The translations under genes were made by a program, and so were the position numbers. Positions 1 through 64,000 of a stretch of 64,000 nucleotides of DNA are shown here, piece by piece (within the stretch, counting starts at the first letter, position 1; the number at the start of each line of letters is the position of its first letter). The notes under the pieces are model-generated. The model did no database searches. It saw only the letters and a list, made by a program, of their open reading frames with translations, and was not told the DNA's origin. Location of the stretch: the NCBI GenBank assembly GCA_964651815.1, contig CAZYWG010000009.1, forward strand, positions 601 to 64,600, read 5' to 3'. The stretch comes from an uncultured Gammaproteobacteria bacterium (GTDB lineage Bacteria; Patescibacteriota; Microgenomatia; Levybacterales; GWA1-39-11).

Positions 1-1
1 T

Positions 2-322
2 CAGCGAAATAATTTTATTGTCAATTGGCACAGGTAGTGCTGTGTCACGGTTGAAAGCCCTTTGTTCTCTTGCACCACCAATATCTGACTTGTTTTCATA
101 GATCAGTGACTTTTCTACATTTGGTTTTTCTGGATACAGCTTGAAATGGTCGGCAAATGGCAAAAAATCTTTACCATATGACGCAATTGTTGTGAGTTCT
201 GTATCTGGCAACTGGGAAAATATATTATTCATAAATACTGCGGGGCTTCCGGCAGAAGTATATTTTGCCTGCTCAGAAATGTTGTGGTCAATGCATAAAT
301 GCCCGAAATCAAGAATTTTCAT
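2..322 (-). CDS. Hypothetical protein; the 3' end runs off the window start
   Basis: ATG at 322-320 opens a minus-strand frame that stays open through position 2 (107 codons, MKILDFGHLCIDHNISEQAKYTSAGSP...). It is absent from the ORF track because no stop lies inside the window. It has the same orientation as the downstream GT2 gene. The overlapping plus-strand ORF 141..329 is judged spurious. Confidence 0.4.
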   Translation of the reverse strand, partial: MKILDFGHLCIDHNISEQAKYTSAGSPAVFMNNIFSQLPDTELTTIASYGKDFLPFADHFKLYPEKPNVEKSLIYENKSDIGGAREQRAFNRDTALPVPIDNKIISL

Positions 323-379
323 AATTTAATGCTTAAAATAAAGTGTAGCAAAAGGATTTTAAAATGCAAGAAGACAACT

Positions 380-1087
380 TTATCTTATATCGGGTAGCGA
401 AATATCTTTTTTAAACAAAACATATGATATATAAGTGGAGACATAAGGCAAAGTTCCTTTTAAAAATCCGCCTTTAAACCGTCTTCCGGAAAAAAGAACC
501 GTTGCTGAAGGAATATATTTAATTTTTCCAAGTTTTGCCACTTTAAATGATATATCAATGTCTTCTTGGGCATTTAAATTCCGGTCAAAACCTCCCGATT
601 TTTTATAAATTTTCTTGTAAACCCCAAAATTATAACCACTCAACCAATAATGTCCCAAAAAAAGTTTGTAAAAACTCATAAAACGCGGTTGGACAAAATT
701 AAAAATAGTGTTGGTCACAAAGTCACAATCATTTATTCGGCAACTGCCAGTAACTGCTACAGCACTACTTTTTTTGAGGTTTGAAACTAAATTTTCAATC
801 CAATTGTTAGATACCACAGCGTCAGAATCTGTGGACAAAATTATTTCGCCAGTAGCCGCTTTAAATCCGCAGAAACGCGCTGCCCCTCTACCTTTCTTTT
901 TTTCAGAAATCAATCTTAAGTCTAGTTTGTTTTTGTAGGCATTAACTATGTCAACTGTCTTGTCTGTTGAGTTGTTATCAACAACAATTACTTCAAATTT
1001 TTCTTTTGTTGTTTGGTGGAGAAACGCGTCAAGCGTATTTGATATGGATTTTTCTTCATTGTAAGCGGGTATAACTACTGAAACCAT
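380..1087 (-). CDS. Glycosyltransferase family 2 (GT-A fold)
   Basis: The N-terminus VSVVIPAYNEEKSI...LHQT, the VIVVDNNSTD motif and the STDSD (DxD) motif are typical of GT2. Confidence 0.8.
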   Translation of the reverse strand: MVSVVIPAYNEEKSISNTLDAFLHQTTKEKFEVIVVDNNSTDKTVDIVNAYKNKLDLRLISEKKKGRGAARFCGFKAATGEIILSTDSDAVVSNNWIENLVSNLKKSSAVAVTGSCRINDCDFVTNTIFNFVQPRFMSFYKLFLGHYWLSGYNFGVYKKIYKKSGGFDRNLNAQEDIDISFKVAKLGKIKYIPSATVLFSGRRFKGGFLKGTLPYVSTYISYVLFKKDISLPDIR

Positions 1088-1121
1088 AGGACAATTATAC
1101 CAAAGTGCTATAATTCATTAG

Positions 1122-2633
1122 GTGCCAAAAAATCTTAAACTTGGTTTTATTCTAGCAATTCTTTTCTCCTTTCTCCTTTCTTGTTGGTGGGTGTTACACG
1201 GCGACTTAACATTTTCCTCAGATATTGCACGTGACTTTTTACTTTTTTCAGAAATTGACCAGAAGCATATTGTGCTTATTGGACCAAAATCAAGCGTAGC
1301 CGGTCTTTTTCACGGCCCTTTATGGTTATATGTTAACTACCCTGCTTATTTAATAGGCCATGGAAATCCAGTGGTTGTAGCTTCTTTTTGGATTGTTTTG
1401 ATCATCTTATTCACGGGAGCCTGCTTTTATATAGGAAAAAAACTTTTTGGAGAGTTTACCGGATATTTATTTGCTTCAATGGTTGCGCTTTACATGTTTT
1501 TCCATTCTGGTGAATTTTTTAATCCATTAGGCGCCATGTTTTTAATTCCCGTTAACTTTTATCTACTCGTTAAATATCTTGAGAAATATAATATCAAATA
1601 TTTAATATGCTATATATTGCTCCTAGGATGTATCGTTCAGTTTGAATTGGCAATTGGAATTCCCTTGTTTATTCTTTCGGTTATTCTCTTGTTTATATTA
1701 ACGATCCGTGCAAAAAAACCTCTTCACCTATTAACTTTTTCTTTAATTCTCATTCCGCTAGCAAATTTCCTTGCGTTTGATATAAGGCATCAATTTATTC
1801 TTACCCACGGAGTTTTAAGATATATTTCGCCCGCAAGCGGCGATTCTGTGAAGTATAATCCATTCTTTATGATTTTTGACCGATTTAAGCTTTTAACAAT
1901 TAACGTTGAGATCCTAAGATTCGATCCTTATTACAGAAATGCGCTAACTGGCGCGATTTTTATATTCCTTTTGATATCGCAAATCAAGAATAATAAATTT
2001 AGGAAAACTTATTTGTTGTTTTTATACTTTTATGTGGGCTATTTTGTGACAACCTTTATAAATCGTGGCCCAATACTCTATTTTTACTTTTTCCCTTTCT
2101 TCCCATTTGTTTATTTAATTTTCTCATCATTCATAACATCAAAATACAAATATATTTTTCTTTTTATATTTGCTGTAATTTATTTTATGAACCTGCAATC
2201 GGCATTTAATGATATCTATGACTCAAGAACAAAGATTGGTATTGAGCAAACATCTTGGAAATTTTTGGATACAATGGCTAGCCGCGTCTATGAAGGTAGC
2301 GAAAAAGAATTTGGATATTTTGTCTATACACCTGACACAATTGCTTATGGCCCCAAATATGCCCTGCGTTATGAAGAGACGAAACATCCTGAAAAAAATG
2401 GTGCATACTTCACAAAAAAAAGAATAACTTATATTATTGTGGCTCCCCCGGCACCAAATAACCCCTACCTTTCATACACATGGTGGAGAAATGTTAGGGT
2501 TAAGATTGATAAAAATCCAACATCTGTTGTTATATTTCCAAATGGCTACAAAATAGAGAAATACGTCCTAACTGACACAGAAACTAAGATCCCTTATGAC
2601 CACGGAATAGACCCCGGACTTAATTTCAGATAA
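1122..2633 (+). CDS. Polytopic membrane protein, putative GT-C fold glycosyltransferase (PMT/ArnT-like)
   Basis: More than 10 predicted TM helices. The first loop carries SSDIARDFLLFSEID...GLFHGPLWLY, resembling the acidic and PPL-like motifs of GT39/GT83 enzymes. A soluble C-terminal domain follows. Confidence 0.45.
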   Translation: MPKNLKLGFILAILFSFLLSCWWVLHGDLTFSSDIARDFLLFSEIDQKHIVLIGPKSSVAGLFHGPLWLYVNYPAYLIGHGNPVVVASFWIVLIILFTGACFYIGKKLFGEFTGYLFASMVALYMFFHSGEFFNPLGAMFLIPVNFYLLVKYLEKYNIKYLICYILLLGCIVQFELAIGIPLFILSVILLFILTIRAKKPLHLLTFSLILIPLANFLAFDIRHQFILTHGVLRYISPASGDSVKYNPFFMIFDRFKLLTINVEILRFDPYYRNALTGAIFIFLLISQIKNNKFRKTYLLFLYFYVGYFVTTFINRGPILYFYFFPFFPFVYLIFSSFITSKYKYIFLFIFAVIYFMNLQSAFNDIYDSRTKIGIEQTSWKFLDTMASRVYEGSEKEFGYFVYTPDTIAYGPKYALRYEETKHPEKNGAYFTKKRITYIIVAPPAPNNPYLSYTWWRNVRVKIDKNPTSVVIFPNGYKIEKYVLTDTETKIPYDHGIDPGLNFR

Positions 2634-2823
2634 GCTTTTCTTTTACTTTTCTTACAGCTTTTTTATTGCTTTGTAATTGCGGTAGCATATCATCTTTATC
2701 AATCCATAAACTCTTTGACATTAATTAATATTTTGGGTTGCTTCGGTCATTTTGTGTCCGAAGTCAAGAAACTCTAAACTCATTAATATCGTTAAGAGTT
2801 TCTAAGAAAAGGGGGTGAAAAAA

Positions 2824-2967
2824 ATGGCTGATGATCAAAATCTAAAGCAAGATCAAGAAGAAAAACAAAAAGATGAAGAAGGTACCAAGGGTGGACAGGC
2901 AACAAGTCAAACGTCTGACAGTGACTTTGATTCAGATATGGGACTTGAAGAAGATTACGAAGACTAA
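2824..2967 (+). CDS. Small highly acidic protein (47 aa), hypothetical
   Basis: ATG at 2824 lies 6 nt after a strong SD (AAGGGGGTG). The product is MADDQNLKQDQEEKQKDEEGTKGGQATSQTSDSDFDSDMGLEEDYED* and is absent from the ORF track because it is under 60 aa. Confidence 0.45.
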   Translation: MADDQNLKQDQEEKQKDEEGTKGGQATSQTSDSDFDSDMGLEEDYED

Positions 2968-3002
2968 CTTAGGGAAAATGTAGTGAAGAACAGATGGAAA
3001 TA

Positions 3003-3497
3003 TTAATCCGTCTGTTTTTCGTACGGGAAAGCCTGTTGGTCAACCAGTGTTCTGAAAAACTTGACACTTTTCTCAAATGCCGGCGTGAAAGCTTTATGGT
3101 TATTTCGTCCAACGTGAAGTGTAATATGGAATGTTCCAATTGGGTCTCTCTTCCAATTCCAATCTGTTACCCCAGATACAGATACTTTTGATTCACCATT
3201 TGCAATCATTGCCTGACAAATGTATTCAAGCATTATGTGTTCAAACAGATGCGCCATTTCTGTTTTTTTAACTTCCACTGAAAAAGGGTAATTTTGTTCG
3301 TTAAAACAGCGGCTTTTAAACACAGTAGGGAGCATTTCGTTAAGCATTTTGTAAGTATGTGGAAGCTGGCTAGTATTTGTAACATCAGGCGCACATTGCA
3401 TTGTGATTTTGGTTTTGTAAATCCCCTTATATATCTTGAATATGAATTTTTTTTGTATAGAAAAAGTTGTAGGCTTGAAAGAGAATAAATCCGGCAT
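3003..3497 (-). CDS. Hypothetical protein (contains an HLFEH motif)
   Basis: ORF of 164 aa with a low-complexity Lys-rich N-terminus, so the true start may be an internal Met. AHLFEHIMLEY resembles the inverted zinc motif HxxEH, but the fold is unassigned. Confidence 0.45.
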   Translation of the reverse strand: MPDLFSFKPTTFSIQKKFIFKIYKGIYKTKITMQCAPDVTNTSQLPHTYKMLNEMLPTVFKSRCFNEQNYPFSVEVKKTEMAHLFEHIMLEYICQAMIANGESKVSVSGVTDWNWKRDPIGTFHITLHVGRNNHKAFTPAFEKSVKFFRTLVDQQAFPYEKQTD

Positions 3498-3537
3498 ATT
3501 TGACTATTTGGGGTTTAACACCCTTACGTAAATCTTA

Positions 3538-3567
3538 CGTATTTTTAATACTACGCCGATTTTTGCT
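3538..3567 (-). promoter_or_regulatory. Candidate sigma70-type promoter for the 3003..3497 gene
   Basis: On the minus strand, TTGACA (3562-3567), an 18-nt spacer and TAGTAT (3538-3543). A TACGTA-containing direct repeat/palindrome (cttacgtaaatcttacgta, 3513-3531) lies immediately downstream. Confidence 0.3.
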
Positions 3568-3578
3568 TCCCTGTCAAG

Positions 3579-3610
3579 CAATTGCATCAAAAAAGCAGGC
3601 GTCGTCATAG
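3579..3610 (-). terminator. Rho-independent terminator after the KGG-like gene
   Basis: AAAAAGCAGGC-gtcgtcata-GCCTGCTTTTT forms a perfect 6-bp GC stem flanked by an A5/T5 tract, directly downstream of the stop at 3632 on the minus strand. Confidence 0.55.
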
Positions 3611-3631
3611 CCTGCTTTTTAGTCCAACGTA

Positions 3632-3781
3632 TTACATGGAGATTTGAGTTACGTCCGGATTTTCAGAAGTATTATCCTTTCTTCTTTTTCTACTCGCAAG
3701 GCCACCCTTTCTTCCTGCGGCCGCATGTCCTTGGGAATCACCATGCCACCCTCTGCCTTTCTTTTGTCTTTGTGTTGCCAT
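3632..3781 (-). CDS. Small basic KGG-repeat stress-protein-like peptide (49 aa)
   Basis: Minus-strand ATG at 3781 gives MATQRQKKGRGWHGDSQGHAAAGRKGGLASRKRRKDNTSENPDVTQISM*. AGRKGG matches the KGG motif of YciG/GsiB-type proteins. It is absent from the ORF track (under 60 aa), and the plus-strand ORF 3644..3835 is judged spurious. Confidence 0.5.
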   Translation of the reverse strand: MATQRQKKGRGWHGDSQGHAAAGRKGGLASRKRRKDNTSENPDVTQISM

Positions 3782-3920
3782 AATTTTCACCTCGCTTTCC
3801 TTACTTCAATCATTTTAGTGTTTGAAGAACATTGATAATTATTTATCAACCAGTATGAATTTTATTAGCTACACTTTACAAAGCAATTAGAGAATAGTAA
3901 GAAAGCTGAAAGAAGAGGAC

Positions 3921-4217
3921 TTATTTTGATTTTCTGGTTTTATTTTTCGAGGATTTTTTTGCTTTTTTACCCTTTTTCTCTTCCACCAATTCAATTTTAA
4001 CAAGAGTTGGAGACATAACCGGGAAGATTCTATCAACCCCAACGCCTTCCAATTGCTGTCTCACAGTGATCATTTGGTTTGATCCAGCACCTTTAACGCT
4101 TAGAATCACTCCAACAAATGGTACGTTGCGCTCACGTTTACCTTCAATTACTTTTTGAATCACGCGTACGTTTTGCCCTTCTTTAAGTTGAAGTTCTGTA
4201 TTTAAATCCATAGACAA
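3921..4217 (-). CDS. rplS: 50S ribosomal protein L19 with a Lys-rich C-terminal tail
   Basis: GQNVRVIQKVIEGKRERNVPFVGVILSVKGAGSNQMITVRQQLEGVGVDRIFPVMSP matches the conserved L19 core. Confidence 0.8.
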   Translation of the reverse strand: MSMDLNTELQLKEGQNVRVIQKVIEGKRERNVPFVGVILSVKGAGSNQMITVRQQLEGVGVDRIFPVMSPTLVKIELVEEKKGKKAKKSSKNKTRKSK

Positions 4218-4311
4218 GTATTATACAGGATTTGAAGCAATTTTTAAAGAGGACTAGTTGTATCAGAGGTGTTTGAACGAAAATCGAAAAACTTATGTAA
4301 ATGTTTAATTC

Positions 4312-5985
4312 CTATTTTGTGCACGATTTGAGAAATTCCACAAAAAACGGGTGAGGCTTTAAGGGTCTACTTTTATATTCAGGGTGTCCTTGCGTACCCA
4401 TATAGAAGGGGTGCACATCTTTTGGAAGTTCAATTATTTCAACCAGATCTTCTTTAACAGAACGCGCGCTTATAACTAAACCCTTTGATTCAAAGTTGTT
4501 TGTAAAATCATTATTAAACTCATATCTGTGGCGGTGCCGCTCTGATGTCAAACCCGTCTTTTCATCGATTTGGTGGAATTCACGGTAAAAATCAAATGCG
4601 CGAGTCCCTTTTTTAACTATCGCTTCCCAGCCCCCAAGCCTCATGGTTCCTCCATATGCCCTGTTTTTCATATGTTCTTTTTGAGTTTCTATTATATGAA
4701 TTACAGGATGAGTTGTTTTGGGATCATTTTCAGTGGTATTAGCATCACTAAATCCAAGTATATCGCGAGCAAAGGAAATAACGGCAAGCTGCATGCCATA
4801 ACATAACCCAAGATATGGGATTTTATTTTCTCTAGCATATGAGGCTGAAGCTATCATTCCTTCTGCACCTCTTTCACCCCAACCAATTGGGACAATTAAC
4901 CCATCGGGCTTCCCAATTATCTTCTCAGCTCCCTCTTTTTCAACTTTCTCAGCATCAATCCAGTGGGTTTTTACTTCAACTCCATTAAACCAAGAAGCAT
5001 GCTCTATTGCATCAAAAAGCGCCGCATACGAATCTCGGATCTGATACTCCCCTGTACCAAAATATTTCCCAACAATCGCAAGGTTTATAATCTTTTTCTT
5101 GGGTGCTTTAATTTTTTCAACTAGCGCTTCCCAATCTGTGAGCTTTGGAGAAATAACTTTAAGACCGAGAGTTGTCAAAATTTTGCTGTCGAGCGACTGT
5201 TTATGCAAAATTAGGGGCACTTCATAGACTGTTTCAACGTCAGGATTTGAAATAATGTGGTCTCCCTCCATGTTGCAAAAAAGCGCAAAACGGTCGCGTC
5301 TTCTCTGGTCAAGATATTTTTCAGACCTTGCAACTATAAAATCAGGCTGAATACCCATTGAATTAAGAGTACGGACAGAAAGCTGGGTAGGCTTAGTTTT
5401 TGGCTCACCTAAATGTGAAGGCGTGGGGACATAGCTTACATGAACATGAATTACATCGCCGGGATTTTTTAGAGTCATAATCCTGCTCGCTTCATAGTAA
5501 AAAACATTTTGATATTCGCCGGCTGTCCCACCTAGCTCAATCATTACAATATCAGCATCTTTTTTCTTACCTAGCGAAACAATACGTGAAATAATTTCGT
5601 CAGTTATATGCGGAATTGCCTCAACGTCTTCACCGTTGTATTCAAAACGCCTTTCACGGTCAATTACGGTCTGATAAATCCTCCCCATTGTGACAAAATT
5701 ATCAATTCCCATATCTTCATCCAAAAACTTTTCATATGACCCTATATCCATGTCTCCTTCTGTCCCGTCTTCACACAAAAAAGGGTCCCCGTGCTCTATT
5801 GGATTAATTGTGCCTGCGTCTAGATTTAGATAGTTCTCAAATTTGATCGGAGCAACTTTGTAGCCTGCGGATTTGAGTAAAAGCGCGATTGAAGCAGAAG
5901 TTATACCTTTACCGATACCTGAAATGACCCCACCGGAGACAAAAATGTATTTAGTATGTTTTGTAGCAGAATTCTTGAGCGGCAC
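4312..5985 (-). CDS. pyrG: CTP synthase
   Basis: YIFVSGGVISGIGKG P-loop-like N-terminus, the GATase LCYGMQ motif and GTQGHPEYKSRP at the C-terminus. The start codon at 5985 is GTG. Confidence 0.95.
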   Translation of the reverse strand: MPLKNSATKHTKYIFVSGGVISGIGKGITSASIALLLKSAGYKVAPIKFENYLNLDAGTINPIEHGDPFLCEDGTEGDMDIGSYEKFLDEDMGIDNFVTMGRIYQTVIDRERRFEYNGEDVEAIPHITDEIISRIVSLGKKKDADIVMIELGGTAGEYQNVFYYEASRIMTLKNPGDVIHVHVSYVPTPSHLGEPKTKPTQLSVRTLNSMGIQPDFIVARSEKYLDQRRRDRFALFCNMEGDHIISNPDVETVYEVPLILHKQSLDSKILTTLGLKVISPKLTDWEALVEKIKAPKKKIINLAIVGKYFGTGEYQIRDSYAALFDAIEHASWFNGVEVKTHWIDAEKVEKEGAEKIIGKPDGLIVPIGWGERGAEGMIASASYARENKIPYLGLCYGMQLAVISFARDILGFSDANTTENDPKTTHPVIHIIETQKEHMKNRAYGGTMRLGGWEAIVKKGTRAFDFYREFHQIDEKTGLTSERHRHRYEFNNDFTNNFESKGLVISARSVKEDLVEIIELPKDVHPFYMGTQGHPEYKSRPLKPHPFFVEFLKSCTK

Positions 5986-5990
5986 GATTT

Positions 5991-5999
5991 ATACTATCA
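5991..5999 (-). promoter_or_regulatory. Extended -10 element (TGATAGTAT) 5 nt upstream of the pyrG GTG start
   Basis: Plus-strand atactatca reverse-complements to TGATAGTAT. The spacing implies a leaderless or near-leaderless transcript. Confidence 0.3.
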
Positions 6000-6090
6000 A
6001 AAAGCTCTTAAAGAGTCAATAATTAATCCTATACCTTTGCAATCTGATACCTTGCAAATTATTCTTTACACGGGGAAGAATAATGCATGT

Positions 6091-6139
6091 GAGAGTTTCT
6101 TTTTTGTGTTAATCTTTTAAACTCTCATTTCTTTCTTTG
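6091..6139 (+). terminator. Orphan terminator-like hairpin followed by a T-tract
   Basis: GAGAGTTT (6091-6098) and AAACTCTC (6119-6126) form an 8-bp stem with ATTTCTTTCTTT after it. No plus-strand gene lies upstream. A 9-codon ORF (ATG 6083..TAA 6112, MHVRVSFLC) with the SD GGGGAAG overlaps the stem. Confidence 0.3.
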
Positions 6140-6546
6140 CATAATTTTTACTTTGTTTAAAGTATGATTTGTCGTTTTTATACCCTTTGTTTTTACACAG
6201 TATAAAGACGAAGTTTTTTAAAATATATCTTTAAAATTTGACAATTTCTAAACCTATACGTATGTACAGCGCAAACCTCTTTTAAGTTAATGTGTAAGTT
6301 AAGATTTCACAACAATTTTCTACTTAACGATACATGGTTTTTAATTTGTCTTTCCAGACTTTTAAGAGTTATCTATTTTGTGTAAGTTACTATTCAGTTA
6401 TTGATTGTTAAGAATTGTATATATTTTATGTATTTATTGACGTTAATCTTCCTAGCTTATTCTATTTTGAATCCCTTTACTTATATTTATATAAGGATAT
6501 ATACGTAGTGATTTATATTATTTTAGCTTCATTTTCATCGATTTTT

Positions 6547-6575
6547 GGTAGACATAAGCGTCTACCGTTTTTGTG
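6547..6575 (+). terminator. Orphan terminator-like hairpin
   Basis: GGTAGAC-ataagc-GTCTACC is a perfect 7-bp stem followed by GTTTTTGTG. It sits inside a gene-free AT-rich region. Confidence 0.35.
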
Positions 6576-6660
6576 ACTTTCTATATCTATATTTATATAT
6601 TGAATTTAAGGATGACCATTTTTAACGATCAGCTTTAATTTTACTAAAAAAGCTGTATTA

Positions 6661-6850
6661 GGGGCCCATCCAACATACGTTGAATTACTATCCCACATAC
6701 AAACTGAGACTGAACGGTCGAGGGGCCGAATCCCGTGGTCCCTTGAAAATAACTTGAGCGGGGTACGAGAATTGGACTCGCTTCTCTTCCTTGGGAAGGA
6801 AGTATACTACCGGTGTACTAACCCCGCGAATTTAAATATTTTATATTTTT
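6661..6850. ncRNA. GC-rich structured element, candidate small ncRNA of undetermined class
   Basis: A sharp GC island lies in an otherwise AT-rich 880-bp non-coding gap. GGGGCC (6661-6666 and 6722-6727) can pair with GGUCCC (6737-6742). GCGGGGUAC (6758-6766) pairs with GUAC-uaa-CCCCGC (6815-6827), enclosing the hairpins CGAG-aauugga-CUCG and CUUCCUU-ggg-AAGGAAG. A U-rich tract follows at 6828-6850. Confidence 0.3.
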
Positions 6851-6866
6851 GGTAAATGAAACGCAA

Positions 6867-7472
6867 TTAGCGGGGAAGGATAAATTTGTTACCTGCATGA
6901 ATAAGGTCGGGGTTTGCTAAGTGGTTTGCCTGCGCGATCTCAACCCACTTGTATCCGTCTCCATATGCACGTACTGCTATGGTCCAAAGATTATCCCCAC
7001 GCACGACTGTATATGAATTCTCTACTATTTTCTCTTGAGGCGGGACATTTTGCATAAGGGTTTGAGGTTCCGGCGTTGGGCTTACAACCGGTCTTGGAGT
7101 GATTGTAAGTGGAACGTTTGGTACAACAATCTTGGTCCCTTGTTCAATTTCATCCGGATTCATAATATTATTTACAACGGCAAGCTTTGTCCATTGGTAA
7201 CCGTCATTATAAATTTTTTGCGAAATTGTCCAAAGACTATCCCCCTCTTGAACTACATAAGTTTTGTTTTCTGCTATTCTAAATGTTTGAACACCAGGTT
7301 CGCCAACCGTCCCTGTTTTACGCATTACGCTTACGCCTAAAAAAGCAACAATACAAAGAACAATTACTGTTATTGCGCCATACAAAAGACTTGCGTATGA
7401 ATAGCTGGATTTTTTTACTTGACTTCTAGAAGACTTACTTAAATTCTTTGATGATCTGCCGCGCTTTGCCAT
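6867..7472 (-). CDS. LysM-domain peptidoglycan-binding protein (N-terminal TM anchor, two LysM repeats, Pro/Thr-rich linker)
   Basis: Two repeats read YVVQEGDSLWTISQKIYNDGYQWTKLAVVNNIMNPDEIEQGTKIVVP and YTVVRGDNLWTIAVRAYGDGYKWVEIAQANHLANPDLIHAGNKFILP. A hydrophobic helix follows the Lys/Ser-rich N-terminus. Confidence 0.8.
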   Translation of the reverse strand: MAKRGRSSKNLSKSSRSQVKKSSYSYASLLYGAITVIVLCIVAFLGVSVMRKTGTVGEPGVQTFRIAENKTYVVQEGDSLWTISQKIYNDGYQWTKLAVVNNIMNPDEIEQGTKIVVPNVPLTITPRPVVSPTPEPQTLMQNVPPQEKIVENSYTVVRGDNLWTIAVRAYGDGYKWVEIAQANHLANPDLIHAGNKFILPR

Positions 7473-7501
7473 AAATAATATTCCTTGGGCAGAATCACTA
7501 A

Positions 7502-7552
7502 AATATAAACTTTGAGATGTGGTTTGTCAACCCCGATTAAATCGGGGTTGAC
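7502..7552 (-). promoter_or_regulatory. Promoter for the LysM gene, overlapped by a perfect 13-bp inverted repeat
   Basis: On the minus strand, TTGACA (7525-7530), a 17-nt spacer and TATATT (7502-7507), about 30 nt before the ATG at 7472. The inverted repeat GTCAACCCCGATT-a-AATCGGGGTTGAC (7526-7552) contains the -35 box. It also sits 30 nt past the tRNA-Asp 3' end and may act as the tRNA terminator. Confidence 0.45.
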
Positions 7553-7584
7553 ACCAATTTAAAGTGAGTCAATTTAAAAAATTG

Positions 7585-7658
7585 CGGGAGCGGCGGGACT
7601 CGGACCCGTGACCTCCTCCGTGACAGGGAGGCGCTCTAACCAACTGAGCTACGCCCCC
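7585..7658 (-). tRNA. tRNA-Asp (anticodon GTC)
   Basis: The reverse complement GGGGGCGTAGCTCAGTTGGTTAGAGCGCCTCCCTGTCACGGAGGAGGTCACGGGTCCGAGTCCCGCCGCTCCCG folds as a cloverleaf. The acceptor stem is 7 bp (one G-U pair), the D-arm is GCTC/GAGC, the anticodon stem is CCTCC/GGAGG and the loop is CTGTCAC. The T-loop reads TCCGAGT (C at position 55) and no CCA is encoded. Confidence 0.8.
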
Positions 7659-7732
7659 AAAATTAATTTGGGAGATCCTAATTTTAACAAATTGTTGAAG
7701 TTGAAGCAATCGTGAGATAAAATATCTTTGAG

Positions 7733-9499
7733 ATGACTAACCAAGATGTTGCAAAAATTCTCAGGAATGTTGCTGCTGCATTTTCTATAAAAGATGAGAA
7801 GAAGTTTATTTTCCAACTTTTGGCTTATCAAAAAGCAGCAGATACTATTTCACACCTCCCAACAGAATTAGAAGATTTGCTTAAAACTGGAGACAAAATT
7901 CCGGGGATTGGCACTTCAATACGCGCGCACCTTGAAGAACTTTACAAAAAAGGTCATGTGAAACATTTTGATGATATTTTAAAAGAGATACCTCCATCTG
8001 TTTTTCCGCTTCTTGATGTAACAGGCATGGGCCCTAAAAAAGCTTATAAACTTGTTGAAGCGCTAAAACTCAAAAATGAAAAAACTATATTTGAAGATTT
8101 AAAAAAAGCTGCAACTGACGGACGAATTGCAACACTCGAGACATTTGGCGAAAAATCCCAAAGCGATATCTTGCGTGCACTAGGTGAATTTGAACAAGGA
8201 AAAGTAAAGTCCAACAGAATGCCTTTACCTTATGCGTTTGAACTTGCTAAAAAAATCGAAGAATATCTAAAAGGGTATAAAGATGTTAAGGAAGTATTTC
8301 CGCTAGGGTCATTAAGGCGCATGCGCGACACCATTGGGGATCTTGATTTTGCTGTTGCGACCCGCGACCCACAAGGCTTGATAGAACACTTTGTGAAGTA
8401 CCCAAATATTGAAAGAGTCATTGAAAAAGGGCCAACATCCTCTTCAATTTTAGTCACCGGTGGACGTCAAGTTGACTTAATTGCTCAAACTCCAGATACA
8501 TTTGGATCACTTCTACAGCATTTTACAGGCTCGAAATATCATAATGTAGCTCTTCGCGAATATTCCTTAAAACACGGCTGGTCTCTTTCTGAAAAGGGTG
8601 TAAAGCTTTTAAAACAAAAGGGGCAACCTATGAAAAATTTCAAAACTGAAGATGAATTTTACAAATTTCTAGGAATGCAAACACCTCCTCCAGAAATTAG
8701 AGAAAATAAAGGCGAGATTGATCTTGCTTTAAAACACCAACTTCCTAAACTAGTTCAACTCTCAGATATTAAAGGCGATTTACATATTCATTCATCTTTT
8801 CCAATAGAACCTTCTCACGACATGGGAAAAAATTCTATGGAAGAAATGCTGTCTTACGCTAAAAAACTCGGATACGAATATCTTGCTTTCTCAGAACATA
8901 ATCCCAATTCAATGCTTACTCGCGACAAAACTTATTCGATTCTAGAAAAACGAAAAAAGAAAATTGAACAAATTATCGCGAGTAATAAAAGTATACGAGT
9001 ACTAAATATGCTTGAAGTTGATATTTTGCCAAGCGGTGAATTGGCAATTGATGATAAGGCACTTGAGTATATTGATGGCGCAATTGTCTCCATCCATAGC
9101 GTATTTAAAACCCCTAAATTAGAAATGACCGAGCGAGTCTTAAAAGGCTTATCGCACCCTAAAGCTCGTATACTTGCCCACCCAAGCGGAAGATTAATTA
9201 ATCAAAGAGATGGATATCAAATAGATTACGACAAAATATTTGATTTTTGTGCAAAGAATAACAAAGCCATAGAAATAAATGCTTGGCCAACAAGACTTGA
9301 CCTAACGGATTCGCTAGTTTATGAAGCAAGAAAGTTTGGCATTAAATTTACGATTGACACAGATTCTCATGCAACCAGCCACATGGACAATATGTTTTAT
9401 GGTGTAGCTGTTGCACGCCGCGGCTGGTGCGAACCAAAGGATATTTTAAACACATGGTCTTATGAAAAGTTGCATAAGTGGCTAACAGATTATAGTTAA
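7733..9499 (+). CDS. polX: DNA polymerase X family protein with a C-terminal PHP phosphoesterase domain
   Basis: N-terminal helix-hairpin-helix segments ([20 protein letters not shown]), the Pol-beta-like nucleotidyltransferase motif [17 protein letters not shown] and a PHP domain (GDLHIHSSF...HPSGRL...DTDSHA). Confidence 0.85.
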
Positions 9500-9564
9500 A
9501 CTTGCTGTATACTGTAAGCTTTTCAGTTGACTTCCCGGAGCCTTTATGGCACAATACTATTACC

Positions 9565-10116
9565 ATGAATCCACTTTTTGTATTAGGAATAATAGCACTC
9601 GTCATAATTGTTTATGTCTGGTTTACATATAATAACCTCATTGTTCTTCAACAAAGAATTAAAGAAGCGTCTTCCCAAATAGATGTCCAACTAAAAAGAA
9701 GAACTGATTTAATCCCAAATCTTGTAGAGACTGTCAAAGGGTATGCGAAGCATGAAAAGGATGTTTTTGAAGACGTAACCAAGGCGCGTTCAAGTCTTAT
9801 GAAAGCAACAAGCCTCGAAGACAAGGCAAAGGCAAACAATCAAATAACAGAAGCTTTGAAGTCAATTTTTGCAGTTGCAGAGGCCTATCCGGACCTTAAG
9901 GCAAGCCAGAACTTTTTGTCACTTCAAGAAGAACTGTCTGACACAGAAAATAAAATTTCTTACTCTCGCCAATTTTACAATTCAAATGTACTGGCATTTA
10001 ACACGGCAATAAAACAATTCCCAGGTAATATATTTGCCAAGCAATTTGGTTTTTCAGAATCTGAGTTTTTTGCCGCAACTGAAGAAGAAAAAAAAGTAGT
10101 CAACGTTAAGTTTTAA
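9565..10116 (+). CDS. lemA: LemA family protein
   Basis: An N-terminal TM helix is followed by [34 protein letters not shown] and [22 protein letters not shown], both LemA signatures. The start was moved to the internal Met at 9565 (the track start at 9502 adds a non-conserved leader). Confidence 0.75.
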
Positions 10117-10139
10117 ACCCTTCTGCTTCCATCAAAACT

Positions 10140-11039
10140 ATGGCAGTGAAAACTATTTACACAAGTATTGCCTCTAACAAGATAAGAACCTGGATTATTA
10201 TGGTACTTTTTGTGGCCTTCTTTATTATTGTTTCATATTTTCTTGGACAAGCGCTCGGATACGGCCTTTCCATTGTTGGTATTGCACTTATTCTTTCTGG
10301 TGTCATGTCATTTTTCTCGTTTTACAATTCGGACAAACTAGTTCTCTCAATTTCCGGAGCAAAAGAAGCAGATAAAAAAACTTACCACGCTTTGTATACA
10401 ACTGTAGAAAATCTATCAATTGGCGCCGGCCTTCCTATGCCAAAGGTTTATGTTGTCCCTGATCCGTCCCCTAATGCTTTTGCAACGGGGCGTGACCCAA
10501 AGCACGCGGCGGTTTGTGCAACAACCGGGCTTCTTGATAGGTTAAATAACGCCGAATTAGAAGGGGTTATAGGTCACGAACTCTCCCACGTTGGAAATTA
10601 TGACACAAGACTTATGGGTGTTGTTTCAATCCTGGTTGGATCTATCGCAATTATGGCTAATATTTTTATGAGATCAATGTGGTTTCGCGGGCGAGACAGC
10701 GAACGGGGCAATAGTGCTGCAATTTTTATGATTATAGGACTTGTATTAGCAATTCTTGCGCCTATTGCTGCATCTTTGATCCAACTTGCCATATCGCGTA
10801 GACGAGAATACCTAGCCGACGCTGATGGAGCACTTTTGACTCGATATCCTGACGGCCTTGCCGATGCTCTCGAGAAAATTTCAAAAGACCCGAATCCTGT
10901 TATGCACGCAACAGCAGGCACCGCACATTTTTATATTTCAGACCCATTCAAAGGAAAAAATGTTGCAGGCTTTTTTACAAACCTCTTTTCAACTCACCCT
11001 CCAATTGAAGACAGAATAAAAATATTAAGGGCTATGTGA
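10140..11039 (+). CDS. htpX: HtpX-like M48 zinc metalloprotease
   Basis: HELSHV (HExxH), several TM helices and a C-terminal STHPPIEDRI motif. The gene sits in the classical LemA-HtpX pairing. Confidence 0.85.
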   Translation: MAVKTIYTSIASNKIRTWIIMVLFVAFFIIVSYFLGQALGYGLSIVGIALILSGVMSFFSFYNSDKLVLSISGAKEADKKTYHALYTTVENLSIGAGLPMPKVYVVPDPSPNAFATGRDPKHAAVCATTGLLDRLNNAELEGVIGHELSHVGNYDTRLMGVVSILVGSIAIMANIFMRSMWFRGRDSERGNSAAIFMIIGLVLAILAPIAASLIQLAISRRREYLADADGALLTRYPDGLADALEKISKDPNPVMHATAGTAHFYISDPFKGKNVAGFFTNLFSTHPPIEDRIKILRAM

Positions 11040-11080
11040 TTTTGTTAAAAAATCACCCTGAGCGTTAGCGAAGGGTCTCC

Positions 11081-11089
11081 TGTTATAAT
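11081..11089 (+). promoter_or_regulatory. Extended -10 (TGTTATAAT) 6 nt upstream of the murT ATG
   Basis: TGTTATAAT-atttat-ATG(11096) has the geometry expected for a leaderless mRNA. Confidence 0.35.
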
Positions 11090-11095
11090 ATTTAT

Positions 11096-12400
11096 ATGAA
11101 TTTTTTTCTAGTTCTTCTCGGAAAGCTTATTTTGTGGTTTTCTAAAACTTTCAACCTGGGTTCGGGTTCCACTTGGCCTGGACATATCGCAATGGAAACA
11201 AACCCCCAGTTTGTGCGTGAAATTCTTAAAAATAATCCCAATCTTAACGTAGTTTTAATAGCTGGAACCAATGGAAAAACAACCACATCTCTCATGCTTC
11301 AAAAAATGCTTGAAGAATCAAATCTCAAAGTTTTTAGAAACGAAGCCGGGGCAAATCTTCTTAACGGTATTGCTTCAACCATAATTTCAAATTCAAACTT
11401 ATTAGGGAAACTCAACTTTGACGCGGCAATCCTTGAAGTGGATGAGAACAATCTCCCACTTGCACTTATTGAATTCAAAGACTGTAAATTATCTGTAGTT
11501 TTGTTGAATCTATTTCGCGATCAACTCGACAGGTACGGTGAAGTGAATTCTATTGCCAAAAAATGGGATGAGGCGCTTCGTAAACTCCCAATCAGTGCTA
11601 CTATTTTCACCAATGGAGATGACCCAAAGCTTTCTGATGTGGTAAATGATTCAACTCTGGTCAGGTATTGTTTTGGAGTTGATGAAAGCCTTATGAAGAA
11701 AGGCCAGCCGGGATATGACGTTGACTTTATATATTGCCCTAATTGCTCAACCAAACTTAACTTTTCAAAGGTTTCATATTCTCATCTCGGAAAATTTATT
11801 TGTCCAAATTGTGGTTATACAAACCCTGAGACTGCAACCTTTTCATCCCTACCCCACCCGCTAGTTGGCCTTTACAACATTTACAATGAAAACGCAGCGG
11901 CTCTTGTTGCAAATAAAGCATTTGACGTTACTAAAGAAACTATACACAAGGCGATGGAAGGCTTTAAACCAGCTTTTGGCCGTCAAGAAACGATAAAGTA
12001 CAAAAACCGCGACGTTATAATGTTACTTTCCAAAAATCCGGCGGGATTTAACCAATCTATTGAAGCTGTAAATGACTTTAATAAAAAAGGGAATGTTTTA
12101 CTCGCTTTGAATGACAGGATCCCCGACGGCCGTGACGTCTCATGGATTTGGGACGTGGACATGGAAAACATCACTTCTGACAAAGAGATATTTATCACAG
12201 GCGACCGAGTTTATGATATGGCTTTGAGAATCAAATATTTAGGAGACAGAAAACTTGATACCAACATCTTTCCTAACCTTTTGGACGCGATTGAGGAAGC
12301 AATAAGACAGACCAAACCTGATGAGACTTTATTTATTCTTCCAACGTATTCTGCAATGTTAGACGCACGAAAAATTTTAACAGGGAAGAAGATTTTATAA
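11096..12400 (+). CDS. murT: Lipid II isoglutaminyl synthase subunit MurT (Mur-ligase-like)
   Basis: Mur ligase P-loop IAGTNGKTTT, a Cys4 ribbon CPNCSTKLNF...CPNCGY typical of MurT and a C-terminal DUF1727-like region. Confidence 0.8.
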   Translation: MNFFLVLLGKLILWFSKTFNLGSGSTWPGHIAMETNPQFVREILKNNPNLNVVLIAGTNGKTTTSLMLQKMLEESNLKVFRNEAGANLLNGIASTIISNSNLLGKLNFDAAILEVDENNLPLALIEFKDCKLSVVLLNLFRDQLDRYGEVNSIAKKWDEALRKLPISATIFTNGDDPKLSDVVNDSTLVRYCFGVDESLMKKGQPGYDVDFIYCPNCSTKLNFSKVSYSHLGKFICPNCGYTNPETATFSSLPHPLVGLYNIYNENAAALVANKAFDVTKETIHKAMEGFKPAFGRQETIKYKNRDVIMLLSKNPAGFNQSIEAVNDFNKKGNVLLALNDRIPDGRDVSWIWDVDMENITSDKEIFITGDRVYDMALRIKYLGDRKLDTNIFPNLLDAIEEAIRQTKPDETLFILPTYSAMLDARKILTGKKIL

Positions 12401-12402
12401 CT

Positions 12403-13392
12403 ATGGACACAAATCAATTTGACTATCAAGAATTTTTAAAAAAGAGGCACGCGAGATTCAATACGCCAGAAGAGTTAATTTCAAAAACAATTAAAAAAGC
12501 AACAGGACAAGATATTGCTGAAAAAAATAAGCTGATCGTTGGCGAGACAAATGAAGTTTTTGATATCAAACTCAGAAATGGAAAAGAAGTTATCCTTAGA
12601 ATTTTTCATGGTACACAAAACAAATTCATAAATGAAAAATGGGCAATGAATGAAGTTGCAAGTCACGGCGTACCGGTTGCCCGAATCCTTTCAATAGATG
12701 AAGAAAAAATTGCGGAGAATAATTTCATCCTGTGCGTTATGACAAAAATCCCGGGTTTACCTTTATCAGAGTCAGAGAATTTTAAAAATCGAGATTTTGC
12801 AAAAAAAATAATTACACAAACTGGCAGTATTGTAAGTAAAATTCACGAGGTTAAAACCCGCGGGTTTGGAGAGCTGTTAAATGGCGGCGTAGGAGAACAC
12901 AAGAGTTATGAGGAATGGATTAAGAAAATAATTAACAAGAAATCTATTTACATTGAGGTTGCAGAGAAAAATGATTTTGAGAAGGACAAAATTGGGCGTG
13001 CGGTTGACGTTCTGGTAGATAAGATAAATTTATTTTCGGGTGAGACGGCCGTTCTTTGCCACAGCGATCTTGCTCCAAAACATGTAATGGTAAATAATGG
13101 CAAAATAACCGGGATTATAGATTTTGGAAACTGTCATGGCGGCTCTCCAGTGCATGATTTTGCATGGTGGCAATACTGGCACCAAAATTATGACGAGATT
13201 GAATGGTTAAAGGCGGGATATCTAAATAAAACGATATTCGACGACAATTTTGAAACTAAATTTCATTTTCTAAAAATACTGATCTCGCTAGAGCTCTTGC
13301 ATTGGAATCATGACGTTGAACATTTAAAAGGTGTTGAGATATCTAAGGAAAATATTACAGAGGACGTAAAATATTTTTATGAAAAAAACTAA
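12403..13392 (+). CDS. Aminoglycoside/choline-kinase-like phosphotransferase (APH family)
   Basis: Brenner-type catalytic motif CHSDLAPKHVMV and IDFGNC (a DFG equivalent), with an ATP-binding N-lobe. The gene is inserted between murT and gatD. Confidence 0.65.
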   Translation: MDTNQFDYQEFLKKRHARFNTPEELISKTIKKATGQDIAEKNKLIVGETNEVFDIKLRNGKEVILRIFHGTQNKFINEKWAMNEVASHGVPVARILSIDEEKIAENNFILCVMTKIPGLPLSESENFKNRDFAKKIITQTGSIVSKIHEVKTRGFGELLNGGVGEHKSYEEWIKKIINKKSIYIEVAEKNDFEKDKIGRAVDVLVDKINLFSGETAVLCHSDLAPKHVMVNNGKITGIIDFGNCHGGSPVHDFAWWQYWHQNYDEIEWLKAGYLNKTIFDDNFETKFHFLKILISLELLHWNHDVEHLKGVEISKENITEDVKYFYEKN

Positions 13393-14155
13393 ATATTCAC
13401 TAACAATTGGATGGTTATATCCAGATTTAATGAACACATATGGTGATAGGGGTAATATTATTGTGCTTCAAAAACGCGCCGAATGGCGAGGAATCAGCGT
13501 AAAACTTGAACAAATATTTGTTAGCTCTGATTCCCAAAGTCTTAAGTCCTCCGATCTAATATTCATGGGTGGCGCTCAAGATACTCAGCAAGAAATAGTA
13601 AACCAGGATCTACAAAAAGAAAAAGGTAAGACTCTCATTGAGAAAATAGACAACGGGACGCCCGGATTATTCATTTGCGGCGCATACCAATTCCTGGGAA
13701 AATATTATAAAACAGCCGATGGGAAAGAATTAAAAGGACTGGGCCTCTTCCCGCTCTTCACAGAAAATCCAGGAGAAAACGCAAAGAGATTGATTGGAAA
13801 CGTTTTAGTCGAACCCAACAAAGCTCTTAAGTCTTCAGTCATAAATCTAAAATCACCATTAGTAGGATTTGAAAACCACGGCGGACGCACATATCTTGAT
13901 GACAAATCAATGTCCCTTGGAACGGTTGTTAATGGTCATGGAAATAACGCAAAAGATAAAACAGAAGGGATAGTTTATAAAAACGCTTTCGGTACATATC
14001 TTCATGGCCCAATCCTGCCCAAAAATCCACAGCTAGCCGATTTATTGTTAACTTTTGCGCTTGAACAAAAATATAAAGAAAAATTCCACCTAGAACCATT
14101 AGACGACTCGATTGAGACAAAAGCGCGAGAGGCAATTATTGTAAAATTAAGCTGA
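13379..14155 (+). CDS. gatD: Lipid II isoglutaminyl synthase glutaminase subunit GatD (CobB/CobQ-type GATase)
   Basis: Extensive collinearity with Staphylococcus GatD (GNIIVLQKRA, MGGAQDTQ, GLFICGAYQFLGKYY, GFENHGGRTY, GTYLHGPILPKN). Confidence 0.75.
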   Translation: MKKTKYSLTIGWLYPDLMNTYGDRGNIIVLQKRAEWRGISVKLEQIFVSSDSQSLKSSDLIFMGGAQDTQQEIVNQDLQKEKGKTLIEKIDNGTPGLFICGAYQFLGKYYKTADGKELKGLGLFPLFTENPGENAKRLIGNVLVEPNKALKSSVINLKSPLVGFENHGGRTYLDDKSMSLGTVVNGHGNNAKDKTEGIVYKNAFGTYLHGPILPKNPQLADLLLTFALEQKYKEKFHLEPLDDSIETKAREAIIVKLS

Positions 14156-14728
14156 CCTTACCACGTCTTCTAATTTTTTAAATCCGTATGTAATAGTAAA
14201 ATCTATAAGAGCGTGCCTTATTCTTCCTTCTGGACCTTCCATCAAATCTCTGCTTGGATAAAGAAGATATATTTTTGGAGCTTCACTCCCAATAGATCCA
14301 TATACGTATTGGTTGGGATCGGAAATGTGCTCCAGAAAAGGAGATTTGTCCCCTATTTTTAAAATATAGTATTCAGATAAAGCTCTATAAAGGTCTAGCC
14401 GATCTCTTCCCGGAGCCTCTTGAAGTGGACCCCCATTTATAATCTTAGTAGCTGTAACCAACGAGGGAACTTCTTTATTACCATCAGGAATTGCCATTGT
14501 TACGCTACTGTGGGGAGCAACATTTATTCCAAATTCTCCTAAAAGCTTAAATTCATTTTCAACCTTTTCTGCTTTGGCAATCTGGTCTTCAATTTTTCCA
14601 TATCCTCTTTTCAAATGAAACTCTTTTCCGAAAAATCGTCTTGTTCTGACATGGGCATATGTCGAATCATTTTCGTATTTTATTGTTTTACCTTTTAATG
14701 GCGAATGCGGCCAACTTTCATGTCTCAT
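14147..14728 (-). CDS. Hypothetical protein, probably co-transcribed with the asparaginase-like gene
   Basis: ORF of 193 aa with no motif I recognise. Its start abuts the stop of the upstream minus-strand gene (14728/14730). Confidence 0.45.
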   Translation of the reverse strand: MRHESWPHSPLKGKTIKYENDSTYAHVRTRRFFGKEFHLKRGYGKIEDQIAKAEKVENEFKLLGEFGINVAPHSSVTMAIPDGNKEVPSLVTATKIINGGPLQEAPGRDRLDLYRALSEYYILKIGDKSPFLEHISDPNQYVYGSIGSEAPKIYLLYPSRDLMEGPEGRIRHALIDFTITYGFKKLEDVVRSA

Positions 14729-14729
14729 A

Positions 14730-15776
14730 TTAAATTTTTAGATTATTAAATTGCTCATTAAGACCAAACTCTCCTACGTAAGGTGTTTTAATTATTTCAT
14801 TTACACGTGCGATTCTATCATCTTCAGGCAATTTACCACTTGCAATTTCTTCGTCTACTCTCCTTATTGCCCACGAAAACTTGGCAATAGCCACCTCGTG
14901 ACTCATACCGATTGCTGAAACTCCACCACATAGATTGATGATGCTTTCGCCGCGCAATAATTGGAGAGCAGAATCACGATCAGCGATTACTTTTGACGTC
15001 AACATCACAGGTATATTATTTCTTACTAATTCGGAAATTAGAGGTACGAAAGAATACTCTCCGCGCGTAGGAATATTCCAGGCAACAGATTCAATCACAA
15101 CCCCACGACTATTCAAACTTTCTCGATAGAATTCTGGCTCTAGACCCGGCGTTATAGGAATTACAGATATTTTTGTTTCAAAATCATTATGAAATGTATC
15201 TTCACCATCCATGTCTCTTTCTTGAATATTTTTTATGTAAACTCCGTCTGCACCTATCTCTCCAAGATAATCAAAGGGTTTTCCTGGCGTTTCGTAAAGA
15301 ACCGAAGTAGAACGTCCGTAATTTTGGATTCTACAGGTTGTTGCCCTTAATATGCGATCTTCGAATGCAACAACAACTTCATTGAAAGGTGTTTGCGCAG
15401 TGATAACACCCTTAACAAATTCTTCTCGTGCTTTACTGTGGCCATATTCCGCGGAAATATTGGATCCGGTAACAACGACAGTTTTATCAAGATTTGGGCC
15501 AAAAGCAAAAGCCAATCTTGGAGCGACATACTGGATATCAACTGCTCTTGTGGTAACAACAAAACCTGAGGCTTCACTTGTATGAATTGTGTCTGCCACT
15601 TGCTTAGCTAGTTCAACAATGCCCATTCTAGAATCGGCCAAGTTAACCACCTCAACATTGGGCATTTCTCGCAAATGCGGAGAAACTTCAAACGGGTGAG
15701 CAAAACCGGTGCGTATTCGATTTATTTCACCAGGCGTATTTATAATATTTATTACTGGAGCTTCTGCCCTAACCAT
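14730..15776 (-). CDS. L-asparaginase-family homologue with degenerate catalytic motifs
   Basis: Collinear with type I asparaginase (…GFVVTTRAVDIQY…KTVVVTGSNISAEYG…FNEVVVAFEDRILRAT…). The TGGT(IA) motif reads NTPGE and HGTDT reads TTRAV, so the catalytic Thr/Asp pair appears lost. Confidence 0.55.
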   Translation of the reverse strand: MVRAEAPVINIINTPGEINRIRTGFAHPFEVSPHLREMPNVEVVNLADSRMGIVELAKQVADTIHTSEASGFVVTTRAVDIQYVAPRLAFAFGPNLDKTVVVTGSNISAEYGHSKAREEFVKGVITAQTPFNEVVVAFEDRILRATTCRIQNYGRSTSVLYETPGKPFDYLGEIGADGVYIKNIQERDMDGEDTFHNDFETKISVIPITPGLEPEFYRESLNSRGVVIESVAWNIPTRGEYSFVPLISELVRNNIPVMLTSKVIADRDSALQLLRGESIINLCGGVSAIGMSHEVAIAKFSWAIRRVDEEIASGKLPEDDRIARVNEIIKTPYVGEFGLNEQFNNLKI

Positions 15777-15782
15777 GATCCA

Positions 15783-15791
15783 ATTCTAACA
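15783..15791 (-). promoter_or_regulatory. Extended -10 (TGTTAGAAT) 6 nt upstream of the ATG at 15776
   Basis: On the minus strand, TTGATT, 17 nt and TGTTAGAAT, then 6 nt to the ATG. A leaderless transcript is predicted. Confidence 0.4.
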
Positions 15792-15861
15792 CTTTTCGAA
15801 CTCACAATCAATGCTATAGGATTAAATCTACTATTAACTCTAGATTGTTTTTATGATAATT

Positions 15862-15870
15862 TGATAAAAT
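15862..15870 (+). promoter_or_regulatory. Extended -10 (TGATAAAAT) 6 nt upstream of the ATG at 15877
   Basis: TGATAAAAT-tcaatt-ATG. It is the divergent partner of the 15783 promoter. Confidence 0.4.
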
Positions 15871-15876
15871 TCAATT

Positions 15877-16488
15877 ATGGACAGCGACCAAGAGGTAAAA
15901 GCAGGAATGCCACCACCCGAATCGCCTTTTTCCCTTGCCGATCTTGAGAGGATATCGAACGAACTTAGAGAAAAGCTCCACGATATCACGATGGCAAAAG
16001 GTAGTGATTACGCTGAATCACATTTAACCCAACAACAAGCATATGAAGATTTTATAAACGACCAGCTGAAAAATAACAAAGATCGTTACGATCACATTTT
16101 TAAAACGGAGCCTGGATCAATATACTTCACTACAATTAGTGGGGAATCTCTTAGAATAAGAATGGATGAAGAAAGGGGATGGCAACTTCAGTTTCCCGAA
16201 AGAAGAATTATTTTCGTGGATGAGGAAGAACGAATAAGACTTCGTGGTCTAGTAAATGATAGACATTTTCCAAGAAACTTCGATGGTCAATCAATAAGAA
16301 AAACTTCCTTTGGGATCGGGGCTGTCCCAATAGAATTTGGAATTGTAGAACACGCCAAAAGAGTTGCGCAGTTAACGCCATTCACCGAAACACTAGGATC
16401 GTTAACCTTTGGAGAACAATCTCTTGATACAGACTTAATGACAAACGGATTTCACAGGGGCCATCCTATAACTCAAATTATAAAATAA
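15877..16488 (+). CDS. Hypothetical protein
   Basis: ORF of 203 aa with no motif I recognise. Confidence 0.45.
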   Translation: MDSDQEVKAGMPPPESPFSLADLERISNELREKLHDITMAKGSDYAESHLTQQQAYEDFINDQLKNNKDRYDHIFKTEPGSIYFTTISGESLRIRMDEERGWQLQFPERRIIFVDEEERIRLRGLVNDRHFPRNFDGQSIRKTSFGIGAVPIEFGIVEHAKRVAQLTPFTETLGSLTFGEQSLDTDLMTNGFHRGHPITQIIK

Positions 16489-16493
16489 GCCTC

Positions 16494-17081
16494 CTAGTCT
16501 TTAAGCCCTCCCGTTTGTTGTCTCCTGACATAGATATAAATACTAAATAGTCCATTAGCTAAAACCCAAGTCAACGGATAAAGATATGTGACTATGGTAT
16601 ATCTTTTCAAAGCATAAAGTGCCAATATAAATCTAATCGTATTAACTATGTAGCTGGTAAGCGTTTCAGTGTGAGGCTTATTCCAAGACTTTCTGATTGT
16701 CGGAATAAAGCTCAACATGTCAATTGAAGAGACGAGCACAACTGAAATAACCGGTTGTTTAGCAAAAACCCAAATGACGATTGCAACTAGAGCAAGTAAA
16801 AGAAGTATAGTGTCTGACTGAGTAATATCTTTGTCGCCAATCCTCAATCCTAAAAGGAAAATTACAAAACAAACAATCGCAGCAGCAAGAGTCACAAAAG
16901 CACCAAATCCCGCACCGGCACTCACCTGTAGCGCAAAAGCAATTGCGGTAACTAAGCTCCACAAGAACCAAGTGTAAATGTGTGGTTTTGTATTACCTTT
17001 GATAGTATCCCTAATATAGGGAACGTAACCTACAAACGTAAGAATTACGGCAATTACTCCCACAAAATCTTTGATTGTCAT
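16494..17081 (-). CDS. Small polytopic membrane protein with two PQ-loop-like repeats
   Basis: About 6 TM helices. Two internal repeats read VPYIRDTIKGNTKPHIYTWFLW and IPTIRKSWNKPHTETLTSY, reminiscent of the PQ-loop/MtN3 motif. Confidence 0.35.
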   Translation of the reverse strand: MTIKDFVGVIAVILTFVGYVPYIRDTIKGNTKPHIYTWFLWSLVTAIAFALQVSAGAGFGAFVTLAAAIVCFVIFLLGLRIGDKDITQSDTILLLLALVAIVIWVFAKQPVISVVLVSSIDMLSFIPTIRKSWNKPHTETLTSYIVNTIRFILALYALKRYTIVTYLYPLTWVLANGLFSIYIYVRRQQTGGLKD

Positions 17082-17087
17082 TAATTA

Positions 17088-17096
17088 ATTCTAACA
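17088..17096 (-). promoter_or_regulatory. Extended -10 (TGTTAGAAT) 6 nt upstream of the ATG at 17081
   Basis: The nonamer and spacing are identical to those at 15783..15791. Confidence 0.4.
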
Positions 17097-17160
17097 CAAG
17101 AAGATCAAATGAGGCTAGTTGTGCCTGAGTTACATATATTATAGGTCTCCAAAGCTACGC

Positions 17161-17189
17161 TTGTTTCTAGGCTCCAAACTCAATATAAT
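17161..17189 (+). promoter_or_regulatory. Promoter of gatC (TTGTTT, 17 nt, TATAAT, then 6 nt to the ATG)
   Basis: The -35 box is at 17161-17166 and the -10 box at 17184-17189, with the ATG at 17196. No SD sequence is present. Confidence 0.4.
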
Positions 17190-17195
17190 AAACAC

Positions 17196-17480
17196 ATGAA
17201 AATTGACGTAAAACACACGGCAAAGCTTGCAAGCCTTACCCTCTCAAATAGTGAGCTTGAAAAGTTTGAAAAACAACTTGAAGAAACACTTTCCTACATT
17301 GAAAACCTCAGTGAGATAGATACGTCAAAAACAGAAGCAACCAACCAAGTTACCGGACTTGAAAATATTACGCGCGAAGATATAGCGGCTCCTTCTCTGA
17401 CCCAAGAAGATGCTTTGTCAAACACAAAATCGCAACATAACGGTTTTTTTATGGTTGATGCAATTCTTGATAATGAGTAG
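17196..17480 (+). CDS. gatC: Asp/Glu-tRNA amidotransferase subunit C
   Basis: A 94-aa product with LSELEKFEKQLEETLSYIENLSEIDTS, TREDIAAPSLTQEDAL and a C-terminal GFFMVDAIL, all GatC signatures. Confidence 0.8.
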   Translation: MKIDVKHTAKLASLTLSNSELEKFEKQLEETLSYIENLSEIDTSKTEATNQVTGLENITREDIAAPSLTQEDALSNTKSQHNGFFMVDAILDNE

Positions 17481-17483
17481 TCT

Positions 17484-17957
17484 ATGAATGACAGGTTCTA
17501 TAAAGAAATAAAAGATTCAACTACGCTCACTCACGTTGCAGAAGGTTTGATTAAAGTTTTCAAGGAAGTAAGAACTGCAGAAAAGAGCGAAAAATTGGGC
17601 TATGTGTCGGGAATAATTACGTCTGATGGTAACAAAAAAATAAAAGATAACATGAATAGGCTCGAAAAATATACGATTGCCCTAAGAAACAAACTATCTT
17701 TCCCAGTTTTTTCTGGCGTAGATGTTTTTGAAGACAGAGTTTATAGCAAACTTGAGGAGCGAGAATTTGCCCGGGAAATGAGACAAAATCATTTCATAGA
17801 ATTTTGGCGAAAAGTCTTGCGATCCGGACACATTACAGACATTTTTATGACTCCAAGATGGGAAGAATCAGAAGGAGCACGGGACGAAATGGATATTGCA
17901 AAAAAGCAAAAAATAGAAATTCACTTTATTAATGAAGCGTTTCTTGCTTATGAATAA
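17484..17957 (+). CDS. Hypothetical protein inserted between gatC and gatA (possibly nucleoside 2-deoxyribosyltransferase-like)
   Basis: The 157-aa product has the segment LGYVSGIITSDGNKKIKDNMNRLEKYTIALRNKLSFPVFSG, weakly reminiscent of DUF4406-type folds. I have low confidence in that resemblance. Confidence 0.45.
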   Translation: MNDRFYKEIKDSTTLTHVAEGLIKVFKEVRTAEKSEKLGYVSGIITSDGNKKIKDNMNRLEKYTIALRNKLSFPVFSGVDVFEDRVYSKLEEREFAREMRQNHFIEFWRKVLRSGHITDIFMTPRWEESEGARDEMDIAKKQKIEIHFINEAFLAYE

Positions 17958-19365
17958 ATTAAACGAACTAACATTAAAAGAATCGCTTGATGGTTTAAAA
18001 TCTAAAAAATTTTCATCAGTAGAGCTGACAAAAGCATGTCTTGATCAAATTGAAATTGCAGAACCAAAAATTAATGCATACGTAACTATTACTAAAGACG
18101 GTGCAATAGCTGATGCCAAAAGAGCGGACGAAACGCGTGCCGCAGGAATTGAAAAACCATTACTTGGTATACCTCTTGCAATTAAGGACAACTTTTCAAC
18201 CAAAGGGGTTAGGACGACTGCTTCAAGCAAAGTTTTGGACGAATACACTCCTCCTTTTGATTCAACTGTTGTATCAAAATTACAAGATGCCGGAATTGTT
18301 ATGCTAGGAAAAGCAAATATGGACGCGTGGGCCCACGGATCTTCTACAGAAACATCAGATTATGGCGCGTCAAAAAATCCATGGGATATTACTCGCATGC
18401 CTGGCGGCTCGTCCGGCGGAAGTGCTGCATCAGTTGCTGCTCAAGAGGCAATTGGAAGCATAGGATCTGAAACAGCAGGATCCATAAGACAACCTGCATC
18501 TTGGTGCGGAGTTGTAGGAATGAAACCAACATACGGACGAGTAAGCCGATATGGAGTAGTTGCAATGGCATCCTCGCTTGACTCTCCGGGACCAATAACA
18601 AAAACGGTTGAAGATTCTGCAATAATTTTGCAGGTTTTAGCAGGTCAAGACAAAATGGACGCAACTACTTCCCCTCTTCCAGTTTCAGATTATCTAAAAA
18701 ATTTAAACAAGGACATAAAGGGTCTAACATTAGGAATATCCGATGATTATTTTGAGGGTGTCGACGGTGAAATAAAAAATGCTATCGAAGAATCATACAA
18801 AGTGTTTGAAAAACTTGGTGCCAAAATTAAAAAAATCAAACTTTTTGATCCTAAATATGCAATCGCCGTTTACACAATACTGCAACGTGCTGAAGTTTCA
18901 TCTAATCTTGCGCGTATGGACGGAATTAGATTCGGCTACGATAGAACTTTTTTTGGTGATGAAGCGAAAAGAAGAATAATGCTGGGTACTTATACTCTCT
19001 CTGCTGGGTATTACGATGCATATTACAAAAATGCTCAGAGAGTAAGAACTATAATAATTGACGACTTTAGTAAGGCTTTCAAAGACGTTGATTTAATTCT
19101 AGCTCCAACAAATCCAGTTCCTGCTCTAAAACTAGGCGAGTCATCAAATAATCCAATGTTTGGAGAAATGATGGATGTCTTAGTTGAACCATCATCTATT
19201 GCAGGGCTTCCGGGAATCAGCGTACCCTGCGGCTTTACCAAAAGCCACCTGCCGATAGGAATGCAAATAATGGGCCCGCAATTTTCAGAAGAACTTATTT
19301 TAAATGCTGCTCATAAATACGAAGAAGAAACCGACTGGCACAAAATGAGGGCTAAATTAACATAA
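17950..19365 (+). CDS. gatA: Glutamyl-tRNA(Gln) amidotransferase subunit A (amidase)
   Basis: Amidase signature GGSSGGSAASVAA and the Ser-cisSer-Lys context. The start was moved to ATG 17950 (MNKLNELT) to limit overlap with the upstream gene. Confidence 0.9.
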   Translation: MNKLNELTLKESLDGLKSKKFSSVELTKACLDQIEIAEPKINAYVTITKDGAIADAKRADETRAAGIEKPLLGIPLAIKDNFSTKGVRTTASSKVLDEYTPPFDSTVVSKLQDAGIVMLGKANMDAWAHGSSTETSDYGASKNPWDITRMPGGSSGGSAASVAAQEAIGSIGSETAGSIRQPASWCGVVGMKPTYGRVSRYGVVAMASSLDSPGPITKTVEDSAIILQVLAGQDKMDATTSPLPVSDYLKNLNKDIKGLTLGISDDYFEGVDGEIKNAIEESYKVFEKLGAKIKKIKLFDPKYAIAVYTILQRAEVSSNLARMDGIRFGYDRTFFGDEAKRRIMLGTYTLSAGYYDAYYKNAQRVRTIIIDDFSKAFKDVDLILAPTNPVPALKLGESSNNPMFGEMMDVLVEPSSIAGLPGISVPCGFTKSHLPIGMQIMGPQFSEELILNAAHKYEEETDWHKMRAKLT

Positions 19366-19366
19366 T

Positions 19367-20728
19367 ATGAATTACAAACCGGTCATTGGACTTGAGGTAC
19401 ACGTAGAACTTAAAACAGAGAGCAAAATGTTTTGTGCTTGCTCAGCAAATTATTTTGGTGAGAAACCAAACACGCATACTTGCCCCGTTTGCCTTGGGTT
19501 ACCTGGGGCGCTTCCTGTCCCAAACAAAACAGCTATTGAATGGTGCATTATGATTGCCTTAGCTTTAAACTGCAAGATTTTAAACAATTCAAAATTTGAC
19601 AGAAAAAATTATTTTTACCCTGATCTTGCAAAAGGTTATCAAATTTCGCAATACGACGAACCGTTTGGCCTGGGGGGTTTTGTCATGGTAAAAAGCTCAT
19701 CTGAATCAAAAAAAGAAGATAAAAAAATCGGCATTACTCGTGTTCACATGGAAGAAGACACCGGGAAACTTACTCATGCAAACGTTGACGGAAGAAATGT
19801 TAGCCTTATTGACTTTAACCGCTCCGGCGTTCCACTTGTTGAGATCGTTACCGAACCTGATTTTGACAGCGCTTTCCAAGTGACACAGTACCTTCAAAAA
19901 CTTCAACAAATTGTGAGGTACTTAGACGTTTCAAACGCCGACATGGAAAAAGGGGACATGAGACTTGAACCAAATATTTCGTTACGAACTATAACTTCCG
20001 AAAATCAGACACTCGACAAGAATAATTTACCTAAGTACAAGGTTGAGGTAAAAAATATCAACTCATTCAAATTTGTTGCAAAAGCAATAGAAACAGAAAT
20101 CATTAGACAAAAAGAGATTCTTGAAGAAGGGAAAACTCCACCCCAGGAAACTCGCGGCTGGAATGAAGCAAAAAACAATACTGTCTCCCAACGCCTCAAA
20201 GAAGAAGCAAATGACTATCGATATTTTCCTGAACCAGATATTCCACCCATCCTGACAACAGAAAAAGAGATAACTGAAATCAGAAAGCAGATACCGGAAT
20301 TGCCGGACGACAAAAAGAAAAGGTTTGAATCAGAATATTCTATGACTATTTACGACGCCGATATTTTGACTCGAGAGAAAAATTTAGCTGACTACTTTGA
20401 AGAAGCAGTAAAAGTTGGAATCAAACATAAAGTTACATCAAAACAGATAGCAAATTACATAATTAACAAAAAACTGAATATTGAGAAGACTGTTCCTGCA
20501 GAACTGATTGAACTAATTATGTCTACTCAACAAACGGCTAGCATTAGCCTTGATGATTTAAAAAATGCAGTCGAACAAACGCTTCTTGCAAATCCCAAAG
20601 CTGTAGATGATTATAAAGCCGGAAAAATCCAAGTAATTGGCTTTTTAATAGGGAAGGTAAAACAACTTTTGCCCCAAAATTCATCGAGTGAGGCCGTCAA
20701 AGCTGCAATTGAACAAGCTCTGAAATAA
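19367..20728 (+). CDS. gatB: Asp/Glu-tRNA amidotransferase subunit B
   Basis: MNYKPVIGLEVHVELKTESKMFCAC, CPVCLGLPGALP and a C-terminal YqeY-like domain. Confidence 0.9.
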   Translation: MNYKPVIGLEVHVELKTESKMFCACSANYFGEKPNTHTCPVCLGLPGALPVPNKTAIEWCIMIALALNCKILNNSKFDRKNYFYPDLAKGYQISQYDEPFGLGGFVMVKSSSESKKEDKKIGITRVHMEEDTGKLTHANVDGRNVSLIDFNRSGVPLVEIVTEPDFDSAFQVTQYLQKLQQIVRYLDVSNADMEKGDMRLEPNISLRTITSENQTLDKNNLPKYKVEVKNINSFKFVAKAIETEIIRQKEILEEGKTPPQETRGWNEAKNNTVSQRLKEEANDYRYFPEPDIPPILTTEKEITEIRKQIPELPDDKKKRFESEYSMTIYDADILTREKNLADYFEEAVKVGIKHKVTSKQIANYIINKKLNIEKTVPAELIELIMSTQQTASISLDDLKNAVEQTLLANPKAVDDYKAGKIQVIGFLIGKVKQLLPQNSSSEAVKAAIEQALK

Positions 20729-20729
20729 G

Positions 20730-20738
20730 TGTTAAAAT
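20730..20738 (+). promoter_or_regulatory. Extended -10 (TGTTAAAAT) 8 nt upstream of the GGDEF gene ATG
   Basis: TGTTAAAAT-aaacactg-ATG(20747). A small hairpin GTGTT-aaaataa-AACAC overlaps it. Confidence 0.3.
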
Positions 20739-20746
20739 AAACACTG

Positions 20747-21529
20747 ATGTCAGATATAGGAACCCCAGAAAATGTAATCCCAATAACTAAAGCAACGAAG
20801 CTTCAAAAAGTTTACGACCAGAATTTTAATAGGGAAGGAGAAACTGCAATAAAACCAATTTTTTTTAGCGAAATAGATAGACGAGCAAGATCGGATACTG
20901 TAAGTCAACTTGGAAATGCAATTCAAAAAGAAAGGACCCGAGAAGCGTTAGATGAGGCGAGAACCGACCCGCTTACCGGCCTCAGAAATAGGTTGGGATT
21001 TGAAGATTCTCTTACAATGGCAATTGATAATACAAAAAAATTTGGGCACCCTTCATCCCTTGCAATGGGGGACGTAAATAATTTAAAACCCACAAACGAT
21101 GAAAAGGGTTATGAATTTGGAGACAAACTACTAATAAATGCCGGAGAAGGACTCTCGCAAGGTGACAAAAAAAATACCTCAAGATGGGGTGGCGACGAAT
21201 TCGGGAGGGTATTTAAAAATCAAACGGAAGAACAGGCGGCAGTAGTATTGAGAGAAGAAGTAGCCCCAGACCTTGATAGAAGAGGTGTTGAAATGGGTAT
21301 AGCTGTAATACAAATTGATGGTTCGAACGAGCAAAATAAAAAAGAAACTCTCAGACTTGCAAACAAAGTTCTTAAAATTGCAAAAAAAAGATCAAAAGCA
21401 GCAGGAAAAGTAATAGTCCTAAGACCAGCAGATTTAACAAATCAGGAAATATTAGAAGTAGAAAGTACTAACACTCAACAACCTCAAGCCGCAATAGAAC
21501 CGGCGGATGAACTTGAGAGTGTAGCATAA
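20747..21529 (+). CDS. Minimal stand-alone GGDEF-domain protein (putative diguanylate cyclase)
   Basis: DPLTGLRNRLGFE, MGDVNNLKPTNDEKGYEFGDKLL, RWGGDEFGRVF (intact GGDEF) and MGIAVIQ. There is no RxxD I-site and no recognisable sensor domain in the 90-aa N-terminus. Confidence 0.7.
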   Translation: MSDIGTPENVIPITKATKLQKVYDQNFNREGETAIKPIFFSEIDRRARSDTVSQLGNAIQKERTREALDEARTDPLTGLRNRLGFEDSLTMAIDNTKKFGHPSSLAMGDVNNLKPTNDEKGYEFGDKLLINAGEGLSQGDKKNTSRWGGDEFGRVFKNQTEEQAAVVLREEVAPDLDRRGVEMGIAVIQIDGSNEQNKKETLRLANKVLKIAKKRSKAAGKVIVLRPADLTNQEILEVESTNTQQPQAAIEPADELESVA

Positions 21530-21533
21530 ATTT

Positions 21534-24500
21534 ATGGCGGATTTTGTACATCTTCACAATCACTCAGAATACTCTTTACTTGATGGACTTTCACGAGTTG
21601 GACAAATGGTGGAACGCGCAAAAGAGCTTGGCATGTCAGCAATTGCAATAACTGACCATGGTGCGCTTTATGGAGCCATCAGGTTCTACAAAGCGTGTAA
21701 AGACGCTGGAATAAAACCAATAATAGGTTGCGAAATATATATTACACCCGGAAGCAGGCATGATAAAACGGTTGACGATAAAGATTATAACCATCTCATT
21801 CTACTGGCGAAAAATCTTGCCGGCTATAAAAACTTGATGAAAATTGTTTCCATTTCTCATCTGGAGGGATTTTATTATAAACCCAGGACCGATATTGAAC
21901 TTTTATCCAAATATAGTGAGGGGCTCATTTGTCTGACGGCTTGTCTCAATGGTTATATTTCAGATCCTCTCATGCAAAATAAAGACGCTGAGGCCGCAAA
22001 AAGGCTCGAAAGACTTTCTGAAATTTATGGTGAAGATTTATACATTGAACTTCAAAAACACCCGGAAATTCCTGAGCAAGATGTTCTCAATTCACGTTTA
22101 ATCACCTTAGCCAAAAAATACGCGGTGCCAATTGTTGCAACAAATGATAACCATTATATAAGACACGAAGACGCGGAAGCGCAAGAAATTTTGCTTTGTA
22201 TAGGTACACAAACAACAATTGATACCCCAAATAGAAAACTATCTATGTTAAGTTCACCTGATTTTTATATTAAAAGTACAGATGAAATGCGCGCGATGTT
22301 TATAGAACATCCTGAGGCCATCGAAAATACTGTTAAAATCGCTGAAAAATGTGATCTTGAGATTGCTCTTGGAAAATGGATCATGCCAATTTTTGAAGTG
22401 CCGGAGGGAAAAAGTGCGGCAGATTATTTACTAGAAAAAGTTGACGAAGGACTTACACTTAGATACGGAAAAATCACTCAGGAAACTCGTGAGCGTGTGG
22501 ATTATGAATTGTCAATTATCATTAAAAAAGCTTACGAAGCGTACTTTTTGATAGTTGCGGATTTTGTAAACTGGGCAAAAGACAATGGAATTTCAGTAGG
22601 ACCAGGACGAGGATCAGCTGCAGGATCTGTTGTATCTTATGCTTTAAGAATCACCGACGTTGATCCTTTCTACTTTAATTTACCATTTGAGCGTTTTTTA
22701 AATCCTCTGCGTCCTTCCGCTCCTGATATAGATCTTGATTTTGCAGATATTAGACGTGATGAAGTTATTGAATACGTTACGTCAAAATACGGAGATGATA
22801 AGGTTGCACAAATCATTACATTCGGGACTATGGAGGCACGAGCTGCCGTTCGGGACGCAGGACGTGCTTTAGGAATGCCATATGCGGCACCGGACCGGTT
22901 GGCTAAAATGATACCACCAGGATGGCAAGGACACGCTATGACAATTAAGTCTGCTCTTGAGCAATCTGCTGACTTATCAGTTGCATATAGAACTGAGGCC
23001 GATACAAAAAGGCTTCTTGATCTTGCAAAAAAACTTGAAGGCGTTGCGCGTCATGCATCAGTTCATGCTGCGGGAGTCGTAATATCCGACAAACCGCTTA
23101 CAGAATATGCCCCACTTCAACGCGAGTCAAATGGGGATCGTGTTGTTACGCAATATGATATGTATACAGTTGGCGAAGACGGCGTTGGCCTTCTTAAAAT
23201 GGATTTTTTGGGGCTTCGAAACCTGACAATCATTGAAGAATCGCTCCGTTTTGTCCGTGAAAATCAAGAGATAGAGATTGACCTTTCAACTCTTCCGCTT
23301 GAGGATAAAAAAACTTATGACCTTCTTTCTAGTGGGGAGACTACCGGAATCTTTCAGCTAGAATCTCCAGGTATGAGGCGCTACGTTAAAGAGCTGCGTC
23401 CTACCTCAATTTTTGACTTACAAGCAATGGTTGCGCTTTACAGACCTGGGCCAATGGCAAATATTCCAGAATTTATTGCAAGAAAACATAACCCAACACT
23501 TATCACATACCCGGACCCAAGACTTAAAGATATTCTCATGCAATCATATGGCGTATTAACCTACCAAGATGACGTTTTGCTTACTGCTATTGCTCTTGCG
23601 GGCTATTCATGGCTTGATGCTGATAAATTTAGGAAGGCGATGGGTAAAAAAATTCCCGCAGAAATGAAAAAGCAAGAAGAATTATTTGTTAAAGGCTGTA
23701 TTGCAAACGGGTTGTCTGAAAAAAAAGCGCATGAATTTTATGAATTGATTGCCCCTTTTGCAGGATACGGGTTCAACAAAGCACACGCAGCGTGTTATGC
23801 AACAATTGCTTTCCGAACTGCTTACCTTAAAGCACACTACCCTGTTGAATTTATGACTGCTCTTCTCACCGCCGAATCACGCGGTTCAACGGGCCCTGCC
23901 CGTAATGAAAAAATTGCCCAAGCTATTGCCGAATGTAAAAGACTTGACGTCACAATACTTGCGCCCTCAGTAAATTATTCGCAAGCCGATTTTAGCATAG
24001 AGAACAAAACCAAAGTAAGGTTTGGGCTTTCCGCAATTAAAAATGTAGGGAGCGCTGCCATAACTACAATTCTAGAGGCTAGAAATACTGGCCCCTTTAC
24101 CTCACTTGCTGATTTTTGTGAAAAAGTTGACCTTCAAAAAGTAAATAAAAAAACTATGGAATCTCTGATTAAAGCCGGGGCAATGGATGAATTTGGAAAG
24201 AGGGCCGCGCTTGTTTCAATATTCCCTGATATTGTAGAGAAAATTTCAAGAGAACAAAAAGCACGAGACAGAAATCAATTTGGCTTATTTGACGGTGATC
24301 CCAAACCCGCAAAAAACCATTACGAAGCCAAAATTGGGGCAAACATTGAAGAGTTTTCTGAAAAGGAGAAACTCTTTTTTGAAAAAGAACTTTTGGGATT
24401 TTTCCTGACAAATCACCCACTAAACCAGAACCTTGTGGCCATTGCCAATCAAACATCCCATCAAATCGCAACGCTTCCTGAAGAAAAAGAAGGTACCAAA

Positions 24501-24749
24501 ATAAAAGTGGGTGGCATAATTGCAACTGTTAAAAAAATTATCACGCGTAAAAGTAATGCGGAAATGGCATTTATCACTCTTGAAGATAATGTTGGCTATA
24601 CCATAGAATGCGTGGTTTTCCCAAAAATATTCGACATAAATAAATATCAATTAACTAAAGATAATATTGTTATCATTGAAGGAAAATTAGACTTTAAAGA
24701 TGAACAGCCAGTTATTTTGGTTGATACAATCGAACGTCTCGCGTCGTAA
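21534..24749 (+). CDS. dnaE: DNA polymerase III alpha subunit
   Basis: An N-terminal PHP domain (HLHNHSEYSLLDG), the polymerase core, an HhH segment and a C-terminal OB fold in a 1071-aa product. Confidence 0.95.
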   Translation: MADFVHLHNHSEYSLLDGLSRVGQMVERAKELGMSAIAITDHGALYGAIRFYKACKDAGIKPIIGCEIYITPGSRHDKTVDDKDYNHLILLAKNLAGYKNLMKIVSISHLEGFYYKPRTDIELLSKYSEGLICLTACLNGYISDPLMQNKDAEAAKRLERLSEIYGEDLYIELQKHPEIPEQDVLNSRLITLAKKYAVPIVATNDNHYIRHEDAEAQEILLCIGTQTTIDTPNRKLSMLSSPDFYIKSTDEMRAMFIEHPEAIENTVKIAEKCDLEIALGKWIMPIFEVPEGKSAADYLLEKVDEGLTLRYGKITQETRERVDYELSIIIKKAYEAYFLIVADFVNWAKDNGISVGPGRGSAAGSVVSYALRITDVDPFYFNLPFERFLNPLRPSAPDIDLDFADIRRDEVIEYVTSKYGDDKVAQIITFGTMEARAAVRDAGRALGMPYAAPDRLAKMIPPGWQGHAMTIKSALEQSADLSVAYRTEADTKRLLDLAKKLEGVARHASVHAAGVVISDKPLTEYAPLQRESNGDRVVTQYDMYTVGEDGVGLLKMDFLGLRNLTIIEESLRFVRENQEIEIDLSTLPLEDKKTYDLLSSGETTGIFQLESPGMRRYVKELRPTSIFDLQAMVALYRPGPMANIPEFIARKHNPTLITYPDPRLKDILMQSYGVLTYQDDVLLTAIALAGYSWLDADKFRKAMGKKIPAEMKKQEELFVKGCIANGLSEKKAHEFYELIAPFAGYGFNKAHAACYATIAFRTAYLKAHYPVEFMTALLTAESRGSTGPARNEKIAQAIAECKRLDVTILAPSVNYSQADFSIENKTKVRFGLSAIKNVGSAAITTILEARNTGPFTSLADFCEKVDLQKVNKKTMESLIKAGAMDEFGKRAALVSIFPDIVEKISREQKARDRNQFGLFDGDPKPAKNHYEAKIGANIEEFSEKEKLFFEKELLGFFLTNHPLNQNLVAIANQTSHQIATLPEEKEGTKIKVGGIIATVKKIITRKSNAEMAFITLEDNVGYTIECVVFPKIFDINKYQLTKDNIVIIEGKLDFKDEQPVILVDTIERLAS

Positions 24750-24833
24750 AAAATAATTATCTTTTGAAAGTTTTTAAATCTTCACGAAATAGTCAAAATC
24801 GGGATTGACTAACTTTTTTATATTCTATACAAT

Positions 24834-25592
24834 ATGAATCGCCCTATGGCAGCAATCTCGCTTGCACCCGAAGTTATTACTCACGTTGGAGGCCTCAAAA
24901 TCACCAACACTATTTTGTCAACACTCCTTGTTGATGTGGTTCTAGTGTCCTTTGTAGCACTCGTTGCAAAGAATCTAAAACCCGTTCCCGGAAAATTACA
25001 AACAATTGCAGAAGGTGCGGTGTCCTATTTCTATGATACTACTCTTCAGATTGCCGGAAAATATACTGATGTCATTTTTCCATGGTTTGCAAGCTTTTTT
25101 CTCTTTATTTTTGTGACAAATATATTAGGGCTTCTACCCGGCTTTGGGACAATTGGCTTTTTTGGACACGAAGGGAAAATCGCAACATTTGTACCTTTAC
25201 TCCGCCCTGGCACTTCAGACTTTAATTTAACGTTTGGGCTTGCTGTAACATCTCTTGTAATTACGCATTTTCTTGCTATTAAATACAACGGTATTTGGGC
25301 TTACCTTAAAAGGTATTTTTCTCTTAACCCAATTTTTCTTTTTGTAGGAATTCTGGAAATTGTTTCAGAATTTACAAAAATAATTTCGCTTTCTTTCCGA
25401 CTTTTCGGAAATATTTATGCTGGGGAAGTTGTAATTCATACCATCAATTCACTTTTTGCGTTTGTTGCACCTATACCATTCCTTTTGTTAGAATCAATAG
25501 TTGCGCTTGTCCAAGCGCTTGTTTTTTCTATGTTAACAATGGTTTTTATGACAATTCTAATTACACCACACGCGGAAGGAGGTGAGCATTAG
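24834..25592 (+). CDS. atpB: F-type ATP synthase subunit a
   Basis: Polytopic protein with the conserved Arg-containing helix LSFRLFGNIYAGE. It is first in the atp operon. TTGACT, a 17-nt spacer and TACAAT abut the annotated ATG, so the true start may be the Met at 24846. Confidence 0.8.
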   Translation: MNRPMAAISLAPEVITHVGGLKITNTILSTLLVDVVLVSFVALVAKNLKPVPGKLQTIAEGAVSYFYDTTLQIAGKYTDVIFPWFASFFLFIFVTNILGLLPGFGTIGFFGHEGKIATFVPLLRPGTSDFNLTFGLAVTSLVITHFLAIKYNGIWAYLKRYFSLNPIFLFVGILEIVSEFTKIISLSFRLFGNIYAGEVVIHTINSLFAFVAPIPFLLLESIVALVQALVFSMLTMVFMTILITPHAEGGEH

Positions 25593-25799
25593 ATGCAATT
25601 TACTCTCACGCATGGAGCAGTTATTGCTATCGGAGGATTTTTCCCGGCGCTTGCGATTGGACTTATAGGTCTCAAAGCAATGGAAGCAATTGGAAGGAAT
25701 CCCGATGCATCCAACAAAATACTACCAGCAATGTTACTAGCCATGGCTTTTGCTGAAGCTATCGCGATTTACGCTCTGATTTTAGCGTTCGTCGGATAA
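25593..25799 (+). CDS. atpE: F-type ATP synthase subunit c
   Basis: A 68-aa two-helix hairpin (GLIGLKAMEAIGRNP...AMAFAEAIAIYALILAFV) preceded by the SD GGAGGTGA. Confidence 0.85.
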   Translation: MQFTLTHGAVIAIGGFFPALAIGLIGLKAMEAIGRNPDASNKILPAMLLAMAFAEAIAIYALILAFVG

Positions 25800-25819
25800 G
25801 AAAATTCCAACTTTAAGTT

Positions 25820-26323
25820 ATGGAAATTTTGAATAATTTTGGATTTGAACCGGTATTTTTTGCCGCCCAAATTGTAAACTTTTTGATTCTCGCATTTGTA
25901 TTTAAAAAGTTCTTGTATAAACCTGTCTTGAAAATGCTCAAAGACCGCGAGAAAAAAGTTGCAAAGGGTCTTGCTGACGCAGAAAGCGCTGCAAAAGCTT
26001 TGGAAGCGGCCGATTCGGAAAAAGACAAAATACTTGCTCACGCAACAATTGAAGCAGAAAAAATAATAGACGAAACAAAGAAAAATGCGGAGTCCCTTAG
26101 GGTTGAGCTCCTAGAAAAATCCAGGTCTGATGCTCAAAAAATAATTAGTGAAGGGAAAACCGCAGCCGTAATTGAAATGAAAAAAGCAGAAGAACGCGTT
26201 CATGACATGGCTCTTGAGGTATCAAAACGTGTACTCTCAAAAATTTTGGATGAACTTTTTACCAAACAGGAAAAAGAGAAAATTTTAGCACGAGACATAG
26301 AAAAGCTTACTAAATATGAATAA
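25820..26323 (+). CDS. atpF: F-type ATP synthase subunit b
   Basis: An N-terminal TM helix followed by a long charged coiled-coil rich in A, E and K, in operon position. Confidence 0.75.
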   Translation: MEILNNFGFEPVFFAAQIVNFLILAFVFKKFLYKPVLKMLKDREKKVAKGLADAESAAKALEAADSEKDKILAHATIEAEKIIDETKKNAESLRVELLEKSRSDAQKIISEGKTAAVIEMKKAEERVHDMALEVSKRVLSKILDELFTKQEKEKILARDIEKLTKYE

Positions 26324-26657
26324 GGCTCACATTAGAAAACTTGCCCGTTTAACATTTGGAAAGGGAAAGATTGAAAGCAAATCGGCAAAATTTGTCATTG
26401 AAAATTTTACCAGAAAAGACTTAGCTACGTTTTCAAGGATTTTAAAAAAATTAATTTCGGAGACTACTGTAAGAGTTATTTCAGCTGATATTTTAAGCCC
26501 GATGTTTATGCAAAGAATCAAAAAAGAATTTTCTGACAAAAAAGTTTACTTTGAACAGGATAAAACAATTACTACTGGAATTAAGATCATATCAAATGAT
26601 ACAATTATTGATCTTTCAGTTGCTAATTTTCTTACCAGCGCAATTGAAAAGTTATAA
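26316..26657 (+). CDS. atpH: F-type ATP synthase delta (OSCP) subunit, unusually short (113 aa)
   Basis: It sits between atpF and atpA, and its C-terminal region (…TGIKIISNDTIIDLSVANFLTSAIEKL) resembles the delta C-terminus. The usual N-terminal helical bundle appears to be missing. Confidence 0.5.
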   Translation: MNKAHIRKLARLTFGKGKIESKSAKFVIENFTRKDLATFSRILKKLISETTVRVISADILSPMFMQRIKKEFSDKKVYFEQDKTITTGIKIISNDTIIDLSVANFLTSAIEKL

Positions 26658-26669
26658 ATAACAAAAATT

Positions 26670-28184
26670 ATGGACATGCAGGAATTTTTAAAACAAATTG
26701 ATAAAAAGCTTGGAAGTGCTGATATTTCACCAAAGGCAGTTAATACGGGTGAGGTTTTATCTGTGGCTGATGGAATCGTCACAGTTTCGGGGTTATCACA
26801 AGCAGGGTTTGGTGAAGAAGTTGAGTTTGAAGATAAAACCCGGGGATTAGTTTTTAACCTTGATGAAGAGCAGGTTTCAATTATTTTGCTTTCTGAGAGC
26901 GACAAAATTGTTGAGGGAACAAAAGTAAAAACTACCGGAAAAATTTTGGGAGTTTTGGTTTCTGAAAGTTTGCTTGGCCGAGTTGTTTCTCCACTCGAAG
27001 AACCACTTGACGGAAAAGCGCTAAAATCTTCCGGAAAATTCTATCCACTTGAAAAGATTGCGCCAGGTGTCATAGCACGTCAACCAGTTGATACTCCTCT
27101 TAAAACAGGAGTTAAGGCAATTGATTCAATGATTCCTATCGGTCGCGGACAACGAGAACTTATCATAGGAGATAGAAACACAGGCAAAACGGCAATTGCA
27201 GTGGACGCCATAATTAATCAAAAGAAAAAAGATCTTGGACTAAAACAAGTAATTTGTATTTACTGCGCAATAGGACAAAAAAGAGGGAATATTGCAAGAA
27301 CTGTTGCAATTCTTGAAGACCAGAACGCACTTGAATACTCAATTGTTGTTGCAGCATCAGCGTCAGACGCTCCGGCACTTCAATACCTTGCCCCTTTCAC
27401 AGCAACTGCCATTGGTGAATATTTTATGGACCAAGGAAAAGATGTTTTGATAATCTATGATGATTTATCAAAACACGCTTGGGCTTACAGGCAAATTTCA
27501 CTTCTCTTAAGACGTCCCGCAGGCCGGGAAGCATACCCAGGGGATATATTTTATCTACATTCACGACTTCTTGAACGCTCGGCGCGCCTTTCTGAAAAAT
27601 CAGGTGGAGGATCAATTACCTCTTTTCCGATCATTGAGACACAGGCTGATGATATTTCAGCTTATATTCCAACTAACGTAATTTCAATAACTGATGGGCA
27701 AATATATCTCAAAACCGATTTATTTAATGCCGGAACACGCCCTGCAATAGACGTTGGACTGTCTGTTTCACGTGTAGGAGGAGCTGCTCAAACAAAATCC
27801 ATAAAAAGTATCTCAGGCCCTTTAAGACTTGACCTGGCACAATATCGTTCTCTTGCCGCTTTTGCACAATTTGGTAGTGACCTTGACGAGCAAACCCAAA
27901 AGCAACTTGACCGCGGTAGGCGTGTTGCAGAAATCTTAAAACAACCTCAATTTACACCATATGATGAAGCCTCCGAATTTATAAGTATTTACGCTGCTAC
28001 TTCCGGACTATTAGATGAAGTTCCTGTTGATAAAATTCAGACTTTTGAAGAAAAAGTCCATTCATATATTGGCGTGAAAAATAAAAAACTTGTTCAAAAA
28101 CTGTCAACCGGCGAAAAAATTGATGACAAAACAAAAAAAGAACTTGACCAAGAGATTAAAAACTTTATAAAAACACTAAAGTAA
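26670..28184 (+). CDS. atpA: F-type ATP synthase alpha subunit
   Basis: Walker A GDRNTGKT and the signature [42 protein letters not shown]. Confidence 0.95.
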
Positions 28185-28233
28185 TTAAATAATAGAAACT
28201 AGTTATCTAGAAACTAGGAACAACTAAGCAAAT

Positions 28234-30869
<2,636 letters not shown>

Positions 30870-30896
30870 GTGCCTAATAAGTAATCTTTACTCACT

Positions 30897-31610
30897 ATGC
30901 AATCAAGGCTAGCACGAAGATCAGTAAAACAAAGTAAAAATCAGTTGTATATTTCACTCGCGGGGATTGTAGTTGTTTTATTCCTAGCAATCAATTTTGG
31001 GCCTTCTGTAATAGGTGGGGCGGGGAATATAATAGACAAAATTACTGGAAAATCAGGGCTGGATGCAATAGTTAAATCAAACGGACAAGTTCAACCCCCT
31101 ACTCTAGATCCCCTTCCTCAAGCCACTCCAAGTGCAACAATTAATATCAGCGGGAAAACAGATTATCCGAATGGTAATGTTGAGCTTTTTGTAAATAATT
31201 CTTTATCTGATCAAACAAAAGTTGAAACTAATCAGACCTTTAACTTCAAAGAGGTAAATCTAACCTCCGGTAACAACGCTATTAAAGTAAGAATGGTAAT
31301 CAATGACCAAAAAAGTGATTTTTCCGGTGAAGAAGATGTTATGTATACAAAAAATGCACCTAAGCTCGACATTTCAAACCCGCAGGACAAGCAAAATTTT
31401 ACAAAGGCCGACCAGCAAATAGTAGTTAACGGTACCACAGATCCTGATAGTTCTGTGAGAGTTAACGGTTTTGTGGCGATTGTAGACAATCAGGGCAACT
31501 TTTCTTACAATTTAGGCTTAAACCAAGGGGATAATAAAATTGCAATTGTTGCAACCGGTGCATCAGGTCAAACTACTGAGAAAGATCTTACCGTTTCATA
31601 TTCACCGTAG
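30897..31610 (+). CDS. Membrane-anchored hypothetical protein with two Ig-like repeats
   Basis: An N-terminal TM helix and a Pro/Thr linker (QPPTLDPLPQATPSAT) are followed by the two repeats ...ISGKTDYPNGNVELFVNN... and ...VNGTTDPDSSVRVNGFVAIVDNQGNFSY... Confidence 0.5.
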   Translation: MQSRLARRSVKQSKNQLYISLAGIVVVLFLAINFGPSVIGGAGNIIDKITGKSGLDAIVKSNGQVQPPTLDPLPQATPSATINISGKTDYPNGNVELFVNNSLSDQTKVETNQTFNFKEVNLTSGNNAIKVRMVINDQKSDFSGEEDVMYTKNAPKLDISNPQDKQNFTKADQQIVVNGTTDPDSSVRVNGFVAIVDNQGNFSYNLGLNQGDNKIAIVATGASGQTTEKDLTVSYSP

Positions 31611-32787
31611 CACCAATTATGATAAATACCCACGCAAGAATTAAAGTATAGAAAAGAGTGTTAATAAATAGTGAATTAAACATTAATGCGCAAAGAATTG
31701 GAAATGCCGCAACTGACAAAACATTTTTTTCTGAAATTCTAGTCTTCAAGTTTTTCATAAGTTCAAAAATAAAAACTATAAAAGCTATAAATCCTATAAC
31801 TCCAGTTGTCGCAAGAATTAAGAGATACGAATTATCTGTACTGGCTGCAGAATTATTAGGTATATCAGAGATATCGCGACTGTATCCATATCTTAGCTGG
31901 GCATAACGGTATGCACCAAACCCAACACCTAAAATTGGATTTCTTCCAACTATTGAAAGGGCAACTCCTGCCGAGTCAACTCTTTCCAATGCTGAAAAAG
32001 TTCTAAACGGATTTAATCCCTCAACCGAGCTATTTGAAAAAGCCAACAATAGTACCGCAAGAAGTATAATAACAGGATAAATTATTTTGTTTTTATTAGA
32101 TACTATAAGAAGAATCACAATTCCTACTATCATTGATAAGAATGCCGATCTTGAGTAAGTTAAATATATTGAAATAAGTGTAAATAAACCTAAGAAAGCT
32201 AATAACGCAGTCATACGAAGATTCGCCTTCCTAAAATAATAGAGAGTGCTACACGTGATTAAAATTAAAACAAAAACCATAAATATTCCGGCAAAGTTTG
32301 GGTCTAGCATTGTTGAAAAAAGGCGGTATAGATGATCATCCCATCCTGCATAATGTAAATTTTTTAAGTTTGGGTAAAAGAAATATTGCAAAAGACCCAA
32401 AAAAGCAAATAATGCGCCTGATGCTATAAGCTTTAAATGCAAAGTGGAAAGAAATTTTTTGTCCACAAACTGAAGTGCAAATATTAATGAATAATAAGAA
32501 GCCAATCGGATAAAATACAATAATGCGACAAAAAATGATAATCCGTTTAAGTGTGGAATATTAACTACCAATGATAGTAAACATGCAGACAAAAAAATTA
32601 AGAAGTATTTAAAGAGTCCCCTGTTTATTATTTTCTCTTTTTTGAATAATACTTTATAGAAAGTAACCAAAAAAATAATCCCCACTATTATGTCGTGTAT
32701 ATATAAAAACGCACCTGGAACAATGCTGATTCTCGTCAGCACTCCCAGCGGCAAAATGAAAGTCAATAAATTAATTAAGAGGCTCAT
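31588..32787 (-). CDS. Wzy_C-family membrane protein (O-antigen ligase or O-oligosaccharyltransferase-like)
   Basis: About 10 TM helices, with YSRSAFLSMIVGIV followed by a periplasmic loop RNPILGVGFGAYRY...SAASTDNSYLLILATTGVIGF. That loop resembles the Wzy_C R...G.G.G...H.N.YL motif. Confidence 0.55.
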   Translation of the reverse strand: MSLLINLLTFILPLGVLTRISIVPGAFLYIHDIIVGIIFLVTFYKVLFKKEKIINRGLFKYFLIFLSACLLSLVVNIPHLNGLSFFVALLYFIRLASYYSLIFALQFVDKKFLSTLHLKLIASGALFAFLGLLQYFFYPNLKNLHYAGWDDHLYRLFSTMLDPNFAGIFMVFVLILITCSTLYYFRKANLRMTALLAFLGLFTLISIYLTYSRSAFLSMIVGIVILLIVSNKNKIIYPVIILLAVLLLAFSNSSVEGLNPFRTFSALERVDSAGVALSIVGRNPILGVGFGAYRYAQLRYGYSRDISDIPNNSAASTDNSYLLILATTGVIGFIAFIVFIFELMKNLKTRISEKNVLSVAAFPILCALMFNSLFINTLFYTLILAWVFIIIGATVNMKR

Positions 32788-34325
32788 TTTTTGGAATATA
32801 GCTTAACACTTGTCCTAATATTTTGGTATTTTAACTTCCAATTTTGATAATCATTAGGAACCTGTCCCCTTATCAAAACGTAGTTAAAAAAATCCCCTTT
32901 TTTGTACCATGAAGAGTCAACAAATGGAAAATCCGCATAGTAAAGATTGTGGACATTGTAAACTAATACTTTATCACTCTTCTTAATGTTTTTCTTGAAG
33001 TATCCATCTATATCATAAAAATCGCCGAATGAAAAATTTAGGTGGTCCGTCAAAAACTTATCATTTGGTTCAATTCCCAAAATAACTGGGGTATACTTCA
33101 TGTTTGCGGCTCCACGGTAAACTATAGATACAATTGAAACTACAATAATTAGCGCAATTGAATATTTAAGTACAAATCTATCTTTCATGTAGGATAGTGA
33201 AAGTGCTACAAGTACGGAAAACGTGGGAAGATATGCCATAATAAACCTTCCACCACCGCTTTGTGGTGCTAAAAACCAGATGATAAACGAAATTACTGAG
33301 TAAACAACCAAGATCTTACCACCAAGCTTCATTTTTTTTAGACCAAGTAAAACAATTGGAAAGGTTATTAAATACACCGGTGAGATTGGATCGGCGCTGA
33401 AAAGAAAATTCAAAAAATTTGAAAAATGAAAATCCGGCGAAACTGGATAAATACCACTAAAAAACGGGTAGAAAGGGTTTTTTGTTGAAACGTAAGAGAA
33501 TATAAACCAAGGAAGTGGAACTATCAAAGATATAATCACATATAGAAAAGCGTGTTTTATGGACTTTCCAAAAAAGAGCGCCAGAAGTAAGAAAGTTGCA
33601 ATATCAAGTCCTGAAAAAAGCTTTGTTGTTATGGCAAGACCAAGACATATCGATGAAAAAATCAGGAACCTCACGTTTTTTTTCTCTATATAGATCAAAA
33701 AATAGAAAAGGGCAAAAATTTCAAAAAAAGTCCTACCAAGGTCAACGTATGCCGTGATTGACTGCCATCCAACTACTAAGTTCGAGTAGAAAATAACAAT
33801 TGCAAGTAACGATAGCTTTGGTGAAATAAATTTTCTACTTAACTTATAAATTAGTATTAACGTTCCTAATCCAAAAAGAAAGTGAATAAATTTAGCACCG
33901 GTTACAAAACCCGTTACCAAAACGGGAATATATAACATTTCAACAAGTTTTGGCATGTCAGAATAATAAAAAAGTCCGCCTGAAATGTGAAATATTTTTC
34001 CTTCTTGTAGAAAGATTTTGGGAAGCGTTAAGTGGTACCATAAAGCATCAAATCCAGTCTCAGGGCCTAATACACCAATAAGATTAACTAATATTTGTAC
34101 TAAAACGATTCCTAGAAGAAATTTTTCGAGAGGGGTAAGATCTTTGAGCCACTTTTTAATATTTCCAAAAACTGATATAGAGAAATTTTTCCATATAAGA
34201 ATTGTCACAAGTGTTACAAATATAAATGTGAGTGCTAATATATTTACTGTAGTTAAGGCATGAATTATACCAAGGAAGAAAATTACATAAGAGTATAATC
34301 CAATTAATAACGGCACTAAAAACAT
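32784..34325 (-). CDS. GT-C fold membrane glycosyltransferase (PMT/ArnT-like)
   Basis: More than 10 TM helices. The first periplasmic loop reads GPETGFDALWYHLTLPKIFLQEGKIFHISGGLFYYSDMPKLVEMLY, carrying the acidic and PPL-like motifs. Confidence 0.5.
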   Translation of the reverse strand: MFLVPLLIGLYSYVIFFLGIIHALTTVNILALTFIFVTLVTILIWKNFSISVFGNIKKWLKDLTPLEKFLLGIVLVQILVNLIGVLGPETGFDALWYHLTLPKIFLQEGKIFHISGGLFYYSDMPKLVEMLYIPVLVTGFVTGAKFIHFLFGLGTLILIYKLSRKFISPKLSLLAIVIFYSNLVVGWQSITAYVDLGRTFFEIFALFYFLIYIEKKNVRFLIFSSICLGLAITTKLFSGLDIATFLLLALFFGKSIKHAFLYVIISLIVPLPWFIFSYVSTKNPFYPFFSGIYPVSPDFHFSNFLNFLFSADPISPVYLITFPIVLLGLKKMKLGGKILVVYSVISFIIWFLAPQSGGGRFIMAYLPTFSVLVALSLSYMKDRFVLKYSIALIIVVSIVSIVYRGAANMKYTPVILGIEPNDKFLTDHLNFSFGDFYDIDGYFKKNIKKSDKVLVYNVHNLYYADFPFVDSSWYKKGDFFNYVLIRGQVPNDYQNWKLKYQNIRTSVKLYSKK

Positions 34326-34330
34326 TTTAA

Positions 34331-35839
34331 TTAAGTCTTGAAAACTATAAAAACTTTATTTTTAAAAACTTCTTTTTGCTTTTGTATAAATCTGGATAAC
34401 TTTGATTCATTTAGGTAATCGTTTTGAACTATTATATACTTAACTTGTTTGTTTTTAACTTCTGTAAGAATTACATCATCAGAATATTGATGCCAAAGCG
34501 GAGGAAAATAAATTATATCACTGGAGGGGTCCCGTCTCTCAAGAATAAAATATAGTTCAGGATAATAAGGGTACGCAAAAACATAGTCATTTTTTTGGGT
34601 TCTTGAATTTATGAAATTTGCGAGAGACATTATACCGTCTGCAGTTATCTTGTCAGTCTGAATTCCTTTTGTCCTTGGAAGATTTATAAAAGTATTTTGT
34701 GCGCTATAAGGCGGATGATAGCGATAATACTCACGGAAAAGAGTAAGGTAAAAACCTATCATGATCATTAAAGATATCATTAGAATGGCAAGTATATTCT
34801 TTTTTTGGTTGCTAATAAAAATTACCATTGCCAAAATAATGCTTCCCCAAAATGGATATACATGCAACAATTCGCTATTTGGGTAAATATAAGTAACAAA
34901 TCCCACAAGAGGAACTATAAACACTGACAGCAATTTCCAATTCTTATCTTTTAAAAATCTCCAAATAACAAAAAATGCAAAAATATAAGGTAAATAATAC
35001 GGTAACAGTTTAAGAATACCTGCGGGTTGTAAAATATAAGACAGAGGGGGATATGTAAAACCAAATTGAGTTGAGAATTTTCTGCTAAAATTTATAAACA
35101 TTAAGAGTCCAACAATATTGTCTTTCAAAAAAAAATAGTAAATCCAGAAAAACGACAACATCAATAATACTGAATCTAGGACTAGTAGGTTTTTTATTCT
35201 CTCAGACAGCTCTAATTTCTTTGAAAAAAAAACTAAAAAATTTATAACTAATATGAAGCCTAGACCTAAATTCTGGCGTACAGAAAATGATAAGGCAAGA
35301 AGCGTTCCAATTATGATTAGGTATATAAAACTCTTTTTACTTCTCGAATCGATCCAAGAGACAAAAACATATACTAGAATTTGAGAAATTAAAACCTCTG
35401 GCCAAACAGCAAGTGGAATATTAATCAATGGATACCCAAACGCTACAATTCCTAAAAAAGAAAGCAATATTATTTTAAAAGACGTCAGCTTTAGTATATT
35501 GAGGATTAAAAAAGTAAAACAAACAACAAGCGAACATACCAAAAGATTTAGACACCTCCCCACAATTATTGAAAATCCGAATACTTTATAAAGTAGCGCC
35601 AATAGGTAAAAATAGGCCGGGGTATATTGAAGCGCAAAATCTTTATACGGAATTTCTCCCTTTGCTATCCTTTCTGCTGCGTGCAATGTATATCCTTCGT
35701 CAAATAGATCAAGACCTTTGTTTGCAAAATAAAGGTAATAGAAAAATGCGGCAACAATAAGCGCTACTTCAAACAATAAATATTTTTTTGTTTTAACTAC
35801 AGATTTAAAAAGTGCTTTGGGGTCACTAAATGATATCAT
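34331..35839 (-). CDS. GT-C fold membrane glycosyltransferase (PMT/ArnT-like)
   Basis: The first loop reads GLDLFDEGYTLHAAERIAKGEIPYKDFALQYTPAYFYLLA, matching FDE.RY...G...PPL.YW of ArnT/PMT. At least 10 TM helices. Confidence 0.55.
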   Translation of the reverse strand: MISFSDPKALFKSVVKTKKYLLFEVALIVAAFFYYLYFANKGLDLFDEGYTLHAAERIAKGEIPYKDFALQYTPAYFYLLALLYKVFGFSIIVGRCLNLLVCSLVVCFTFLILNILKLTSFKIILLSFLGIVAFGYPLINIPLAVWPEVLISQILVYVFVSWIDSRSKKSFIYLIIIGTLLALSFSVRQNLGLGFILVINFLVFFSKKLELSERIKNLLVLDSVLLMLSFFWIYYFFLKDNIVGLLMFINFSRKFSTQFGFTYPPLSYILQPAGILKLLPYYLPYIFAFFVIWRFLKDKNWKLLSVFIVPLVGFVTYIYPNSELLHVYPFWGSIILAMVIFISNQKKNILAILMISLMIMIGFYLTLFREYYRYHPPYSAQNTFINLPRTKGIQTDKITADGIMSLANFINSRTQKNDYVFAYPYYPELYFILERRDPSSDIIYFPPLWHQYSDDVILTEVKNKQVKYIIVQNDYLNESKLSRFIQKQKEVFKNKVFIVFKT

Positions 35840-35930
35840 GTTTATAAATGCGCTCTTGACAGAAGATATACTAAATAAATAAATAGAATTGCTAAACTCC
35901 AGATTACATACATCACTTTAGGAATTTTTT

Positions 35931-36689
35931 TCACATCTCATTCCTCCACAGTAAAAAGAGTTTGCTTCTCACTAAAAATGAATGCAAAGACATGAACAGT
36001 GCAAAAACCAAACCCTCAATCCCATCCAAAAAACCTAACTTGAGAATATAGTTTTGAATAAATTTTGCTTTCGTATACAAAACTATAGAAAAAACTGAAG
36101 ATGTAACGCCTTTATTTTTCAATTCTCGAGCTCTTAATGTTGAGTAAAAATCAATTTCTTTTAAGAATTCCGCCGTAGTTTGGTGTGGGTAATGTGTTAA
36201 CTCGTGCTTTAACTCTCCTATGCGTCCTTTTATGTTCCAAACTTCATGAACATCTCCGCTCCATTTTCCAGATTCCTTTCCGCCAAGCCTTACTAACTTT
36301 ATATTTCCGGTTTCCCCGTGTTTTAACTTTTTACCCCACAAAACATCACTTCTTTTAACAAAAAACCCATTGTAATCTGTACTATTAATTCGTTCTTTAA
36401 CTTCATCAATTAAATTGCTTGATAAGCGCTCGTCAGCGTCTATAAATAGAACCCAGTTGTTTTTTGCTTTCTCAAGTCCAAAATTTCTTTGGGAGGAAAA
36501 ATTTCCATCAAGTTTTCTTTTAAATATTTTGACAGTTTTGAAATTTAATGTTTTTATGACTTCAAGCGTACGGTCTTCTGAATAATCGTCAATTACGACA
36601 ATTTCTGATATTTCAGATAAGCTCTCCAAACAATCCAAGATATTTTTTTCCTCGTTCTTAGTAAGAATTACAACAGATAGTTTAACCAT
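35931..36689 (-). CDS. Glycosyltransferase family 2
   Basis: MVKLSVVILTKNEEKNILDCLESL...VVIDDYSEDRT...FIDADERL (DxD). Confidence 0.8.
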   Translation of the reverse strand: MVKLSVVILTKNEEKNILDCLESLSEISEIVVIDDYSEDRTLEVIKTLNFKTVKIFKRKLDGNFSSQRNFGLEKAKNNWVLFIDADERLSSNLIDEVKERINSTDYNGFFVKRSDVLWGKKLKHGETGNIKLVRLGGKESGKWSGDVHEVWNIKGRIGELKHELTHYPHQTTAEFLKEIDFYSTLRARELKNKGVTSSVFSIVLYTKAKFIQNYILKLGFLDGIEGLVFALFMSLHSFLVRSKLFLLWRNEM

Positions 36690-36692
36690 TCA

Positions 36693-38921
36693 TTATTTTA
36701 CCATGATTTGATCATTTATAACTTTTATTCTTTCGCTACCCTCAATTACATATATTTTAGTTTTGACAGGAAAAGTGATAGGCGGATTATTACCAAGCCA
36801 CCAAGTTAAATACTCATAATTTGCGGTTGAACTGGCAAATTGTTGTCCTGGGCCTTTAAAAACCAGATTGTATCCCTGCCCTTTTGCAATTTTTAAAATT
36901 TGCTTTGATGATTCAATTCTGCCCGCAAGTCCATATAGAGTAGTATTATTCGAACTTACAAAAATAAACAAATTTAAGAAAACTATCGATAATATATAAA
37001 ATGTAGAGATGAAGACTTTAAACTTATTTACAGCTAGAACAAACAAAATAAGTAATATTGGGAATATCATTGGTAAATACGCGTCAGATGGCGTTTTTAT
37101 AGCAAAATACCCAACCATAGAAATTAATCCGGTCAAAAAAATCACTGATTCCGCTGACTCGAATTTATCACGAATAAAAATCCAGCCAGCCGAGACAAGA
37201 CTTAAGACCAACAACGCAAGTGAAATTACATAATTAGGAAATAAGAGATTTTCGTACTTTTCAACAAAAAAATTAAAAACAGACACATAGCTATGATTAT
37301 CCATGCTACTTCTCCTAAAGATTCCAACAAATTGAAGAATTTTATAACCTATCCAAAGTACAAACTTCAAAGTCTGGGGAAATCCGTGTCCTAAATCATA
37401 AAAAATAAATGGCGTCATGGGAGTTACAATACTAAGGAGTGAAAATAAAGCAAATTTTTTATTAACAACCCCCTTCACATATTTTTTCTTTCTTGCAAAA
37501 CCTAATGTGATATAGAAAACAATGACAGCCAAAAAAATTGAAGTTGCAATCTCAAAGTTGTAAAGAATTACCACTAGCATCAATACAACTGGGAGGGCTT
37601 TTACATTTAATTTTACAACCCACTGGAGCATAAAAAAAACAATTAGTAGTGTAAACAGTGGAATTGGACTTGTATGATACGGCATTTTGGAATACTCTAC
37701 TAAAATAGGCGAGGTAGCATAGACTAGTGAAGCAAAAATACCGACTTTTTTTGTGAAGAAAGTAGAACCTATCTTGTAAATTACAAAAATTGCCAAACAA
37801 TCAAGAAGTGCAGCTAAATATGCGCCTGAAACCGGATTAAAATTTGAGACTAGTAAAGCTCCAGCAAGTAAATACGTCCAAAAAGCACCTTGATGCAGCC
37901 ATGGATGACTCGAGGCAATTCCAACCAGAGGAAACTTACCATGGACAATAATATCTCTTGCCGATAAATAAAACCACGCTTGATCACCAATAAAAGTCAT
38001 GTTGCGAGAAATATCAAATAGTCTCAAAAATAAACCCGTTAAGATTACAAGTGAGAGGATCACGCTATATGTTGAAATAGATAATATAAAAGATACAATT
38101 ACAGCCCAGGTCAACCCGTAATTTTTTTTTAAATAGTAAAAGCGGCTTTCGTTAAATATTTTGCTTATATTTTTGTCACTTTTCTTTGTACTCTCCCCCC
38201 ACGCATGGTACACTTTAGCGTTAGAAAGCATGACTATTTTGTATCCAAGCACTTTTACTCTTTTGCACAAATCGTGTTCTTCAAAATACAAAAAAAAATT
38301 CTCATCAAAACCTCCTATTTTTTGAAAAATTATCTTTCTAATTATGAATGCAGACCCTGGAACGCTATCCACTTCCCGCACAGATTGCTTCATCCAATCA
38401 CTTCTCCAATATTTTTTAGAAATTGGGTTACCAGGAAAAATTTTATTAATAAGTGAAAATGCAAAAATGGCGCTTATCGGAGTTAATGTTCCAAACCCTT
38501 GGAGTGGATAAGGCTTGTCATTAATATCATAAAGTGTAGGGGCAGCTATTGCAGTATTTTTATTTCTTTCTAAATTATTTAACAATAATTTTATACTATC
38601 ATTCCGGATTATAGTGTCCGGATTTAAGAAAAATAAATAATCCCCTGATGCAGACTTCGAACCAACATTACATCCGTTAGCAAACCCACGGTTTGTATTA
38701 GGTATGTAGATCGTCTTTGGGAATCGTTGTTTTAAGTCTTTGGAAATACTTTTTACTTCATCATTATCTACTACAATAACTTCAAGCTTTATATTCTCAC
38801 CAGTACTTTTATAGATTGAATTGATACAAGTTAACAAAAGGTTCTTAACATGATAGTTAACTATTATTATAGAAATTCTAATCTTAGATTCACTTTTCAT
38901 GTTATTTCTTCTTGTAAACAA
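36693..38921 (-). CDS. Fusion protein: N-terminal GT2 domain plus C-terminal GT-C (PMT/ArnT-like) membrane domain
   Basis: The N-terminus ISIIIVNYHVKNLLLTCINS...VIVVDNDEV...FFLNPDTI is GT2. The C-terminus has 12 or more TM helices with GDQAWFYLSARDIIVHGKFPLVGIASSHPWLHQGAFWTYLLA. Confidence 0.65.
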   Translation of the reverse strand: MFTRRNNMKSESKIRISIIIVNYHVKNLLLTCINSIYKSTGENIKLEVIVVDNDEVKSISKDLKQRFPKTIYIPNTNRGFANGCNVGSKSASGDYLFFLNPDTIIRNDSIKLLLNNLERNKNTAIAAPTLYDINDKPYPLQGFGTLTPISAIFAFSLINKIFPGNPISKKYWRSDWMKQSVREVDSVPGSAFIIRKIIFQKIGGFDENFFLYFEEHDLCKRVKVLGYKIVMLSNAKVYHAWGESTKKSDKNISKIFNESRFYYLKKNYGLTWAVIVSFILSISTYSVILSLVILTGLFLRLFDISRNMTFIGDQAWFYLSARDIIVHGKFPLVGIASSHPWLHQGAFWTYLLAGALLVSNFNPVSGAYLAALLDCLAIFVIYKIGSTFFTKKVGIFASLVYATSPILVEYSKMPYHTSPIPLFTLLIVFFMLQWVVKLNVKALPVVLMLVVILYNFEIATSIFLAVIVFYITLGFARKKKYVKGVVNKKFALFSLLSIVTPMTPFIFYDLGHGFPQTLKFVLWIGYKILQFVGIFRRSSMDNHSYVSVFNFFVEKYENLLFPNYVISLALLVLSLVSAGWIFIRDKFESAESVIFLTGLISMVGYFAIKTPSDAYLPMIFPILLILFVLAVNKFKVFISTFYILSIVFLNLFIFVSSNNTTLYGLAGRIESSKQILKIAKGQGYNLVFKGPGQQFASSTANYEYLTWWLGNNPPITFPVKTKIYVIEGSERIKVINDQIMVK

Positions 38922-41562
38922 AAGCTAGAGTTGCCTCTCCAGCTTTTACGCTATATACCAGCCGATAATCTCGTTTTATTGGAGAATCGTCAAACCCATC
39001 ACGAATTATGTGATACCAATTAACGACAACATAATCATATTTATTTTTTTTTGACCAGTCAGAGTATTTTAAGTTATTAAATTTAGGAAATGTATGTTCG
39101 GGGGAAAGTGCTAGACCTACCTCTGCTCCCCTTTTTGCGTTTACTTTTAAGTAATACCCAGCCTCTCGTTCTCCCTGACCCCACCATCCAATTTGAAAAA
39201 GGTTGTGCTTATAAACATTCCCAGTCCCTCCAACAAGCTCGTTAAAATAATCTAAGTAATAAGGTTTTATTTGCCAAATTGAAATGAAAAGATATATCGC
39301 AAGAAAAAAACCAAGGGATAACTTTATTAGATTTCCTTTTGACAACTTTTTTGTTATATATTCAAACCCAAGTGCAGCAAGTAGCGCAATCGCCGGGTAT
39401 ATTTCTATAATGTATCTTAGACCGTGCTGTCGCCAAGAGTAGATGGAAAGACTAAACGGGACTAAAAACCATAGAAGAACTAGATAGTAATAAATAGTTT
39501 TCGTCTTAAATGTTTTATACACTCCGGCAAAGAATAAACCTAGTATTAAAACCGGAATTGTAATTAAAAAATAAACTATATAATAATAATCGGGAACCAT
39601 CGTTAAACGACCAAAAAAGATCTCGGGAGGTGAAAGCGTTATTAACCACGGCTTAGGGGAGAATTGGACACTCCAGGTTTTTTGATTAATCTCTTGAATT
39701 TCCTTCAAATGAAAAATTGATTGAGGCCAAATTACCACGAAAGTCAAAATGCTAATTAAAATGATTGCAGTTAATGCTTTCACCCTACTCTTTAAAAAAA
39801 CTTTTTTTACACTTTGTTTAGTTATTCGATATTGCAAGTAAAATATCACGATAAGAAGTGGAAAAAGAAGAATGTCGGTTTGTTTTGCCTGAAGTGCAAT
39901 TCCGGTTAGAATACCCGCAAGAATAACTCTTCTTATAGTAAATTTTTCAACAATCAAGATGTAACTATAAATCGCCAAAGGATAAACCAGAATTTTAAGG
40001 CTCTCCGTTGTGACAAGCTGAGAAAGGCCGATTGATGTAGGAAGCATTGAGAGAATAATTCCGGAAATGACGCCAACTGTTGGTGAAAATATTCTCCAGC
40101 CAATTAGCGCAACCATAACAACCCCCAAGGAAAACATAATTGCCGATAAAATCCTTGCATAAGTTAGATCATAGCGGAAAACAGGATCCCTGTTTTTTGT
40201 AAATTTTTCTATATCGAACCTTCCAGCCAATCCGTATAGGTATTTCACAAGTGGAGGGTGATTATAAGTACTAATAAAATAATTGTTATTAAAATCCCCT
40301 TTTGAAATAAGTTGATCTAGCTTATAACCCGGAGCAAGAAATTCCATCTCATCCCACGTACGTCCTATTTGGTCAATCGTCCACATTCGGAGCGACATAG
40401 AAAAAACAAAAATTATAACTAGGATACCAATTTTCAAAGCATTATTAGAATTAACTTTTGGAGTTTTTAAATTCAAAGCATTCACAAGGATAGATTCGAT
40501 TCTATTTACTGACATATCCCAAGCCCAATTCAAAACAACATGTTTTCTTGCTTCACTTCCTATCTTCGTTCTCAACTTATTATTAGAAAGAAGTTGAGCT
40601 ATTTTTCCAACCAAAATCTCTGCATTATTATCTATTAATAAACCGGTCTTGCCATCTATAACAGTTTCCTTATACCCTCCTTCGTTAAGCGCTATAACAG
40701 GCACACCACATGCTGCAGCCTCGAGCGGTATTAGTCCGAACGGTTCATCTCTCGATAGTGCAATTACTATTTTTGACCTTTGATACAAATTTCTTAACTT
40801 TTCATCTGATGTCCAATTACTACCCGTAAAGTGAAAATTTACTTTTATTTTCTTTTTTGTTAAATCTATTGCATTTCTCAACAAATCATATCCATCAAAA
40901 TTATCTTTTGACCCAATATACAAAACGTCGATGTCTTTTTTTGTGTTAGTTGGTAGGAAAAAATCAGTCTCGACTCCCAAATATGCTACCCTGCTCTCCA
41001 GTCCATAAGCTTTTTTTATGTTTTTTTGTGTAAAGAGAGAATTTGCCAATATCAGGTTAGTCGAGAAAATATTTTTTTTGTCGATAACTTTTCTAATATA
41101 TCGGGCCCCCTTCCCGTATATTTGCTTTAGTATCGGCAGGTTTTCATTTAATTTTAGCTTTGGTTCATAAACCATTCTTAGTATTTCTTCACAATAATAA
41201 ATTGTCATTGTTTTTAAATGCCTAAGAATAAATGGCGCCTGAGTATATTTTGATGGGTGAATAAAAATAATGTCATAGTTTTTGTTGTCGATCTCATATG
41301 CAATTTTCCTGTGAAGTCTGTAAAGCTGGTAAAGTTCCACTGTATCTTTATATAATCTTGTTTTCCAATTTCCACCACTCCATTCTTTGGGATTAAAGTG
41401 ATATTTGAAAACGTTGCTGAAAAAAATACGTTCCGAACTTTCATCTTTTTCATCAACTATATATAAATCAACAAGATTATTTTTTTTAAGTCTTTTTGCA
41501 ATCTCATTTACAGCTCGCCTAGCCCCCCCATTATGTAGCTCGTGGAAAATAGCAATTTTCAT
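38902..41562 (-). CDS. Fusion protein: N-terminal GT4 (GT-B) domain plus C-terminal GT-C (PMT family) membrane domain
   Basis: The GT4 part has EPFGLIPLEAAACGVPVIALNEGGYKETV (E-x7-E). The membrane part has RTWDEMEFLAPGYKL...YFISTYNHPPLVKYLYGLAG, closely matching the PMT/GT39 DE...HPPL.K motif. Confidence 0.7.
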   Translation of the reverse strand: MKIAIFHELHNGGARRAVNEIAKRLKKNNLVDLYIVDEKDESSERIFFSNVFKYHFNPKEWSGGNWKTRLYKDTVELYQLYRLHRKIAYEIDNKNYDIIFIHPSKYTQAPFILRHLKTMTIYYCEEILRMVYEPKLKLNENLPILKQIYGKGARYIRKVIDKKNIFSTNLILANSLFTQKNIKKAYGLESRVAYLGVETDFFLPTNTKKDIDVLYIGSKDNFDGYDLLRNAIDLTKKKIKVNFHFTGSNWTSDEKLRNLYQRSKIVIALSRDEPFGLIPLEAAACGVPVIALNEGGYKETVIDGKTGLLIDNNAEILVGKIAQLLSNNKLRTKIGSEARKHVVLNWAWDMSVNRIESILVNALNLKTPKVNSNNALKIGILVIIFVFSMSLRMWTIDQIGRTWDEMEFLAPGYKLDQLISKGDFNNNYFISTYNHPPLVKYLYGLAGRFDIEKFTKNRDPVFRYDLTYARILSAIMFSLGVVMVALIGWRIFSPTVGVISGIILSMLPTSIGLSQLVTTESLKILVYPLAIYSYILIVEKFTIRRVILAGILTGIALQAKQTDILLFPLLIVIFYLQYRITKQSVKKVFLKSRVKALTAIILISILTFVVIWPQSIFHLKEIQEINQKTWSVQFSPKPWLITLSPPEIFFGRLTMVPDYYYIVYFLITIPVLILGLFFAGVYKTFKTKTIYYYLVLLWFLVPFSLSIYSWRQHGLRYIIEIYPAIALLAALGFEYITKKLSKGNLIKLSLGFFLAIYLFISIWQIKPYYLDYFNELVGGTGNVYKHNLFQIGWWGQGEREAGYYLKVNAKRGAEVGLALSPEHTFPKFNNLKYSDWSKKNKYDYVVVNWYHIIRDGFDDSPIKRDYRLVYSVKAGEATLAFVYKKK

Positions 41563-41633
41563 TTTTTATATGGCTTTACGCATTATATATAGTTCAGAGT
41601 TATAGCTCAAGGAATATTATAGACCTAAATCAT

Positions 41634-41663
41634 TTGAGCATCTGATATCACATGTAGTATAAT
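41634..41663 (+). promoter_or_regulatory. Candidate promoter of the sugar-tailoring operon
   Basis: TTGAGC (41634-41639), an 18-nt spacer and TATAAT (41658-41663), 14 nt before the ATG at 41678. Confidence 0.4.
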
Positions 41664-41677
41664 CCTCGATATCAATA

Positions 41678-42943
41678 ATGAATTCAAAAGACAACTTTAA
41701 AATGATTGGGGAATACAAATTTTATTCTAATTGCAGATTTTGTAATTCAATACTCACTTCAGTTATTAATCTAGGTTTCTTACCACTCGCCGGAGGGTTT
41801 CTTAAAACTAAAAATCAATTCAACAAGGAAAAACTATATCCACTAGCACTAGGTTTTTGTCAAAATTGTAAACTTCTTCAAACAATGCAAGTTGTTTCTG
41901 CTGATAAGTTGTTTAAAAACTATTTCTATTTCTCATCTAAAATTAACACTCTTACTAAACATTTCAACTATATGGCAAATCATTTTAATGATCTGGGAAA
42001 GCATCCTACAAAAAAAATTGTTGTTGAAATTGGTAGTAATGATGGAGCATTTCTAAAAGCATGTTTAAATCTGGGAATTCAAGCTGTAGGAGTTGACCCT
42101 GCGACTAACGTAGTTAGACCGCTTCTTAAAGAACTTCCTATAATAAACGAGTATTTTACAACAAAAACAGCAAAGACAATTGTGAAGAAATATGGACATG
42201 CAGATATTATATTCAGTTCAAACACGTTAGCACATATTGAGGACATGCATGAAGTTTATAAAGGAATTAATTTTCTTTTAAAAGACGATGGAATGCTTGT
42301 TTTTGAAAATCATTACTTGGGAAATTTAATAAGTCAAATGCAATACGACATGATATATCATGAACATCAATATTACTACTCTTTGAATGCTCTCGTGAAC
42401 TATCTTGCACAATTCAACATGGAAATTTTTGATGTTAAGTTTATTCCAATCCATGCAGGGTCGATAAGTGTATATGTCCAGAAAAAGGGATCCGGACGGA
42501 AAGTAAAAAAAATAGTACTCGATACACTTAAGATCGAAAAAAAAGTAGGTCTTACCTCCATTAAAACTTTTACCAACTACAATAAAAGAATCGCAAAATC
42601 AAAAGTTGAATTAATCAAATTGTTAACGTCGCTCAAAAAAAAGGGTAAAACTATCGCAGGGTATGGCGCATCGGGACGGGGTACAATACTTATGAGTTAT
42701 TGCGGAATCGATAAGACCTTTATCGACTATGTGATAGATGACGCTCCCGCAAAACAAGGCGCATATACTCCAGGGAATCACTTACTTATTAGACCGTCTG
42801 ACGCCCTAAAAGAAAAAAATAGACCGGACTATGTTCTACTCTTTGCTTGGTCTTTTTACAAGGAGATTGAGGAAAAGAATAAAGATTACATAAAAAATGG
42901 AGGGAAGTTTATAATCCCACTTCCTAAAGTTAAAATTGTATAA
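41678..42943 (+). CDS. NDP-hexose C-methyltransferase (TylC3/EvaC-like) with an N-terminal zinc ribbon
   Basis: CRFCNS...CQNCKLLQ zinc ribbon, the SAM fold VVEIGSNDGAF, the IYHEHQYYYSLNAL motif and a C-terminal GYGASGRGTILMSY...VIDDAPAKQG domain. Confidence 0.65.
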   Translation: MNSKDNFKMIGEYKFYSNCRFCNSILTSVINLGFLPLAGGFLKTKNQFNKEKLYPLALGFCQNCKLLQTMQVVSADKLFKNYFYFSSKINTLTKHFNYMANHFNDLGKHPTKKIVVEIGSNDGAFLKACLNLGIQAVGVDPATNVVRPLLKELPIINEYFTTKTAKTIVKKYGHADIIFSSNTLAHIEDMHEVYKGINFLLKDDGMLVFENHYLGNLISQMQYDMIYHEHQYYYSLNALVNYLAQFNMEIFDVKFIPIHAGSISVYVQKKGSGRKVKKIVLDTLKIEKKVGLTSIKTFTNYNKRIAKSKVELIKLLTSLKKKGKTIAGYGASGRGTILMSYCGIDKTFIDYVIDDAPAKQGAYTPGNHLLIRPSDALKEKNRPDYVLLFAWSFYKEIEEKNKDYIKNGGKFIIPLPKVKIV

Positions 42944-43809
42944 TGAAAAAAATTTTCCCCAAAACTTTAGTGCTCGGATCAACAGGAATGGTAGGAAGAA
43001 CCATCTTTGATTATTTGGCTAATAAATACCCTTTAATGATTTTAGGCTCTTCAAGAACTCCCCAAAAAAAATCTAATATATTTTTGTTCGAGACCAAAGA
43101 CACTTTCGAAAGATTAAAACTAAAAACGTTAAAAGTTAAATACATTGTTAATTGCATCGGAATTCTGAATGGGAGCAAGAACCCAGAAGAAATGAAAATT
43201 GTAAATTCAAAATTTCCTCATAAACTTGAGAAATTTTGCAAGCAAAAAAAAATTAAACTTATTCATGTCTCAACAGATGCGGTATTTGATGATAATTCGA
43301 AAATAAACTTTGAAGATTCAACTACTAATCCATCTGATTATTATGGAAAGACAAAGCTTAAAGGTGAAATAAATAAAGGAATAAATATAAGATCCTCATT
43401 TATTGGTTTTGACCCTCTTGAAAAAAAGGGTTTACTTGAACTTGTTCTAAAAAGCAAAGATGAAGAAATAATTGGATTTACTAATCAGATCTGGACAGGA
43501 TGCACCACTTTACAATTTGCTATATTTATTGAAGACCTAATTGGTAAAAACCTTTATGATAAATTTGTCGAAAACACTAATATTATTCACTTTGCACCTC
43601 TTGGTCCCGTCAGTAAGTACAAAATTCTAAAAACATTTTCTGAAATCGTTCGACGAGGAAAATTAACAAAAGGGAAAGGAGTAAAAAGAACCAGAATTTT
43701 AAAAAGCAAAATAATTGAAGAAAAACTGCTTAAACGTTATAATAACGATCTTAACAACGCTCTAAATAAGTTAATTAAGTTTTATCCAAATTATGAAATT
43801 AAATATTAA
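42943..43809 (+). CDS. dTDP-4-dehydrorhamnose reductase-like (RmlD family) NDP-sugar 4-ketoreductase
   Basis: LVLGSTGMVGR Rossmann fold, HVSTDAVFDD and NPSDYYGKTKLKGE (a Y-x3-K motif) match RmlD. Confidence 0.65.
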   Translation: MKKIFPKTLVLGSTGMVGRTIFDYLANKYPLMILGSSRTPQKKSNIFLFETKDTFERLKLKTLKVKYIVNCIGILNGSKNPEEMKIVNSKFPHKLEKFCKQKKIKLIHVSTDAVFDDNSKINFEDSTTNPSDYYGKTKLKGEINKGINIRSSFIGFDPLEKKGLLELVLKSKDEEIIGFTNQIWTGCTTLQFAIFIEDLIGKNLYDKFVENTNIIHFAPLGPVSKYKILKTFSEIVRRGKLTKGKGVKRTRILKSKIIEEKLLKRYNNDLNNALNKLIKFYPNYEIKY

Positions 43810-44995
43810 AAAGAAGAAGTTAGTTTTTGTACTTGGAATCAGGCCAGATATAATCCGAGCCGTTTTGATAATGAGATTTCTTGAAAAAGAAAAGGATTTA
43901 GAAGTAATCTTTGTTTGGTCAGGTCAACATTATTCAGATAATTTAAAGGGTATTTTCTTTAGGGAATTTAAAATCAGAAAAGCTGATTATGAACTTGGTT
44001 GCAAAGGTGAAACAGACGTGGAAATCGCAGGAGAACTTATTAAAAAACTTTACGTTTTGCTTGATAGGATTAAGCCTGATGCGGTTGCATTCTTAGGGGA
44101 TACAAATACTACAGCCGGGTGTATTGCACCTGCAATGCTTAATATTCCAATTATTCACATTGAGGGGTGCTGGCATTCATACGACTGGCGAATGCCTGAA
44201 GAGAAATATAGAACAATTTCAGATGACCTTGCCGACGTTATATATACTTATGAAGAAGAGTACAAAAAAAGAGGAATTGCGCAAGGACTTAATCCACGGA
44301 ACATAGTTGTTACCAGAAATCCTATTGTTGACATTCTTAATGAGTTTTATTTTAAACAAAAGAAAAGATTAGAGAAAATGGCGGATAAAAAATTCTTTGA
44401 TTCTCGCGGAATTGAAGATGGAAAGTACTACTTAATTACTTGTCACAGGAGAGAAAATGTACATATTGATAAGTCCTTTGATGCAATTTTAAATTTTATC
44501 TCGAAAGCACAACTGCATGTTTACTTTCCAGCCAGCTATAGAACGCAAAAAGTAATAAAAGCCAGAAAATTAAAGTTGCCAAGAAACCTTATTTTGGTTG
44601 ATCCAATAGGCTACGAAGAAATATTAATATTAATGACTCACTCAAAAGGTGTATTCACCGATTCAGGTACAATTATTGAGGAAGCAAGCGTTCTAAACAT
44701 TCCGGCCGTACAAATTAGAAAATCAACAGAACGTCCACAAGTTTATGATGTGGGAGGAGCTGTCAAGTTTGACCCGGACAATCCCAAAAAATATACCCCG
44801 GAAATTGTATATAAAAAACTTGAAAAGATAACGGGAACACACTGGAAACACACTCTTGGGGATGGGAAAGCGTCTGAAAGAATTGCAAAAGATATAATTA
44901 AGCGGTTGCGATCTGGCAATCTACGTGGGCATCTCCCTCAAAACAACCATCTTCCTATACAAAGATCTTTTATGGAGGACGGGATAAAAATTTAA
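43793..44995 (+). CDS. UDP-N-acetylglucosamine 2-epimerase family protein (WecB-like)
   Basis: LGIRPDIIRAVLIMRFL, WSGQHY, KPDAVAFLGDTNTTAGCIAPAMLNIPIIHIEGCWHSYDWRMPEEKYR and DSGTIIEEASVLNIPAV. Confidence 0.7.
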   Translation: MKLNIKKKKLVFVLGIRPDIIRAVLIMRFLEKEKDLEVIFVWSGQHYSDNLKGIFFREFKIRKADYELGCKGETDVEIAGELIKKLYVLLDRIKPDAVAFLGDTNTTAGCIAPAMLNIPIIHIEGCWHSYDWRMPEEKYRTISDDLADVIYTYEEEYKKRGIAQGLNPRNIVVTRNPIVDILNEFYFKQKKRLEKMADKKFFDSRGIEDGKYYLITCHRRENVHIDKSFDAILNFISKAQLHVYFPASYRTQKVIKARKLKLPRNLILVDPIGYEEILILMTHSKGVFTDSGTIIEEASVLNIPAVQIRKSTERPQVYDVGGAVKFDPDNPKKYTPEIVYKKLEKITGTHWKHTLGDGKASERIAKDIIKRLRSGNLRGHLPQNNHLPIQRSFMEDGIKI

Positions 44996-45441
44996 TCCCA
45001 AATATCCCAATATGAGGCGGTGAAGCGAATATCATCATTTTTTGACTCCTCTAAAGTTCTGTCTGAGAAAAAAATCAACTTTGTGTCTTTTGTTAATGAT
45101 TTAAAACCATTAACATATCCCTTCGGAATATAAAGTATCTCGGGTTTATTTGAGGAAATCAAAAACTTATTCACTTTGCTTTTTTTTGACGGATTCTTCC
45201 AATCGTCAATTCGTACTGCGCCTATCTGGGCTTCCCCAGCAATTGCAAAGACAAATTTTGATTCTTTTTTATGGCCATGCCATGCCCTGACAGTACCTAT
45301 TTTATGGTTTGAGACTACGTAAAATCTTTTTATCCCTGGAAATTTAAAATCATTCACAAAACTTACTATACCTCGCGTGTCTGTTGCTGTATCCCCTTTG
45401 ATTAAAACAGGGCGATCTACAAGAGATTTAAGAATTTTCAT
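44992..45441 (-). CDS. Cupin-fold NDP-sugar isomerase/epimerase (FdtA/WxcM-C or RmlC-like)
   Basis: DTRGIVSFVNDFKFPGIKRFYVVSNHKIGTVRAWHGHKKESKFVFAIAGEAQIG...YIPKGYVNGF has the cupin His/His-Lys pattern of 3,4-ketoisomerases and 3,5-epimerases. Confidence 0.5.
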   Translation of the reverse strand: MKILKSLVDRPVLIKGDTATDTRGIVSFVNDFKFPGIKRFYVVSNHKIGTVRAWHGHKKESKFVFAIAGEAQIGAVRIDDWKNPSKKSKVNKFLISSNKPEILYIPKGYVNGFKSLTKDTKLIFFSDRTLEESKNDDIRFTASYWDIWD

Positions 45442-45446
45442 TTGGA

Positions 45447-46394
45447 TTAAACCTTTATTAAGTGTGTGTTAAATTTAGTCAAAAATGATTGATTTCCATA
45501 ACGTTCATTATTTACATCCTTTATTCTATTTTCTTCGAGCAAACTTTTCAGTTCGTCAATTCCTTGATCTATAGTATATTTTGATTTAAACCCAAGTATT
45601 TTTGTAGCCTTTCCGTTTTTCACTTGATAATTTCTTGCGTCTTCAAACTTCATCTCCTCTGTCACTATTTTGACTTTAGGGAAGTGATCTTTTACTTTCT
45701 TTGACAAATCAAACATGCTGATGTTCTCGCGATTTATGTTGAAAATTCCATTATGAGGTGTATTCACGTTTTCAAAAATTGCATTTGCCGCATCCGTGAC
45801 ATGGAGAAGAGGTCTATATTGTTTTCCTCCAAAAACCCTCAGCAATCCGTCTTTATAAGCTCTAACGGTCATAATATTTACTACAAGGTCGAGCCGTATG
45901 CGTGAAAATTGATCTCCAACACCAAACAATGTACCCAAGCGAAATATAAGCGCATTTTTATTTTTTAAATGCTGCTCTGCTTTAAGCTTTGATGATGCGT
46001 AGACTGAAAGAGGGTTTGTTGTTGATTTTTCATCCAAAAGTAAATCATGAGCACCATATACAGAACACGTTGATGTAAAAATTATTTTCCCATCAAAGTT
46101 ATTTGATAGCCATAAAACACTTTTTTCATTTACGTCAACTGCCACGTCAGGATTGAGCGCACATGCCCCATCCCCTACTAAAGCAGCCAACCACACTACC
46201 ACATCTGCCCACTTTAGTAATTTTTTTAGCTTTGCATGGTCACGGATATCTCCATATATAAAATCTACATCTTTTCTATAACTTTCTTCGTAAAGAAGCG
46301 AATCATAAACTTTTACTGAGTGTTTTGAATTCTTAAGAATATCAGTTAAAGCACCTCCTATATATCCCGCACCACCTGTAATTAATATTTTCAT
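45447..46394 (-). CDS. NAD-dependent nucleotide-sugar epimerase/dehydratase (extended SDR)
   Basis: MKILITGGAGYIGGAL Rossmann motif and the catalytic YASSK (Y-x3-K). Confidence 0.8.
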   Translation of the reverse strand: MKILITGGAGYIGGALTDILKNSKHSVKVYDSLLYEESYRKDVDFIYGDIRDHAKLKKLLKWADVVVWLAALVGDGACALNPDVAVDVNEKSVLWLSNNFDGKIIFTSTCSVYGAHDLLLDEKSTTNPLSVYASSKLKAEQHLKNKNALIFRLGTLFGVGDQFSRIRLDLVVNIMTVRAYKDGLLRVFGGKQYRPLLHVTDAANAIFENVNTPHNGIFNINRENISMFDLSKKVKDHFPKVKIVTEEMKFEDARNYQVKNGKATKILGFKSKYTIDQGIDELKSLLEENRIKDVNNERYGNQSFLTKFNTHLIKV

Positions 46395-46450
46395 AAGTTA
46401 TAATTTTGTACCATATTATAAACAATTATCCTCACGAAGACCAGAAAGTT

Positions 46451-47350
46451 TTATGAAGTGCCAATTTTTTGAAAAGATTTAACATGAAACTTTAGAAACT
46501 CACCTAGGTATGGAATTGGAGAATAATAAAGACAAATGAGTGAGATGATGATTTTTGTGAATAAATTATTTCCACGGGCTATTCTTGCCGCTTCACAAGC
46601 TTTTTTGTAGGCTTCTGACTTAAATTGTTTCAACTCGTGAGGAAATTTTGGATCTTCAAAAATTTTGTTTATCACCTTAATGTGATCCATAGCAGCCCTA
46701 AAACTTCTTCCGGCAATAGTTGCTTGACCCGGGTGCACACGGGATGTTGCTAAATATTTTGGAATTCTCGCAAAATCTCCCAACAAACCTGCCCTCAGCC
46801 AAAAATCATAATCGCTTACATATTTATAATTAACATCACGTCCTTTGAGTTTTTTAAGAATCTCTTTCTTAAAAAAAGCGCTCGCTCCAAGTGGGCAATT
46901 ATGAGATCTGATCATATATTCATAACTAAAGTCCCGAGTTTTAACTCTCTTCATTTCTTTTCCATTTTTGTCAGTAAAGATCCAATCTGAGTAAGCAACA
47001 ATAATCTCAGGATTATATTGCATAAACTTTACAAATTCTCTGATTGCGCCCGGCAACAATGGATCATCCGAATTAACTATACCAATTATGTCCCCATGCG
47101 CCATTTTTAAACCCTTATTTACTGTCCTCACTTCTCCTACATTTTTATGTGACTCGAATGTTATTCTATCTTTATACTTTTCAATTACCTCCTTCGTATT
47201 ATCTGTTGATCCGTCATCAAGCACTATATATTCAATATTTGGATAGTCTTGGTTTAATACGCTTAGTATAGATTCTTCCAGAAAATCTGCGCGGTTATAT
47301 GCAGGAGTTATGACAGTAACAAGTAGATTCTTTCTATCACTTTGTTTCAT
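46451..47350 (-). CDS. Glycosyltransferase family 2
   Basis: LLVTVITPAYNRADFLEESILSVLNQDYPNIEYIVLDDGSTDNT and NSDD (DxD). Confidence 0.8.
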   Translation of the reverse strand: MKQSDRKNLLVTVITPAYNRADFLEESILSVLNQDYPNIEYIVLDDGSTDNTKEVIEKYKDRITFESHKNVGEVRTVNKGLKMAHGDIIGIVNSDDPLLPGAIREFVKFMQYNPEIIVAYSDWIFTDKNGKEMKRVKTRDFSYEYMIRSHNCPLGASAFFKKEILKKLKGRDVNYKYVSDYDFWLRAGLLGDFARIPKYLATSRVHPGQATIAGRSFRAAMDHIKVINKIFEDPKFPHELKQFKSEAYKKACEAARIARGNNLFTKIIISLICLYYSPIPYLGEFLKFHVKSFQKIGTS

Positions 47351-48573
47351 GAGTTTTTAGATAGCGACTTGAATAAAAAATAAAGTTGAAAAGGAAACAT
47401 TATTAGGGAACTTATAAGGACGGCATACGCACCCCCCGCCAACCCTAATATCTTTATTAAAGGAATAATTATCGCGATCATTACAAAAAAACTAATTGCA
47501 GAGATTATAGTTAAATATTTTTGTTTCCCAACTGAATAGAATATAGCGCCGGTTGGGCTCCCTAACATATTTATAAAAGCAAAAATTGCAAGAATCCTAA
47601 GAATACTACCTACCGAGACCCATTTTGGGCCAAGAACTATTGAAATAAGCTGAGTCGGGAAAAGTAAAAAAATTAAAAGAAGAGGTGAAATCAAAAGTGC
47701 AGTAATAATACTTGTCTTGATATACGCCCTTTTTAGTCTTTGTTTATCGTCAGAAATTTTTACATAAACCGGAAATGTTACTCTCGCAACTATTTCAGAA
47801 AATTCGGTTAAAGGAAGTATGGCAATCGTGTAAGCCATATCATAAATTCCAAGTGAGGCAACACCAAGAATCTTACCAACTACCATATTATCTGCATTTT
47901 GAAATAGATACCCAAAAATACCCGCTCCTGTAACCCACTTTCCGTGCGTAACAATTTCATAAAAAATCGATTTGTCGAATTTGATTGAAGGAACCGGCTT
48001 AACAAATAAGAAAGATATTGCAACTTCAAAAAGTGCCCCTGCAATAAGCCCATAAATTAAGGCAATTGGGTCGCGAATCAAAATAATCAAAGCAACCGCG
48101 ACTAGTGACTCTACAAAAAAAATACTAGACCTGTAATAGAACTCTTTATGAAATTTAAGGTCCTTTTGGAATGCTGCAATTGATGGATTGATAAAACCTC
48201 TGATTAAAGGTACTAATGAAACTAAAAACAAAAGTGGAAGAACTTGCTGATTTTTAAAAAAACCGGCAACCAAAAAAGATGAGACAAATATTGCTGCAGA
48301 AATTAACCCACCGCGGAGTATTGAAACTACCCAAGCCGTATCAACGTATTTATCTATTATGTCTTTTTTCTGTACCAAAAAAACATTTATCCCAGTTTCA
48401 GTCAATACCTCAATTAGAGCGAGAATAAATATGGCGATTCCATAAACCCCAAACTGGTAGGGCGACAAAATTCTTGCGATGATTATCGTTCTTAAAAAAG
48501 AAAGAGACCGAGTAAATAATCTAAAAGCCCCGAGCCAAGAGAGACCTTTTATTGTTTCTTTGGTATATCCCAT
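47347..48573 (-). CDS. Wzx-like oligosaccharide flippase (polysaccharide biosynthesis protein family)
   Basis: A 12-TM protein with the N-terminus GLSWLGAFRLFTRSLSFLRTIIIARILSPYQFGVYGIA, typical of MOP/Wzx flippases. Confidence 0.65.
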   Translation of the reverse strand: MGYTKETIKGLSWLGAFRLFTRSLSFLRTIIIARILSPYQFGVYGIAIFILALIEVLTETGINVFLVQKKDIIDKYVDTAWVVSILRGGLISAAIFVSSFLVAGFFKNQQVLPLLFLVSLVPLIRGFINPSIAAFQKDLKFHKEFYYRSSIFFVESLVAVALIILIRDPIALIYGLIAGALFEVAISFLFVKPVPSIKFDKSIFYEIVTHGKWVTGAGIFGYLFQNADNMVVGKILGVASLGIYDMAYTIAILPLTEFSEIVARVTFPVYVKISDDKQRLKRAYIKTSIITALLISPLLLIFLLFPTQLISIVLGPKWVSVGSILRILAIFAFINMLGSPTGAIFYSVGKQKYLTIISAISFFVMIAIIIPLIKILGLAGGAYAVLISSLIMFPFQLYFLFKSLSKNS

Positions 48574-48675
48574 GTGTTTCTTTTCAGGTTTTAGTATATC
48601 ATGGCCAGTCTAGAGTGTTTTGGAAAGGTAAAGCATGATCATCTTGTTTTTTTATAAATTGCTGATATATAATCT

Positions 48676-49920
48676 ATGGACTTAATAATGAAGAAAAGCA
48701 TTGTATCAATAAGCAAATGTCGATCTTGTGACTCAGCAAATCTAGTAAAGATTTTGAATCTAGGGAATTTGTATCTGTCAAATTTTGTTAAAGATAGCAA
48801 AAAATCTGAGAAATTTCCGCTCAACATTCTTTTGTGTCGAAATTGTTACCTGCTCCAACTAAAGCATAATACCCCAATGTCTCTACTTTACAGCGAAAAT
48901 TATGGCTATCGCTCCGGAATTAACCAAACTATGCAAAAAGAACTTGCCGAAATAGTTGTGAAAACCCTTTCTAAAATTACTAGCAAAACTACTGACAAAT
49001 TAGTAGTTGTAGACATTGGAGCAAACGACGGAACACTTTTAAAAAATTACCCAAAAAATGTAACTCGAATAGGTGTGGAACCGATCAGAAAATTGGCGAA
49101 ACAATGCAAAAAATATGCAACACAAGTTGTAAACGATTTCTTTAATTATCAATCGGTAAGCAAAGCTTTAGGTAATAAGAAAGCAGATATAGTCACTGCA
49201 ATATCTTGTTTTTACGATATGGAAGAGCCAAATGATTTTGTCGCAGATGTTAAAAAAATATTGAAAGAGGACGGGATTTTTGTAATACAACAAAATTATC
49301 TTGTGAAAATGCTGACGCAAAATGCTTTTGATAACATTGTCCACGAACATTTAGAATACTATTCGTTAATTTCGCTTCAGAATCTTTTGAAACAACATGG
49401 TCTTGAAGTGTTTGATCTGGAGCTACGTGAGTTAAATGGTGGAAGCTTCAGAACATATATTGGATTTACAGGAAAGCATACAGTATCAGTTTCAGTCTAC
49501 GAACAACTTGAACTGGAAAAATTGATTAGCCTTCATAGGAAAAAAATATACTCCGATTTTGCTAAGAGAATAAAAGCAATAAAAAAGGAGGTTTACGGAT
49601 TTATTCAGGAAAAAGTTGCTGAAGGCAAAAAAGTATATCTATATGGTGCATCAACTAGAGGAAATACCCTACTTCAATATTTTGATCTCGACAAGAGTTT
49701 AATTTCAAAGGCAGTTGAAAGAAACCCCGAAAAATGGGGTACAAAAATTGCATCAGTTGGAATACCAATAATTTCAGAGGATCAAGCAAGGACAGAAAAA
49801 CCTGACTATATGCTTGTATTACCTTGGTTTTTTAAAGAAGAATTCTTAAAACGCGAACAAGCTTATCTTAAATCCGGCGGGCATTTTATATTTCCGCTGC
49901 CAAAACTAGAAATTGTGTGA
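48676..49920 (+). CDS. NDP-hexose C-methyltransferase paralogue (TylC3-like) with a zinc ribbon
   Basis: Same architecture as the 41678..42943 gene (CRSCDS...CRNCYLLQ, VVVDIGANDGT, IVHEHLEYYSL, LYGASTRGNTLL). Confidence 0.65.
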   Translation: MDLIMKKSIVSISKCRSCDSANLVKILNLGNLYLSNFVKDSKKSEKFPLNILLCRNCYLLQLKHNTPMSLLYSENYGYRSGINQTMQKELAEIVVKTLSKITSKTTDKLVVVDIGANDGTLLKNYPKNVTRIGVEPIRKLAKQCKKYATQVVNDFFNYQSVSKALGNKKADIVTAISCFYDMEEPNDFVADVKKILKEDGIFVIQQNYLVKMLTQNAFDNIVHEHLEYYSLISLQNLLKQHGLEVFDLELRELNGGSFRTYIGFTGKHTVSVSVYEQLELEKLISLHRKKIYSDFAKRIKAIKKEVYGFIQEKVAEGKKVYLYGASTRGNTLLQYFDLDKSLISKAVERNPEKWGTKIASVGIPIISEDQARTEKPDYMLVLPWFFKEEFLKREQAYLKSGGHFIFPLPKLEIV

Positions 49921-49999
49921 TATCCTTTTTTTGAAGAAATGTTAATATGAATGTAAACGGATATAAACTACATTAATCGAGACTGTTCTTTCTTACTTT

Positions 50000-50761
50000 T
50001 TGATAACATCATTAATGGAAAAAAGCGTAAACGAATATAATAATGATGCTTCAAAACATGGAGGATATATATATTCTCTAAATCGACATTCCTCTAAAAT
50101 CGCTACAAAAAGACAGACAGATGAAATTATTTATTTAATCAAGAAATACTTCTTTCAAAAAAAAATTAAAATTCTAGATTTGGGGTGTGGCGATGGAGAA
50201 TTCACAATGAAAATATATAACCAAATTAAACCAGATCTTGTCCTGGGAATAGATAACTCAAAAAAAGGAATTGAGATAGCAACAAAGAAATCAAAAAATG
50301 AAGATAAAAAAAGAATAAAATTTGAAGTTGCTAACGTTTATAATTTAGCCAAATACAAACATTACGGGTTTGATCTTGTCGTGATTAGAGGCGTTATTCA
50401 CCATTTATATAAACCCCGCCAAGTAATAAAGGAGTTAAATAAGATATCAGATTATGTTTTAATCCTAGAACCTAACGGGTATAATTTAATTTTGAAGATA
50501 ATAGAAAATACGTCCGAATACCACAAGCGGCATGAAGAAAAATCCTACTTCCCTTTTCAGATAAATTCTTGGTTTTCCAAGAATGGATACGCAGTTGTAG
50601 AACAAAAAATATTTGGTCTAGTACCTTATTTTTGCGGCGAGTCTCTAGCTAACTTTCTAAAATTAATCGAACCCTTATTTGAAAAATACTCGATTCTAAG
50701 AGACCTATGTACCGGTAGTAACGTTGCTCTTTACAAAAACACGCGTATTAAAAAATTTTAG
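50000..50761 (+). CDS. Class I SAM-dependent methyltransferase
   Basis: ILDLGCGDGEFT motif I and the acidic loop VLGIDNS. Confidence 0.7.
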   Translation: MITSLMEKSVNEYNNDASKHGGYIYSLNRHSSKIATKRQTDEIIYLIKKYFFQKKIKILDLGCGDGEFTMKIYNQIKPDLVLGIDNSKKGIEIATKKSKNEDKKRIKFEVANVYNLAKYKHYGFDLVVIRGVIHHLYKPRQVIKELNKISDYVLILEPNGYNLILKIIENTSEYHKRHEEKSYFPFQINSWFSKNGYAVVEQKIFGLVPYFCGESLANFLKLIEPLFEKYSILRDLCTGSNVALYKNTRIKKF

Positions 50762-50771
50762 TTATCATTTA

Positions 50772-52751
50772 TTACCACAAACTGTTCGGATTTTTTAAGC
50801 TAAAAAATTCCAAATAACCATTGAAACCGGAATCTACAGAAACTTTTGTTATTATCCTATCTTTATAAAACAAAGGTATACGTGCCAGATTTATGATGCA
50901 CGGAGAATTTTTACTACACGAATTATAATAAATTGTAGTTGATAACCCATCCTTTGTTTTAAGTGTAATAAAATTTAAACCACTCTTCTTATATTTTATC
51001 TTCGGAGTTAAAACGACAACTTTTTCACTAGAATAGAAGTTTTCTTTATTCAAAAATGAATTAATGATGTTCATATTGTCGGTCTTGAGTAATGATATGT
51101 TTTTATCGCTCAAATAGTTAAACTTATATAGCCCTTCCGAATAAGGGATTCTATATAGGAATACGTTTAGCAAATATTTTTTGTAATCGCTTATTTTATT
51201 TAAAACATTAGAATTAAAAAAATCTTTACCATTCTCTCTTTCCAGGACTAAATGTTTACCAATATTTGCAACTGGGTAATAATTGTCTAGAATATAACCA
51301 AACAGATAACTTTGTCTAATGAAATCAGGAACACCATCTTGAATAGAAGATCCTTCAGTATTAAGTGTAATAAATTCTATTTTATTGTCCCTTATATACT
51401 TAATGGAAGATTCTTGCTTCAATTTTGATGCACCCTCAAAAATTGCATTATAGAAAGGAGGTTTCTGGTGCAACAGAACATAAAGTGCCGAGTCACCTGT
51501 TGGAAAACTATAAATTTTATTATTAAAATCATGCTGTTGACTTAAAAAATTAACAATTTTTACGTATTCGGGATTATTTTCTGTAAAAATTTTGAGATTG
51601 TTTTCATAACAATTGCTATTGATAACCAAACTTATATTCCTATATGCATATGCTGCATTAATTGTTTGAACTTTAAGAATAAATACACTGATGATAACCG
51701 CACTCGTAAGTACCGAGGTATAAATCAGGTTTTTTTTGTTTTTATTTTTTACAAAACCTAGGATTTCGTAAACCATAAACATGAGGAGTACAATCGATAA
51801 AAATATTATTTGTAAATCAATGGAACGAATAATACTTTTTTGCTCCATTAGAATTACTTCAATCATCAAAGAAATTTGCATAAAAGTGATTAAAGTTGTT
51901 TTTTGTTTTAAGAACACGAACTTTGTCAGGTTCCAAAATAAAGAAGTGAATAAAATTGTGAAAGAAAAAATGTTGGCAGGAGAGTCTACAAATGAGAAAA
52001 AGGGGGTTTTCGCAACACTCGTCACCTCGTTTACATCTTTGAAGTAATTTAATAGATTTGCAACGTTTCCATTATAAATTAGAATAATCGGTAAAACTCC
52101 TAAAATAAATCCAAAAAAAACAAACATTAATTCTTTGACGCTTTCCACCATTACTTCCTTATTGATTTTTTTTGAGTGAATCAATTTTTTTATCAAAAAT
52201 TGTAATAAAAAAGAAACGACTAAATAGGTTCCGATATCATTTATCAAAGATAATACTATACCCATTAACAAACCTAGAAATAAAAGTAAATTTCTACTTA
52301 AAATCTTCTGTGAATATAAAATAAAGGAAAAAAACAAAGCAACAAAAACTAATATTCCATATCTACCAAAAGTTTGAAAACTGTTAGTGAGTAGAATATA
52401 AGAATAAAATATTCCTATGGTGAAAAAAAGTATCAACTTATCTTTTAATACTTTCTTAAAAAGAAAAAATGCAAGCGTAAACAGAAGGGGAACTACCATA
52501 TAGTATAGTAGAGAAATTGAAAAGTTGTAATTTCTAAAAAAAGTGAAAATACCGTATGGGTAGAAAATGTCTTTATAGGGGAGGAGACGACTTAATGATG
52601 CATAATTCCATAACAGAAACTCCTGCAAATCAAAATTGTAATAGTTTAAATAACCGCTGCAAATATTGGCAAAATAAGGTGCTGACAATAAGAAGAATAA
52701 AGTAAATACAATTATTAAATCTATATTTTTTTTGAAAAAATTATTCCTCAT
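50772..52751 (-). CDS. Large polytopic membrane protein, possibly a GT-C-like glycosyltransferase
   Basis: At least 12 TM helices, then a soluble C-terminal domain of about 270 aa. The N-terminal loop NFDLQEFLLWNYASLSRLLPYKDIFYPYG is only weakly GT-C-like. Confidence 0.4.
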   Translation of the reverse strand: MRNNFFKKNIDLIIVFTLFFLLSAPYFANICSGYLNYYNFDLQEFLLWNYASLSRLLPYKDIFYPYGIFTFFRNYNFSISLLYYMVVPLLFTLAFFLFKKVLKDKLILFFTIGIFYSYILLTNSFQTFGRYGILVFVALFFSFILYSQKILSRNLLLFLGLLMGIVLSLINDIGTYLVVSFLLQFLIKKLIHSKKINKEVMVESVKELMFVFFGFILGVLPIILIYNGNVANLLNYFKDVNEVTSVAKTPFFSFVDSPANIFSFTILFTSLFWNLTKFVFLKQKTTLITFMQISLMIEVILMEQKSIIRSIDLQIIFLSIVLLMFMVYEILGFVKNKNKKNLIYTSVLTSAVIISVFILKVQTINAAYAYRNISLVINSNCYENNLKIFTENNPEYVKIVNFLSQQHDFNNKIYSFPTGDSALYVLLHQKPPFYNAIFEGASKLKQESSIKYIRDNKIEFITLNTEGSSIQDGVPDFIRQSYLFGYILDNYYPVANIGKHLVLERENGKDFFNSNVLNKISDYKKYLLNVFLYRIPYSEGLYKFNYLSDKNISLLKTDNMNIINSFLNKENFYSSEKVVVLTPKIKYKKSGLNFITLKTKDGLSTTIYYNSCSKNSPCIINLARIPLFYKDRIITKVSVDSGFNGYLEFFSLKNPNSLW

Positions 52752-52977
52752 TTTTTACAATTTTCGCGCTCACTATGAAAATAACAATTGGAATGAAAAG
52801 TAAAACAAAGAAAAAAAGTGTATCAAAGTAAAAAGGGTATCCAAAATACTGAGAGAATCCTACAAGTTTATCGTTACCTATTTCCGGTGGTAATAACAAC
52901 GCCTTAATTATTTTAAATCCCATTAACAAAGCCAAATTTGTAAAAATTGAAAGGACTATGCTAAAAAGTAAAACCAG
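52741..52977 (-). CDS. Small 2-TM membrane protein (78 aa), hypothetical
   Basis: The internal Met of track ORF 52741..53055 starts 2 nt after the stop of the upstream 862-aa gene. It encodes two hydrophobic helices (MELEFMKKDKLVLLFSIVLSIFTNLALLMGF...). Confidence 0.3.
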   Translation of the reverse strand: MVLLFSIVLSIFTNLALLMGFKIIKALLLPPEIGNDKLVGFSQYFGYPFYFDTLFFFVLLFIPIVIFIVSAKIVKNEE

Positions 52978-52978
52978 C

Positions 52979-55567
52979 TTATCTTTTTTCATAAACTCCA
53001 ATTCCATCAGGATAAACAAATAATCCAAGATACGGATAATAAAAGAAGCTATCAAAGTATTTATATAAAGGGAGTTTTAAAGGAAAATAAGCAACTCTGA
53101 AGTAACCTATTCTTTGAAGTTTTTTTACAAGATCAGACTTCAGAGAAATTTTGTAAAACATTTTTTCGTATTGAACATTTGAAATCACTACATATTTAGG
53201 TAAGACTTTTGTTTTACTGTCGATAACAACATAATTATATCTTGTTTTAAAATTGGGATGATATTGTTTTTCGTAAAATTCTTTAAGGACAAAATCTGGC
53301 TCAAATTGGTATATGGGAATGTTCTCTAGTCCAATAACAGACTTTTCTGGGATATTATTCACTATCCAAGCCGAGGAAGTCTGTTCCGGGGATGGGGAAA
53401 GCTTCATCCCAACCCATAGGTATGATTCAAATATTTGAATAAACATTAGTATCACCAAAAAGATATAGAAAAATATTTTTAGAAATTTCGTTTTGTATGT
53501 AGATTCGATCATATTTTTGAGGGCTAATGCATCTATGGTTACTAAAAATGGCAATAAGACCACAGACCTATTTGCGCTAATTGTTATACCTAGTGGAACA
53601 TAACTTAAACAAAATACTAAAAATGACAATAAAATGAACAATTTTTGTTTTAAATCTTCAGTCCGCTTTTGCTTAAAATCTTTAAAGATTAGGTATGCAA
53701 AATAAAGTATTAAAGGTATGCTCACAAAATATAACTCATGTCCAAATATCGCGGGCAACTTATGAAGTAGAGTTAAATCTGTCAGTGAGTATTTGGATGG
53801 GAAATTTCTTAGAAGAAGTGAGGGACCACTAACTATATTACTATATATATATTCAAACATACTCTGCCCTCTAAAAACTACGTCTGGAAGCCCAAAAAAA
53901 ACAGAGACAACAAAAAATATAAAAACTCCTAGTGCTAGACTCAAATATTTTTTGCTTGACGAAGCCATAAACATTAAATAAGAAACAGGCACAAGTATCA
54001 GCAGGGGTATAGCGCTTACTTTAACAGCAAACGAAAACCCGGAAAATGTGCAAGCCAAAAGGAAGTTTTTCTTATTTGGAGTCAAAGAGAATTTAAGAAA
54101 ATAATAAAATGAAAGTGCAACCCAAAATGTGAGTGCGATATCATATTTAAAAAAATTGCTGATTACAAGCCAGGCAGGTGTAAAAATAAACAGGAGCAAT
54201 ATAAGTATTGAATTTATTTTTAACAACTTTGCGATTTGCCTCATGGTTATTAACGTCAAAACCCCAAAAAATAGGGTTAGAAGCCTCAGAACTATGAATA
54301 ATTTTTCCTGCTCAAATATTGAGTCAACTGAAGATTTAATAGCAAAAGGATTAACAATATGTGTTATATAAAAAGGAATCAGGAGAATTCCCGATATAAA
54401 AAAGTTAAACATTGTCCCATTTGCAGACCCTGACAAATTTGGCGTACCGTATTTGAATACATCTCTCACTGCTTGCATCTGGTGCCATTCGTCCATTTGA
54501 TATGCGAAAGGATGATATTGATTAGGTATTCCAGAGGTAATAACCGAAATCATCGTAATAATATAAATGGTAACCAAAATAAATAAAACACTATTACCCT
54601 TAACTACACTTTTAAGATTTACTTTCATAATTAATCTAGTTAATCCGAGAGACGTTCCAATCAAAACAGCAAGATCTGAGGTTATTTGGAGAAGAGGCAA
54701 AATAGTAAATGCTCGCAAATCTTCAACATATTTGTAATTTTTCTTGACTGCCCACAATACATAAACTACCGTTGCGATTAATATTAACATTAAAATAATA
54801 ATTGATTTAAGAAGTAATGCAATAACTATTAGATATGCGTAAAAAATATATCTTACGTAAATCAAAATGACTTTATCTCTAACTATTCCTGACTCCGCAT
54901 CACCTAATGCAAATCTAAAGAACATGACAAAGGCTTGCCAAATATTTTTTCTTGGAGTCCAGTAGACAATAGCGTCTTTCACAAAAACAATTTTTGAATT
55001 TGCCCTCTTTAAATTGTTTGCAAAAACATAATCTTCATTATGAGAATATTCTTCATCAAATCCATGAATTTTCTTCCAAATACTTTTTTTAAACGCAACA
55101 GATCTGGCTGCCGGAAGAAATTCTGATTCAACAATCCTGTCAGGCATCACAAGAGCATACGGAATCACGCATTTTTGAAAAAAGGTCTCGGAATTTCCCT
55201 TATAATATCCGGCGACAACATCAACCGTCGTATCACTGAATGGTTTAATAATATTCTTAACCCAATTTTTGTCGAGAGTATTGCCAGCATCAGAGCAAAG
55301 AATAATATCACCTGTCGCTTTTCTAATCCCTTCGTTTCTTCCGACTGAACGATTTCCCGGTTTGTTAAGAAGTTTAATAGTTGGATTCCTTACTTTATTC
55401 TTTAGAAGGTAGTCTTTAACAATTTTGACCGTTGAGTCGCTGCTTCCCCCATCTACGATAATAAATTCGTCCGGCAATTTTGATTGGCTCAGCACCGATT
55501 TAATAAACCTCAAAATTGTGTTCTCTTCGTTATAAATCGTTACAATAAGAGATAACTTGGTTTTCAT
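52979..55567 (-). CDS. Fusion protein: N-terminal GT2 domain plus C-terminal GT-C-like membrane domain
   Basis: The N-terminus LSLIVTIYNEENTI...IIVDGGSSDST...SDAG is GT2. The membrane domain has at least 14 TM helices, with the loop YQMDEWHQMQAVRDVFKYG. Confidence 0.6.
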   Translation of the reverse strand: MKTKLSLIVTIYNEENTILRFIKSVLSQSKLPDEFIIVDGGSSDSTVKIVKDYLLKNKVRNPTIKLLNKPGNRSVGRNEGIRKATGDIILCSDAGNTLDKNWVKNIIKPFSDTTVDVVAGYYKGNSETFFQKCVIPYALVMPDRIVESEFLPAARSVAFKKSIWKKIHGFDEEYSHNEDYVFANNLKRANSKIVFVKDAIVYWTPRKNIWQAFVMFFRFALGDAESGIVRDKVILIYVRYIFYAYLIVIALLLKSIIILMLILIATVVYVLWAVKKNYKYVEDLRAFTILPLLQITSDLAVLIGTSLGLTRLIMKVNLKSVVKGNSVLFILVTIYIITMISVITSGIPNQYHPFAYQMDEWHQMQAVRDVFKYGTPNLSGSANGTMFNFFISGILLIPFYITHIVNPFAIKSSVDSIFEQEKLFIVLRLLTLFFGVLTLITMRQIAKLLKINSILILLLFIFTPAWLVISNFFKYDIALTFWVALSFYYFLKFSLTPNKKNFLLACTFSGFSFAVKVSAIPLLILVPVSYLMFMASSSKKYLSLALGVFIFFVVSVFFGLPDVVFRGQSMFEYIYSNIVSGPSLLLRNFPSKYSLTDLTLLHKLPAIFGHELYFVSIPLILYFAYLIFKDFKQKRTEDLKQKLFILLSFLVFCLSYVPLGITISANRSVVLLPFLVTIDALALKNMIESTYKTKFLKIFFYIFLVILMFIQIFESYLWVGMKLSPSPEQTSSAWIVNNIPEKSVIGLENIPIYQFEPDFVLKEFYEKQYHPNFKTRYNYVVIDSKTKVLPKYVVISNVQYEKMFYKISLKSDLVKKLQRIGYFRVAYFPLKLPLYKYFDSFFYYPYLGLFVYPDGIGVYEKR

Positions 55568-55700
55568 TTTATGTGAATTTTAATTTTATAGGAGATTATA
55601 CCACCAAAAGTCGTTTCACCCACAAATTGCAAACCCAATATTTCTTTTTATTCGCACAAAAGTGTGTTATAAATTACCAATAAATCGCGCTTGAAAAACA

Positions 55701-57542
55701 ATGAGTTTATTTTATTCACTATTCGAAAATATTGTAAAAAAAATAAACTCAATAAAATCTGACTTTGTAGGATTTTCTATCAACCCACATATCTTTTTAA
55801 TAGTATTAGTATGTTTCTCCTTTTCACTTTTACTTACTTTCCTATCTTTTTCTCTCGGCAAAAAAATATCCTCGCAATTTAAACTGGAGTCAAAAAATGA
55901 TTATGAGTACTTATTTTTTACGGCCGTTGGCTACGTCTTAATTGGCAGCGGAATTGCTATCCTAGGTTTATTTTCAATATTAAATTTTAGCTACATTACT
56001 TTGTATTTAGCGCTTATAATTGCTTATTCATTTTTCTTCCCATTTTCATTAAGACAAAACTCAATTTATTTCTATAGACATTTAAAAGCTGACTACAATT
56101 ATTTAAAACAAAACAAGTTCGTTTTTATATGGGTGACTCTTTTCATATTGATTGCAATATTAAACTTGGTCAATCCGGAAGTAAGAGAAGACCAATACCA
56201 TGTAGATTTACCTGTCATATATTTAAAACACCAAACTATTATGATTCCGCCCCATGAGGTAATTAAAGTGTCTGCAAGCCCACTTTTAGGAGAAATGTAC
56301 TACATCCCAGGAATTTTGTATATATCTCGTGAATCTTCAAGATACATTCATTTTATTTTTTATATATTAGTATTACTCACACTCATAAATTTTTCTAAAT
56401 TAAAGAAGTATAAATTTGCTATTTATACACCGTTAATTTTTATTACTGCTCCTGTTGTCATTCATGAAACGTCGGCAATGTACGTGGATTTTGAATGGAT
56501 ATTTTGTTTTTTGTTATCGGTTCTAGTTTTAACGGATCAAAAGAACAATAAACTTGCGATTTTAAAATCCGGCTTATTATTTGGTGGAATGCTCGCGTCT
56601 AAATTGTGGACTATAGTTTTTTTGATTCCTTCTATTTTTTATTTGATAACTGAAAAGCTAAAAAAAATTCAGAAGATTAAATACTTGCTTGTTTTCTTAT
56701 TTTCAGTTTTAGGCATAACTTCCATATGGTTTATAAGAGCTTATATATTGACCGGGAATCCCATATTCCCTGCTTTCGGAAGTACAGAAAGACCTTTTCA
56801 TGCAGATTTGGTGAAATCTTTTTTAAGTTTTGCAGGAATCAACTATGCTTTAATTAACATTCCGTCTTATATTAATGTATTTAGCCCATTATTTTTTTTA
56901 AGTCTTTTATTTCTAGTATTCAAATTAAAAGACACTGTCAAACTATTTTTTGATCTAAAACTCTTTAAGTACTTACTTTTCTTGACTGTCTTATATTTGA
57001 CAATTCACTATCCTTTTGGAAGATATTTGCTTGGATTATATGCGCTCTTTATTTTTTTGAATGCCTTCGTAATACATAACTTCATAAAATTTACTTGGTT
57101 CAAAATATTTTTTAACTTAACTTTAGTAATATTGTTTTCCTATTATTTTGTAAATTCTTTGCTTGTTTTACCCTACGCTTTTGGAATCTCCGACCAGAAT
57201 AAATATTTGTCTAGAATTTTTGTAAGGGACAACTCGAGTTACTATGATTTTGGTCATAAATTTGAAAAATACATTTCCCCAAAAGATAAAGTGGCAATGT
57301 TTAACTTTCACGGATATTATTACGCTAATTTTGATTACACAGATGTTTATTTCATATTTGATAATAATCAAGCATCTCTTGATTCGCTAAAAGTTAAAAA
57401 GTATACAAAACTTCTTACTCGTGGAGGAGATATAAAATGGATGTGTAGCCAGCTGAACATAAAAAATTTCAATTATTCAGGCTTTCGGCTTATTTCTACA
57501 TACTCTGACTTCCCAAGTTATTATTTGTATAATATCAACTAA
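55701..57542 (+). CDS. Polytopic membrane protein, putative GT-C fold glycosyltransferase
   Basis: At least 12 TM helices. The loop NPEVREDQYHVDLPVIYLKHQTIMIPPHE resembles the first-loop motif of the paralogues. Confidence 0.4.
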   Translation: MSLFYSLFENIVKKINSIKSDFVGFSINPHIFLIVLVCFSFSLLLTFLSFSLGKKISSQFKLESKNDYEYLFFTAVGYVLIGSGIAILGLFSILNFSYITLYLALIIAYSFFFPFSLRQNSIYFYRHLKADYNYLKQNKFVFIWVTLFILIAILNLVNPEVREDQYHVDLPVIYLKHQTIMIPPHEVIKVSASPLLGEMYYIPGILYISRESSRYIHFIFYILVLLTLINFSKLKKYKFAIYTPLIFITAPVVIHETSAMYVDFEWIFCFLLSVLVLTDQKNNKLAILKSGLLFGGMLASKLWTIVFLIPSIFYLITEKLKKIQKIKYLLVFLFSVLGITSIWFIRAYILTGNPIFPAFGSTERPFHADLVKSFLSFAGINYALINIPSYINVFSPLFFLSLLFLVFKLKDTVKLFFDLKLFKYLLFLTVLYLTIHYPFGRYLLGLYALFIFLNAFVIHNFIKFTWFKIFFNLTLVILFSYYFVNSLLVLPYAFGISDQNKYLSRIFVRDNSSYYDFGHKFEKYISPKDKVAMFNFHGYYYANFDYTDVYFIFDNNQASLDSLKVKKYTKLLTRGGDIKWMCSQLNIKNFNYSGFRLISTYSDFPSYYLYNIN

Positions 57543-57544
57543 TT

Positions 57545-59329
57545 ATGCACGACCCAGTAAGAATGGTTTTTATAAATGTTATTGCCTCACTTATTGTCTT
57601 ATTTGGAACACTAATCTACAGATTTGTATATCCCAAAAAAAAAGTTAATTTATTCTTTCTTTTTCTCATAATCTCATTCTTACCCATATTAAGCATTTTC
57701 CGAGCCGGCGACTACGAAAGTGGGGACTTTAACATTCATATATATCGCATTATGTCTTTTTATGATTCGCTTTCTGAGGGGCATTTTATGCCCTCGTGGG
57801 CTGCCGAACTCAACGCAACTTATGGTAATCCTCTTTTTATTTTTAACTACTCTCTACCTTATTACGCAATTTGTTTTTTTCATTTACTTGGGGAGAGCTT
57901 CATAAACAGCATGAAAATTTATTTAGGTCTTAACTTATTTCTTTCAGGAATATTTATGTATATGTTAGCTAGAAAACTTATAAAAAATTCGCTCGCAGCA
58001 TTCACTTCTGCCATCTTCTATGTTTTCAATCCATATCATTTAATTGATATTCACTTCAGGGCAACGCTAGGCGAAAGCACCATCTTTACTCTAGTTCCGC
58101 TTCTGCTTTTATTAATGGTCCTTTATTTGAGGGAGAAGAAATTCGTCTATTTGACCGCAGTAGCATTTGTAGGCCTATTATTATTTCTCGCACACCCTCT
58201 TGTAGCAGGAATATTTATCTTTATTTTTGCCTTATTTGCAATATTTTCAGTCAACTTAAAAAAAGATTTAAAAAGCGTCATTTTTATCATTATTGCTTTA
58301 ATCATAGGAGGAATCGGGTCAAGTTACTCGTGGCTTTCATTTATCATTTATTCGCGGTATATGCCGCCTGTGCCCGGGGGCGTTGTTTTTCAATTTGATA
58401 CACCTTCACAAGTTTTATACGCGCCTTGGAGGTTCGGGTTTCTTTTTCAGGGTCCAAAAGGAGAACTCGCCCCCATAATTGGATATACACAAATTTTTGT
58501 AGTCATAGTTATACTTTTTCTTTTCCTCAAACGTAAAATAGCAAAGAAGTTGAAGACCGACTACTTATTTTGGTTATCAATTATGTTTACAATTCTTTTT
58601 TTTATGAGTTCATATTCAAAACCCATCTGGAACTTTTTCCCTTTTTTATTAATGCTTGAAAGCAACCGCTTGTTATTACCTATTGCACTTTGCACGTCTC
58701 TACTCGCCGGATATCTTGCTTTATCCTTTTCAGATTCCAAACGAAAACGAATGTTTATATATACCCTTCTTGTGGTTACGATTGGTTATACAATACTTAA
58801 TTGGGGACATAGAAGGGTAATTCCTCAAATTAATGATGCAGATCTTAGAAAGAATGTTTGGATCAGTACGGTAACAGAGGGCACAACGGCCTATTTCTTA
58901 AATAACAAATGGGCAGATATTAACAATTTTTGGTTCTCAAAAATTCCAAATCAACATTTAGAGATTGTTAAGGGAAGCGGAAAAGTTAAAGAAATAAAAA
59001 GAACTTCCACAGAACATGAATATACTCTGACTTCAGAGACTCCAATTATTATAAAAGAGAATACACTTTTTTATCCTGGCTGGAGGCTCAAAACCAACAA
59101 TAGGCCTGTCAACATTTATCCCGGGAAAAGAGGAGTGATTTACGCAGTTCTTCCAACAGACGCTCATTTTGTTGATTTATATTATGAAGATATTCTTCCT
59201 TACAAAATTTCAAAAATAGTAAGTGCTTCTATATTTGGTATTTTATTGGCGTTAATTTTATTATTCTCTATGGTTAAAGTCAGAAGCACGGGCTTATCGT
59301 TTTTTAAATGGTTTACGTCCAATCCATAA
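57545..59329 (+). CDS. Polytopic membrane protein, putative GT-C fold glycosyltransferase
   Basis: At least 12 TM helices. The first loop reads GDYESGDFNIHIYRIMSFYDSLSEGHFMPSWAAELNATYGNPLFIFNY. Confidence 0.45.
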   Translation: MHDPVRMVFINVIASLIVLFGTLIYRFVYPKKKVNLFFLFLIISFLPILSIFRAGDYESGDFNIHIYRIMSFYDSLSEGHFMPSWAAELNATYGNPLFIFNYSLPYYAICFFHLLGESFINSMKIYLGLNLFLSGIFMYMLARKLIKNSLAAFTSAIFYVFNPYHLIDIHFRATLGESTIFTLVPLLLLLMVLYLREKKFVYLTAVAFVGLLLFLAHPLVAGIFIFIFALFAIFSVNLKKDLKSVIFIIIALIIGGIGSSYSWLSFIIYSRYMPPVPGGVVFQFDTPSQVLYAPWRFGFLFQGPKGELAPIIGYTQIFVVIVILFLFLKRKIAKKLKTDYLFWLSIMFTILFFMSSYSKPIWNFFPFLLMLESNRLLLPIALCTSLLAGYLALSFSDSKRKRMFIYTLLVVTIGYTILNWGHRRVIPQINDADLRKNVWISTVTEGTTAYFLNNKWADINNFWFSKIPNQHLEIVKGSGKVKEIKRTSTEHEYTLTSETPIIIKENTLFYPGWRLKTNNRPVNIYPGKRGVIYAVLPTDAHFVDLYYEDILPYKISKIVSASIFGILLALILLFSMVKVRSTGLSFFKWFTSNP

Positions 59330-60211
59330 CATCTCACCCGGAATATAAAATGTCCATGTTGGTCTTAGTTTAAAAAAAGGATCAACAACTCTCATTATAA
59401 ATTTCCTTAAAGAATATCTGCTTAGGGAATTATCCAAAAGATCACGTGTAGCAACAAATGGAAAAGTTTTAGTCTCTAAGTGCTTAATACCGCTGTTTTC
59501 TGCTAACAAATTAAGACTTTTTTCGGTAAAATATTGAATATGTTGTCCCTGCCAATACCACCAATTTCGTGTGAGAAGCTTGCTTGGTAATGAATTTATA
59601 TCCCCTGTCCAAATCACCAATATTCCTCCGGGTTTAAGAAGTTTGCTAATATACCCCATTTCTTCTCTGGGCAATTCAAAATGTTCAATCACACCAAACA
59701 AAGTTATAACTTCATATTTGCGCCTGGAATTCTTCGAGAGCTCTTTTAATCTTTCACGATGAATTGTTATCCCCTTCTTGCGGGCAATTTCTGAAGACCA
59801 ACGAGATAATTCGAGCCCTTCAACCTTATATCCGAATTTCTTAGATACCGACAAAAATTCTCCTGTTGCGCATCCTACATCAAGAATTGTACCCGAGGAA
59901 ACATAATTTTTAATGTGAGGAAGAATTTTTGCAGCTGATATACTAATTGATACTAAATAATTAAGATACTCCTGATCAATTACGTCCTTATAATTTTTAA
60001 ACATGTCTTTGGGTAAAGGGGAGCAAAAAACGTGCGAACACTCTAAACATTTTACGGCTCTGAAAGTTTTACCTGAGTTCGGAGTCTTCACATACGTAAA
60101 TGATAGTTTTTTAAGATCGATGTTTGATGGATACAGCTCTTGCGTATTTTCTGAATAGCAAACTGGGCATTTATCGTTTTTTTTCTTTTTCAAATTTTTT
60201 GCTTTAAGCAT
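59294..60211 (-). CDS. Class I SAM-dependent methyltransferase with an N-terminal Cys4 zinc ribbon
   Basis: CPVCYS...CLECSHVFC, then ILDVGCATGEFL (motif I) and ITLFGVIEHF. Confidence 0.65.
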   Translation of the reverse strand: MLKAKNLKKKKNDKCPVCYSENTQELYPSNIDLKKLSFTYVKTPNSGKTFRAVKCLECSHVFCSPLPKDMFKNYKDVIDQEYLNYLVSISISAAKILPHIKNYVSSGTILDVGCATGEFLSVSKKFGYKVEGLELSRWSSEIARKKGITIHRERLKELSKNSRRKYEVITLFGVIEHFELPREEMGYISKLLKPGGILVIWTGDINSLPSKLLTRNWWYWQGQHIQYFTEKSLNLLAENSGIKHLETKTFPFVATRDLLDNSLSRYSLRKFIMRVVDPFFKLRPTWTFYIPGEMLWIGRKPFKKR

Positions 60212-60254
60212 ATGAATTTAACATTCTATCATCTAATGATAAAACGTCAAAGTG

Positions 60255-61367
60255 TTATTTTTTCCACAAATGCACGTACATAGAAACAACCTTATTCCAA
60301 GTTTGAGCCTGAACCCACCCATACCCAGCTTCGATTTTTTGACGCTCTGCCTCTGGATGTTCAATATAATATAGTAAGTCACGCACGAGAGCCTCGGAAC
60401 TGCCTGAGATTGATATGTATTTTGCAAATGGAGACATTCTAAGGTAATCTTCTTTTAAAGGATTGTCATAGAGCGCAAAAACCATTCTTTTTGAGGCTAA
60501 AGCCTCTAGTATTGAAAGGTATCTCGAAACAAAAGCAAACCGGTATGAAACAAGAAGTTTTTCTGGGTTCTTTACAAACCCAAGCACGTTAGAATATTTC
60601 TGAACTTTTTGTTTAAATTTACCGTCCCCTGCTACAACAAAATCAAATTTTGGAAACGTCTTTCTAATCTCACCTACCGCGCCACAATACTCTAGGATAC
60701 CAGTTTGTTCATCCAGCCGCCCAAAAAAAAATGCACTTTTTTTGTTTTTTTTAAAACTTTGAACTTTTAAATTTGAACTTTTAACTTTTCCCACTCCGCC
60801 GTATGATACAAAGTCGGGTTTGGCATAATACCATTTTTTCATAAACGATCCTATGCAAATTGACCCGTATGATAAAAATTCCGACAATTTTCTAACGATG
60901 ATTGCTTTTTTTTTGACCGGGAAACTTTCATATCCATGGAATGTTGTATAGACCTTTTTCCAAAAAAGTAAAACACGGAAAGGGAGGTACCAAAAGAAAA
61001 CATCATGGCATTGAATTATGTCCGAATCCAAAACAACAGGAAGCACTTTTAACATTTTCAGCCATATCCTGAATTTTTTAAACCAATCGTCTTTTCCAAA
61101 ATTTAGTCTGATGATTTTTATTTTATCAAGCTCAAAAAAATCATTTTGGATTGATTTGACGGGCTGTCTTGTTTTACCATCAGCACTATCACTTCTGCCT
61201 ATTGACTGATAACCTATGCTTTTGCTATGCTGATTTTTTGGGGGAAATTCCGTGACTACAGAGACCTCATATCCTTTTTCAATTAATATTTTTGCTACTT
61301 CCAAACAGTGCTTCTCCACCCCACCAATCTCAGGATAGAAGCGTCTCGCCAAAAATAAAATTTTCAT
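60255..61367 (-). CDS. Glycosyltransferase family 4 (GT-B)
   Basis: MKILFLARRFYPEIGGVEKHCLEVAKIL N-terminal domain. Confidence 0.7.
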   Translation of the reverse strand: MKILFLARRFYPEIGGVEKHCLEVAKILIEKGYEVSVVTEFPPKNQHSKSIGYQSIGRSDSADGKTRQPVKSIQNDFFELDKIKIIRLNFGKDDWFKKFRIWLKMLKVLPVVLDSDIIQCHDVFFWYLPFRVLLFWKKVYTTFHGYESFPVKKKAIIVRKLSEFLSYGSICIGSFMKKWYYAKPDFVSYGGVGKVKSSNLKVQSFKKNKKSAFFFGRLDEQTGILEYCGAVGEIRKTFPKFDFVVAGDGKFKQKVQKYSNVLGFVKNPEKLLVSYRFAFVSRYLSILEALASKRMVFALYDNPLKEDYLRMSPFAKYISISGSSEALVRDLLYYIEHPEAERQKIEAGYGWVQAQTWNKVVSMYVHLWKK

Positions 61368-61386
61368 GAATTCTGCGGGCAGACAG

Positions 61387-61458
61387 TGGACCCGAAGGGA
61401 CTCGAACCCCTGACATCTTCGATGTGAACGAAGCGCTCTACCACTGAGCTACGGATCC
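61387..61458 (-). tRNA. tRNA-Val (anticodon CAC)
   Basis: The reverse complement GGATCCGTAGCTCAGTGGTAGAGCGCTTCGTTCACATCGAAGATGTCAGGGGTTCGAGTCCCTTCGGGTCCA folds as a cloverleaf. The anticodon stem CTTCG/CGAAG is perfect, the loop is TTCACAT and the T-loop TTCGAGT is canonical. TGGTAGAAT (an extended -10 box) lies 13 nt upstream. Confidence 0.8.
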
Positions 61459-61592
61459 TCAATGCTCAAACATTCTACCAAACTTATGGTCATATTTCTA
61501 TTTTGGGCATCAATTTGAGACATTGGCCTATATTGACAATAGAATTTATACTTTTCTTCTGTTAAAATCAACGAAACGATCTTATTCCGAGC

Positions 61593-63026
61593 ATGACAAA
61601 AACTCTCATCCTCATACCTACGTACAATGAATCAAAAAACGTTGAACTTCTTTACTATGAGATTAAAAAGAATAAAATTAAATCCGATATTTTATTTGTT
61701 GATGACAACTCCCCGGATGGAACTTCCAAAATAATCGCCGCACTTGCCAAAAAAGACAAATCTGTAAAGTTGCTTACACGCAAAAGCAAGCAAGGAATTG
61801 GAAGCGCCCACAAAGCAGGCATAGATTACGCATACAAAATGCATTACCAAACTCTTATTACCATGGATTCTGATTTTACCCATAAACCCAAGGACATCTT
61901 GAAATTTATGGCCCAGAAAAACCACGCAGATATAATTGTAGGTTCACGATATCTTGCAAAAGATAGCCTGTCTGACTGGAATTTTTTAAGGAAAGCACTT
62001 ACTGTTACGGCCCATTTCCTTACAAAAACCATTCTTTCAATAAAATATGATGCGACGGGCGCTTTCCGCCTATATAATCTGGACAAAATTCCTCAAGACG
62101 TATTTAAATTAGTTGAATCAAATGGCTATTCATTCTTTTTTGAAAGCCTTTATATCTTGCTTCTTAATGGCCTCAAAATTAGGGAGGTTTCAATAAGTCT
62201 CCCTGCAAGAACTTATGGTTCTTCAAAAATGAGTCTGAATGACGCTTGGAAAAGCCTTACTTTTCTCTTCCAAACTTACTATTTGTCAAAAATCTACAAG
62301 GATTCTTATATATACTCGCCACAGTTTATGCCTGCCAGAAAACTCAACGAAAAAGGTGAGGACGAATGGGACGAGTATTGGCGGACGGAAAGAAAAAAAA
62401 GGAAGGTGCTATATGACGCTCTAGCCGTCTTTTATAGAAAGTACATAATCAAACGTACACTCAATCATTACTTGACTAAAACGTTCAAAAAAGGGGCATT
62501 TCTGCTTCACGCAGGCTGTGGCGGCGGCCAGGTGGATGAAGATGTGGTGAATTACGCCAAAATAACGGCTCTAGACATATCCATTGAAGCATTAAATAGG
62601 TATAAATGGCTTTACAAGAATAAATGCAAGGTTGTACACGGCAGCATTTTTAAGATTCCATCTAAAAATCAAAACTTTGATGGGATATATAACTTAGGAG
62701 TTATGGAGCACCTAACTGACAAAGAAATAAAAGTAACACTTGATGAATTTAATAGAATACTTAAAAAGAATGGTAAAATTCTCCTCTTTTGGCCTCCGGC
62801 TTTTGGAGCCAGTGTCCTTTTTTTAAACACAGTCCACTTTATTTTGAATGGGATCCTTAAAAAGAATATACGCTTGCATCCGCACGAAATTACAAAAGTT
62901 ACTTCAAGAAAACAAATCGGCAATATCCTTGCTCGTTCGGGTTTTGAACTTGAAAAATTTGACTTTGGGCCGAGAGATTTCTTTACATATACCATAATTG
63001 TGGGTAAAAAATTATATAATCGTTGA
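61593..63026 (+). CDS. Fusion protein: Dpm1-like GT2 (polyprenol-phosphate sugar synthase-like) plus a C-terminal class I SAM methyltransferase domain
   Basis: The N-terminus LILIPTYNESKNV...FVDDNSPDGT...TMDSDFTHKP is GT2 of the DPM/GtrB type. The C-terminus FLLHAGCGGGQ...ITALDIS...LGVMEHL carries MTase motifs I to III. Confidence 0.65.
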   Translation: MTKTLILIPTYNESKNVELLYYEIKKNKIKSDILFVDDNSPDGTSKIIAALAKKDKSVKLLTRKSKQGIGSAHKAGIDYAYKMHYQTLITMDSDFTHKPKDILKFMAQKNHADIIVGSRYLAKDSLSDWNFLRKALTVTAHFLTKTILSIKYDATGAFRLYNLDKIPQDVFKLVESNGYSFFFESLYILLLNGLKIREVSISLPARTYGSSKMSLNDAWKSLTFLFQTYYLSKIYKDSYIYSPQFMPARKLNEKGEDEWDEYWRTERKKRKVLYDALAVFYRKYIIKRTLNHYLTKTFKKGAFLLHAGCGGGQVDEDVVNYAKITALDISIEALNRYKWLYKNKCKVVHGSIFKIPSKNQNFDGIYNLGVMEHLTDKEIKVTLDEFNRILKKNGKILLFWPPAFGASVLFLNTVHFILNGILKKNIRLHPHEITKVTSRKQIGNILARSGFELEKFDFGPRDFFTYTIIVGKKLYNR

Positions 63027-63066
63027 CATAGAACTCCCTTTAATTCAAAATGGGTGAGGCCCCTCT

Positions 63067-63657
63067 TTGGGTATAACAGGATTACGCATGGACATTCTCA
63101 GAAAATTTTATTCAGTAGCAATTGACCTAGTTGAAACGCTTGTTATAGCAGGAGCAATTTTTGTAGTAATTTATGCTTTTCTTTTTAGGCCATTTCAGGT
63201 CAACGGCCAATCCATGTACCCAAATTATCACGATGGTGAATATATACTTACCAATCTTATTGCGCTTCGTCTCGGGTCAATTAATAGAGGCGATGTTATA
63301 GTTTTTCAGGCACCACCTGACCCGGAAAAAGATTACATAAAAAGGGTAATTGGACTACCGGGTGACCAAATTGAGGTTAAAAACGGAGGGGTTTTGGTAA
63401 ATGGAAAAGTACTTAACGAGTCTGATTATCTTGCGAGTGACGTCCTGTCGTCTCAAGGTTCATATCTTACAGAAGGGAAAACCATAACTGTTCCACAAGG
63501 GAATTATTTTGTTATGGGAGATAACAGGCCTGAAAGTTCCGACTCGCGTGCGTGGGGATTTGTACCCAAAGATAAAATAATAGGCGAATCATTTTTTGTT
63601 TACTGGCCAGTGACACGGATGAGGCTTGTTAAACGTGGGAAATACGGCGCAAACTAA
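63067..63657 (+). CDS. lepB: Signal peptidase I
   Basis: S26 motifs GQSMYPN (Ser box), KRVIGLPGD (Lys box), GDNRPESSDSR and WGFVP. Confidence 0.85.
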   Translation: MGITGLRMDILRKFYSVAIDLVETLVIAGAIFVVIYAFLFRPFQVNGQSMYPNYHDGEYILTNLIALRLGSINRGDVIVFQAPPDPEKDYIKRVIGLPGDQIEVKNGGVLVNGKVLNESDYLASDVLSSQGSYLTEGKTITVPQGNYFVMGDNRPESSDSRAWGFVPKDKIIGESFFVYWPVTRMRLVKRGKYGAN

Positions 63658-64000
63658 TCTGCTTTTGAGGTTAATCTTTCAGTCAAATCTTCAATAGCTT
63701 TTCTTGTCTCCTCTTCATCGCCCTTTATTTCAATTTTGATTATTGCTTTCAACCTTGATTGGTCTATCCTTACCATTGTGTAGCCTCGTGCTTCTTTAAT
63801 TGCAAGAGATTTGTTGTCAAGCTCTGGAATGTACATTTTGTCGCGCTTCTTGTGCGGTTCTTTCTTTTGAACTTCAGACTTAAGTTGACGCGCTACTTCT
63901 TCTGCCCCTCTGACGGAGATTCCCTCAACTAGAATCTTCTTGAACGCCTGGAGCATAAGCTTAGGGTCACCAATTGAGATTAATGGCCTAACATGGCCCT
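63654..64000 (-). CDS. parB: ParB-like partition protein, C-terminal part only (the 5' end lies beyond the window)
   Basis: The frame stays open to the window edge. GHVRPLISIGDPKLMLQAFKKILVEGISVRGAEEVARQL matches the ParB GHARALL..DP....A..I...GLSVRETE.LV segment. Confidence 0.55.
   Translation of the reverse strand, partial: GHVRPLISIGDPKLMLQAFKKILVEGISVRGAEEVARQLKSEVQKKEPHKKRDKMYIPELDNKSLAIKEARGYTMVRIDQSRLKAIIKIEIKGDEEETRKAIEDLTERLTSKAD

What the first reader, a model, noticed from the sequence alone, without database searches (positions are those of the whole stretch)
5986..6866. An 880-bp gene-free AT-rich gap with two orphan plus-strand terminator hairpins and a GC-rich multi-hairpin element
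In a genome where neighbouring genes overlap, 880 bp without any ORF of 60 aa or more in six frames is exceptional. Two hairpins followed by T-tracts lie on the plus strand with no plus-strand gene upstream (6091-6139, and a perfect GGTAGAC/GTCTACC stem at 6547-6575). That suggests small RNAs are transcribed here. A 170-nt GC island (6661-6830) folds into several mutually supporting helices and ends in a U-rich tract. The helices include GCGGGGUAC/GUACuaaCCCCGC, CUUCCUU-GGG-AAGGAAG and GGGGCC/GGUCCC. I could not match them to tRNA, tmRNA, RNase P or SRP consensus motifs. A tiny SD-led ORF (MHVRVSFLC) overlaps the first hairpin like a leader peptide.
Basis: seen in the sequence. Interest (0 to 1): 0.6.

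Follow-up and report, generated by a model that had tools for sequence, protein, structure and literature searches.

The report
Misread tRNA gene plus filler DNA
The "mystery structured RNA" is mostly an ordinary glycine tRNA gene read on the wrong strand; beside it lie a probable broken tRNA fragment and about 630 bases of non-conserved AT-rich filler, in a spot where related bacteria keep swapping small accessory genes.

Summary
The 881-bp ORF-free gap is real. It is the largest in a ~93.5%-coding window from a Levybacteria-like (CPR/Patescibacteria) genome, and two independent assemblies reproduce it exactly. It is not gene-free. 6756-6827 on the minus strand is a standard tRNA-Gly(CCC) gene (Rfam 55 bits; ARAGORN; conserved in 69 relatives). 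The rest of the GC island (6660-6745, plus strand) is probably a tRNA-derived fragment: its 3' half is tRNA-like (p~0.01) and a lineage model scores it 9-10 bits (E~0.03-0.05), but the D and anticodon arms are missing and no standard tool calls it. The 630-bp AT-rich stretch (6028-6659) matches nothing in 160 relatives, Pfam, Rfam, phages or plasmids, and its open frames are no longer than random. It fills a slot that is either empty (20-252 bp) or holds unrelated accessory ORFs in relatives. pyrG has its own invariant promoter abutting its start codon. The plus strand is T-rich, so T-tracts after hairpins are near-default; only the 6546-6575 hairpin is modestly terminator-like. No evidence supports novel sRNAs or a leader peptide. 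Verdict: ordinary, low interest.

The parts
6756..6827 (-). tRNA-Gly(CCC) gene, 'type A' (72 nt, no encoded CCA); G1-C72, C2-G71, G3-C70 and U73 are visible in the sequence
   Evidence: Rfam RF00005 55.1 bits against a gathering score of 29. ARAGORN calls tRNA-Gly, anticodon ccc. The lineage model scores 89.9 bits and the type-A model 100.1 bits. Orthologues sit beside pyrG in 69 relatives.
6660..6745 (+). Probable tRNA-derived fragment or relic, tail-to-tail with the live tRNA. Acceptor-like helix AGGGGCC (6660-6666) / GGTCCCT (6737-6743). Variable loop plus T-arm CGGTC GAGGG GCCGAAT CCCGT (6715-6736). U-CCC-A at 6691-6695. D and anticodon arms are not formed, there are ~13 extra nt, and the isotype is ambiguous (Gly type B or Asp).
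   Evidence: Local alignment to real tRNAs scores 29 against shuffles of 18.9 +/- 2.5, max 26. Lineage CM 9.4 bits, E~0.05; type-B CM 10.3 bits, E~0.03; type-A CM 3.8 bits. Only one unrelated site in the whole window scores as high. The 3' half is similar to tRNA 3' halves at p~0.01; the 5' half has no sequence similarity. Rfam tRNA and relaxed ARAGORN do not call it.
6028..6659 (.). AT-rich (26% GC) non-conserved spacer, A-rich on the minus strand. It fills the variable slot between tRNA-Gly and the pyrG promoter.
   Evidence: No blastn or tblastx match in 160 relatives. No Pfam hit in six frames. No phage or plasmid match. No copy elsewhere in the window and no DnaA boxes. Longest open frame is 54 codons against shuffles of 58.8 +/- 14.3.
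6546..6575 (+). Terminator-like hairpin: 7-8 bp stem GGTAGAC/GTCTACC, 6-nt loop, then TTTTTGTG. It is an orphan, with no credible plus-strand gene upstream.
   Evidence: Found by the terminator scan. Fold z -2.9 on + and -6.2 on -. A strict equivalent occurs in 1.4% of shuffles, with criteria set post hoc. Not conserved. The 53-codon ORF that ends at it has no homologue.
6090..6127 (+). Weak AT-rich hairpin: 9-bp stem, 20-nt loop, followed by TTTCTTTCTTT. Overlaps the mini-ORF MHVRVSFLC.
   Evidence: Inverted repeat I16. Fold z -1.8 on + and -2.4 on -. A stem this long with a loop of up to 20 nt occurs in 9.8% of shuffles. The loop is too long for a canonical intrinsic terminator (established knowledge).
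5991..6019 (-). pyrG promoter: -35 TTGACT (6019-6014), 17-nt spacer with TG, -10 TAGTAT (5996-5991), then 5 nt to the GTG start at 5985
   Evidence: Promoter scan. TTGAC and TTTGATAnTATAA(A/G)TCGTGCC are invariant in 12 relatives. blastn conservation of 5986-6027 with L001, L002, L006, L007 and L011.
6838..6866 (-). Possible tRNA-Gly promoter (TTGCGT, 17 nt, TAAAAT; the -10 ends 10 nt before tRNA position 1). Read by eye.
   Evidence: Sequence reading. It is below the scan tool's threshold. The 17 nt upstream of the tRNA are 89-91% conserved in L071 and L049. This is inference only.
4312..5985 (-). pyrG (CTP synthase), downstream flank of the gap
   Evidence: Pfam CTP_synth_N 3.9e-96 and GATase 8e-30.
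6867..7472 (-). LysM-domain protein, upstream flank of the gap
   Evidence: Pfam LysM 7.1e-22. Synteny LysM, tRNA-Gly, pyrG in relatives.

Best explanation
On the minus strand the locus reads: LysM gene, tRNA-Gly(CCC) gene (6827-6756), variable slot, pyrG promoter (6019-5991), pyrG. Next to it, 11 nt from the tRNA's 3' end, lies an inverted tRNA-derived fragment (6660-6745, plus strand). That fragment keeps a tRNA-like variable loop, T-arm and acceptor helix but has lost the D and anticodon arms, so it is most likely a dead relic.

The remaining ~630 bp of AT-rich DNA is lineage-specific, non-coding filler. It occupies a slot that in relatives is either empty or holds one or more unrelated accessory genes. 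I read it as the scar of gene turnover at a tRNA-adjacent hot spot: either an inserted segment whose gene has decayed beyond recognition, or acquired non-coding DNA.

Shown: the tRNA-Gly gene and its conservation; the invariant pyrG promoter sequence that abuts the start codon; and the lack of conservation or coding signal in the spacer. Inferred: that the tRNA is expressed from a promoter of its own, that the fragment is tRNA-derived and dead, that the spacer has no sequence-specific function, and that the plus-strand hairpins with T-tracts are mainly by-products of a T-rich plus strand. The 6546-6575 hairpin may be a fossil or a still-active terminator.
For: tRNA. Orthologues and synteny.

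Fragment: alignment score above all 100 shuffles; 21/23 identity of variable loop plus T-arm to the L069 tRNA-Gly; the CM hits the exact predicted boundaries at E~0.03-0.05 and prefers the type-B model; only one equal-scoring unrelated site in 128 kb; 3' half p~0.01. Relatives carry analogous orphan tRNA fragments beside the same tRNA-Gly: L001, L024, L040, L055, L059, L061.

Slot variability: of 69 relatives, 36 have 20-252 bp and 33 have 456 bp or more, always with an ORF of at least 110 codons. The cargo is unrelated between lineages: IMP-cyclohydrolase-like, AHSA1, GNAT, GDPD, HAD, sortase and unknowns.

Spacer: no match in relatives, Pfam, phages or plasmids; open frames are random-like; GC of 26% is similar to other intergenic spacers at 25-30%.

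pyrG promoter: invariant and adjacent to the start codon, so the spacer is not needed for it. T-tract bias.
Against: A streamlined ~1-Mb CPR-type genome would be expected to delete 630 bp of useless DNA, so its persistence hints at recent origin or some function. No relative closer than 85% pyrG identity was available, so conservation within the species or genus is untested. The 6546-6575 hairpin with a GC-containing stem and T-tract is rare in shuffles (1.4%). The fragment's acceptor helix is perfectly paired (7/7) although its core is gone, which is odd for random decay. Its 5' strand has no tRNA sequence similarity, its acceptor is not Gly-like, and standard tRNA tools reject it. No remnant of any relative's cargo gene or GIY-YIG element is detectable, so the decayed-insertion history is inferred, not shown.
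Confidence: 0.62

Rival explanations
1. One or more lineage-specific small RNAs are transcribed from the plus strand of the spacer. One candidate is a ~70-nt RNA from a TTGAAT-17-TATAAG promoter-like site (6467-6495) to the 6546-6575 terminator. Another is a transcript from GTGACT-17-TATATT (6573-6601) running through the tRNA-like fragment and antisense to tRNA-Gly.
For: Terminator-like hairpin on the plus strand, rare in shuffles under strict criteria. Promoter-like hexamers lie upstream, and a 29-nt promoter-like repeat occurs twice, 106 nt apart.
Against: Promoter-like sites are not enriched: 6 found against 4.7 +/- 2.4 expected. T-tracts are the default on this strand. No Rfam family matches at E<=10. 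No homologous sequence exists in 160 relatives, so there is no covariation and no conservation. The TATAAG -10 was read by eye and fails the tool's criteria.
Confidence: 0.12
2. The spacer is a recently pseudogenised cargo gene on the minus strand, like the ORFs relatives carry in this slot. Its reading frame has been destroyed.
For: Slot size (770 bp) falls in the occupied class of relatives. The minus strand is A-rich (AT skew +0.23), the polarity of sense strands in this genome (mean +0.07, maximum +0.37).
Against: No six-frame similarity to any relative's slot ORF or to Pfam. The longest open frame is no longer than in shuffled sequence. GC has already fallen to intergenic level. If it ever was a gene, it is decayed beyond recognition and the loss is not recent.
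Confidence: 0.12
3. A small hydrophobic peptide gene, like a type I toxin, lies on the plus strand. It would be the 53-codon ORF 6415-6576, or its internal GTG-start 22-aa version MIYIILASFSSIFGRHKRLPFL preceded by AAGGA. It ends exactly at the terminator hairpin.
For: The ORF stop lies in the T-tract after the hairpin. Its codon score of 0.17 is above the 95th percentile of non-frame pieces. It has an SD-like AAGGA 10 nt upstream and a hydrophobic sequence with a basic C-terminus (sequence reading).
Against: No homologue among 5.8 billion clustered proteins. T-rich DNA translates into F/I/L/Y-rich peptides by default. The codon model was not trained against AT-rich intergenic DNA. There is no conservation.
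Confidence: 0.04
4. The region is a cis-regulatory leader, attenuator or riboswitch controlling pyrG, or the mini-ORF MHVRVSFLC is a leader peptide.
For: pyrG is regulated by leader-based attenuation in some Firmicutes (general knowledge). Hairpins lie upstream of pyrG.
Against: The invariant promoter sits 5 nt from the pyrG start codon in all 12 close relatives, which leaves no leader. Relatives with only 20-85 bp between tRNA and pyrG lack any such region. The hairpin T-tracts and the mini-ORF are on the opposite strand from pyrG, and no plus-strand gene follows them. Rfam finds nothing.
Confidence: 0.03
5. The region is a DNA-level element: a replication origin, a repeat-family mobile element (MITE or IS remnant), or an att-flanked integrated element.
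For: AT-rich. Short repeats: TGTGTAAGTTA twice and a 29-nt repeat twice. A 9-nt direct repeat CCGCTCAAG at the tRNA 3' end and at pyrG codons 2-4 brackets the slot.
Against: No DnaA box with 1 mismatch or fewer in the gap, no GC-skew switch, and no copies elsewhere in the window. The bracket repeat is no better than the tRNA-Asp control across 24 loci, and shuffles reach it. No phage, plasmid or viral-contig match. No integrase or transposase remnant.
Confidence: 0.03

Closest known systems
Bacterial tRNA-Gly(CCC) genes (Rfam RF00005)
   Same: 6756-6827 (minus strand) has a full cloverleaf, the CCC anticodon with U33 and A37, and G1-C72/C2-G71/G3-C70/U73. It is orthologous and syntenic in 69 relatives.
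   Different: Nothing essential. There is no encoded CCA, and the T-loop reads UCCAAUU (C at position 55 instead of U), a variant shared with some relatives.
tRNA gene fragments or pseudo-tRNAs left beside tRNA genes by integration or rearrangement (for example van der Gulik et al. 2023, PMC9897764)
   Same: 6660-6745 has a tRNA-like 3' half (variable loop, T-arm, acceptor 3' strand) directly beside a live tRNA. Relatives carry clear orphan halves of the same tRNA-Gly.
   Different: It is inverted relative to the live tRNA. It is not an exact duplicate of the live gene. Its isotype is ambiguous (Gly type B or Asp). It keeps a paired acceptor-like helix whose 5' strand has no tRNA sequence similarity. 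No integrase or element is recognisable next to it.
tRNA-adjacent hypervariable regions or genomic islets
   Same: The slot downstream of tRNA-Gly holds different unrelated accessory genes in different lineages and is empty in others.
   Different: The slot is tiny (one or two genes, 0.5-3.5 kb), has no integrase, and shows no consistent att repeats. In this window it holds no gene at all.
Rho-independent (intrinsic) terminators
   Same: 6546-6575 has a 7-8 bp stem with 4 G-C pairs, a 6-nt loop and a T-tract.
   Different: There is no transcription unit upstream on that strand, it is not conserved, and the T-tract is expected from strand composition. The 6090-6127 hairpin has a 20-nt loop and only 3 G-C pairs.
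Free-standing GIY-YIG homing endonucleases in tRNA gene clusters (for example phage T4 SegB, PMC2330249). Relevant to the relatives, not to the window.
   Same: In L001, L059, L061, L066 and L056 a small GIY-YIG ORF sits immediately next to a tRNA gene, with a duplicated tRNA segment on its far side.
   Different: These are in CPR chromosomes. The ORF overlaps the first ~10 nt of the live tRNA, and the element appears to carry a replacement tRNA half. No such element or remnant is present in this window.

Membership tests
tRNA (Rfam RF00005), for 6756-6827 minus strand | Covariance-model score at or above the curated gathering threshold (29 bits), full-length cloverleaf | tested here: met
   55.1 bits, model positions 1-71/71. 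ARAGORN calls tRNA-Gly ccc.
tRNA (Rfam RF00005), for 6756-6827 minus strand | Glycine identity set: G1-C72, C2-G71, G3-C70, U73, anticodon C35 C36 (established knowledge of bacterial GlyRS recognition) | tested here: met
   The sequence GCGGGGU...ACCCCGC-U with anticodon CCC is read directly from the alignment. Aminoacylation itself was not tested.
tRNA (Rfam RF00005), for 6756-6827 minus strand | Orthologues conserved in relatives at the same locus | tested here: met
   tRNA-Gly(CCC) lies upstream of pyrG in 69 relatives, with 46 distinct sequences.
tRNA gene (functional), for 6660-6745 plus strand | Complete cloverleaf recognised by general tRNA models | tested here: not met
   No Rfam tRNA hit at E<=10 on 121 bases. 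ARAGORN finds nothing, even with relaxed, pseudogene and intron options. The CM alignment skips the D and anticodon arms.
tRNA-derived fragment or pseudogene, for 6660-6745 plus strand | Significant similarity of part of the sequence to real tRNAs in tRNA register (variable loop, T-arm, acceptor) | tested here: met
   Score 29 against a shuffle maximum of 26. 21/23 identity to the L069 tRNA-Gly. CM 9.4-10.3 bits, E 0.03-0.05, at the predicted boundaries. 3' half p~0.01.
tRNA-derived fragment or pseudogene, for 6660-6745 plus strand | Identifiable parent tRNA (isotype) or exact duplication of the neighbouring tRNA, as in classic att-type fragments | tested here: not met
   The 3' half matches Asp and Gly type B equally; the 5' half has no similarity. 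The acceptor AGGGGCC is absent from all 166 tRNAs held. The window has no exact 16-nt duplicate of any tRNA end.
Intrinsic terminator, for 6546-6575 plus strand | G+C-containing stem-loop followed by a U-tract | tested here: met
   The scan hit has 8 pairs, 4 G-C, a 6-nt loop and TTTTTGTG. Fold -11.2 kcal/mol, z -2.9.
Intrinsic terminator, for 6546-6575 plus strand | Lies at the 3' end of a transcription unit on the same strand | tested here: not met
   There is no plus-strand ORF of 60 aa or more. The 53-codon ORF has no homologue. No Rfam RNA lies upstream. Transcription itself cannot be tested here.
Known structured bacterial RNAs (tmRNA, SRP, 6S, RNase P, riboswitches, all of Rfam 15) | Match to a curated covariance model | tested here: not met
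   Only three tRNAs reach gathering score in the window. Nothing credible at E<=10 in 5800-7800 or 6640-6760. ARAGORN finds no tmRNA.
Leader-peptide attenuator (mini-ORF MHVRVSFLC plus hairpin) | A regulated structural gene downstream on the same strand | tested here: not met
   The next plus-strand gene starts at 7733, beyond minus-strand tRNA-Gly, LysM and tRNA-Asp.
Chromosomal replication origin (oriC) | Cluster of DnaA boxes, adjacent AT-rich unwinding element, GC-skew switch | tested here: not met
   0 boxes with 1 mismatch or fewer in the gap against 21 scattered through the window; no skew inflection.
Integrated element bounded by att repeats at a tRNA 3' end | Direct repeat of the tRNA 3' end at the far boundary, beyond chance, plus an integrase or element genes | tested here: not met
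   The 9-nt repeat CCGCTCAAG exists but is no better than the tRNA-Asp control across 24 loci, and shuffles reach it. No integrase-like frames. No phage, plasmid or viral match.
GIY-YIG tRNA-associated element (as seen in relatives L001, L059, L061) | GIY-YIG ORF or its remnant, conserved two-hairpin leader, duplicated tRNA half | tested here: not met
   nhmmer with the element profile hits only the live tRNA's 5' half. tblastn's best hit in the gap has E=2.5. The family HMM's best score is 2.3 bits, reached by 14% of shuffles.

The most novel reading that the evidence does not exclude
The tRNA fragment and the AT-rich spacer might not be inert. One option is that they are the footprint of, or a landing pad for, a tRNA-targeting mobile system. 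Relatives show a candidate: a ~380-nt GIY-YIG element that splits tRNA-Gly at the anticodon and rebuilds it with its own 5' half. Another option is that the plus strand encodes a lineage-specific small RNA that ends at the 6546-6575 terminator. A third is a transcript through the acceptor/T-arm minihelix (6660-6745) running antisense to tRNA-Gly and modulating it.
Probability: 0.12. Interest if true: 0.45.

Novelty: already known. Interest (0 to 1): 0.17.

Why it matters
For the finding as posed, it matters mainly as a correction. An apparently novel 170-nt structured RNA is a standard tRNA read on the wrong strand, which is a common trap when hairpins are judged on one strand only. The residual features (a tRNA-like fragment and a non-conserved AT-rich spacer) show that even very compact CPR genomes keep small hot spots of gene turnover beside tRNA genes. 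The comparison with relatives also turned up something possibly more interesting than the finding itself: small GIY-YIG elements that sit inside or against tRNA genes and duplicate part of the tRNA. These would explain why orphan tRNA halves, two sequence types and both orientations of tRNA-Gly occur at this locus across Levybacteria.

Tried and rejected
1. Known RNA families: Rfam at gathering score over the whole window and at E<=10 over 5800-7800 and 6640-6760 gave only tRNAs.
2. Second functional tRNA at 6660-6745: rejected by Rfam and relaxed ARAGORN. It is kept only as a fragment.
3. Decayed copy of a relative's slot gene: blastn and tblastx against 160 loci and six-frame Pfam found nothing.
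4. GIY-YIG remnant: one appealing hit (KTKGIKTT...LNKVKIMQRKK at 6193-6128) proved non-significant. A second candidate overlaps the same bases in another frame, and 14% of shuffles score as well.
5. Phage or plasmid origin: no match except the tRNA. Viral contigs contain neither the fragment's T-arm nor the hairpin.
6. oriC, repeat family or MITE: no DnaA boxes, no skew switch, no other copies.
7. att-like bracket repeat CCGCTCAAG: no better than the control.
8. Small protein: the 53-codon ORF has no homologue, and codon scores are ambiguous.
9. Closer relatives for covariation: the genome and metagenome scans gave at best 85% and 82% pyrG identity. Exact-protein look-ups returned only the same strain.
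10. Assigning the fragment to tRNA-Gly: its acceptor is not Gly-like and its 3' half fits Asp equally well.
11. pyrG leader or attenuator: the invariant promoter abuts the start codon.
Full report
**Where we are.** The flanking genes are pyrG (CTP synthase, 4312-5985, minus strand) and a LysM-domain protein (6867-7472, minus strand). The best pyrG matches in 185,579 species genomes are Levybacteria/Microgenomates-type Patescibacteria MAGs, at 85% amino-acid identity or less. The metagenome collection gave nothing closer (82%).

**Checking the observation.**
- The gap is real. No ORF of 60 aa or more lies in 5986-6866.
- It is the largest ORF-free stretch in a window that is ~93.5% coding: 881 bp, against 423 and 369 bp for the next two.
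- GC falls to 24-27% across 6000-6600 and rises again at 6600-7050.
- Two independent Logan assemblies from different runs (L162, L163) are 100% identical to the window over 5972-7639/7611, so the sequence is not a mis-assembly.
- Both hairpins exist at the stated places.

**The GC island is mostly a tRNA.** Rfam at curated thresholds finds a tRNA at 6757-6827 on the minus strand (55.1 bits against a gathering score of 29). ARAGORN calls it tRNA-Gly, anticodon CCC. The plus-strand GGG is the complement of the CCC anticodon. This tRNA-Gly(CCC) sits between LysM and pyrG in 69 of the related loci.

**The rest of the island (6660-6755).**
- It does not fold better than shuffled sequence: z -1.4 on the plus strand and +0.3 on the minus strand.
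- Read on the plus strand, it has a tRNA-like layout. AGGGGCC (6660-6666) pairs with GGTCCCT (6737-6743). CGGTC GAGGG GCCGAAT CCCGT (6715-6736) looks like a variable loop plus T-arm. U-CCC-A falls at canonical positions 33-37.
- Alignment to the 166 real tRNAs in the window and loci scores 29, against 18.9 +/- 2.5 (maximum 26) for shuffles. The best match is 21/23 to the tRNA-Gly(CCC) of L069.
- A covariance model built from 36 lineage tRNA-Gly(CCC) sequences hits exactly 6660-6745 on the plus strand at 9.4 bits, E~0.05. It pairs the acceptor and T-arm and skips the D and anticodon arms.
- In the whole window only one unrelated site scores as high.
- Relatives carry two sequence types of tRNA-Gly(CCC). 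A type-B-only model scores the fragment 10.3 bits (E~0.03) and a type-A-only model 3.8 bits. The live gene prefers type A, 100.1 against 76.3 bits.

Caveats on the fragment:
- Rfam's general tRNA model and relaxed ARAGORN do not call it.
- Only its 3' half has sequence similarity to tRNAs (p~0.01), and that half fits tRNA-Asp as well as Gly type B. The 5' half has none.
- Its A1-U72 acceptor is not Gly-like and is absent from every tRNA I hold.

I therefore call it a probable tRNA-derived fragment of uncertain isotype, not a tRNA.

**The AT-rich 630 bp (6028-6659).**
- It has no blastn or tblastx match in 160 related loci at E<=1.
- It has no Pfam hit in six frames at E<=1.
- It has no phage, plasmid or viral-contig match.
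- It has no copy elsewhere in the window, no DnaA boxes and no skew switch.
- Its longest open frame is 54 codons, against 58.8 +/- 14.3 in dinucleotide shuffles. No residual coding signal remains.
- The longest ORF (53 codons, plus strand) has no homologue in the 5.8-billion-cluster protein collection.

**What relatives have in the same place.** The tRNA-Gly to pyrG spacing is bimodal. In 36 loci it is 20-252 bp. In 33 loci it is 456 bp or more, and every one of those contains at least one ORF of 110 codons or more. These ORFs are mostly unrelated to each other. They include IMP-cyclohydrolase-like, AHSA1/SRPBCC, GNAT, GDPD, HAD and sortase proteins, and several of unknown function. The slot is therefore a small hot spot of accessory-gene turnover. 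The window is the only case of an occupied-size slot with no gene.

**pyrG does not need the spacer.** The ~40 nt upstream of pyrG are the only conserved non-coding block. Aligned across 12 relatives they show an invariant TTGAC (-35), then TTTGATAnTAT (an extended -10), 5 nt, and the GTG start. That leaves no room for a leader and argues against an attenuator or riboswitch.

**The "terminators".**
- On the plus strand of the spacer, 31% of all 8-nt windows already contain 5 or more T, against 3% on the minus strand. A T-tract after a plus-strand hairpin is therefore close to the default.
- The tool's scan finds 1 terminator-like site against 0.5 +/- 0.8 expected, and 6 promoter-like sites against 4.7 +/- 2.4.
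- A perfect 7-bp stem occurs in 41% of shuffles. A 9-bp stem with a loop of up to 20 nt occurs in 9.8%.
- A GC-containing 7-bp stem plus a T-tract occurs in only 1.4% of shuffles. The 6546-6575 hairpin is thus modestly suggestive, with criteria I set after seeing it. The 6090-6127 hairpin is not.
- Neither hairpin has a transcription unit upstream. The mini-ORF MHVRVSFLC cannot be a leader peptide, because no plus-strand gene follows it before 7733.

**Explanation.** The most likely reading (confidence ~0.6) has three parts: an ordinary tRNA-Gly gene, a dead tRNA-derived fragment beside it, and lineage-specific non-coding filler left by turnover in a tRNA-adjacent variable slot. pyrG is driven by its own adjacent promoter. 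The tRNA, the promoter conservation and the absence of conservation or coding signal are shown. The turnover history and the inertness of the spacer are inferred. The main weakness is that no relative closer than 85% was available, so conservation within the species is untested. A second weakness is that a streamlined genome retaining 630 bp of useless DNA is somewhat surprising.

**Side observation in relatives.** Searching the loci with the tRNA-Gly model revealed extra low-scoring hits next to the live gene.
- In L001, L059 and L061 the first 34-35 nt of tRNA-Gly, up to the anticodon, are duplicated. The upstream orphan copy is followed by a conserved ~80-nt two-hairpin leader and then a 91-98-aa GIY-YIG ORF (Pfam PF01541). 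The ORF's stop codon lies inside the first 10 nt of a complete live tRNA-Gly.
- In L059 the orphan half is type A and the live gene is type B. This suggests that the element brings its own 5' half.
- Homologous ORFs sit against tRNA-Glu with a 12-nt 5' duplication (L066) or a 17-nt 3' duplication (L056).
- L024, L040 and L055 carry further orphan fragments.
- Three literature searches found no description of this arrangement. The nearest known cases are free-standing GIY-YIG homing endonucleases such as T4 SegB (PMC2330249) and integration-derived tRNA fragments (PMC9897764).
- The window contains no such element or detectable remnant. This is context for why tRNA fragments are common here, not an explanation proven for this window.

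**Verdict.** Novelty: already known. Interest is low.

Noticed in passing
L001:3051-3507, L061:2961-3413, L059:2986-3428 (also L066:7100-7524, L056:7248-7700): A ~380-nt element sits at tRNA genes in relatives. Its parts, in order, are: an orphan copy of tRNA-Gly nt 1-34/35 (up to the anticodon); a conserved two-hairpin leader; a 91-98-aa GIY-YIG ORF whose stop codon lies inside the first 10 nt of a complete live tRNA-Gly. In L059 the orphan half is type A and the live gene is type B, as if the element carries its own replacement half. Homologues sit at tRNA-Glu with 12-nt 5' or 17-nt 3' duplications. Three literature searches found no description of it.
   Followed up: partly
Relatives L001-L160, tRNA-Gly(CCC) next to pyrG: Two sequence types of tRNA-Gly(CCC) occupy the same locus: type A (72 nt, variable loop AGAA) and type B (73 nt, AGGTC). 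The gene is on the opposite strand from pyrG in L002, L003, L005, L006, L011, L044, L047 and L084. This implies repeated replacement or inversion of this tRNA gene among close relatives.
   Followed up: partly
window 5983-6019 (minus strand): The pyrG promoter (TTGACT, 17 nt with TG, TAGTAT) ends 5 nt before the GTG start codon, with no Shine-Dalgarno sequence. The block TTTGATAnTATAA(A/G)TCGTGCC is invariant in 12 relatives. This suggests a leaderless pyrG mRNA starting at or next to a GTG codon.
   Followed up: partly
window 6756-6827 and 7584-7658; many tRNAs in the loci: The T-loops read UCCAA or UCCGA, with C instead of the near-universal U (pseudouridine) at position 55. This occurs in the window's tRNA-Gly and tRNA-Asp, and in 20 of 72 tRNA-Gly and 9 of 55 tRNA-Asp genes of relatives.
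   Followed up: no
window 5972-6001: Logan contigs from two runs both end at the same 30-mer: L161 covers 2525-6001, and L162 and L163 start at 5972. The assembly graph therefore branches exactly at the pyrG start/promoter junction. This may mean a co-existing haplotype with different slot content.
   Followed up: no
window 5974-5982 and 6753-6761: A 9-nt direct repeat CCGCTCAAG occurs at the tRNA-Gly 3' end plus trailer and at pyrG codons 2-4, bracketing the whole slot. I tested it across 24 loci against a tRNA-Asp control and shuffles, and it is not beyond chance.
   Followed up: yes
L024:3430-3491, L040:3312 and 3403 and 2548, L055:3799-3839: Further orphan tRNA fragments lie next to live tRNA genes in relatives. 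L024 has a type-B relic with an internal deletion 1 nt after a live type-A tRNA-Gly. L040 has two orphan tRNA-Gly 5' ends and an orphan tRNA-Asp 3' end. L055 has a lone 5' half 11 nt upstream of the live gene.
   Followed up: partly
window 2634-3002 and 3498-3920: These are the next two largest ORF-free stretches in the window (369 and 423 bp, GC 34-38%). Rfam and the tRNA model find nothing there. I did not examine them otherwise.
   Followed up: no

Follow-up and report, generated by a model that had tools for sequence, protein, structure and literature searches.

A glycan gene cluster of 31 kb (positions 31588-63026) lies in the window, the whole 64,000-nucleotide stretch of DNA analysed here, from a Levybacteria-like bacterium (CPR; Microgenomates/Patescibacteria). 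The host has a tiny genome; near-complete contigs of its relatives measure 0.5-0.8 Mb. Eight genes inside the cluster encode membrane glycosyltransferases (GTs) of class GT-C and a ninth, g1122, is found elsewhere in the window, giving nine among approximately 58 window genes (Table 1), more than chance would bring together. All open reading frames listed in the initial annotation were found, with matching coordinates and strands, and Pfam matches bear out the GT2, GT4, Wzx, Wzy_C, sugar-tailoring and methyltransferase genes that it had placed around the GT-Cs.

Table 1. Glycan-related genes in the window, with Pfam scores unless noted
Gene	Position	Strand	Assignment	Evidence
GT2_380	380..1087	-	Soluble GT2, divergent neighbour of g1122	Glycos_transf_2 118 bits; no TM segment
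g1122	1122..2633	+	Stand-alone GT-C, outside island	Orthologues carry PMT_2 (PF13231); no direct match
Wzy_C	31588..32787	-	Polymerase, ligase or O-oligosaccharyltransferase type	Wzy_C 64.4 bits; ~11 TM
g32784	32784..34325	-	GT-C (PMT_2)	PMT_2 32.9 bits (cut-off 26.1)
g34331	34331..35839	-	GT-C, sister family of g50772	Orthologues carry PF13231; no direct match
GT2_35931	35931..36689	-	GT2, 252 aa	GT2 80.7 bits
g36693	36693..38921	-	GT2 (~1-260) + GT-C (~275-742) fusion	GT2 66 bits; PMT_2 24.0 bits (cut-off 26.1)
g38902	38902..41562	-	Cytoplasmic GT4 (GT-B fold) + GT-C fusion	Glycos_transf_1 96.5 bits; PMT_2 41.1 bits (C-terminal half)
	41678..42943	+	NDP-hexose C-methyltransferase (TylC3-like)	Methyltransf_14 170.8 bits; Methyltransf_13
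	42943..43809	+	RmlD-like NDP-sugar reductase	RmlD_sub_bind 59 bits; TIGR01214 57.6 bits, below cut-off
	43793..44995	+	UDP-GlcNAc 2-epimerase (WecB-like)	Epimerase_2 228 bits; wecB TIGR00236 195 bits (cut-off 210)
	44992..45441	-	FdtA/RmlC-like cupin (ketoisomerase or 3,5-epimerase)	FdtA 39.3 bits; dTDP_sugar_isom 37.8 bits
	45447..46394	-	SDR-family NDP-sugar epimerase or dehydratase	Epimerase 102.5 bits; GDP_Man_Dehyd 69.8 bits
	46451..47350	-	Soluble GT2	GT2 109 bits; no TM segment
Wzx	47347..48573	-	Wzx-type flippase	Polysacc_synt_3 220 bits; ~10 TM segments
	48676..49920	+	Second NDP-hexose C-methyltransferase	Methyltransf_14 149.5 bits
	50000..50761	+	SAM methyltransferase	Methyltransf_31 68 bits
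g50772	50772..52751	-	GT-C; C-terminal extracytoplasmic domain ~300 aa	Family without Pfam model
	52741..53055	-	Small two-TM membrane protein, g50772 companion	Probable start near 52992
g52979	52979..55567	-	GT2+2TM module (~1-312) + GT-C (PMT) fusion	GT2 94.5 bits; PMT 29.9 bits (cut-off 22.7; C-terminal half)
g55701	55701..57542	+	GT-C, sister family of g32784	Homology to g32784; no direct match
g57545	57545..59329	+	GT-C, PTPS_related type	PF10131 36.8 bits (cut-off 26.4)
	59294..60211	-	SAM methyltransferase	Methyltransf_23 94.9 bits
	60255..61367	-	Soluble GT4	Glyco_transf_4 34.3 bits
	61593..63026	+	GT2-methyltransferase fusion, last island gene	GT2 79 bits; Methyltransf_11 50.7 bits

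The Wzy_C gene stands at the island edge beside an Ig-like protein and the atp operon, an arrangement kept in L006, L017 and L024. Its product also has weak RfaL and TfpM matches (TfpM O-OTase E 0.05). Since Wzy_C-type proteins are themselves GT-C(B)-class enzymes (PMC10920833), the GT-C count could be ten. The two C-methyltransferases, cupin, RmlD-like reductase, SDR enzyme and WecB-like epimerase belong to a tailored-sugar pathway. A signal peptidase gene (Peptidase_S26) follows the island at 63067. The Pfam scan took in ORFs of at least 100 aa (smaller ORFs and seven of this size, mostly nested or overlapping, fell outside it) and found no GtrA-type flippase or initiating phosphoglycosyltransferase of the WecA/WbaP type; within the island it found neither an initiating transferase nor a chain-length regulator.

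Nine divergent GT-C families

Every one of the nine candidates is a membrane glycosyltransferase of the GT-C type with the GT-C(A) fold, and together they represent nine anciently diverged families. Pfam GT-C models are matched directly by five, four of them above the curated cut-off and g36693 below it; the remaining four have no direct Pfam GT-C match. PMT or PMT_2 profiles match four of the genes and the orthologues of two more (g1122 and g34331). Compared with GT39 and GT83 these PMT/PMT_2 scores are marginal (24-41 bits), and none of the nine genes can be filed specifically in GT39 or GT83. NCBIfam matches all lie far under curated cut-offs, including those of g34331 (LA_3751/2 putative GT, E 2e-6) and g55701 (LIC_10190 family, E 3e-6). 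Some orthologues of g1122 and g34331 bear the name 'glycosyltransferase family 39 protein'.

Profile comparison with hhalign connects all nine families and leaves out the Wzx negative control (at most 0.6%). The g32784 and g55701 families are sisters (hhalign 99.9%; phmmer E 1.5e-16), and g34331 aligns with the g50772 family at 97.9%. The g1122 family is reached by the C-terminal half of g36693 at 99.2% and by g57545 at 94.8%, the latter also reaching the C-terminal part of g52979 at 93.3%. In fold searches with the two of nine candidates that were modelled, GT-C enzymes alone stood at the top, with a sharp score drop to unrelated proteins; the top structural neighbours were Pmt4, Pmt2 and ArnT, and AftA, AftB, PimE, AftD and ALG enzymes also matched. 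The initial annotation had proposed an envelope-glycosylation island with PMT/ArnT-type GT-C enzymes that use lipid-linked sugars, a reading to be abandoned if transporters or unrelated membrane families were hit instead; the matches to GT-C families and folds, with the Wzx control unlinked, support it.

It had also spoken of nine paralogues. That description holds at the superfamily level but not below it. Identity between families is at most 26% or escapes BLAST detection, and several pairwise comparisons are insignificant. Each family has orthologues in other Levybacteria-type genomes at 35-67% identity. The 'marked expansion' is not a recent one; the multiplicity is old and lineage-wide, and the families are ancient and separately conserved rather than recent duplicates.

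An Asp or Glu in the first outside loop is invariant or at least 90% conserved in orthologue alignments of all nine families, so that the residue on which the initial annotation had staked its reading is present in every one; it is kept though orthologues share merely 30-60% identity. We use it as a presumptive proxy for the catalytic site. Invariant cases include D47 and E48 of g34331, the D of FDALWYH in the g32784 family (8/8 sequences), MDEWHQ in the g52979 family (15/15), ED in the g55701 family (6/6) and the D of YESGD in the g57545 family (14/14); in the g36693 family, 10/10 sequences keep the D of GDQ. The motifs quoted earlier were all located: WDEMEF at residue 403 and HPPLVKYLY at 435 in g38902 (WDE and HPPLVKYLY are kept in its L002 orthologue), FDEGY at 46 and YTPAYFY at 72 in g34331, and GDQAWFY at 312 and HPWL at 339 in g36693. 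Only some families show the accompanying 'PPL-like' motif clearly, as HPPL in g38902, HGPLW in g1122 and HPWL in g36693. A crude hydropathy scan gave 8-13 TM helices per candidate, in rough agreement with the 10-14 claimed. By the same scan, the stretch from the cytoplasmic GT domain to the loop-1 motif crosses the membrane an odd number of times in all three fusions, which places loop 1 of the GT-C domain outside the cell; in g36693 a single TM segment separates the domains.

Fusions, partners and related loci

Three of the nine GT-Cs are fused to a cytoplasmic domain: g36693 and g52979 to GT2, g38902 to GT4. A GT4 enzyme (retaining, GT-B) is not a usual lipid-phosphate-sugar synthase, so the g38902 fusion requires another rationale; its architecture is found again in many related loci. 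The GT2+TM module of g52979 is seen without a GT-C domain in L004, where the small two-TM protein is joined to the C-terminus of this module. The small protein has the conserved loop PPEIGxDK[LI]VG[FY]xQY[FY]GYP[FL]YFD and lies directly upstream of the g50772 orthologue in approximately 20 of 23 loci.

By sequence, no GT2 in the window is specifically GtrB-, ArnC- or DPMS-like. Among solved structures, chondroitin synthase and TarS come closest to GT2_380 (DPMS and ArnC are weaker), and GmaR and SunS to GT2_35931. GT2_380 may be the GT-A partner of its neighbour g1122. Adjacency of a GT2_35931-type gene and a following g32784-type GT-C is found in L007, L010, L013, L017, L018 and L024.

Conservation among relatives, which the initial annotation had named as a check, was seen: the island was found again, reshuffled, in approximately 23 Levybacteria-type genomes. 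Gene order is near-identical in L002 (48-84% protein identity); across the 23 loci the gene set is common and the order shuffled. In L010 seven GT-C families occur together (g57545, g55701, g52979, g50772, g38902, g36693 and g32784), and the 562-kb contig of this relative appears to encode 15 or more GT-Cs.

Role of the island

The island is probably its host's main surface-glycan biosynthesis locus, of the Wzx/Wzy_C type, with lipid-phosphate sugars feeding glycosylation outside the cytoplasm. The scheme that follows, including its donors and acceptors, is read from the genes. Cytoplasmic GTs would make a polyprenyl-diphosphate-linked oligosaccharide, which Wzy_C would polymerise or hand to its anchor. 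In parallel, single sugars would be loaded onto polyprenyl phosphate by GT2 modules. This role could fall to the GT2 domains of the g36693 and g52979 fusions and to the separate GT2 enzymes encoded beside g1122 and beside g32784/g34331. The lipid-phosphate sugars would be flipped and then serve the GT-Cs as donors on the outer face. The residues would go to the glycan or surface proteins, and every enzyme would have its own linkage or acceptor specificity. The logic would be that of Gram-positive multi-component transmembrane glycosylation, repeated approximately nine times and in part merged into single proteins.

The paradigm for such glycosylation is a GT-A enzyme, a flippase (GtrA- or Wzx-type) and a GT-C (PMC8035078, PMC11127046). 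As in GtrA/GtrB/GtrC, CsbB/GtcA/YfhO, Lactococcus lactis CsdAB/CD/EF with CflA and Streptococcus pyogenes GacI/J/K/L (PMC8035078, PMC11127046), GT-A enzymes are paired here with polytopic GT-Cs bearing an acidic outside-loop motif, and partner genes are adjacent, within or beside a Wzx/Wzy-type surface polysaccharide locus. The island has its own flippase of the Wzx type, comparable to GacK, and the small companion of g50772 is reminiscent of GacJ. Those systems have one to three GT-Cs per genome (the entire Bacillus subtilis genome encodes three GT-A/GT-C pairs; PMC8035078), whereas here nine families occur in 64 kb of a reduced-genome CPR bacterium, two GT-A/GT-C pairs are single polypeptides, a GT-B enzyme (GT4) is joined to one further GT-C, no GtrA homologue was found among the ORFs scanned and the GT2 modules cannot be recognised by sequence as GtrB- or CsbB-like. 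WadA (GT121 + GT25; PMC10920833) is likewise a single polypeptide in which a GT-C-class membrane domain is joined to a globular GT that depends on nucleotide sugars, the two working on the same glycan from opposite membrane sides; its GT-C module is however an O-antigen ligase, GT-C(B), with a lipid-PP-oligosaccharide donor, while those here are GT-C(A), PMT_2-like, with GT2 or GT4 partners.

We reject as extremely improbable the notion that the candidates are unrelated polytopic proteins or transporters with chance motif matches in AT-rich hydrophobic sequence. The four genes lacking direct Pfam matches and the insignificant between-family comparisons would suit it, but orthologues carry PMT_2, the loop-1 acidic residues are invariant at 30-60% identity, and it is ruled out by the fold searches and by the Wzx control, unlinked to all nine. 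A doubtful alternative is that the GT-Cs form an assembly line outside the membrane, making the backbone and branches of a single complex polymer in sequence rather than only decorating a product of Wzy, as for mycobacterial arabinogalactan and LAM. The mycobacterial and corynebacterial set (AftA-D, EmbA-C, PimE, MptA-C, Pmt) also comprises many distinct GT-Cs per genome, acting outside the membrane with polyprenyl-phosphate-sugar donors, some carrying extra extracytoplasmic domains and several matching structurally; the numerous families of L010 and the lack of initiating transferase and chain-length regulator in the island point the same way. Yet there is no sequence-level orthology, no DPA/PPM pathway genes were seen here, and GT-C density per genome is far higher. 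Moreover, the genes here are clustered with Wzx and Wzy_C, whose presence and conservation at the island edge indicate a conventional repeat-unit step, and the shuffled gene content and order are better fitted by interchangeable decorating modules than by a fixed line.

Protein O-glycosylation seems rather unlikely as the island's main function. GT-Cs like bacterial PMTs or the streptococcal Pgf type would modify Ser/Thr-rich linkers of surface proteins, pilins or S-layer proteins, with Wzy_C as an O-oligosaccharyltransferase of the PglL/TfpO/WsaB type. The g52979 gene exceeds the PMT (PF02366) cut-off, g38902 has a PMT-like WDE...HPPL loop, the best structural matches include Pmt2 and Pmt4, Wzy_C faintly matches TfpM, and GmaR and SunS are protein/peptide glycosyltransferases. 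Potential targets include the membrane-anchored Ig-like surface protein, a conserved neighbour of Wzy_C, and a LysM protein with a Pro/Thr-rich linker; GT-C-dependent glycosylation of Ser/Thr-rich regions is reported in streptococci (10.1101/2024.05.05.592596). Against this, the polysaccharide- or lipid-directed AftA, ArnT and ALG enzymes match equally well in structure, nine enzymes exceed any known protein O-mannosylation system, Pfam reports no MIR domain in the candidates, and the Wzx, Wzy_C and tailored-sugar setting is typical of polysaccharide loci. The C-terminal domains are unrelated to those of PMT or ArnT. The CPR group is described as without LPS, so an ArnT-like lipid A acceptor is implausible here.

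For a surface-glycan locus of the Wzx/Wzy_C type, the richness in GT-C enzymes suggests that much of the surface glycan of this bacterium is assembled or decorated outside the membrane.

Fold and family of the nine membrane proteins

Nine membrane proteins, with handles that give their start coordinates, are the GT-C candidates: eight lie in a surface-glycan gene cluster (the island, 31588-63026) and g1122 lies outside it. Three are fusion proteins, whose C-terminal halves are denoted g36693C, g38902C and g52979C. All open reading frames (ORFs) of the initial annotation are present, coordinates and strands included, and the motifs it quoted were located at residues 403 and 435 (g38902), 46 and 72 (g34331), and 312 and 339 (g36693). 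Its core reading, of GT-C enzymes in an envelope-glycosylation island, stands.

Features of the window, with family matches and, for the GT-C candidates, acidic residues of loop 1 and their conservation among orthologues
Feature	Coordinates (strand)	Match (bits; cut-off)	Loop-1 residues
g1122	1122..2633		D38 invariant; D28 at least 90%
g32784	32784	PMT_2 (32.9; 26.1)	FDALWYH, 8/8
g34331	34331		D47 and E48 invariant
g36693 (C-half)	36693	PMT_2 (24.0; 26.1, just under)	GDQ, D in 10/10
g38902 (C-half)	38902	PMT_2 (41.1; 26.1)	WDE, only two sequences compared
g50772	50772..52751 (-)		D41 and D61, at least 90%
g52979 (C-half)	52979	PMT (29.9; 22.7)	MDEWHQ, 15/15
g55701	55701		ED, 6/6
g57545	57545	PTPS_related (36.8; 26.4)	YESGD, D in 14/14
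Wzy_C	31588	64.4
GT2	35931..36689 (-)
GT2	46451
Wzx	47347	Polysacc_synt_3 (220)
GT4	60255
GT2-methyltransferase fusion	61593
TylC3-like C-methyltransferases, two	41678 and 48676
Tailoring set	41678..46394 and 48676..49920
Other tailoring genes: RmlD-like reductase, WecB-like epimerase, FdtA/RmlC-like cupin, SDR enzyme
Further methyltransferases, two	in island
Small two-TM partner	52741..53055 (-)
Ig-like surface protein	30897..31610 (+)	Glucodextran_B
MurT-like, phosphotransferase and GatD-like genes	11096..14155 (+)
GGDEF protein	20747..21529 (+)

Family membership had been set beforehand as a test that could refute this reading, and Pfam matches, orthologue annotation and profile comparison all agree on it. 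Four of the nine (g1122, g34331, g50772 and g55701) have no direct Pfam match. Orthologues of g1122 and g34331 carry PF13231 (those of g34331 at 37-62% identity), and g55701 is homologous to g32784 (E 1e-16). A local all-against-all hhalign comparison of the nine family profiles, with Wzx as control, joins all of them in a single network through the pairs g32784-g55701 (99.9%), g1122-g36693C (99.2%), g34331-g50772 (about 97.7-97.9%), g32784-g52979C (97.3%), g38902C-g52979C (96.5%) and g1122-g57545 (94.8%). The Wzx control reached at most 0.6% against every GT-C family profile, and Wzy_C at most 27%. The fold searches and this control rule out the explanation that the proteins are transporters or chance matches, and we regard it as refuted.

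All nine are polytopic, as expected of the GT-C(A) class; a Kyte-Doolittle scan counts 8-13 hydrophobic segments in each, where 10-14 TM helices had been claimed. AF2 modelling of g50772 and g1122 yielded helical bundles, and three-dimensional superposition on solved GT-C enzymes gives a predicted fold of the GT-C(A) class. The other test set in advance concerned a conserved acidic residue after TM1, in the first extracytoplasmic loop. Nine of nine families have such a residue, and within each the orthologues keep it without exception or at a level of at least 90%. The nine GT-Cs would use a lipid-linked donor (polyprenyl-phosphate-sugar).

Fused GT2 modules and the g50772 family

The N-terminal fused domain is a GT2 in g36693 and g52979 and a GT4 in g38902; a GT4 is an unusual partner in a GT-A/flippase/GT-C scheme. 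By crude hydropathy, one TM segment (g36693, g38902) or three (g52979) separate the cytoplasmic domain from the loop-1 motif, which would thus lie outside the cell. Fusion of a globular glycosyltransferase to a GT-C-class domain has a precedent in WadA (PMC10920833). The GT2+2TM module of g52979 is separable: at L004:8722-10002, a related locus of another genome, a homologue of the first third of g52979 lacks the GT-C domain and carries at its C-terminus the small two-TM protein described below. Stand-alone GT2 genes adjoin g1122 and also g34331 or g32784, the latter adjacency being repeated in six loci.

The GT2 modules were compared with characterized enzymes as single sequences and, for the N-terminal module of g52979, also through a profile built from 13 sequences. 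Matches to GtrB, DPMS and ArnC (27-42 bits) were weaker than those to TarS, chondroitin synthase, GmaR and SunS, and neither sequence nor profile comparison marked any module as specifically GtrB-, DPMS- or ArnC-like. It is therefore their adjacency and fusion to GT-Cs that suggest a role as donor synthases. For the stand-alone GT2 at 35931, the nearest solved relatives are GmaR (55 bits) and SunS (47 bits), which are protein or peptide glycosyltransferases, and not polysaccharide or lipid-phosphate-sugar enzymes.

The g50772 family profile matched nothing meaningful among PDB sequences or in Pfam, so its fold was established via structure prediction. The family is sizeable, with at least 219 clusters (50% identity) at E<=1e-30 in a library of 1.84 billion proteins. 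The public gene call (P0001, 575 aa) begins at Met85 of the 659-aa ORF and thus lacks both TM1 and the conserved stretch of loop 1 (D41, W48, PYKD). Because the alignment with orthologues starts at residue 1, the 659-aa form is the true protein.

The ORF of the small partner overlaps the start of g50772. It encodes about 80 aa with two TM helices, has a probable start near 52992, and contains the conserved loop PPEIGxDK[LI]VG[FY]xQY[FY]GYP[FL]YFD. It belongs to no Pfam family, and in about 20 of 23 related loci its gene is followed by the g50772 orthologue. The protein may be a GT-C subunit or a GacJ-like helper. Its motif can be seen by eye in three g50772-family members (P0398, P0400 and P0414); we make no claim that it is fused to the N-terminus of the family members of about 900 aa. 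The small-protein HMM, run on the long members, gave E 0.016 for P0414 and nothing for P0398 and P0400.

The glycan locus and its relatives

The other island genes are those that the initial annotation had named, as Pfam matches to GT2, GT4, Wzx, Wzy_C, sugar-tailoring enzymes and methyltransferases confirm. For a Wzx/Wzy-dependent pathway, both a flippase and a Wzy/ligase-type enzyme are thus encoded. An initiating phosphoglycosyltransferase (WecA/MraY- or WbaP-type) was not found among the window ORFs of at least 100 aa scanned with Pfam, which were all but seven of that size, and those seven mostly overlap larger genes or lie inside them; its gene may be in another part of the genome. The tailoring set implies a C-methylated (branched) deoxy sugar in the glycan, which possibly also contains ManNAc. 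NCBIfam matches of the tailoring enzymes all fall below curated cut-offs, so we name no specific sugar. GC content is 29-35% in the island (about 32-60 kb) and 36-41% in the left half of the window, which holds housekeeping genes.

A membrane-anchored Ig-like surface protein is encoded where the Wzy_C end of the island faces the atp operon, a position kept in several relatives (L006, L017, L024); it could be a glycan acceptor or a mere conserved boundary gene. In the left half of the window, MurT-like (Mur_ligase_M and MurT_C) and GatD-like (GATase_3) genes stand either side of an APH/choline-kinase-like phosphotransferase gene, and by analogy with Gram-positive bacteria the MurT/GatD pair suggests that lipid II is amidated. 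A GGDEF diguanylate-cyclase domain protein is encoded with gatB and dnaE either side.

Every GT-C family has clear orthologues in other genomes, and the 'nine paralogues' of the initial annotation are not recent ones: identity between families is at most 26% or undetectable. On a 574-kb metagenomic contig (L002) nearly all of the island is retained with its gene order, and the proteins are 48-84% identical. Scanning species-representative genomes for the g50772 family gave 23 loci, labelled Levybacteria, Levyibacteriota or Patescibacteria, plus one Cerribacteria. These share a shuffled gene set in which GT-C genes typically number five to seven per 20 kb, and in several genomes the island flanks are alike, with the atp operon and Ig-like protein at one end and a signal peptidase at the other. 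The heavy shuffling of gene order between relatives resembles that of serotype-determining loci. Many public MAG records with this island (L007, L008, L010-L012, L014, L016-L019, L021-L025), 'binchicken' MAGs among them, are titled 'uncultured Gammaproteobacteria bacterium', which, given their gene content and contig sizes, looks like a placeholder or mislabel.

A relative with a g1122 orthologue (P0083) has a cluster denser than the island, with eight GT-C-type genes in 13.5 kb (L026:1-13518): three PMT_2, one GT2+PMT_2, one PTPS_related, one YfhO, the g1122 orthologue and a g1122 paralogue. The window genome, by contrast, has g1122 by itself beside a single GT2 gene. P0083 is recorded on a contig of 561,761 bp, a length shared by the contig of island locus L010, which has seven GT-C genes; if these are one contig, a single relative has at least 15 GT-C genes. 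One Microgenomates genome is mentioned in passing as having 29 glycosyltransferase genes (PMC7143001), the sole related statement in the literature searched, where no description of a GT-C expansion in CPR/Patescibacteria was found.

Mechanism, alternatives and significance

The best-supported model, by analogy with known systems, is a Wzx/Wzy_C-type surface-glycan locus that would carry several extracytoplasmic glycosylation modules. In each, a GT-A enzyme would make a lipid-phosphate sugar, a flippase would carry it across the membrane and a GT-C would use it outside. Such multi-component transmembrane glycosylation systems have been described in Gram-positive bacteria (PMC8035078), as have three-component systems of O-antigens (PMC11127046). 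The nine GT-Cs supply the last part, and GT2 modules adjacent or fused to them, including the GT2+2TM architecture of g52979, are candidates for the first. For the flippase the single Wzx of the island is a candidate; GtrA had no match in any Pfam scan of window ORFs (at least 100 aa). Folds, motifs, topology and gene context come from the analysis itself; the donors, their GT2 makers, the flipping protein and the acceptor are inferred.

Several observations favour protein O-glycosylation: the PMT match and PMT-like motifs, the Wzy_C family, which includes O-OTases, the kinship of the GT2 at 35931 to GmaR and SunS, and the conserved Ig-like neighbour. Only g52979 passes the PMT model (PF02366), the others matching the broader PMT_2 or nothing, and Pfam scans of the nine proteins reported no MIR domain family. 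To our knowledge bacterial PMTs also lack MIR, so its absence alone does not exclude a bacterial-type PMT. We consider this reading unlikely. As to a GT83 context, the window holds no Arn pathway genes (ArnA-F), ArnC matched the GT2s weakly and below threshold, and ArnT is related to the GT-Cs as a structural neighbour only. A sequential assembly line of mycobacterial style is somewhat doubtful but possible.

Neither the fold nor the catalytic motif is new, the pathway logic is known in general terms, and several orthologues are already annotated GT39. What is unusual is the density of GT-C genes, with nine in 64 kb here and probably at least 15 in a relative of roughly 0.56 Mb; the fusion of GT-C domains to GT2 or GT4; a sizeable GT-C family that Pfam does not model and that has its own small partner; and the host, a reduced-genome CPR lineage. 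The fused proteins and the g50772 family with its partner offer compact targets for structural and mechanistic studies, which could address donor channelling and possibly glycoengineering.

Much of bacterial diversity belongs to the CPR/Patescibacteria, whose envelope building and host recognition are scarcely understood. Nine or more distinct GT-Cs conserved across the class in so few genes probably mean heavy reliance on extracytoplasmic glycosylation. A bolder proposal, which we hold only tentatively and think rather improbable as a whole, is that Levybacteria (perhaps Microgenomates more widely) devote about 2% of a genome of about 0.6 Mb to 9-15 or more GT-Cs that form an assembly line for extracytoplasmic glycan. 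It would include at least one Pfam-unknown family with a dedicated two-helix subunit, and through-membrane enzymes whose fused cytoplasmic GT2 makes lipid-phosphate sugar for its own GT-C. If this is true, the surface glycan would be hypervariable and, like mycobacterial arabinogalactan, assembled for the most part outside the cell, and it could have a central role when these episymbionts attach to hosts or evade phages.

Follow-up and report, generated by a model that had tools for sequence, protein, structure and literature searches.

Fusions of Leloir glycosyltransferases to PMT/ArnT-like GT-C modules in a putative envelope-glycan island of uncultivated Levybacteria

Analysis of 64 kb of DNA (the window) from an uncultivated Levybacteria-type (CPR/Patescibacteria) lineage uncovered three genes that each encode, in a single polypeptide, an N-terminal Leloir glycosyltransferase and a PMT/ArnT-like GT-C module. 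The lineage is assigned from what homologues and related loci are called; the titles of many loci read 'uncultured Gammaproteobacteria', evidently a placeholder. The three ORFs, referred to here as A (36693-38921), B (38902-41562), and C (52979-55567), lie on the minus strand, contain no internal stops, and begin with a GT2, a GT4, and a GT2 domain, respectively. We consider it somewhat probable that each of these proteins is a bifunctional glycosyltransferase working on both sides of the membrane, and that all three belong to a single conserved Wzx/Wzy-type envelope glycan or glycoprotein island, in which pathway neighbors, and not a donor synthase and its consumer, have become fused.

A preliminary description of this DNA had proposed three single-polypeptide fusions, and the reading frames, Pfam domains, and full-length orthologues bear this out. 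The frames run uninterrupted from one half to the other, HMM mapping resolves separate Leloir and GT-C domains in all three proteins, and many full-length orthologues of each are found in Levybacteria/Patescibacteria. The same description was not aware of any characterization of this architecture; in the literature that could be searched, we likewise found no described fusion of a GT-A or GT-B enzyme to a GT-C enzyme. Database entries with this architecture are common, although the literature searched offers no characterization of it.

Architecture of the three fusion proteins

Gene A (36693..38921, minus strand) is identified as a GT2::GT-C fusion by its 742-aa ORF, Pfam matches, the database protein P0105, >100 full-length orthologues, and an AF2 model (pLDDT 92.2, pTM 0.87). 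Translation probably begins at the ATG at 38900, corresponding to M8 in the ORF as listed; this codon lies 1 nt past the B stop and gives 735 aa, the length of the exactly matching P0105. Nearly all of the best 120 orthologue matches are 704-771 aa long at 42-52% identity, apart from two longer proteins and one partial. The cytoplasmic GT-A (GT2) domain (38169..38900, minus strand) was delimited by Pfam (Glycos_transf_2, 66 bits, aa 17-143, with GT2-like families extending to aa 251), conservation, AF2, and fold and profile searches. Its nearest folds in Foldseek are ppGalNAc-T2, WrtF, and GlfT2, although only ppGalNAc-transferases align over its whole length. The GT-C module (36696..38114, minus strand) was assigned from PMT_2 (24.0 bits, E 4.9e-5, slightly below the gathering score of 26.1), profile alignment to the B-type GT-C, conservation, and secondary structure, and the assignment is strengthened by an hhalign probability of 98.5% against the B module together with precomputed PF13231 matches in most A orthologues. 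TM1 (ORF aa 270-301) is followed by the first outer loop (aa 302-345, nt 37887-38018), which carries a conserved FIGDQxWFYLSARD motif; the loop acids D306 and D316 (M8 numbering; D306 is ORF D313) are at least 90% conserved. An alpha/beta domain forms the C-terminal end.

Gene B (38902..41562, minus strand), a GT4::GT-C fusion of 886 aa, is documented by its ORF, Pfam matches, orthologues, and three independent assemblies, namely the NCBI MAG contig and the separately assembled runs SRR9179562 and SRR9179560, which encode the same 886-aa protein. Eleven full-length orthologues span 859-894 aa at 35-63% identity. The cytoplasmic GT4 (GT-B) domain (aa 1-365, 40468..41562, minus strand) matches Glycos_transf_1 (96.5 bits, aa 235-341, cutoff 26.4) and, weakly, Glyco_transf_4 (aa 12-200), and is 46% identical over 367 aa to a stand-alone GT4 gene in the same cluster of a related locus (L004:5439-6551). 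The EX7E motif expected of such a domain is present (E273 to E281, nt 40720-40746) and is invariant in 14/14 GT4-bearing homologues; G12-G13 are also invariant. The PMT-like GT-C module (aa 373-886, 38905..40446, minus strand) is defined by PMT_2 (41.1 bits, aa 466-612, cutoff 26.1), by conservation, and by a match of its profile to yeast Pmt2 (6p25) at 6.6e-8. Its first loop contains WDE (aa 403-405, nt 40348-40356), of which D404-E405 are at least 90% conserved. Stand-alone B-type proteins are labelled 'GT39 family' in the database, an automatic annotation.

Gene C (52979..55567, minus strand), a GT2::GT-C fusion of 862 aa, is supported by its ORF, Pfam, orthologues, and an AF2 model (pLDDT 88.6, pTM 0.85); the best 120 orthologue matches are nearly all 836-883 aa long at 44-63% identity, with one partial. 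Its PcManGT/PgaC-like, membrane-embedded GT2 module (54626..55567, minus strand) was recognized by Pfam (Glycos_transf_2, 94.5 bits, aa 6-130), conservation, AF2, and profile searches, with further Pfam and NCBIfam matches to GT21, HpnI, and PgaC, and it occurs as an autonomous 316-aa protein in one relative (L039). The module consists of a GT-A domain (aa 1-205), an interface helix (aa 209-225), and three hydrophobic helices (aa 231-314). Its motifs are DAG, with D93 invariant and the second Asp replaced by Gly, an invariant NED (177-179) at the catalytic-base position, and FFRFAxGD. PcManGT, the closest solved relative of this module, is reportedly dolichyl-phosphate dependent, according to a 2020 paper. 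The GT-C module (aa 318-862, 52982..54616, minus strand) matches PMT (29.9 bits, aa 415-557, cutoff 22.7), bears an invariant MDEWH in its first loop (aa 358-362, nt 54482-54496), and ends in an alpha/beta domain (aa 744-861).

Both N-terminal GT2 domains score above the Glycos_transf_2 gathering threshold and adopt a GT-A fold, and at the DxD position each has a conserved variant, D-A-G in C and, in A, an invariant N-P-D that keeps the second Asp and is accompanied by E207/E208/D210 (EExD) and H232. The GT-C halves are related to one another (hhalign probability of 97.5% for B versus C), and acidic motifs in their first loops are conserved (GDQxW...RD in A, WDE in B, MDEWH in C). As read from sequence, catalytic signatures appear to be retained in both halves of the fusions, in variant form in the two GT2 domains.

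The Leloir domain is predicted to be cytoplasmic and the first GT-C loop to lie outside. In A and B, a single hydrophobic pass leads from the cytoplasmic domain to the loop, with a Lys/Arg-rich segment ahead of TM1. In C, four hydrophobic helices separate the GT-A domain from the outer loop, and the cytoplasmic loops are Lys-rich; an opposite-side arrangement needs helix 286-314 to be non-spanning, which fits its flanking Lys-rich loops but not its low hydrophobic moment. The linkage to the GT-C module would differ, with a short tether to TM1 in A and B and the module's own membrane helices in C.

The surrounding island and the proposed pathway

Genes A and B belong to an operon whose remainder (31588..36689, minus strand) has gene spacings of -4 to +91 nt and the same order in L001 and L005. 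It encodes a 252-aa GT2 (35931-36689), a 502-aa polytopic protein of no assigned family (U502, 34331-35839), a stand-alone 513-aa PMT_2 GT-C (32784-34325), and a 399-aa Wzy_C protein (31588-32787), all on the minus strand. Between B and C (41678..52751) lie genes for two sugar C-methyltransferases, an RmlD-like reductase, a UDP-GlcNAc 2-epimerase, an FdtA/RmlC-like protein, an epimerase, a 299-aa GT2, a Wzx-like flippase (Polysacc_synt_3, 47347-48573), a methyltransferase, and a 659-aa polytopic protein (U659); the genes of this interval are conserved in L002 and L004. Synteny with L001, L002, and L004 covers the nucleotide-sugar modification genes, Wzx, Wzy_C, and the additional GT-Cs of the island. 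For U502 and U659, Pfam returned no match up to E=1, and hhalign did not connect them with any of the three GT-C profiles. The pathway as outlined has gaps, since no initiating phosphoglycosyltransferase was found in the 64-kb window and the ORFs scanned there contain no PF04138 match to a GtrA-type flippase, only the Wzx-like Polysacc_synt_3 protein.

Elsewhere in the window, a gene on the plus strand (61593..63026) encodes a DPMS/Dpm1-like GT2 fused to a methyltransferase, as recognized by Pfam, PDB, and Bx_gt2 HMM searches. Its GT2 domain matches PDB 5mlz at 3.2e-18 over the whole GT-A, followed by GtrB and ArnC, and scores 136.6 bits with the Bx_gt2 HMM. Within the window, nothing is more closely related to the GT2 that sister genomes carry joined to a B-type GT-C. 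This protein is the window's only candidate polyprenol-phosphate-sugar synthase. The small GT2s of the island (35931-36689 and 46451-47350), along with one outside it (380-1087), were considered as stand-alone GtrB/DPMS enzymes and rejected, since they resemble chondroitin synthase, GmaR, or SunS and show no specific likeness to DPMS.

In the reading that we favor, the cytoplasmic domains would be nucleotide-sugar-dependent and would most likely extend lipid-linked, probably polyprenol-(di)phosphate-linked, Wzx/Wzy intermediates. The GT-C modules would act after export, and a separate DPMS-like GT2 (here 61593-63026) would make the polyprenol-phosphate sugars that they use; we infer both the substrates and the order of these reactions. 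Fusion would anchor and co-localize enzymes of one pathway at fixed stoichiometry.

The preliminary description had instead cast each N-terminal domain as a Dpm1/GtrB-type enzyme that makes the polyprenol-phosphate sugar used by its own GT-C after flipping, a reading that we consider unlikely for these proteins. Over their full length, the N-terminal domains are not closest to the Dpm1/GtrB/ArnC type. For the ppGalNAc-T/GlfT2-like GT2 of A, HMM scores are negligible (ArnC 14 bits, GtrB ~0 bits), DPMS aligns to the N-terminal half only, and none of DPMS, GtrB, or ArnC appears in the Foldseek top 50, while the positive controls, P0021 and window positions 61593-62330, matched DPMS along the entire domain (1e-17 to 1e-18). 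The GT2 of C ranks GtrB, ArnC, and DPMS far below PcManGT, WrtF, K4CP, and HAS. The domain of B is a retaining GT4, and to our knowledge no GT4 makes polyprenol-monophosphate sugars; its orthologues are usually separate genes, which most often adjoin A and not the B-type GT-C. The B-type GT-C keeps ~60% identity whether its fusion partner is retained, exchanged for another, or missing.

Some observations do point towards the coupling of donor synthesis and use. The island contains no stand-alone GtrB-like gene, and the GT2 of C has its own membrane helices and resembles lipid-acceptor or membrane GT2s (PcManGT; GT21, HpnI, PgaC). Moreover, 11 related loci (L002, L007, L015, L018-L024, and L045) encode a B-type GT-C fused to a genuine DPMS-like GT2, as in the 758-aa P0021, which indicates that donor-consumer fusions have been selected in this lineage. 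The N-terminal domain of P0021-type proteins has PDB matches to DPMS, ArnC, and GtrB only, and these fusions therefore fit the pairing of donor synthase and consumer; their GT-C is 41-60% identical to that of B over ~510 aa and is encoded in the same island. It is also possible that a GT2 not of the Dpm1 type, especially the membrane-embedded one of C, glycosylates polyprenol phosphate. By extension, C and the DPMS-like::GT-C relatives of B might be self-contained trans-membrane units, in which the cytoplasmic GT2 makes a lipid-linked sugar that passes along the protein's own helices to the GT-C with no separate flippase, an idea that we regard as improbable. Which protein flips polyprenol-phosphate sugars is an old question in the field (PMC11727336).

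A different division of labor, about as doubtful, would have the cytoplasmic domain add the last sugar to a polyprenol-diphosphate oligosaccharide which, after Wzx flipping, the GT-C uses as its donor in the manner of an oligosaccharyltransferase or ligase. It is consistent with the lipid-linked glycans on which relatives of the A GT2 work (GlfT2, WrtF, and an NCBIfam rhamnosyltransferase match), with the Wzx and Wzy_C genes of the island, and with the constitutive fusion of A. However, by sequence the GT-C halves resemble PMT_2/PMT and carry a first-loop motif of the DE type, and the donors of this GT-C family are monophosphate-monosaccharides; oligosaccharyltransferases also score below ALG12 and Pmt4, and their hallmark motifs (WWDYG, DK/MI) did not stand out.

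Fused, split, and exchanged partners in related loci

A scan of 83 related loci recovered several arrangements of the same modules. GT4 and the B-type GT-C are fused in the window, L005, and L006, and are adjacent with overlapping frames (ATGA or a 17-nt overlap) in L012, L014, and L016, while in at least 11 loci the GT4 gene lies beside gene A and not beside the B-type GT-C. The DPMS-like GT2, fused to the B-type GT-C in the 11 loci named above, is adjacent to it in 2 more. B-type GT-Cs at 55-63% identity are found alone, GT4-fused, or GT2-fused, and these states interleave on a neighbor-joining tree built without support values. In the representative library, GT4 orthologue clusters are ~80 stand-alone versus ~4-6 fused. 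C is split in L026, L007, L038, and L039, where the two halves part precisely between aa 314 and 318. These patterns are best read as the fusion of genes that lay side by side and were translationally coupled. Homologues from Myxococcota and archaea with long N-termini were examined as further glycosyltransferase fusions and ruled out, as they carry PA14 or GNAT domains there.

The promiscuity of the B-type GT-C, which accepts any of several fused partners, could also mean that the GT-C halves have lost catalysis and serve as membrane anchors for soluble glycosyltransferases, and Dpm1-type catalytic domains without TM helices of their own do need membrane partners. This is very unlikely, because the first-loop acids, like many other GT-C positions, show little or no variation among 45-62 homologues, and the same GT-Cs also exist alone as conserved genes. 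A, for its part, is fused in essentially every genome examined, which hints at a functional coupling tighter than anchoring alone.

Although the overlapping split frames of L012, L014, and L016 are such that one indel would interconvert the split and fused states, a merger of neighboring genes through a frameshift in sequencing or assembly, or through loss of a stop codon, can be dismissed, given the identity of B in its three assemblies, at least 10 diverged fused orthologues of B and >100 each of A and C, and the distinct linkers (10-25 residues) of the fused forms in L005 and L006. The fusions are not artefacts.

Significance and comparison with known systems

Normally a GT-C enzyme and the cytoplasmic glycosyltransferase that works with it are two distinct proteins, and matching partners is hard. 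The fusions, together with their split and swapped relatives, link three PMT-like GT-C families with one GT4 and with GT2s of three kinds in what would be one conserved envelope-glycan pathway. The lineage is uncultivated and has a reduced genome, and its surface chemistry is undescribed. The DPMS-like::PMT-like fusions offer a single polypeptide in which the transit of polyprenol-phosphate sugars from the site of synthesis to the site of use could be studied. A, B, and C are in turn a cautionary case, as a GT2-GT-C fusion alone does not imply a donor synthase paired with its consumer.

The closest parallels are the three-component extracytoplasmic glycosylation systems (GtrA/GtrB/Gtr-type GT-C, ArnC/ArnT, CsbB/YfhO, and actinobacterial Ppm1/Pmt), which likewise combine a cytoplasmic GT2 and an outward-facing GT-C in one polyprenol-carrier pathway. 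The GT-C halves of the B and C type share with these systems the PMT/ArnT-like fold (for B, judged by sequence) and an acidic first loop. Unlike the proteins described here, those components are separate, and their GT2 is of the Dpm1/GtrB/ArnC type, whereas here the Leloir domain joined to the GT-C is ppGalNAc-T-like in A, a GT4 in B, and PcManGT/PgaC-like in C. The Gtr-type system also includes a small GtrA-like flippase, a gene for which was not found in the 64-kb window. Nearer at hand, the sister DPMS-like::PMT-like fusions (P0021 type) have a GT-C orthologous to that of B but a DPMS-like GT2 at the position occupied by GT4 in B.

Mycobacterium tuberculosis Ppm1 (Rv2051c) is a two-domain polyprenol-phosphate-mannose synthase that joins a Dpm1-type domain to a polytopic, Lnt/CN-hydrolase-like anchor. 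Its catalytic domain is thus also fused to a membrane domain, but that anchor is not a GT-C, and A, B, and C lack a Dpm1-type domain. C differs from PcManGT (PDB 6yv7), HAS, PgaC, GT21, and HpnI in having DAG and not DxD, FFRF and not QxxRW, no N-terminal TM helix, and a GT-C continuation. Compared with the GT39 O-mannosyltransferases (yeast Pmt1/2/4 and actinobacterial Pmt), the fusions are putative PMT-like proteins, known from their sequences, that lack MIR and have a small C-terminal alpha/beta domain as well as an N-terminal Leloir glycosyltransferase.

Reading frames and anatomy of the three fusions

Genes A (36693-38921; 742 aa from a TTG codon), B (38902-41562; 886 aa) and C (52979-55567; 862 aa) are uninterrupted minus-strand reading frames at the coordinates first reported. 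The true start of A is likely the ATG at 38900, giving 735 aa, the length of the database protein. In each protein, Pfam recognized a Leloir-type glycosyltransferase domain followed by a PMT/PMT_2 match: GT2 (66 bits) and PMT_2 (24 bits, slightly under the 26.1 cutoff) in A, Glycos_transf_1 (96.5 bits) and PMT_2 (41 bits) in B, and GT2 (94.5 bits) and PMT (29.9 bits) in C, in agreement with the two-domain layout proposed in the preliminary description. Profile-profile comparison connects the GT-C halves (A-B, 98.5%; B-C, 97.5%), which shows A's sub-threshold match to be genuine.

The fusions are not artefacts. An identical 886-aa B occurs on the NCBI MAG contig and on contigs of two independently assembled runs, and 11 full-length fused orthologues share 35-63% identity with it. 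Of the best 120 matches to A, nearly every one is a full-length fusion of 704-771 aa (two are longer and one is partial), and the same holds for the best 120 to C (836-883 aa; one partial). With fused orthologues in relatives, the same B in three assemblies and no stop or frameshift between halves, a wrongful merger of neighbouring genes, the error that the preliminary description had itself raised, has a negligible probability. The window, with a GC content of about 30-40% and homologues named Candidatus Levybacteria, Levyibacteriota, Roizmanbacteria, Microgenomates or Patescibacteria, belongs to a CPR genome. Many Levybacteria-like GTDB representative records (L013-L023 and others among the related loci) are titled "uncultured Gammaproteobacteria bacterium", which appears to be placeholder or erroneous taxonomy.

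AlphaFold2 gave confident models for A (pLDDT 92.2, pTM 0.87) and C (pLDDT 88.6, pTM 0.85). Numbered from M8, A comprises a GT-A domain (aa 1-232), a Lys/Arg-rich helix (245-261), a single kinked hydrophobic helix as TM1 (263-294), a first GT-C loop with conserved FIGDQxWFYLSARD and SSHPWLHQG motifs, about 12 more helices, and a small alpha/beta domain (678-735). The GT4 domain of B (1-365) is separated by a 10-residue linker from the GT-C half, where TM1 (373-397) is followed by a first loop carrying GRTWDE and then the GT-C body; a soluble domain forms the C-terminus. In C, a GT-A domain (1-205) leads through an interface helix (209-225) and three hydrophobic helices (231-253, 256-281, and 286-314) to GT-C TM1 (326-346), after which come a first loop with an invariant MDEWH, the GT-C body, and an alpha/beta domain (744-861).

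The Leloir domain and the acidic GT-C loop would lie on opposite sides of the membrane. In A and B, one pass separates them; in C, opposite sidedness needs an odd number of passes, and a membrane-spanning helix 286-314 (window 54626-54709) would place both on the same side. This helix, which has invariant P291, Q294, D298, and G304, probably does not span the membrane: the Lys-rich loops on either side of it favour that view, although its hydrophobicity and low hydrophobic moment speak against it.

Type and catalytic motifs of the Leloir domains

Absence of a DxD or EX7E motif had been named as grounds for rejecting the proposal. B carries a clean EX7E (E273...E281), invariant in 14/14 GT4-bearing homologues, while A and C have only conserved variants: an invariant N-P-D at the GT2 DxD position of A, together with EExD and His232, and D-A-G at the DxD position of C, with N-E-D invariant where the catalytic base is expected.

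The proposal that the fused domains are Dpm1/GtrB-type donor synthases fared less well: by profile and structure comparison, none of the three is of that type. For A, the best Foldseek matches in the PDB are ppGalNAc-T2, WrtF, and GlfT2; full-domain alignments of its family profile are limited to ppGalNAc-transferases, and the match to DPMS covers just the generic N-terminal half. Its HMM scores are 33.6 bits for WcaE, 27.6 for PgaC, and 24.8 for WcaA, against 14.3 for ArnC and about 0 for GtrB. The C profile matches PgaC across the GT-A and interface region (50.8 bits), with alignments to ArnC and GtrB confined to the N-terminus, and Pfam and NCBIfam place C in the synthase-like membrane GT2 group (PF13632, GT21, PgaC, NodC, HpnI). 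The N-terminal domain of B is a GT4, with WbaZ-1 and BshA as nearest solved relatives. Two positive controls indicate that the method can recognize the Dpm1 type. The GT2 of P0021, a homologue in which it is fused to a B-type GT-C, had DPMS (1.5e-17, whole domain), ArnC, and GtrB as its sole PDB matches, and a GT2 with a C-terminal SAM-dependent methyltransferase at 61593-63026 (+; 477 aa) likewise matched DPMS (5mlz, 3.2e-18, whole GT-A). No other GT2 in the window is of the Dpm1 type, and this one is also the nearest relative there (30-33% identity) of the GT2 that sister genomes carry fused to the B-type GT-C.

Fused, split and swapped states in relatives

An HMM was built for each half and 83 related loci were scanned. 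The B-type GT-C is fused to GT4 in the window and two loci (L005, L006), follows a separate overlapping GT4 gene in three (L012, with a classical ATGA stop/start; L014, with a 17-nt overlap; L016), and stands alone in at least 11, where the GT4 gene instead immediately precedes gene A. The stand-alone GT4 of L004 shares 46% identity over 367 aa with the B N-terminus. In 11 loci the B-type GT-C is instead fused to a DPMS-like GT2, which precedes it as its own gene in L009 and L017. Among library representatives clustered at 50% identity, ~80 clusters are stand-alone GT4 orthologues, ~45 are stand-alone GT-C, and only ~4-6 are GT4::GT-C fusions. The three states interleave in a neighbour-joining tree of the GT-C domain, built without support values, and identities agree: DPMS-fused P0021 shares 60% with the GT-C of B, whereas GT4-fused P0011 and P0062 share only 44% and 35% with B over the full length. 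Fusion and fission thus recur, and which partner is fused is set by gene adjacency.

A is fused in essentially every locus. C is usually fused, but L026 has a genuine split with an intervening gene; in natural splits the module boundary falls exactly at residues 314-318. L039 encodes a 316-aa stand-alone GT2 ending after the C-type helix 286-314, and the stand-alone C-type GT-C of L007, L026, and L038 begin with a Lys/Arg-rich N-terminus, then TM1. Distant B-type GT-C homologues carry PA14 (L057, L073, L079, and L042, labelled Myxococcales, Proteobacteria (L079), and Clostridia) or, in Methanocellaceae (L056), a C-terminal GNAT acetyltransferase; the family gains fused domains readily.

Glycan island, proposed roles and known systems

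The whole island is kept in relatives of the window genome. Its B-A side holds B, A, GT2-252, a 502-aa polytopic protein (34331-35839, -), a stand-alone PMT_2 GT-C (32784-34325), and Wzy_C; the sugar genes comprise C-methyltransferases, RmlD-like, UDP-GlcNAc 2-epimerase, FdtA-like, and epimerase genes; one more GT2 and Wzx lie in the middle; and the C side holds C and polytopic proteins of 659 aa (50772-52751, -), 613 aa (55701-57542, +), and 594 aa (57545-59329, +; PTPS_related). Pfam has no match even at E=1 for the proteins of 502 and 659 aa, although their synteny is conserved (L001, L002), and the 613-aa protein shares 25% identity with the stand-alone PMT_2 GT-C. In all, as many as nine GT-C-like or related enzymes may be encoded in the island. 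A small conserved ORF without a Pfam match (52741-53055, -; in L002, 5749-5991, about 80 aa) lies between gene C and the 659-aa protein gene. An unfused divergent pair comprises a 235-aa GT2 (380-1087, -; best family match the C GT2 profile, 81 bits) and a 503-aa polytopic protein (1122-2633, +) distantly related to the GT-C half of A (hhalign 96.5%). Two sugar C-methyltransferases (41678-42943, +; 48676-49920, +) beside FdtA/RmlC-like (44992-45441, -) and RmlD-like (42943-43809, +) genes suggest that the island makes a branched-chain (C-methylated) deoxysugar; this would be an unusual capacity in a reduced CPR genome.

On balance, we favour, with modest confidence, a reading of A, B, and C as two-sided bifunctional enzymes of a single Wzx/Wzy-type envelope-glycan or glycoprotein pathway. 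The cytoplasmic domains would lengthen lipid-linked intermediates, and the GT-C halves would work outside with polyprenol-phosphate sugars from a DPMS-like GT2. Fusion would anchor and co-localize pathway enzymes in a small genome with genes already translationally coupled. The original idea, in which each fused synthase feeds its own GT-C, is most plausible for C, as its GT2 is membrane-embedded and its closest solved relative (PcManGT) is reportedly dolichyl-phosphate dependent, but it is unlikely given that none of the three fused Leloir domains is Dpm1/GtrB-type. Assembly of a lipid-linked glycan followed by en-bloc transfer by the fused GT-C is likewise improbable, and GT-C halves serving as dead anchors are very unlikely. 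The window ORFs scanned (64 kb) include neither an initiating phosphoglycosyltransferase nor a GtrA-type flippase, which leaves a Wzx-like gene (47347-48573) as the sole flippase candidate. As the island lacks a GtrA-type flippase, C or the DPMS-like::GT-C relatives of B might themselves carry lipid-linked sugar across the membrane. If true, this would be relevant to the unsolved problem of polyprenol-phosphate sugar flipping.

The preliminary description knew of no characterized example of this architecture, and no GT-A or GT-B fusion to GT-C was found described in the literature searched, though databases hold thousands, labelled simply "glycosyltransferase", and JGI annotation already names both domains for some. 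In M. tuberculosis Ppm1, a Dpm1-type domain is joined to a membrane domain that is not a GT-C. In function, the three-component Gtr, Arn, CsbB-YfhO, and Ppm1-Pmt pathways come closest; unlike A, B, and C, they use separate proteins and a Dpm1-type GT2.
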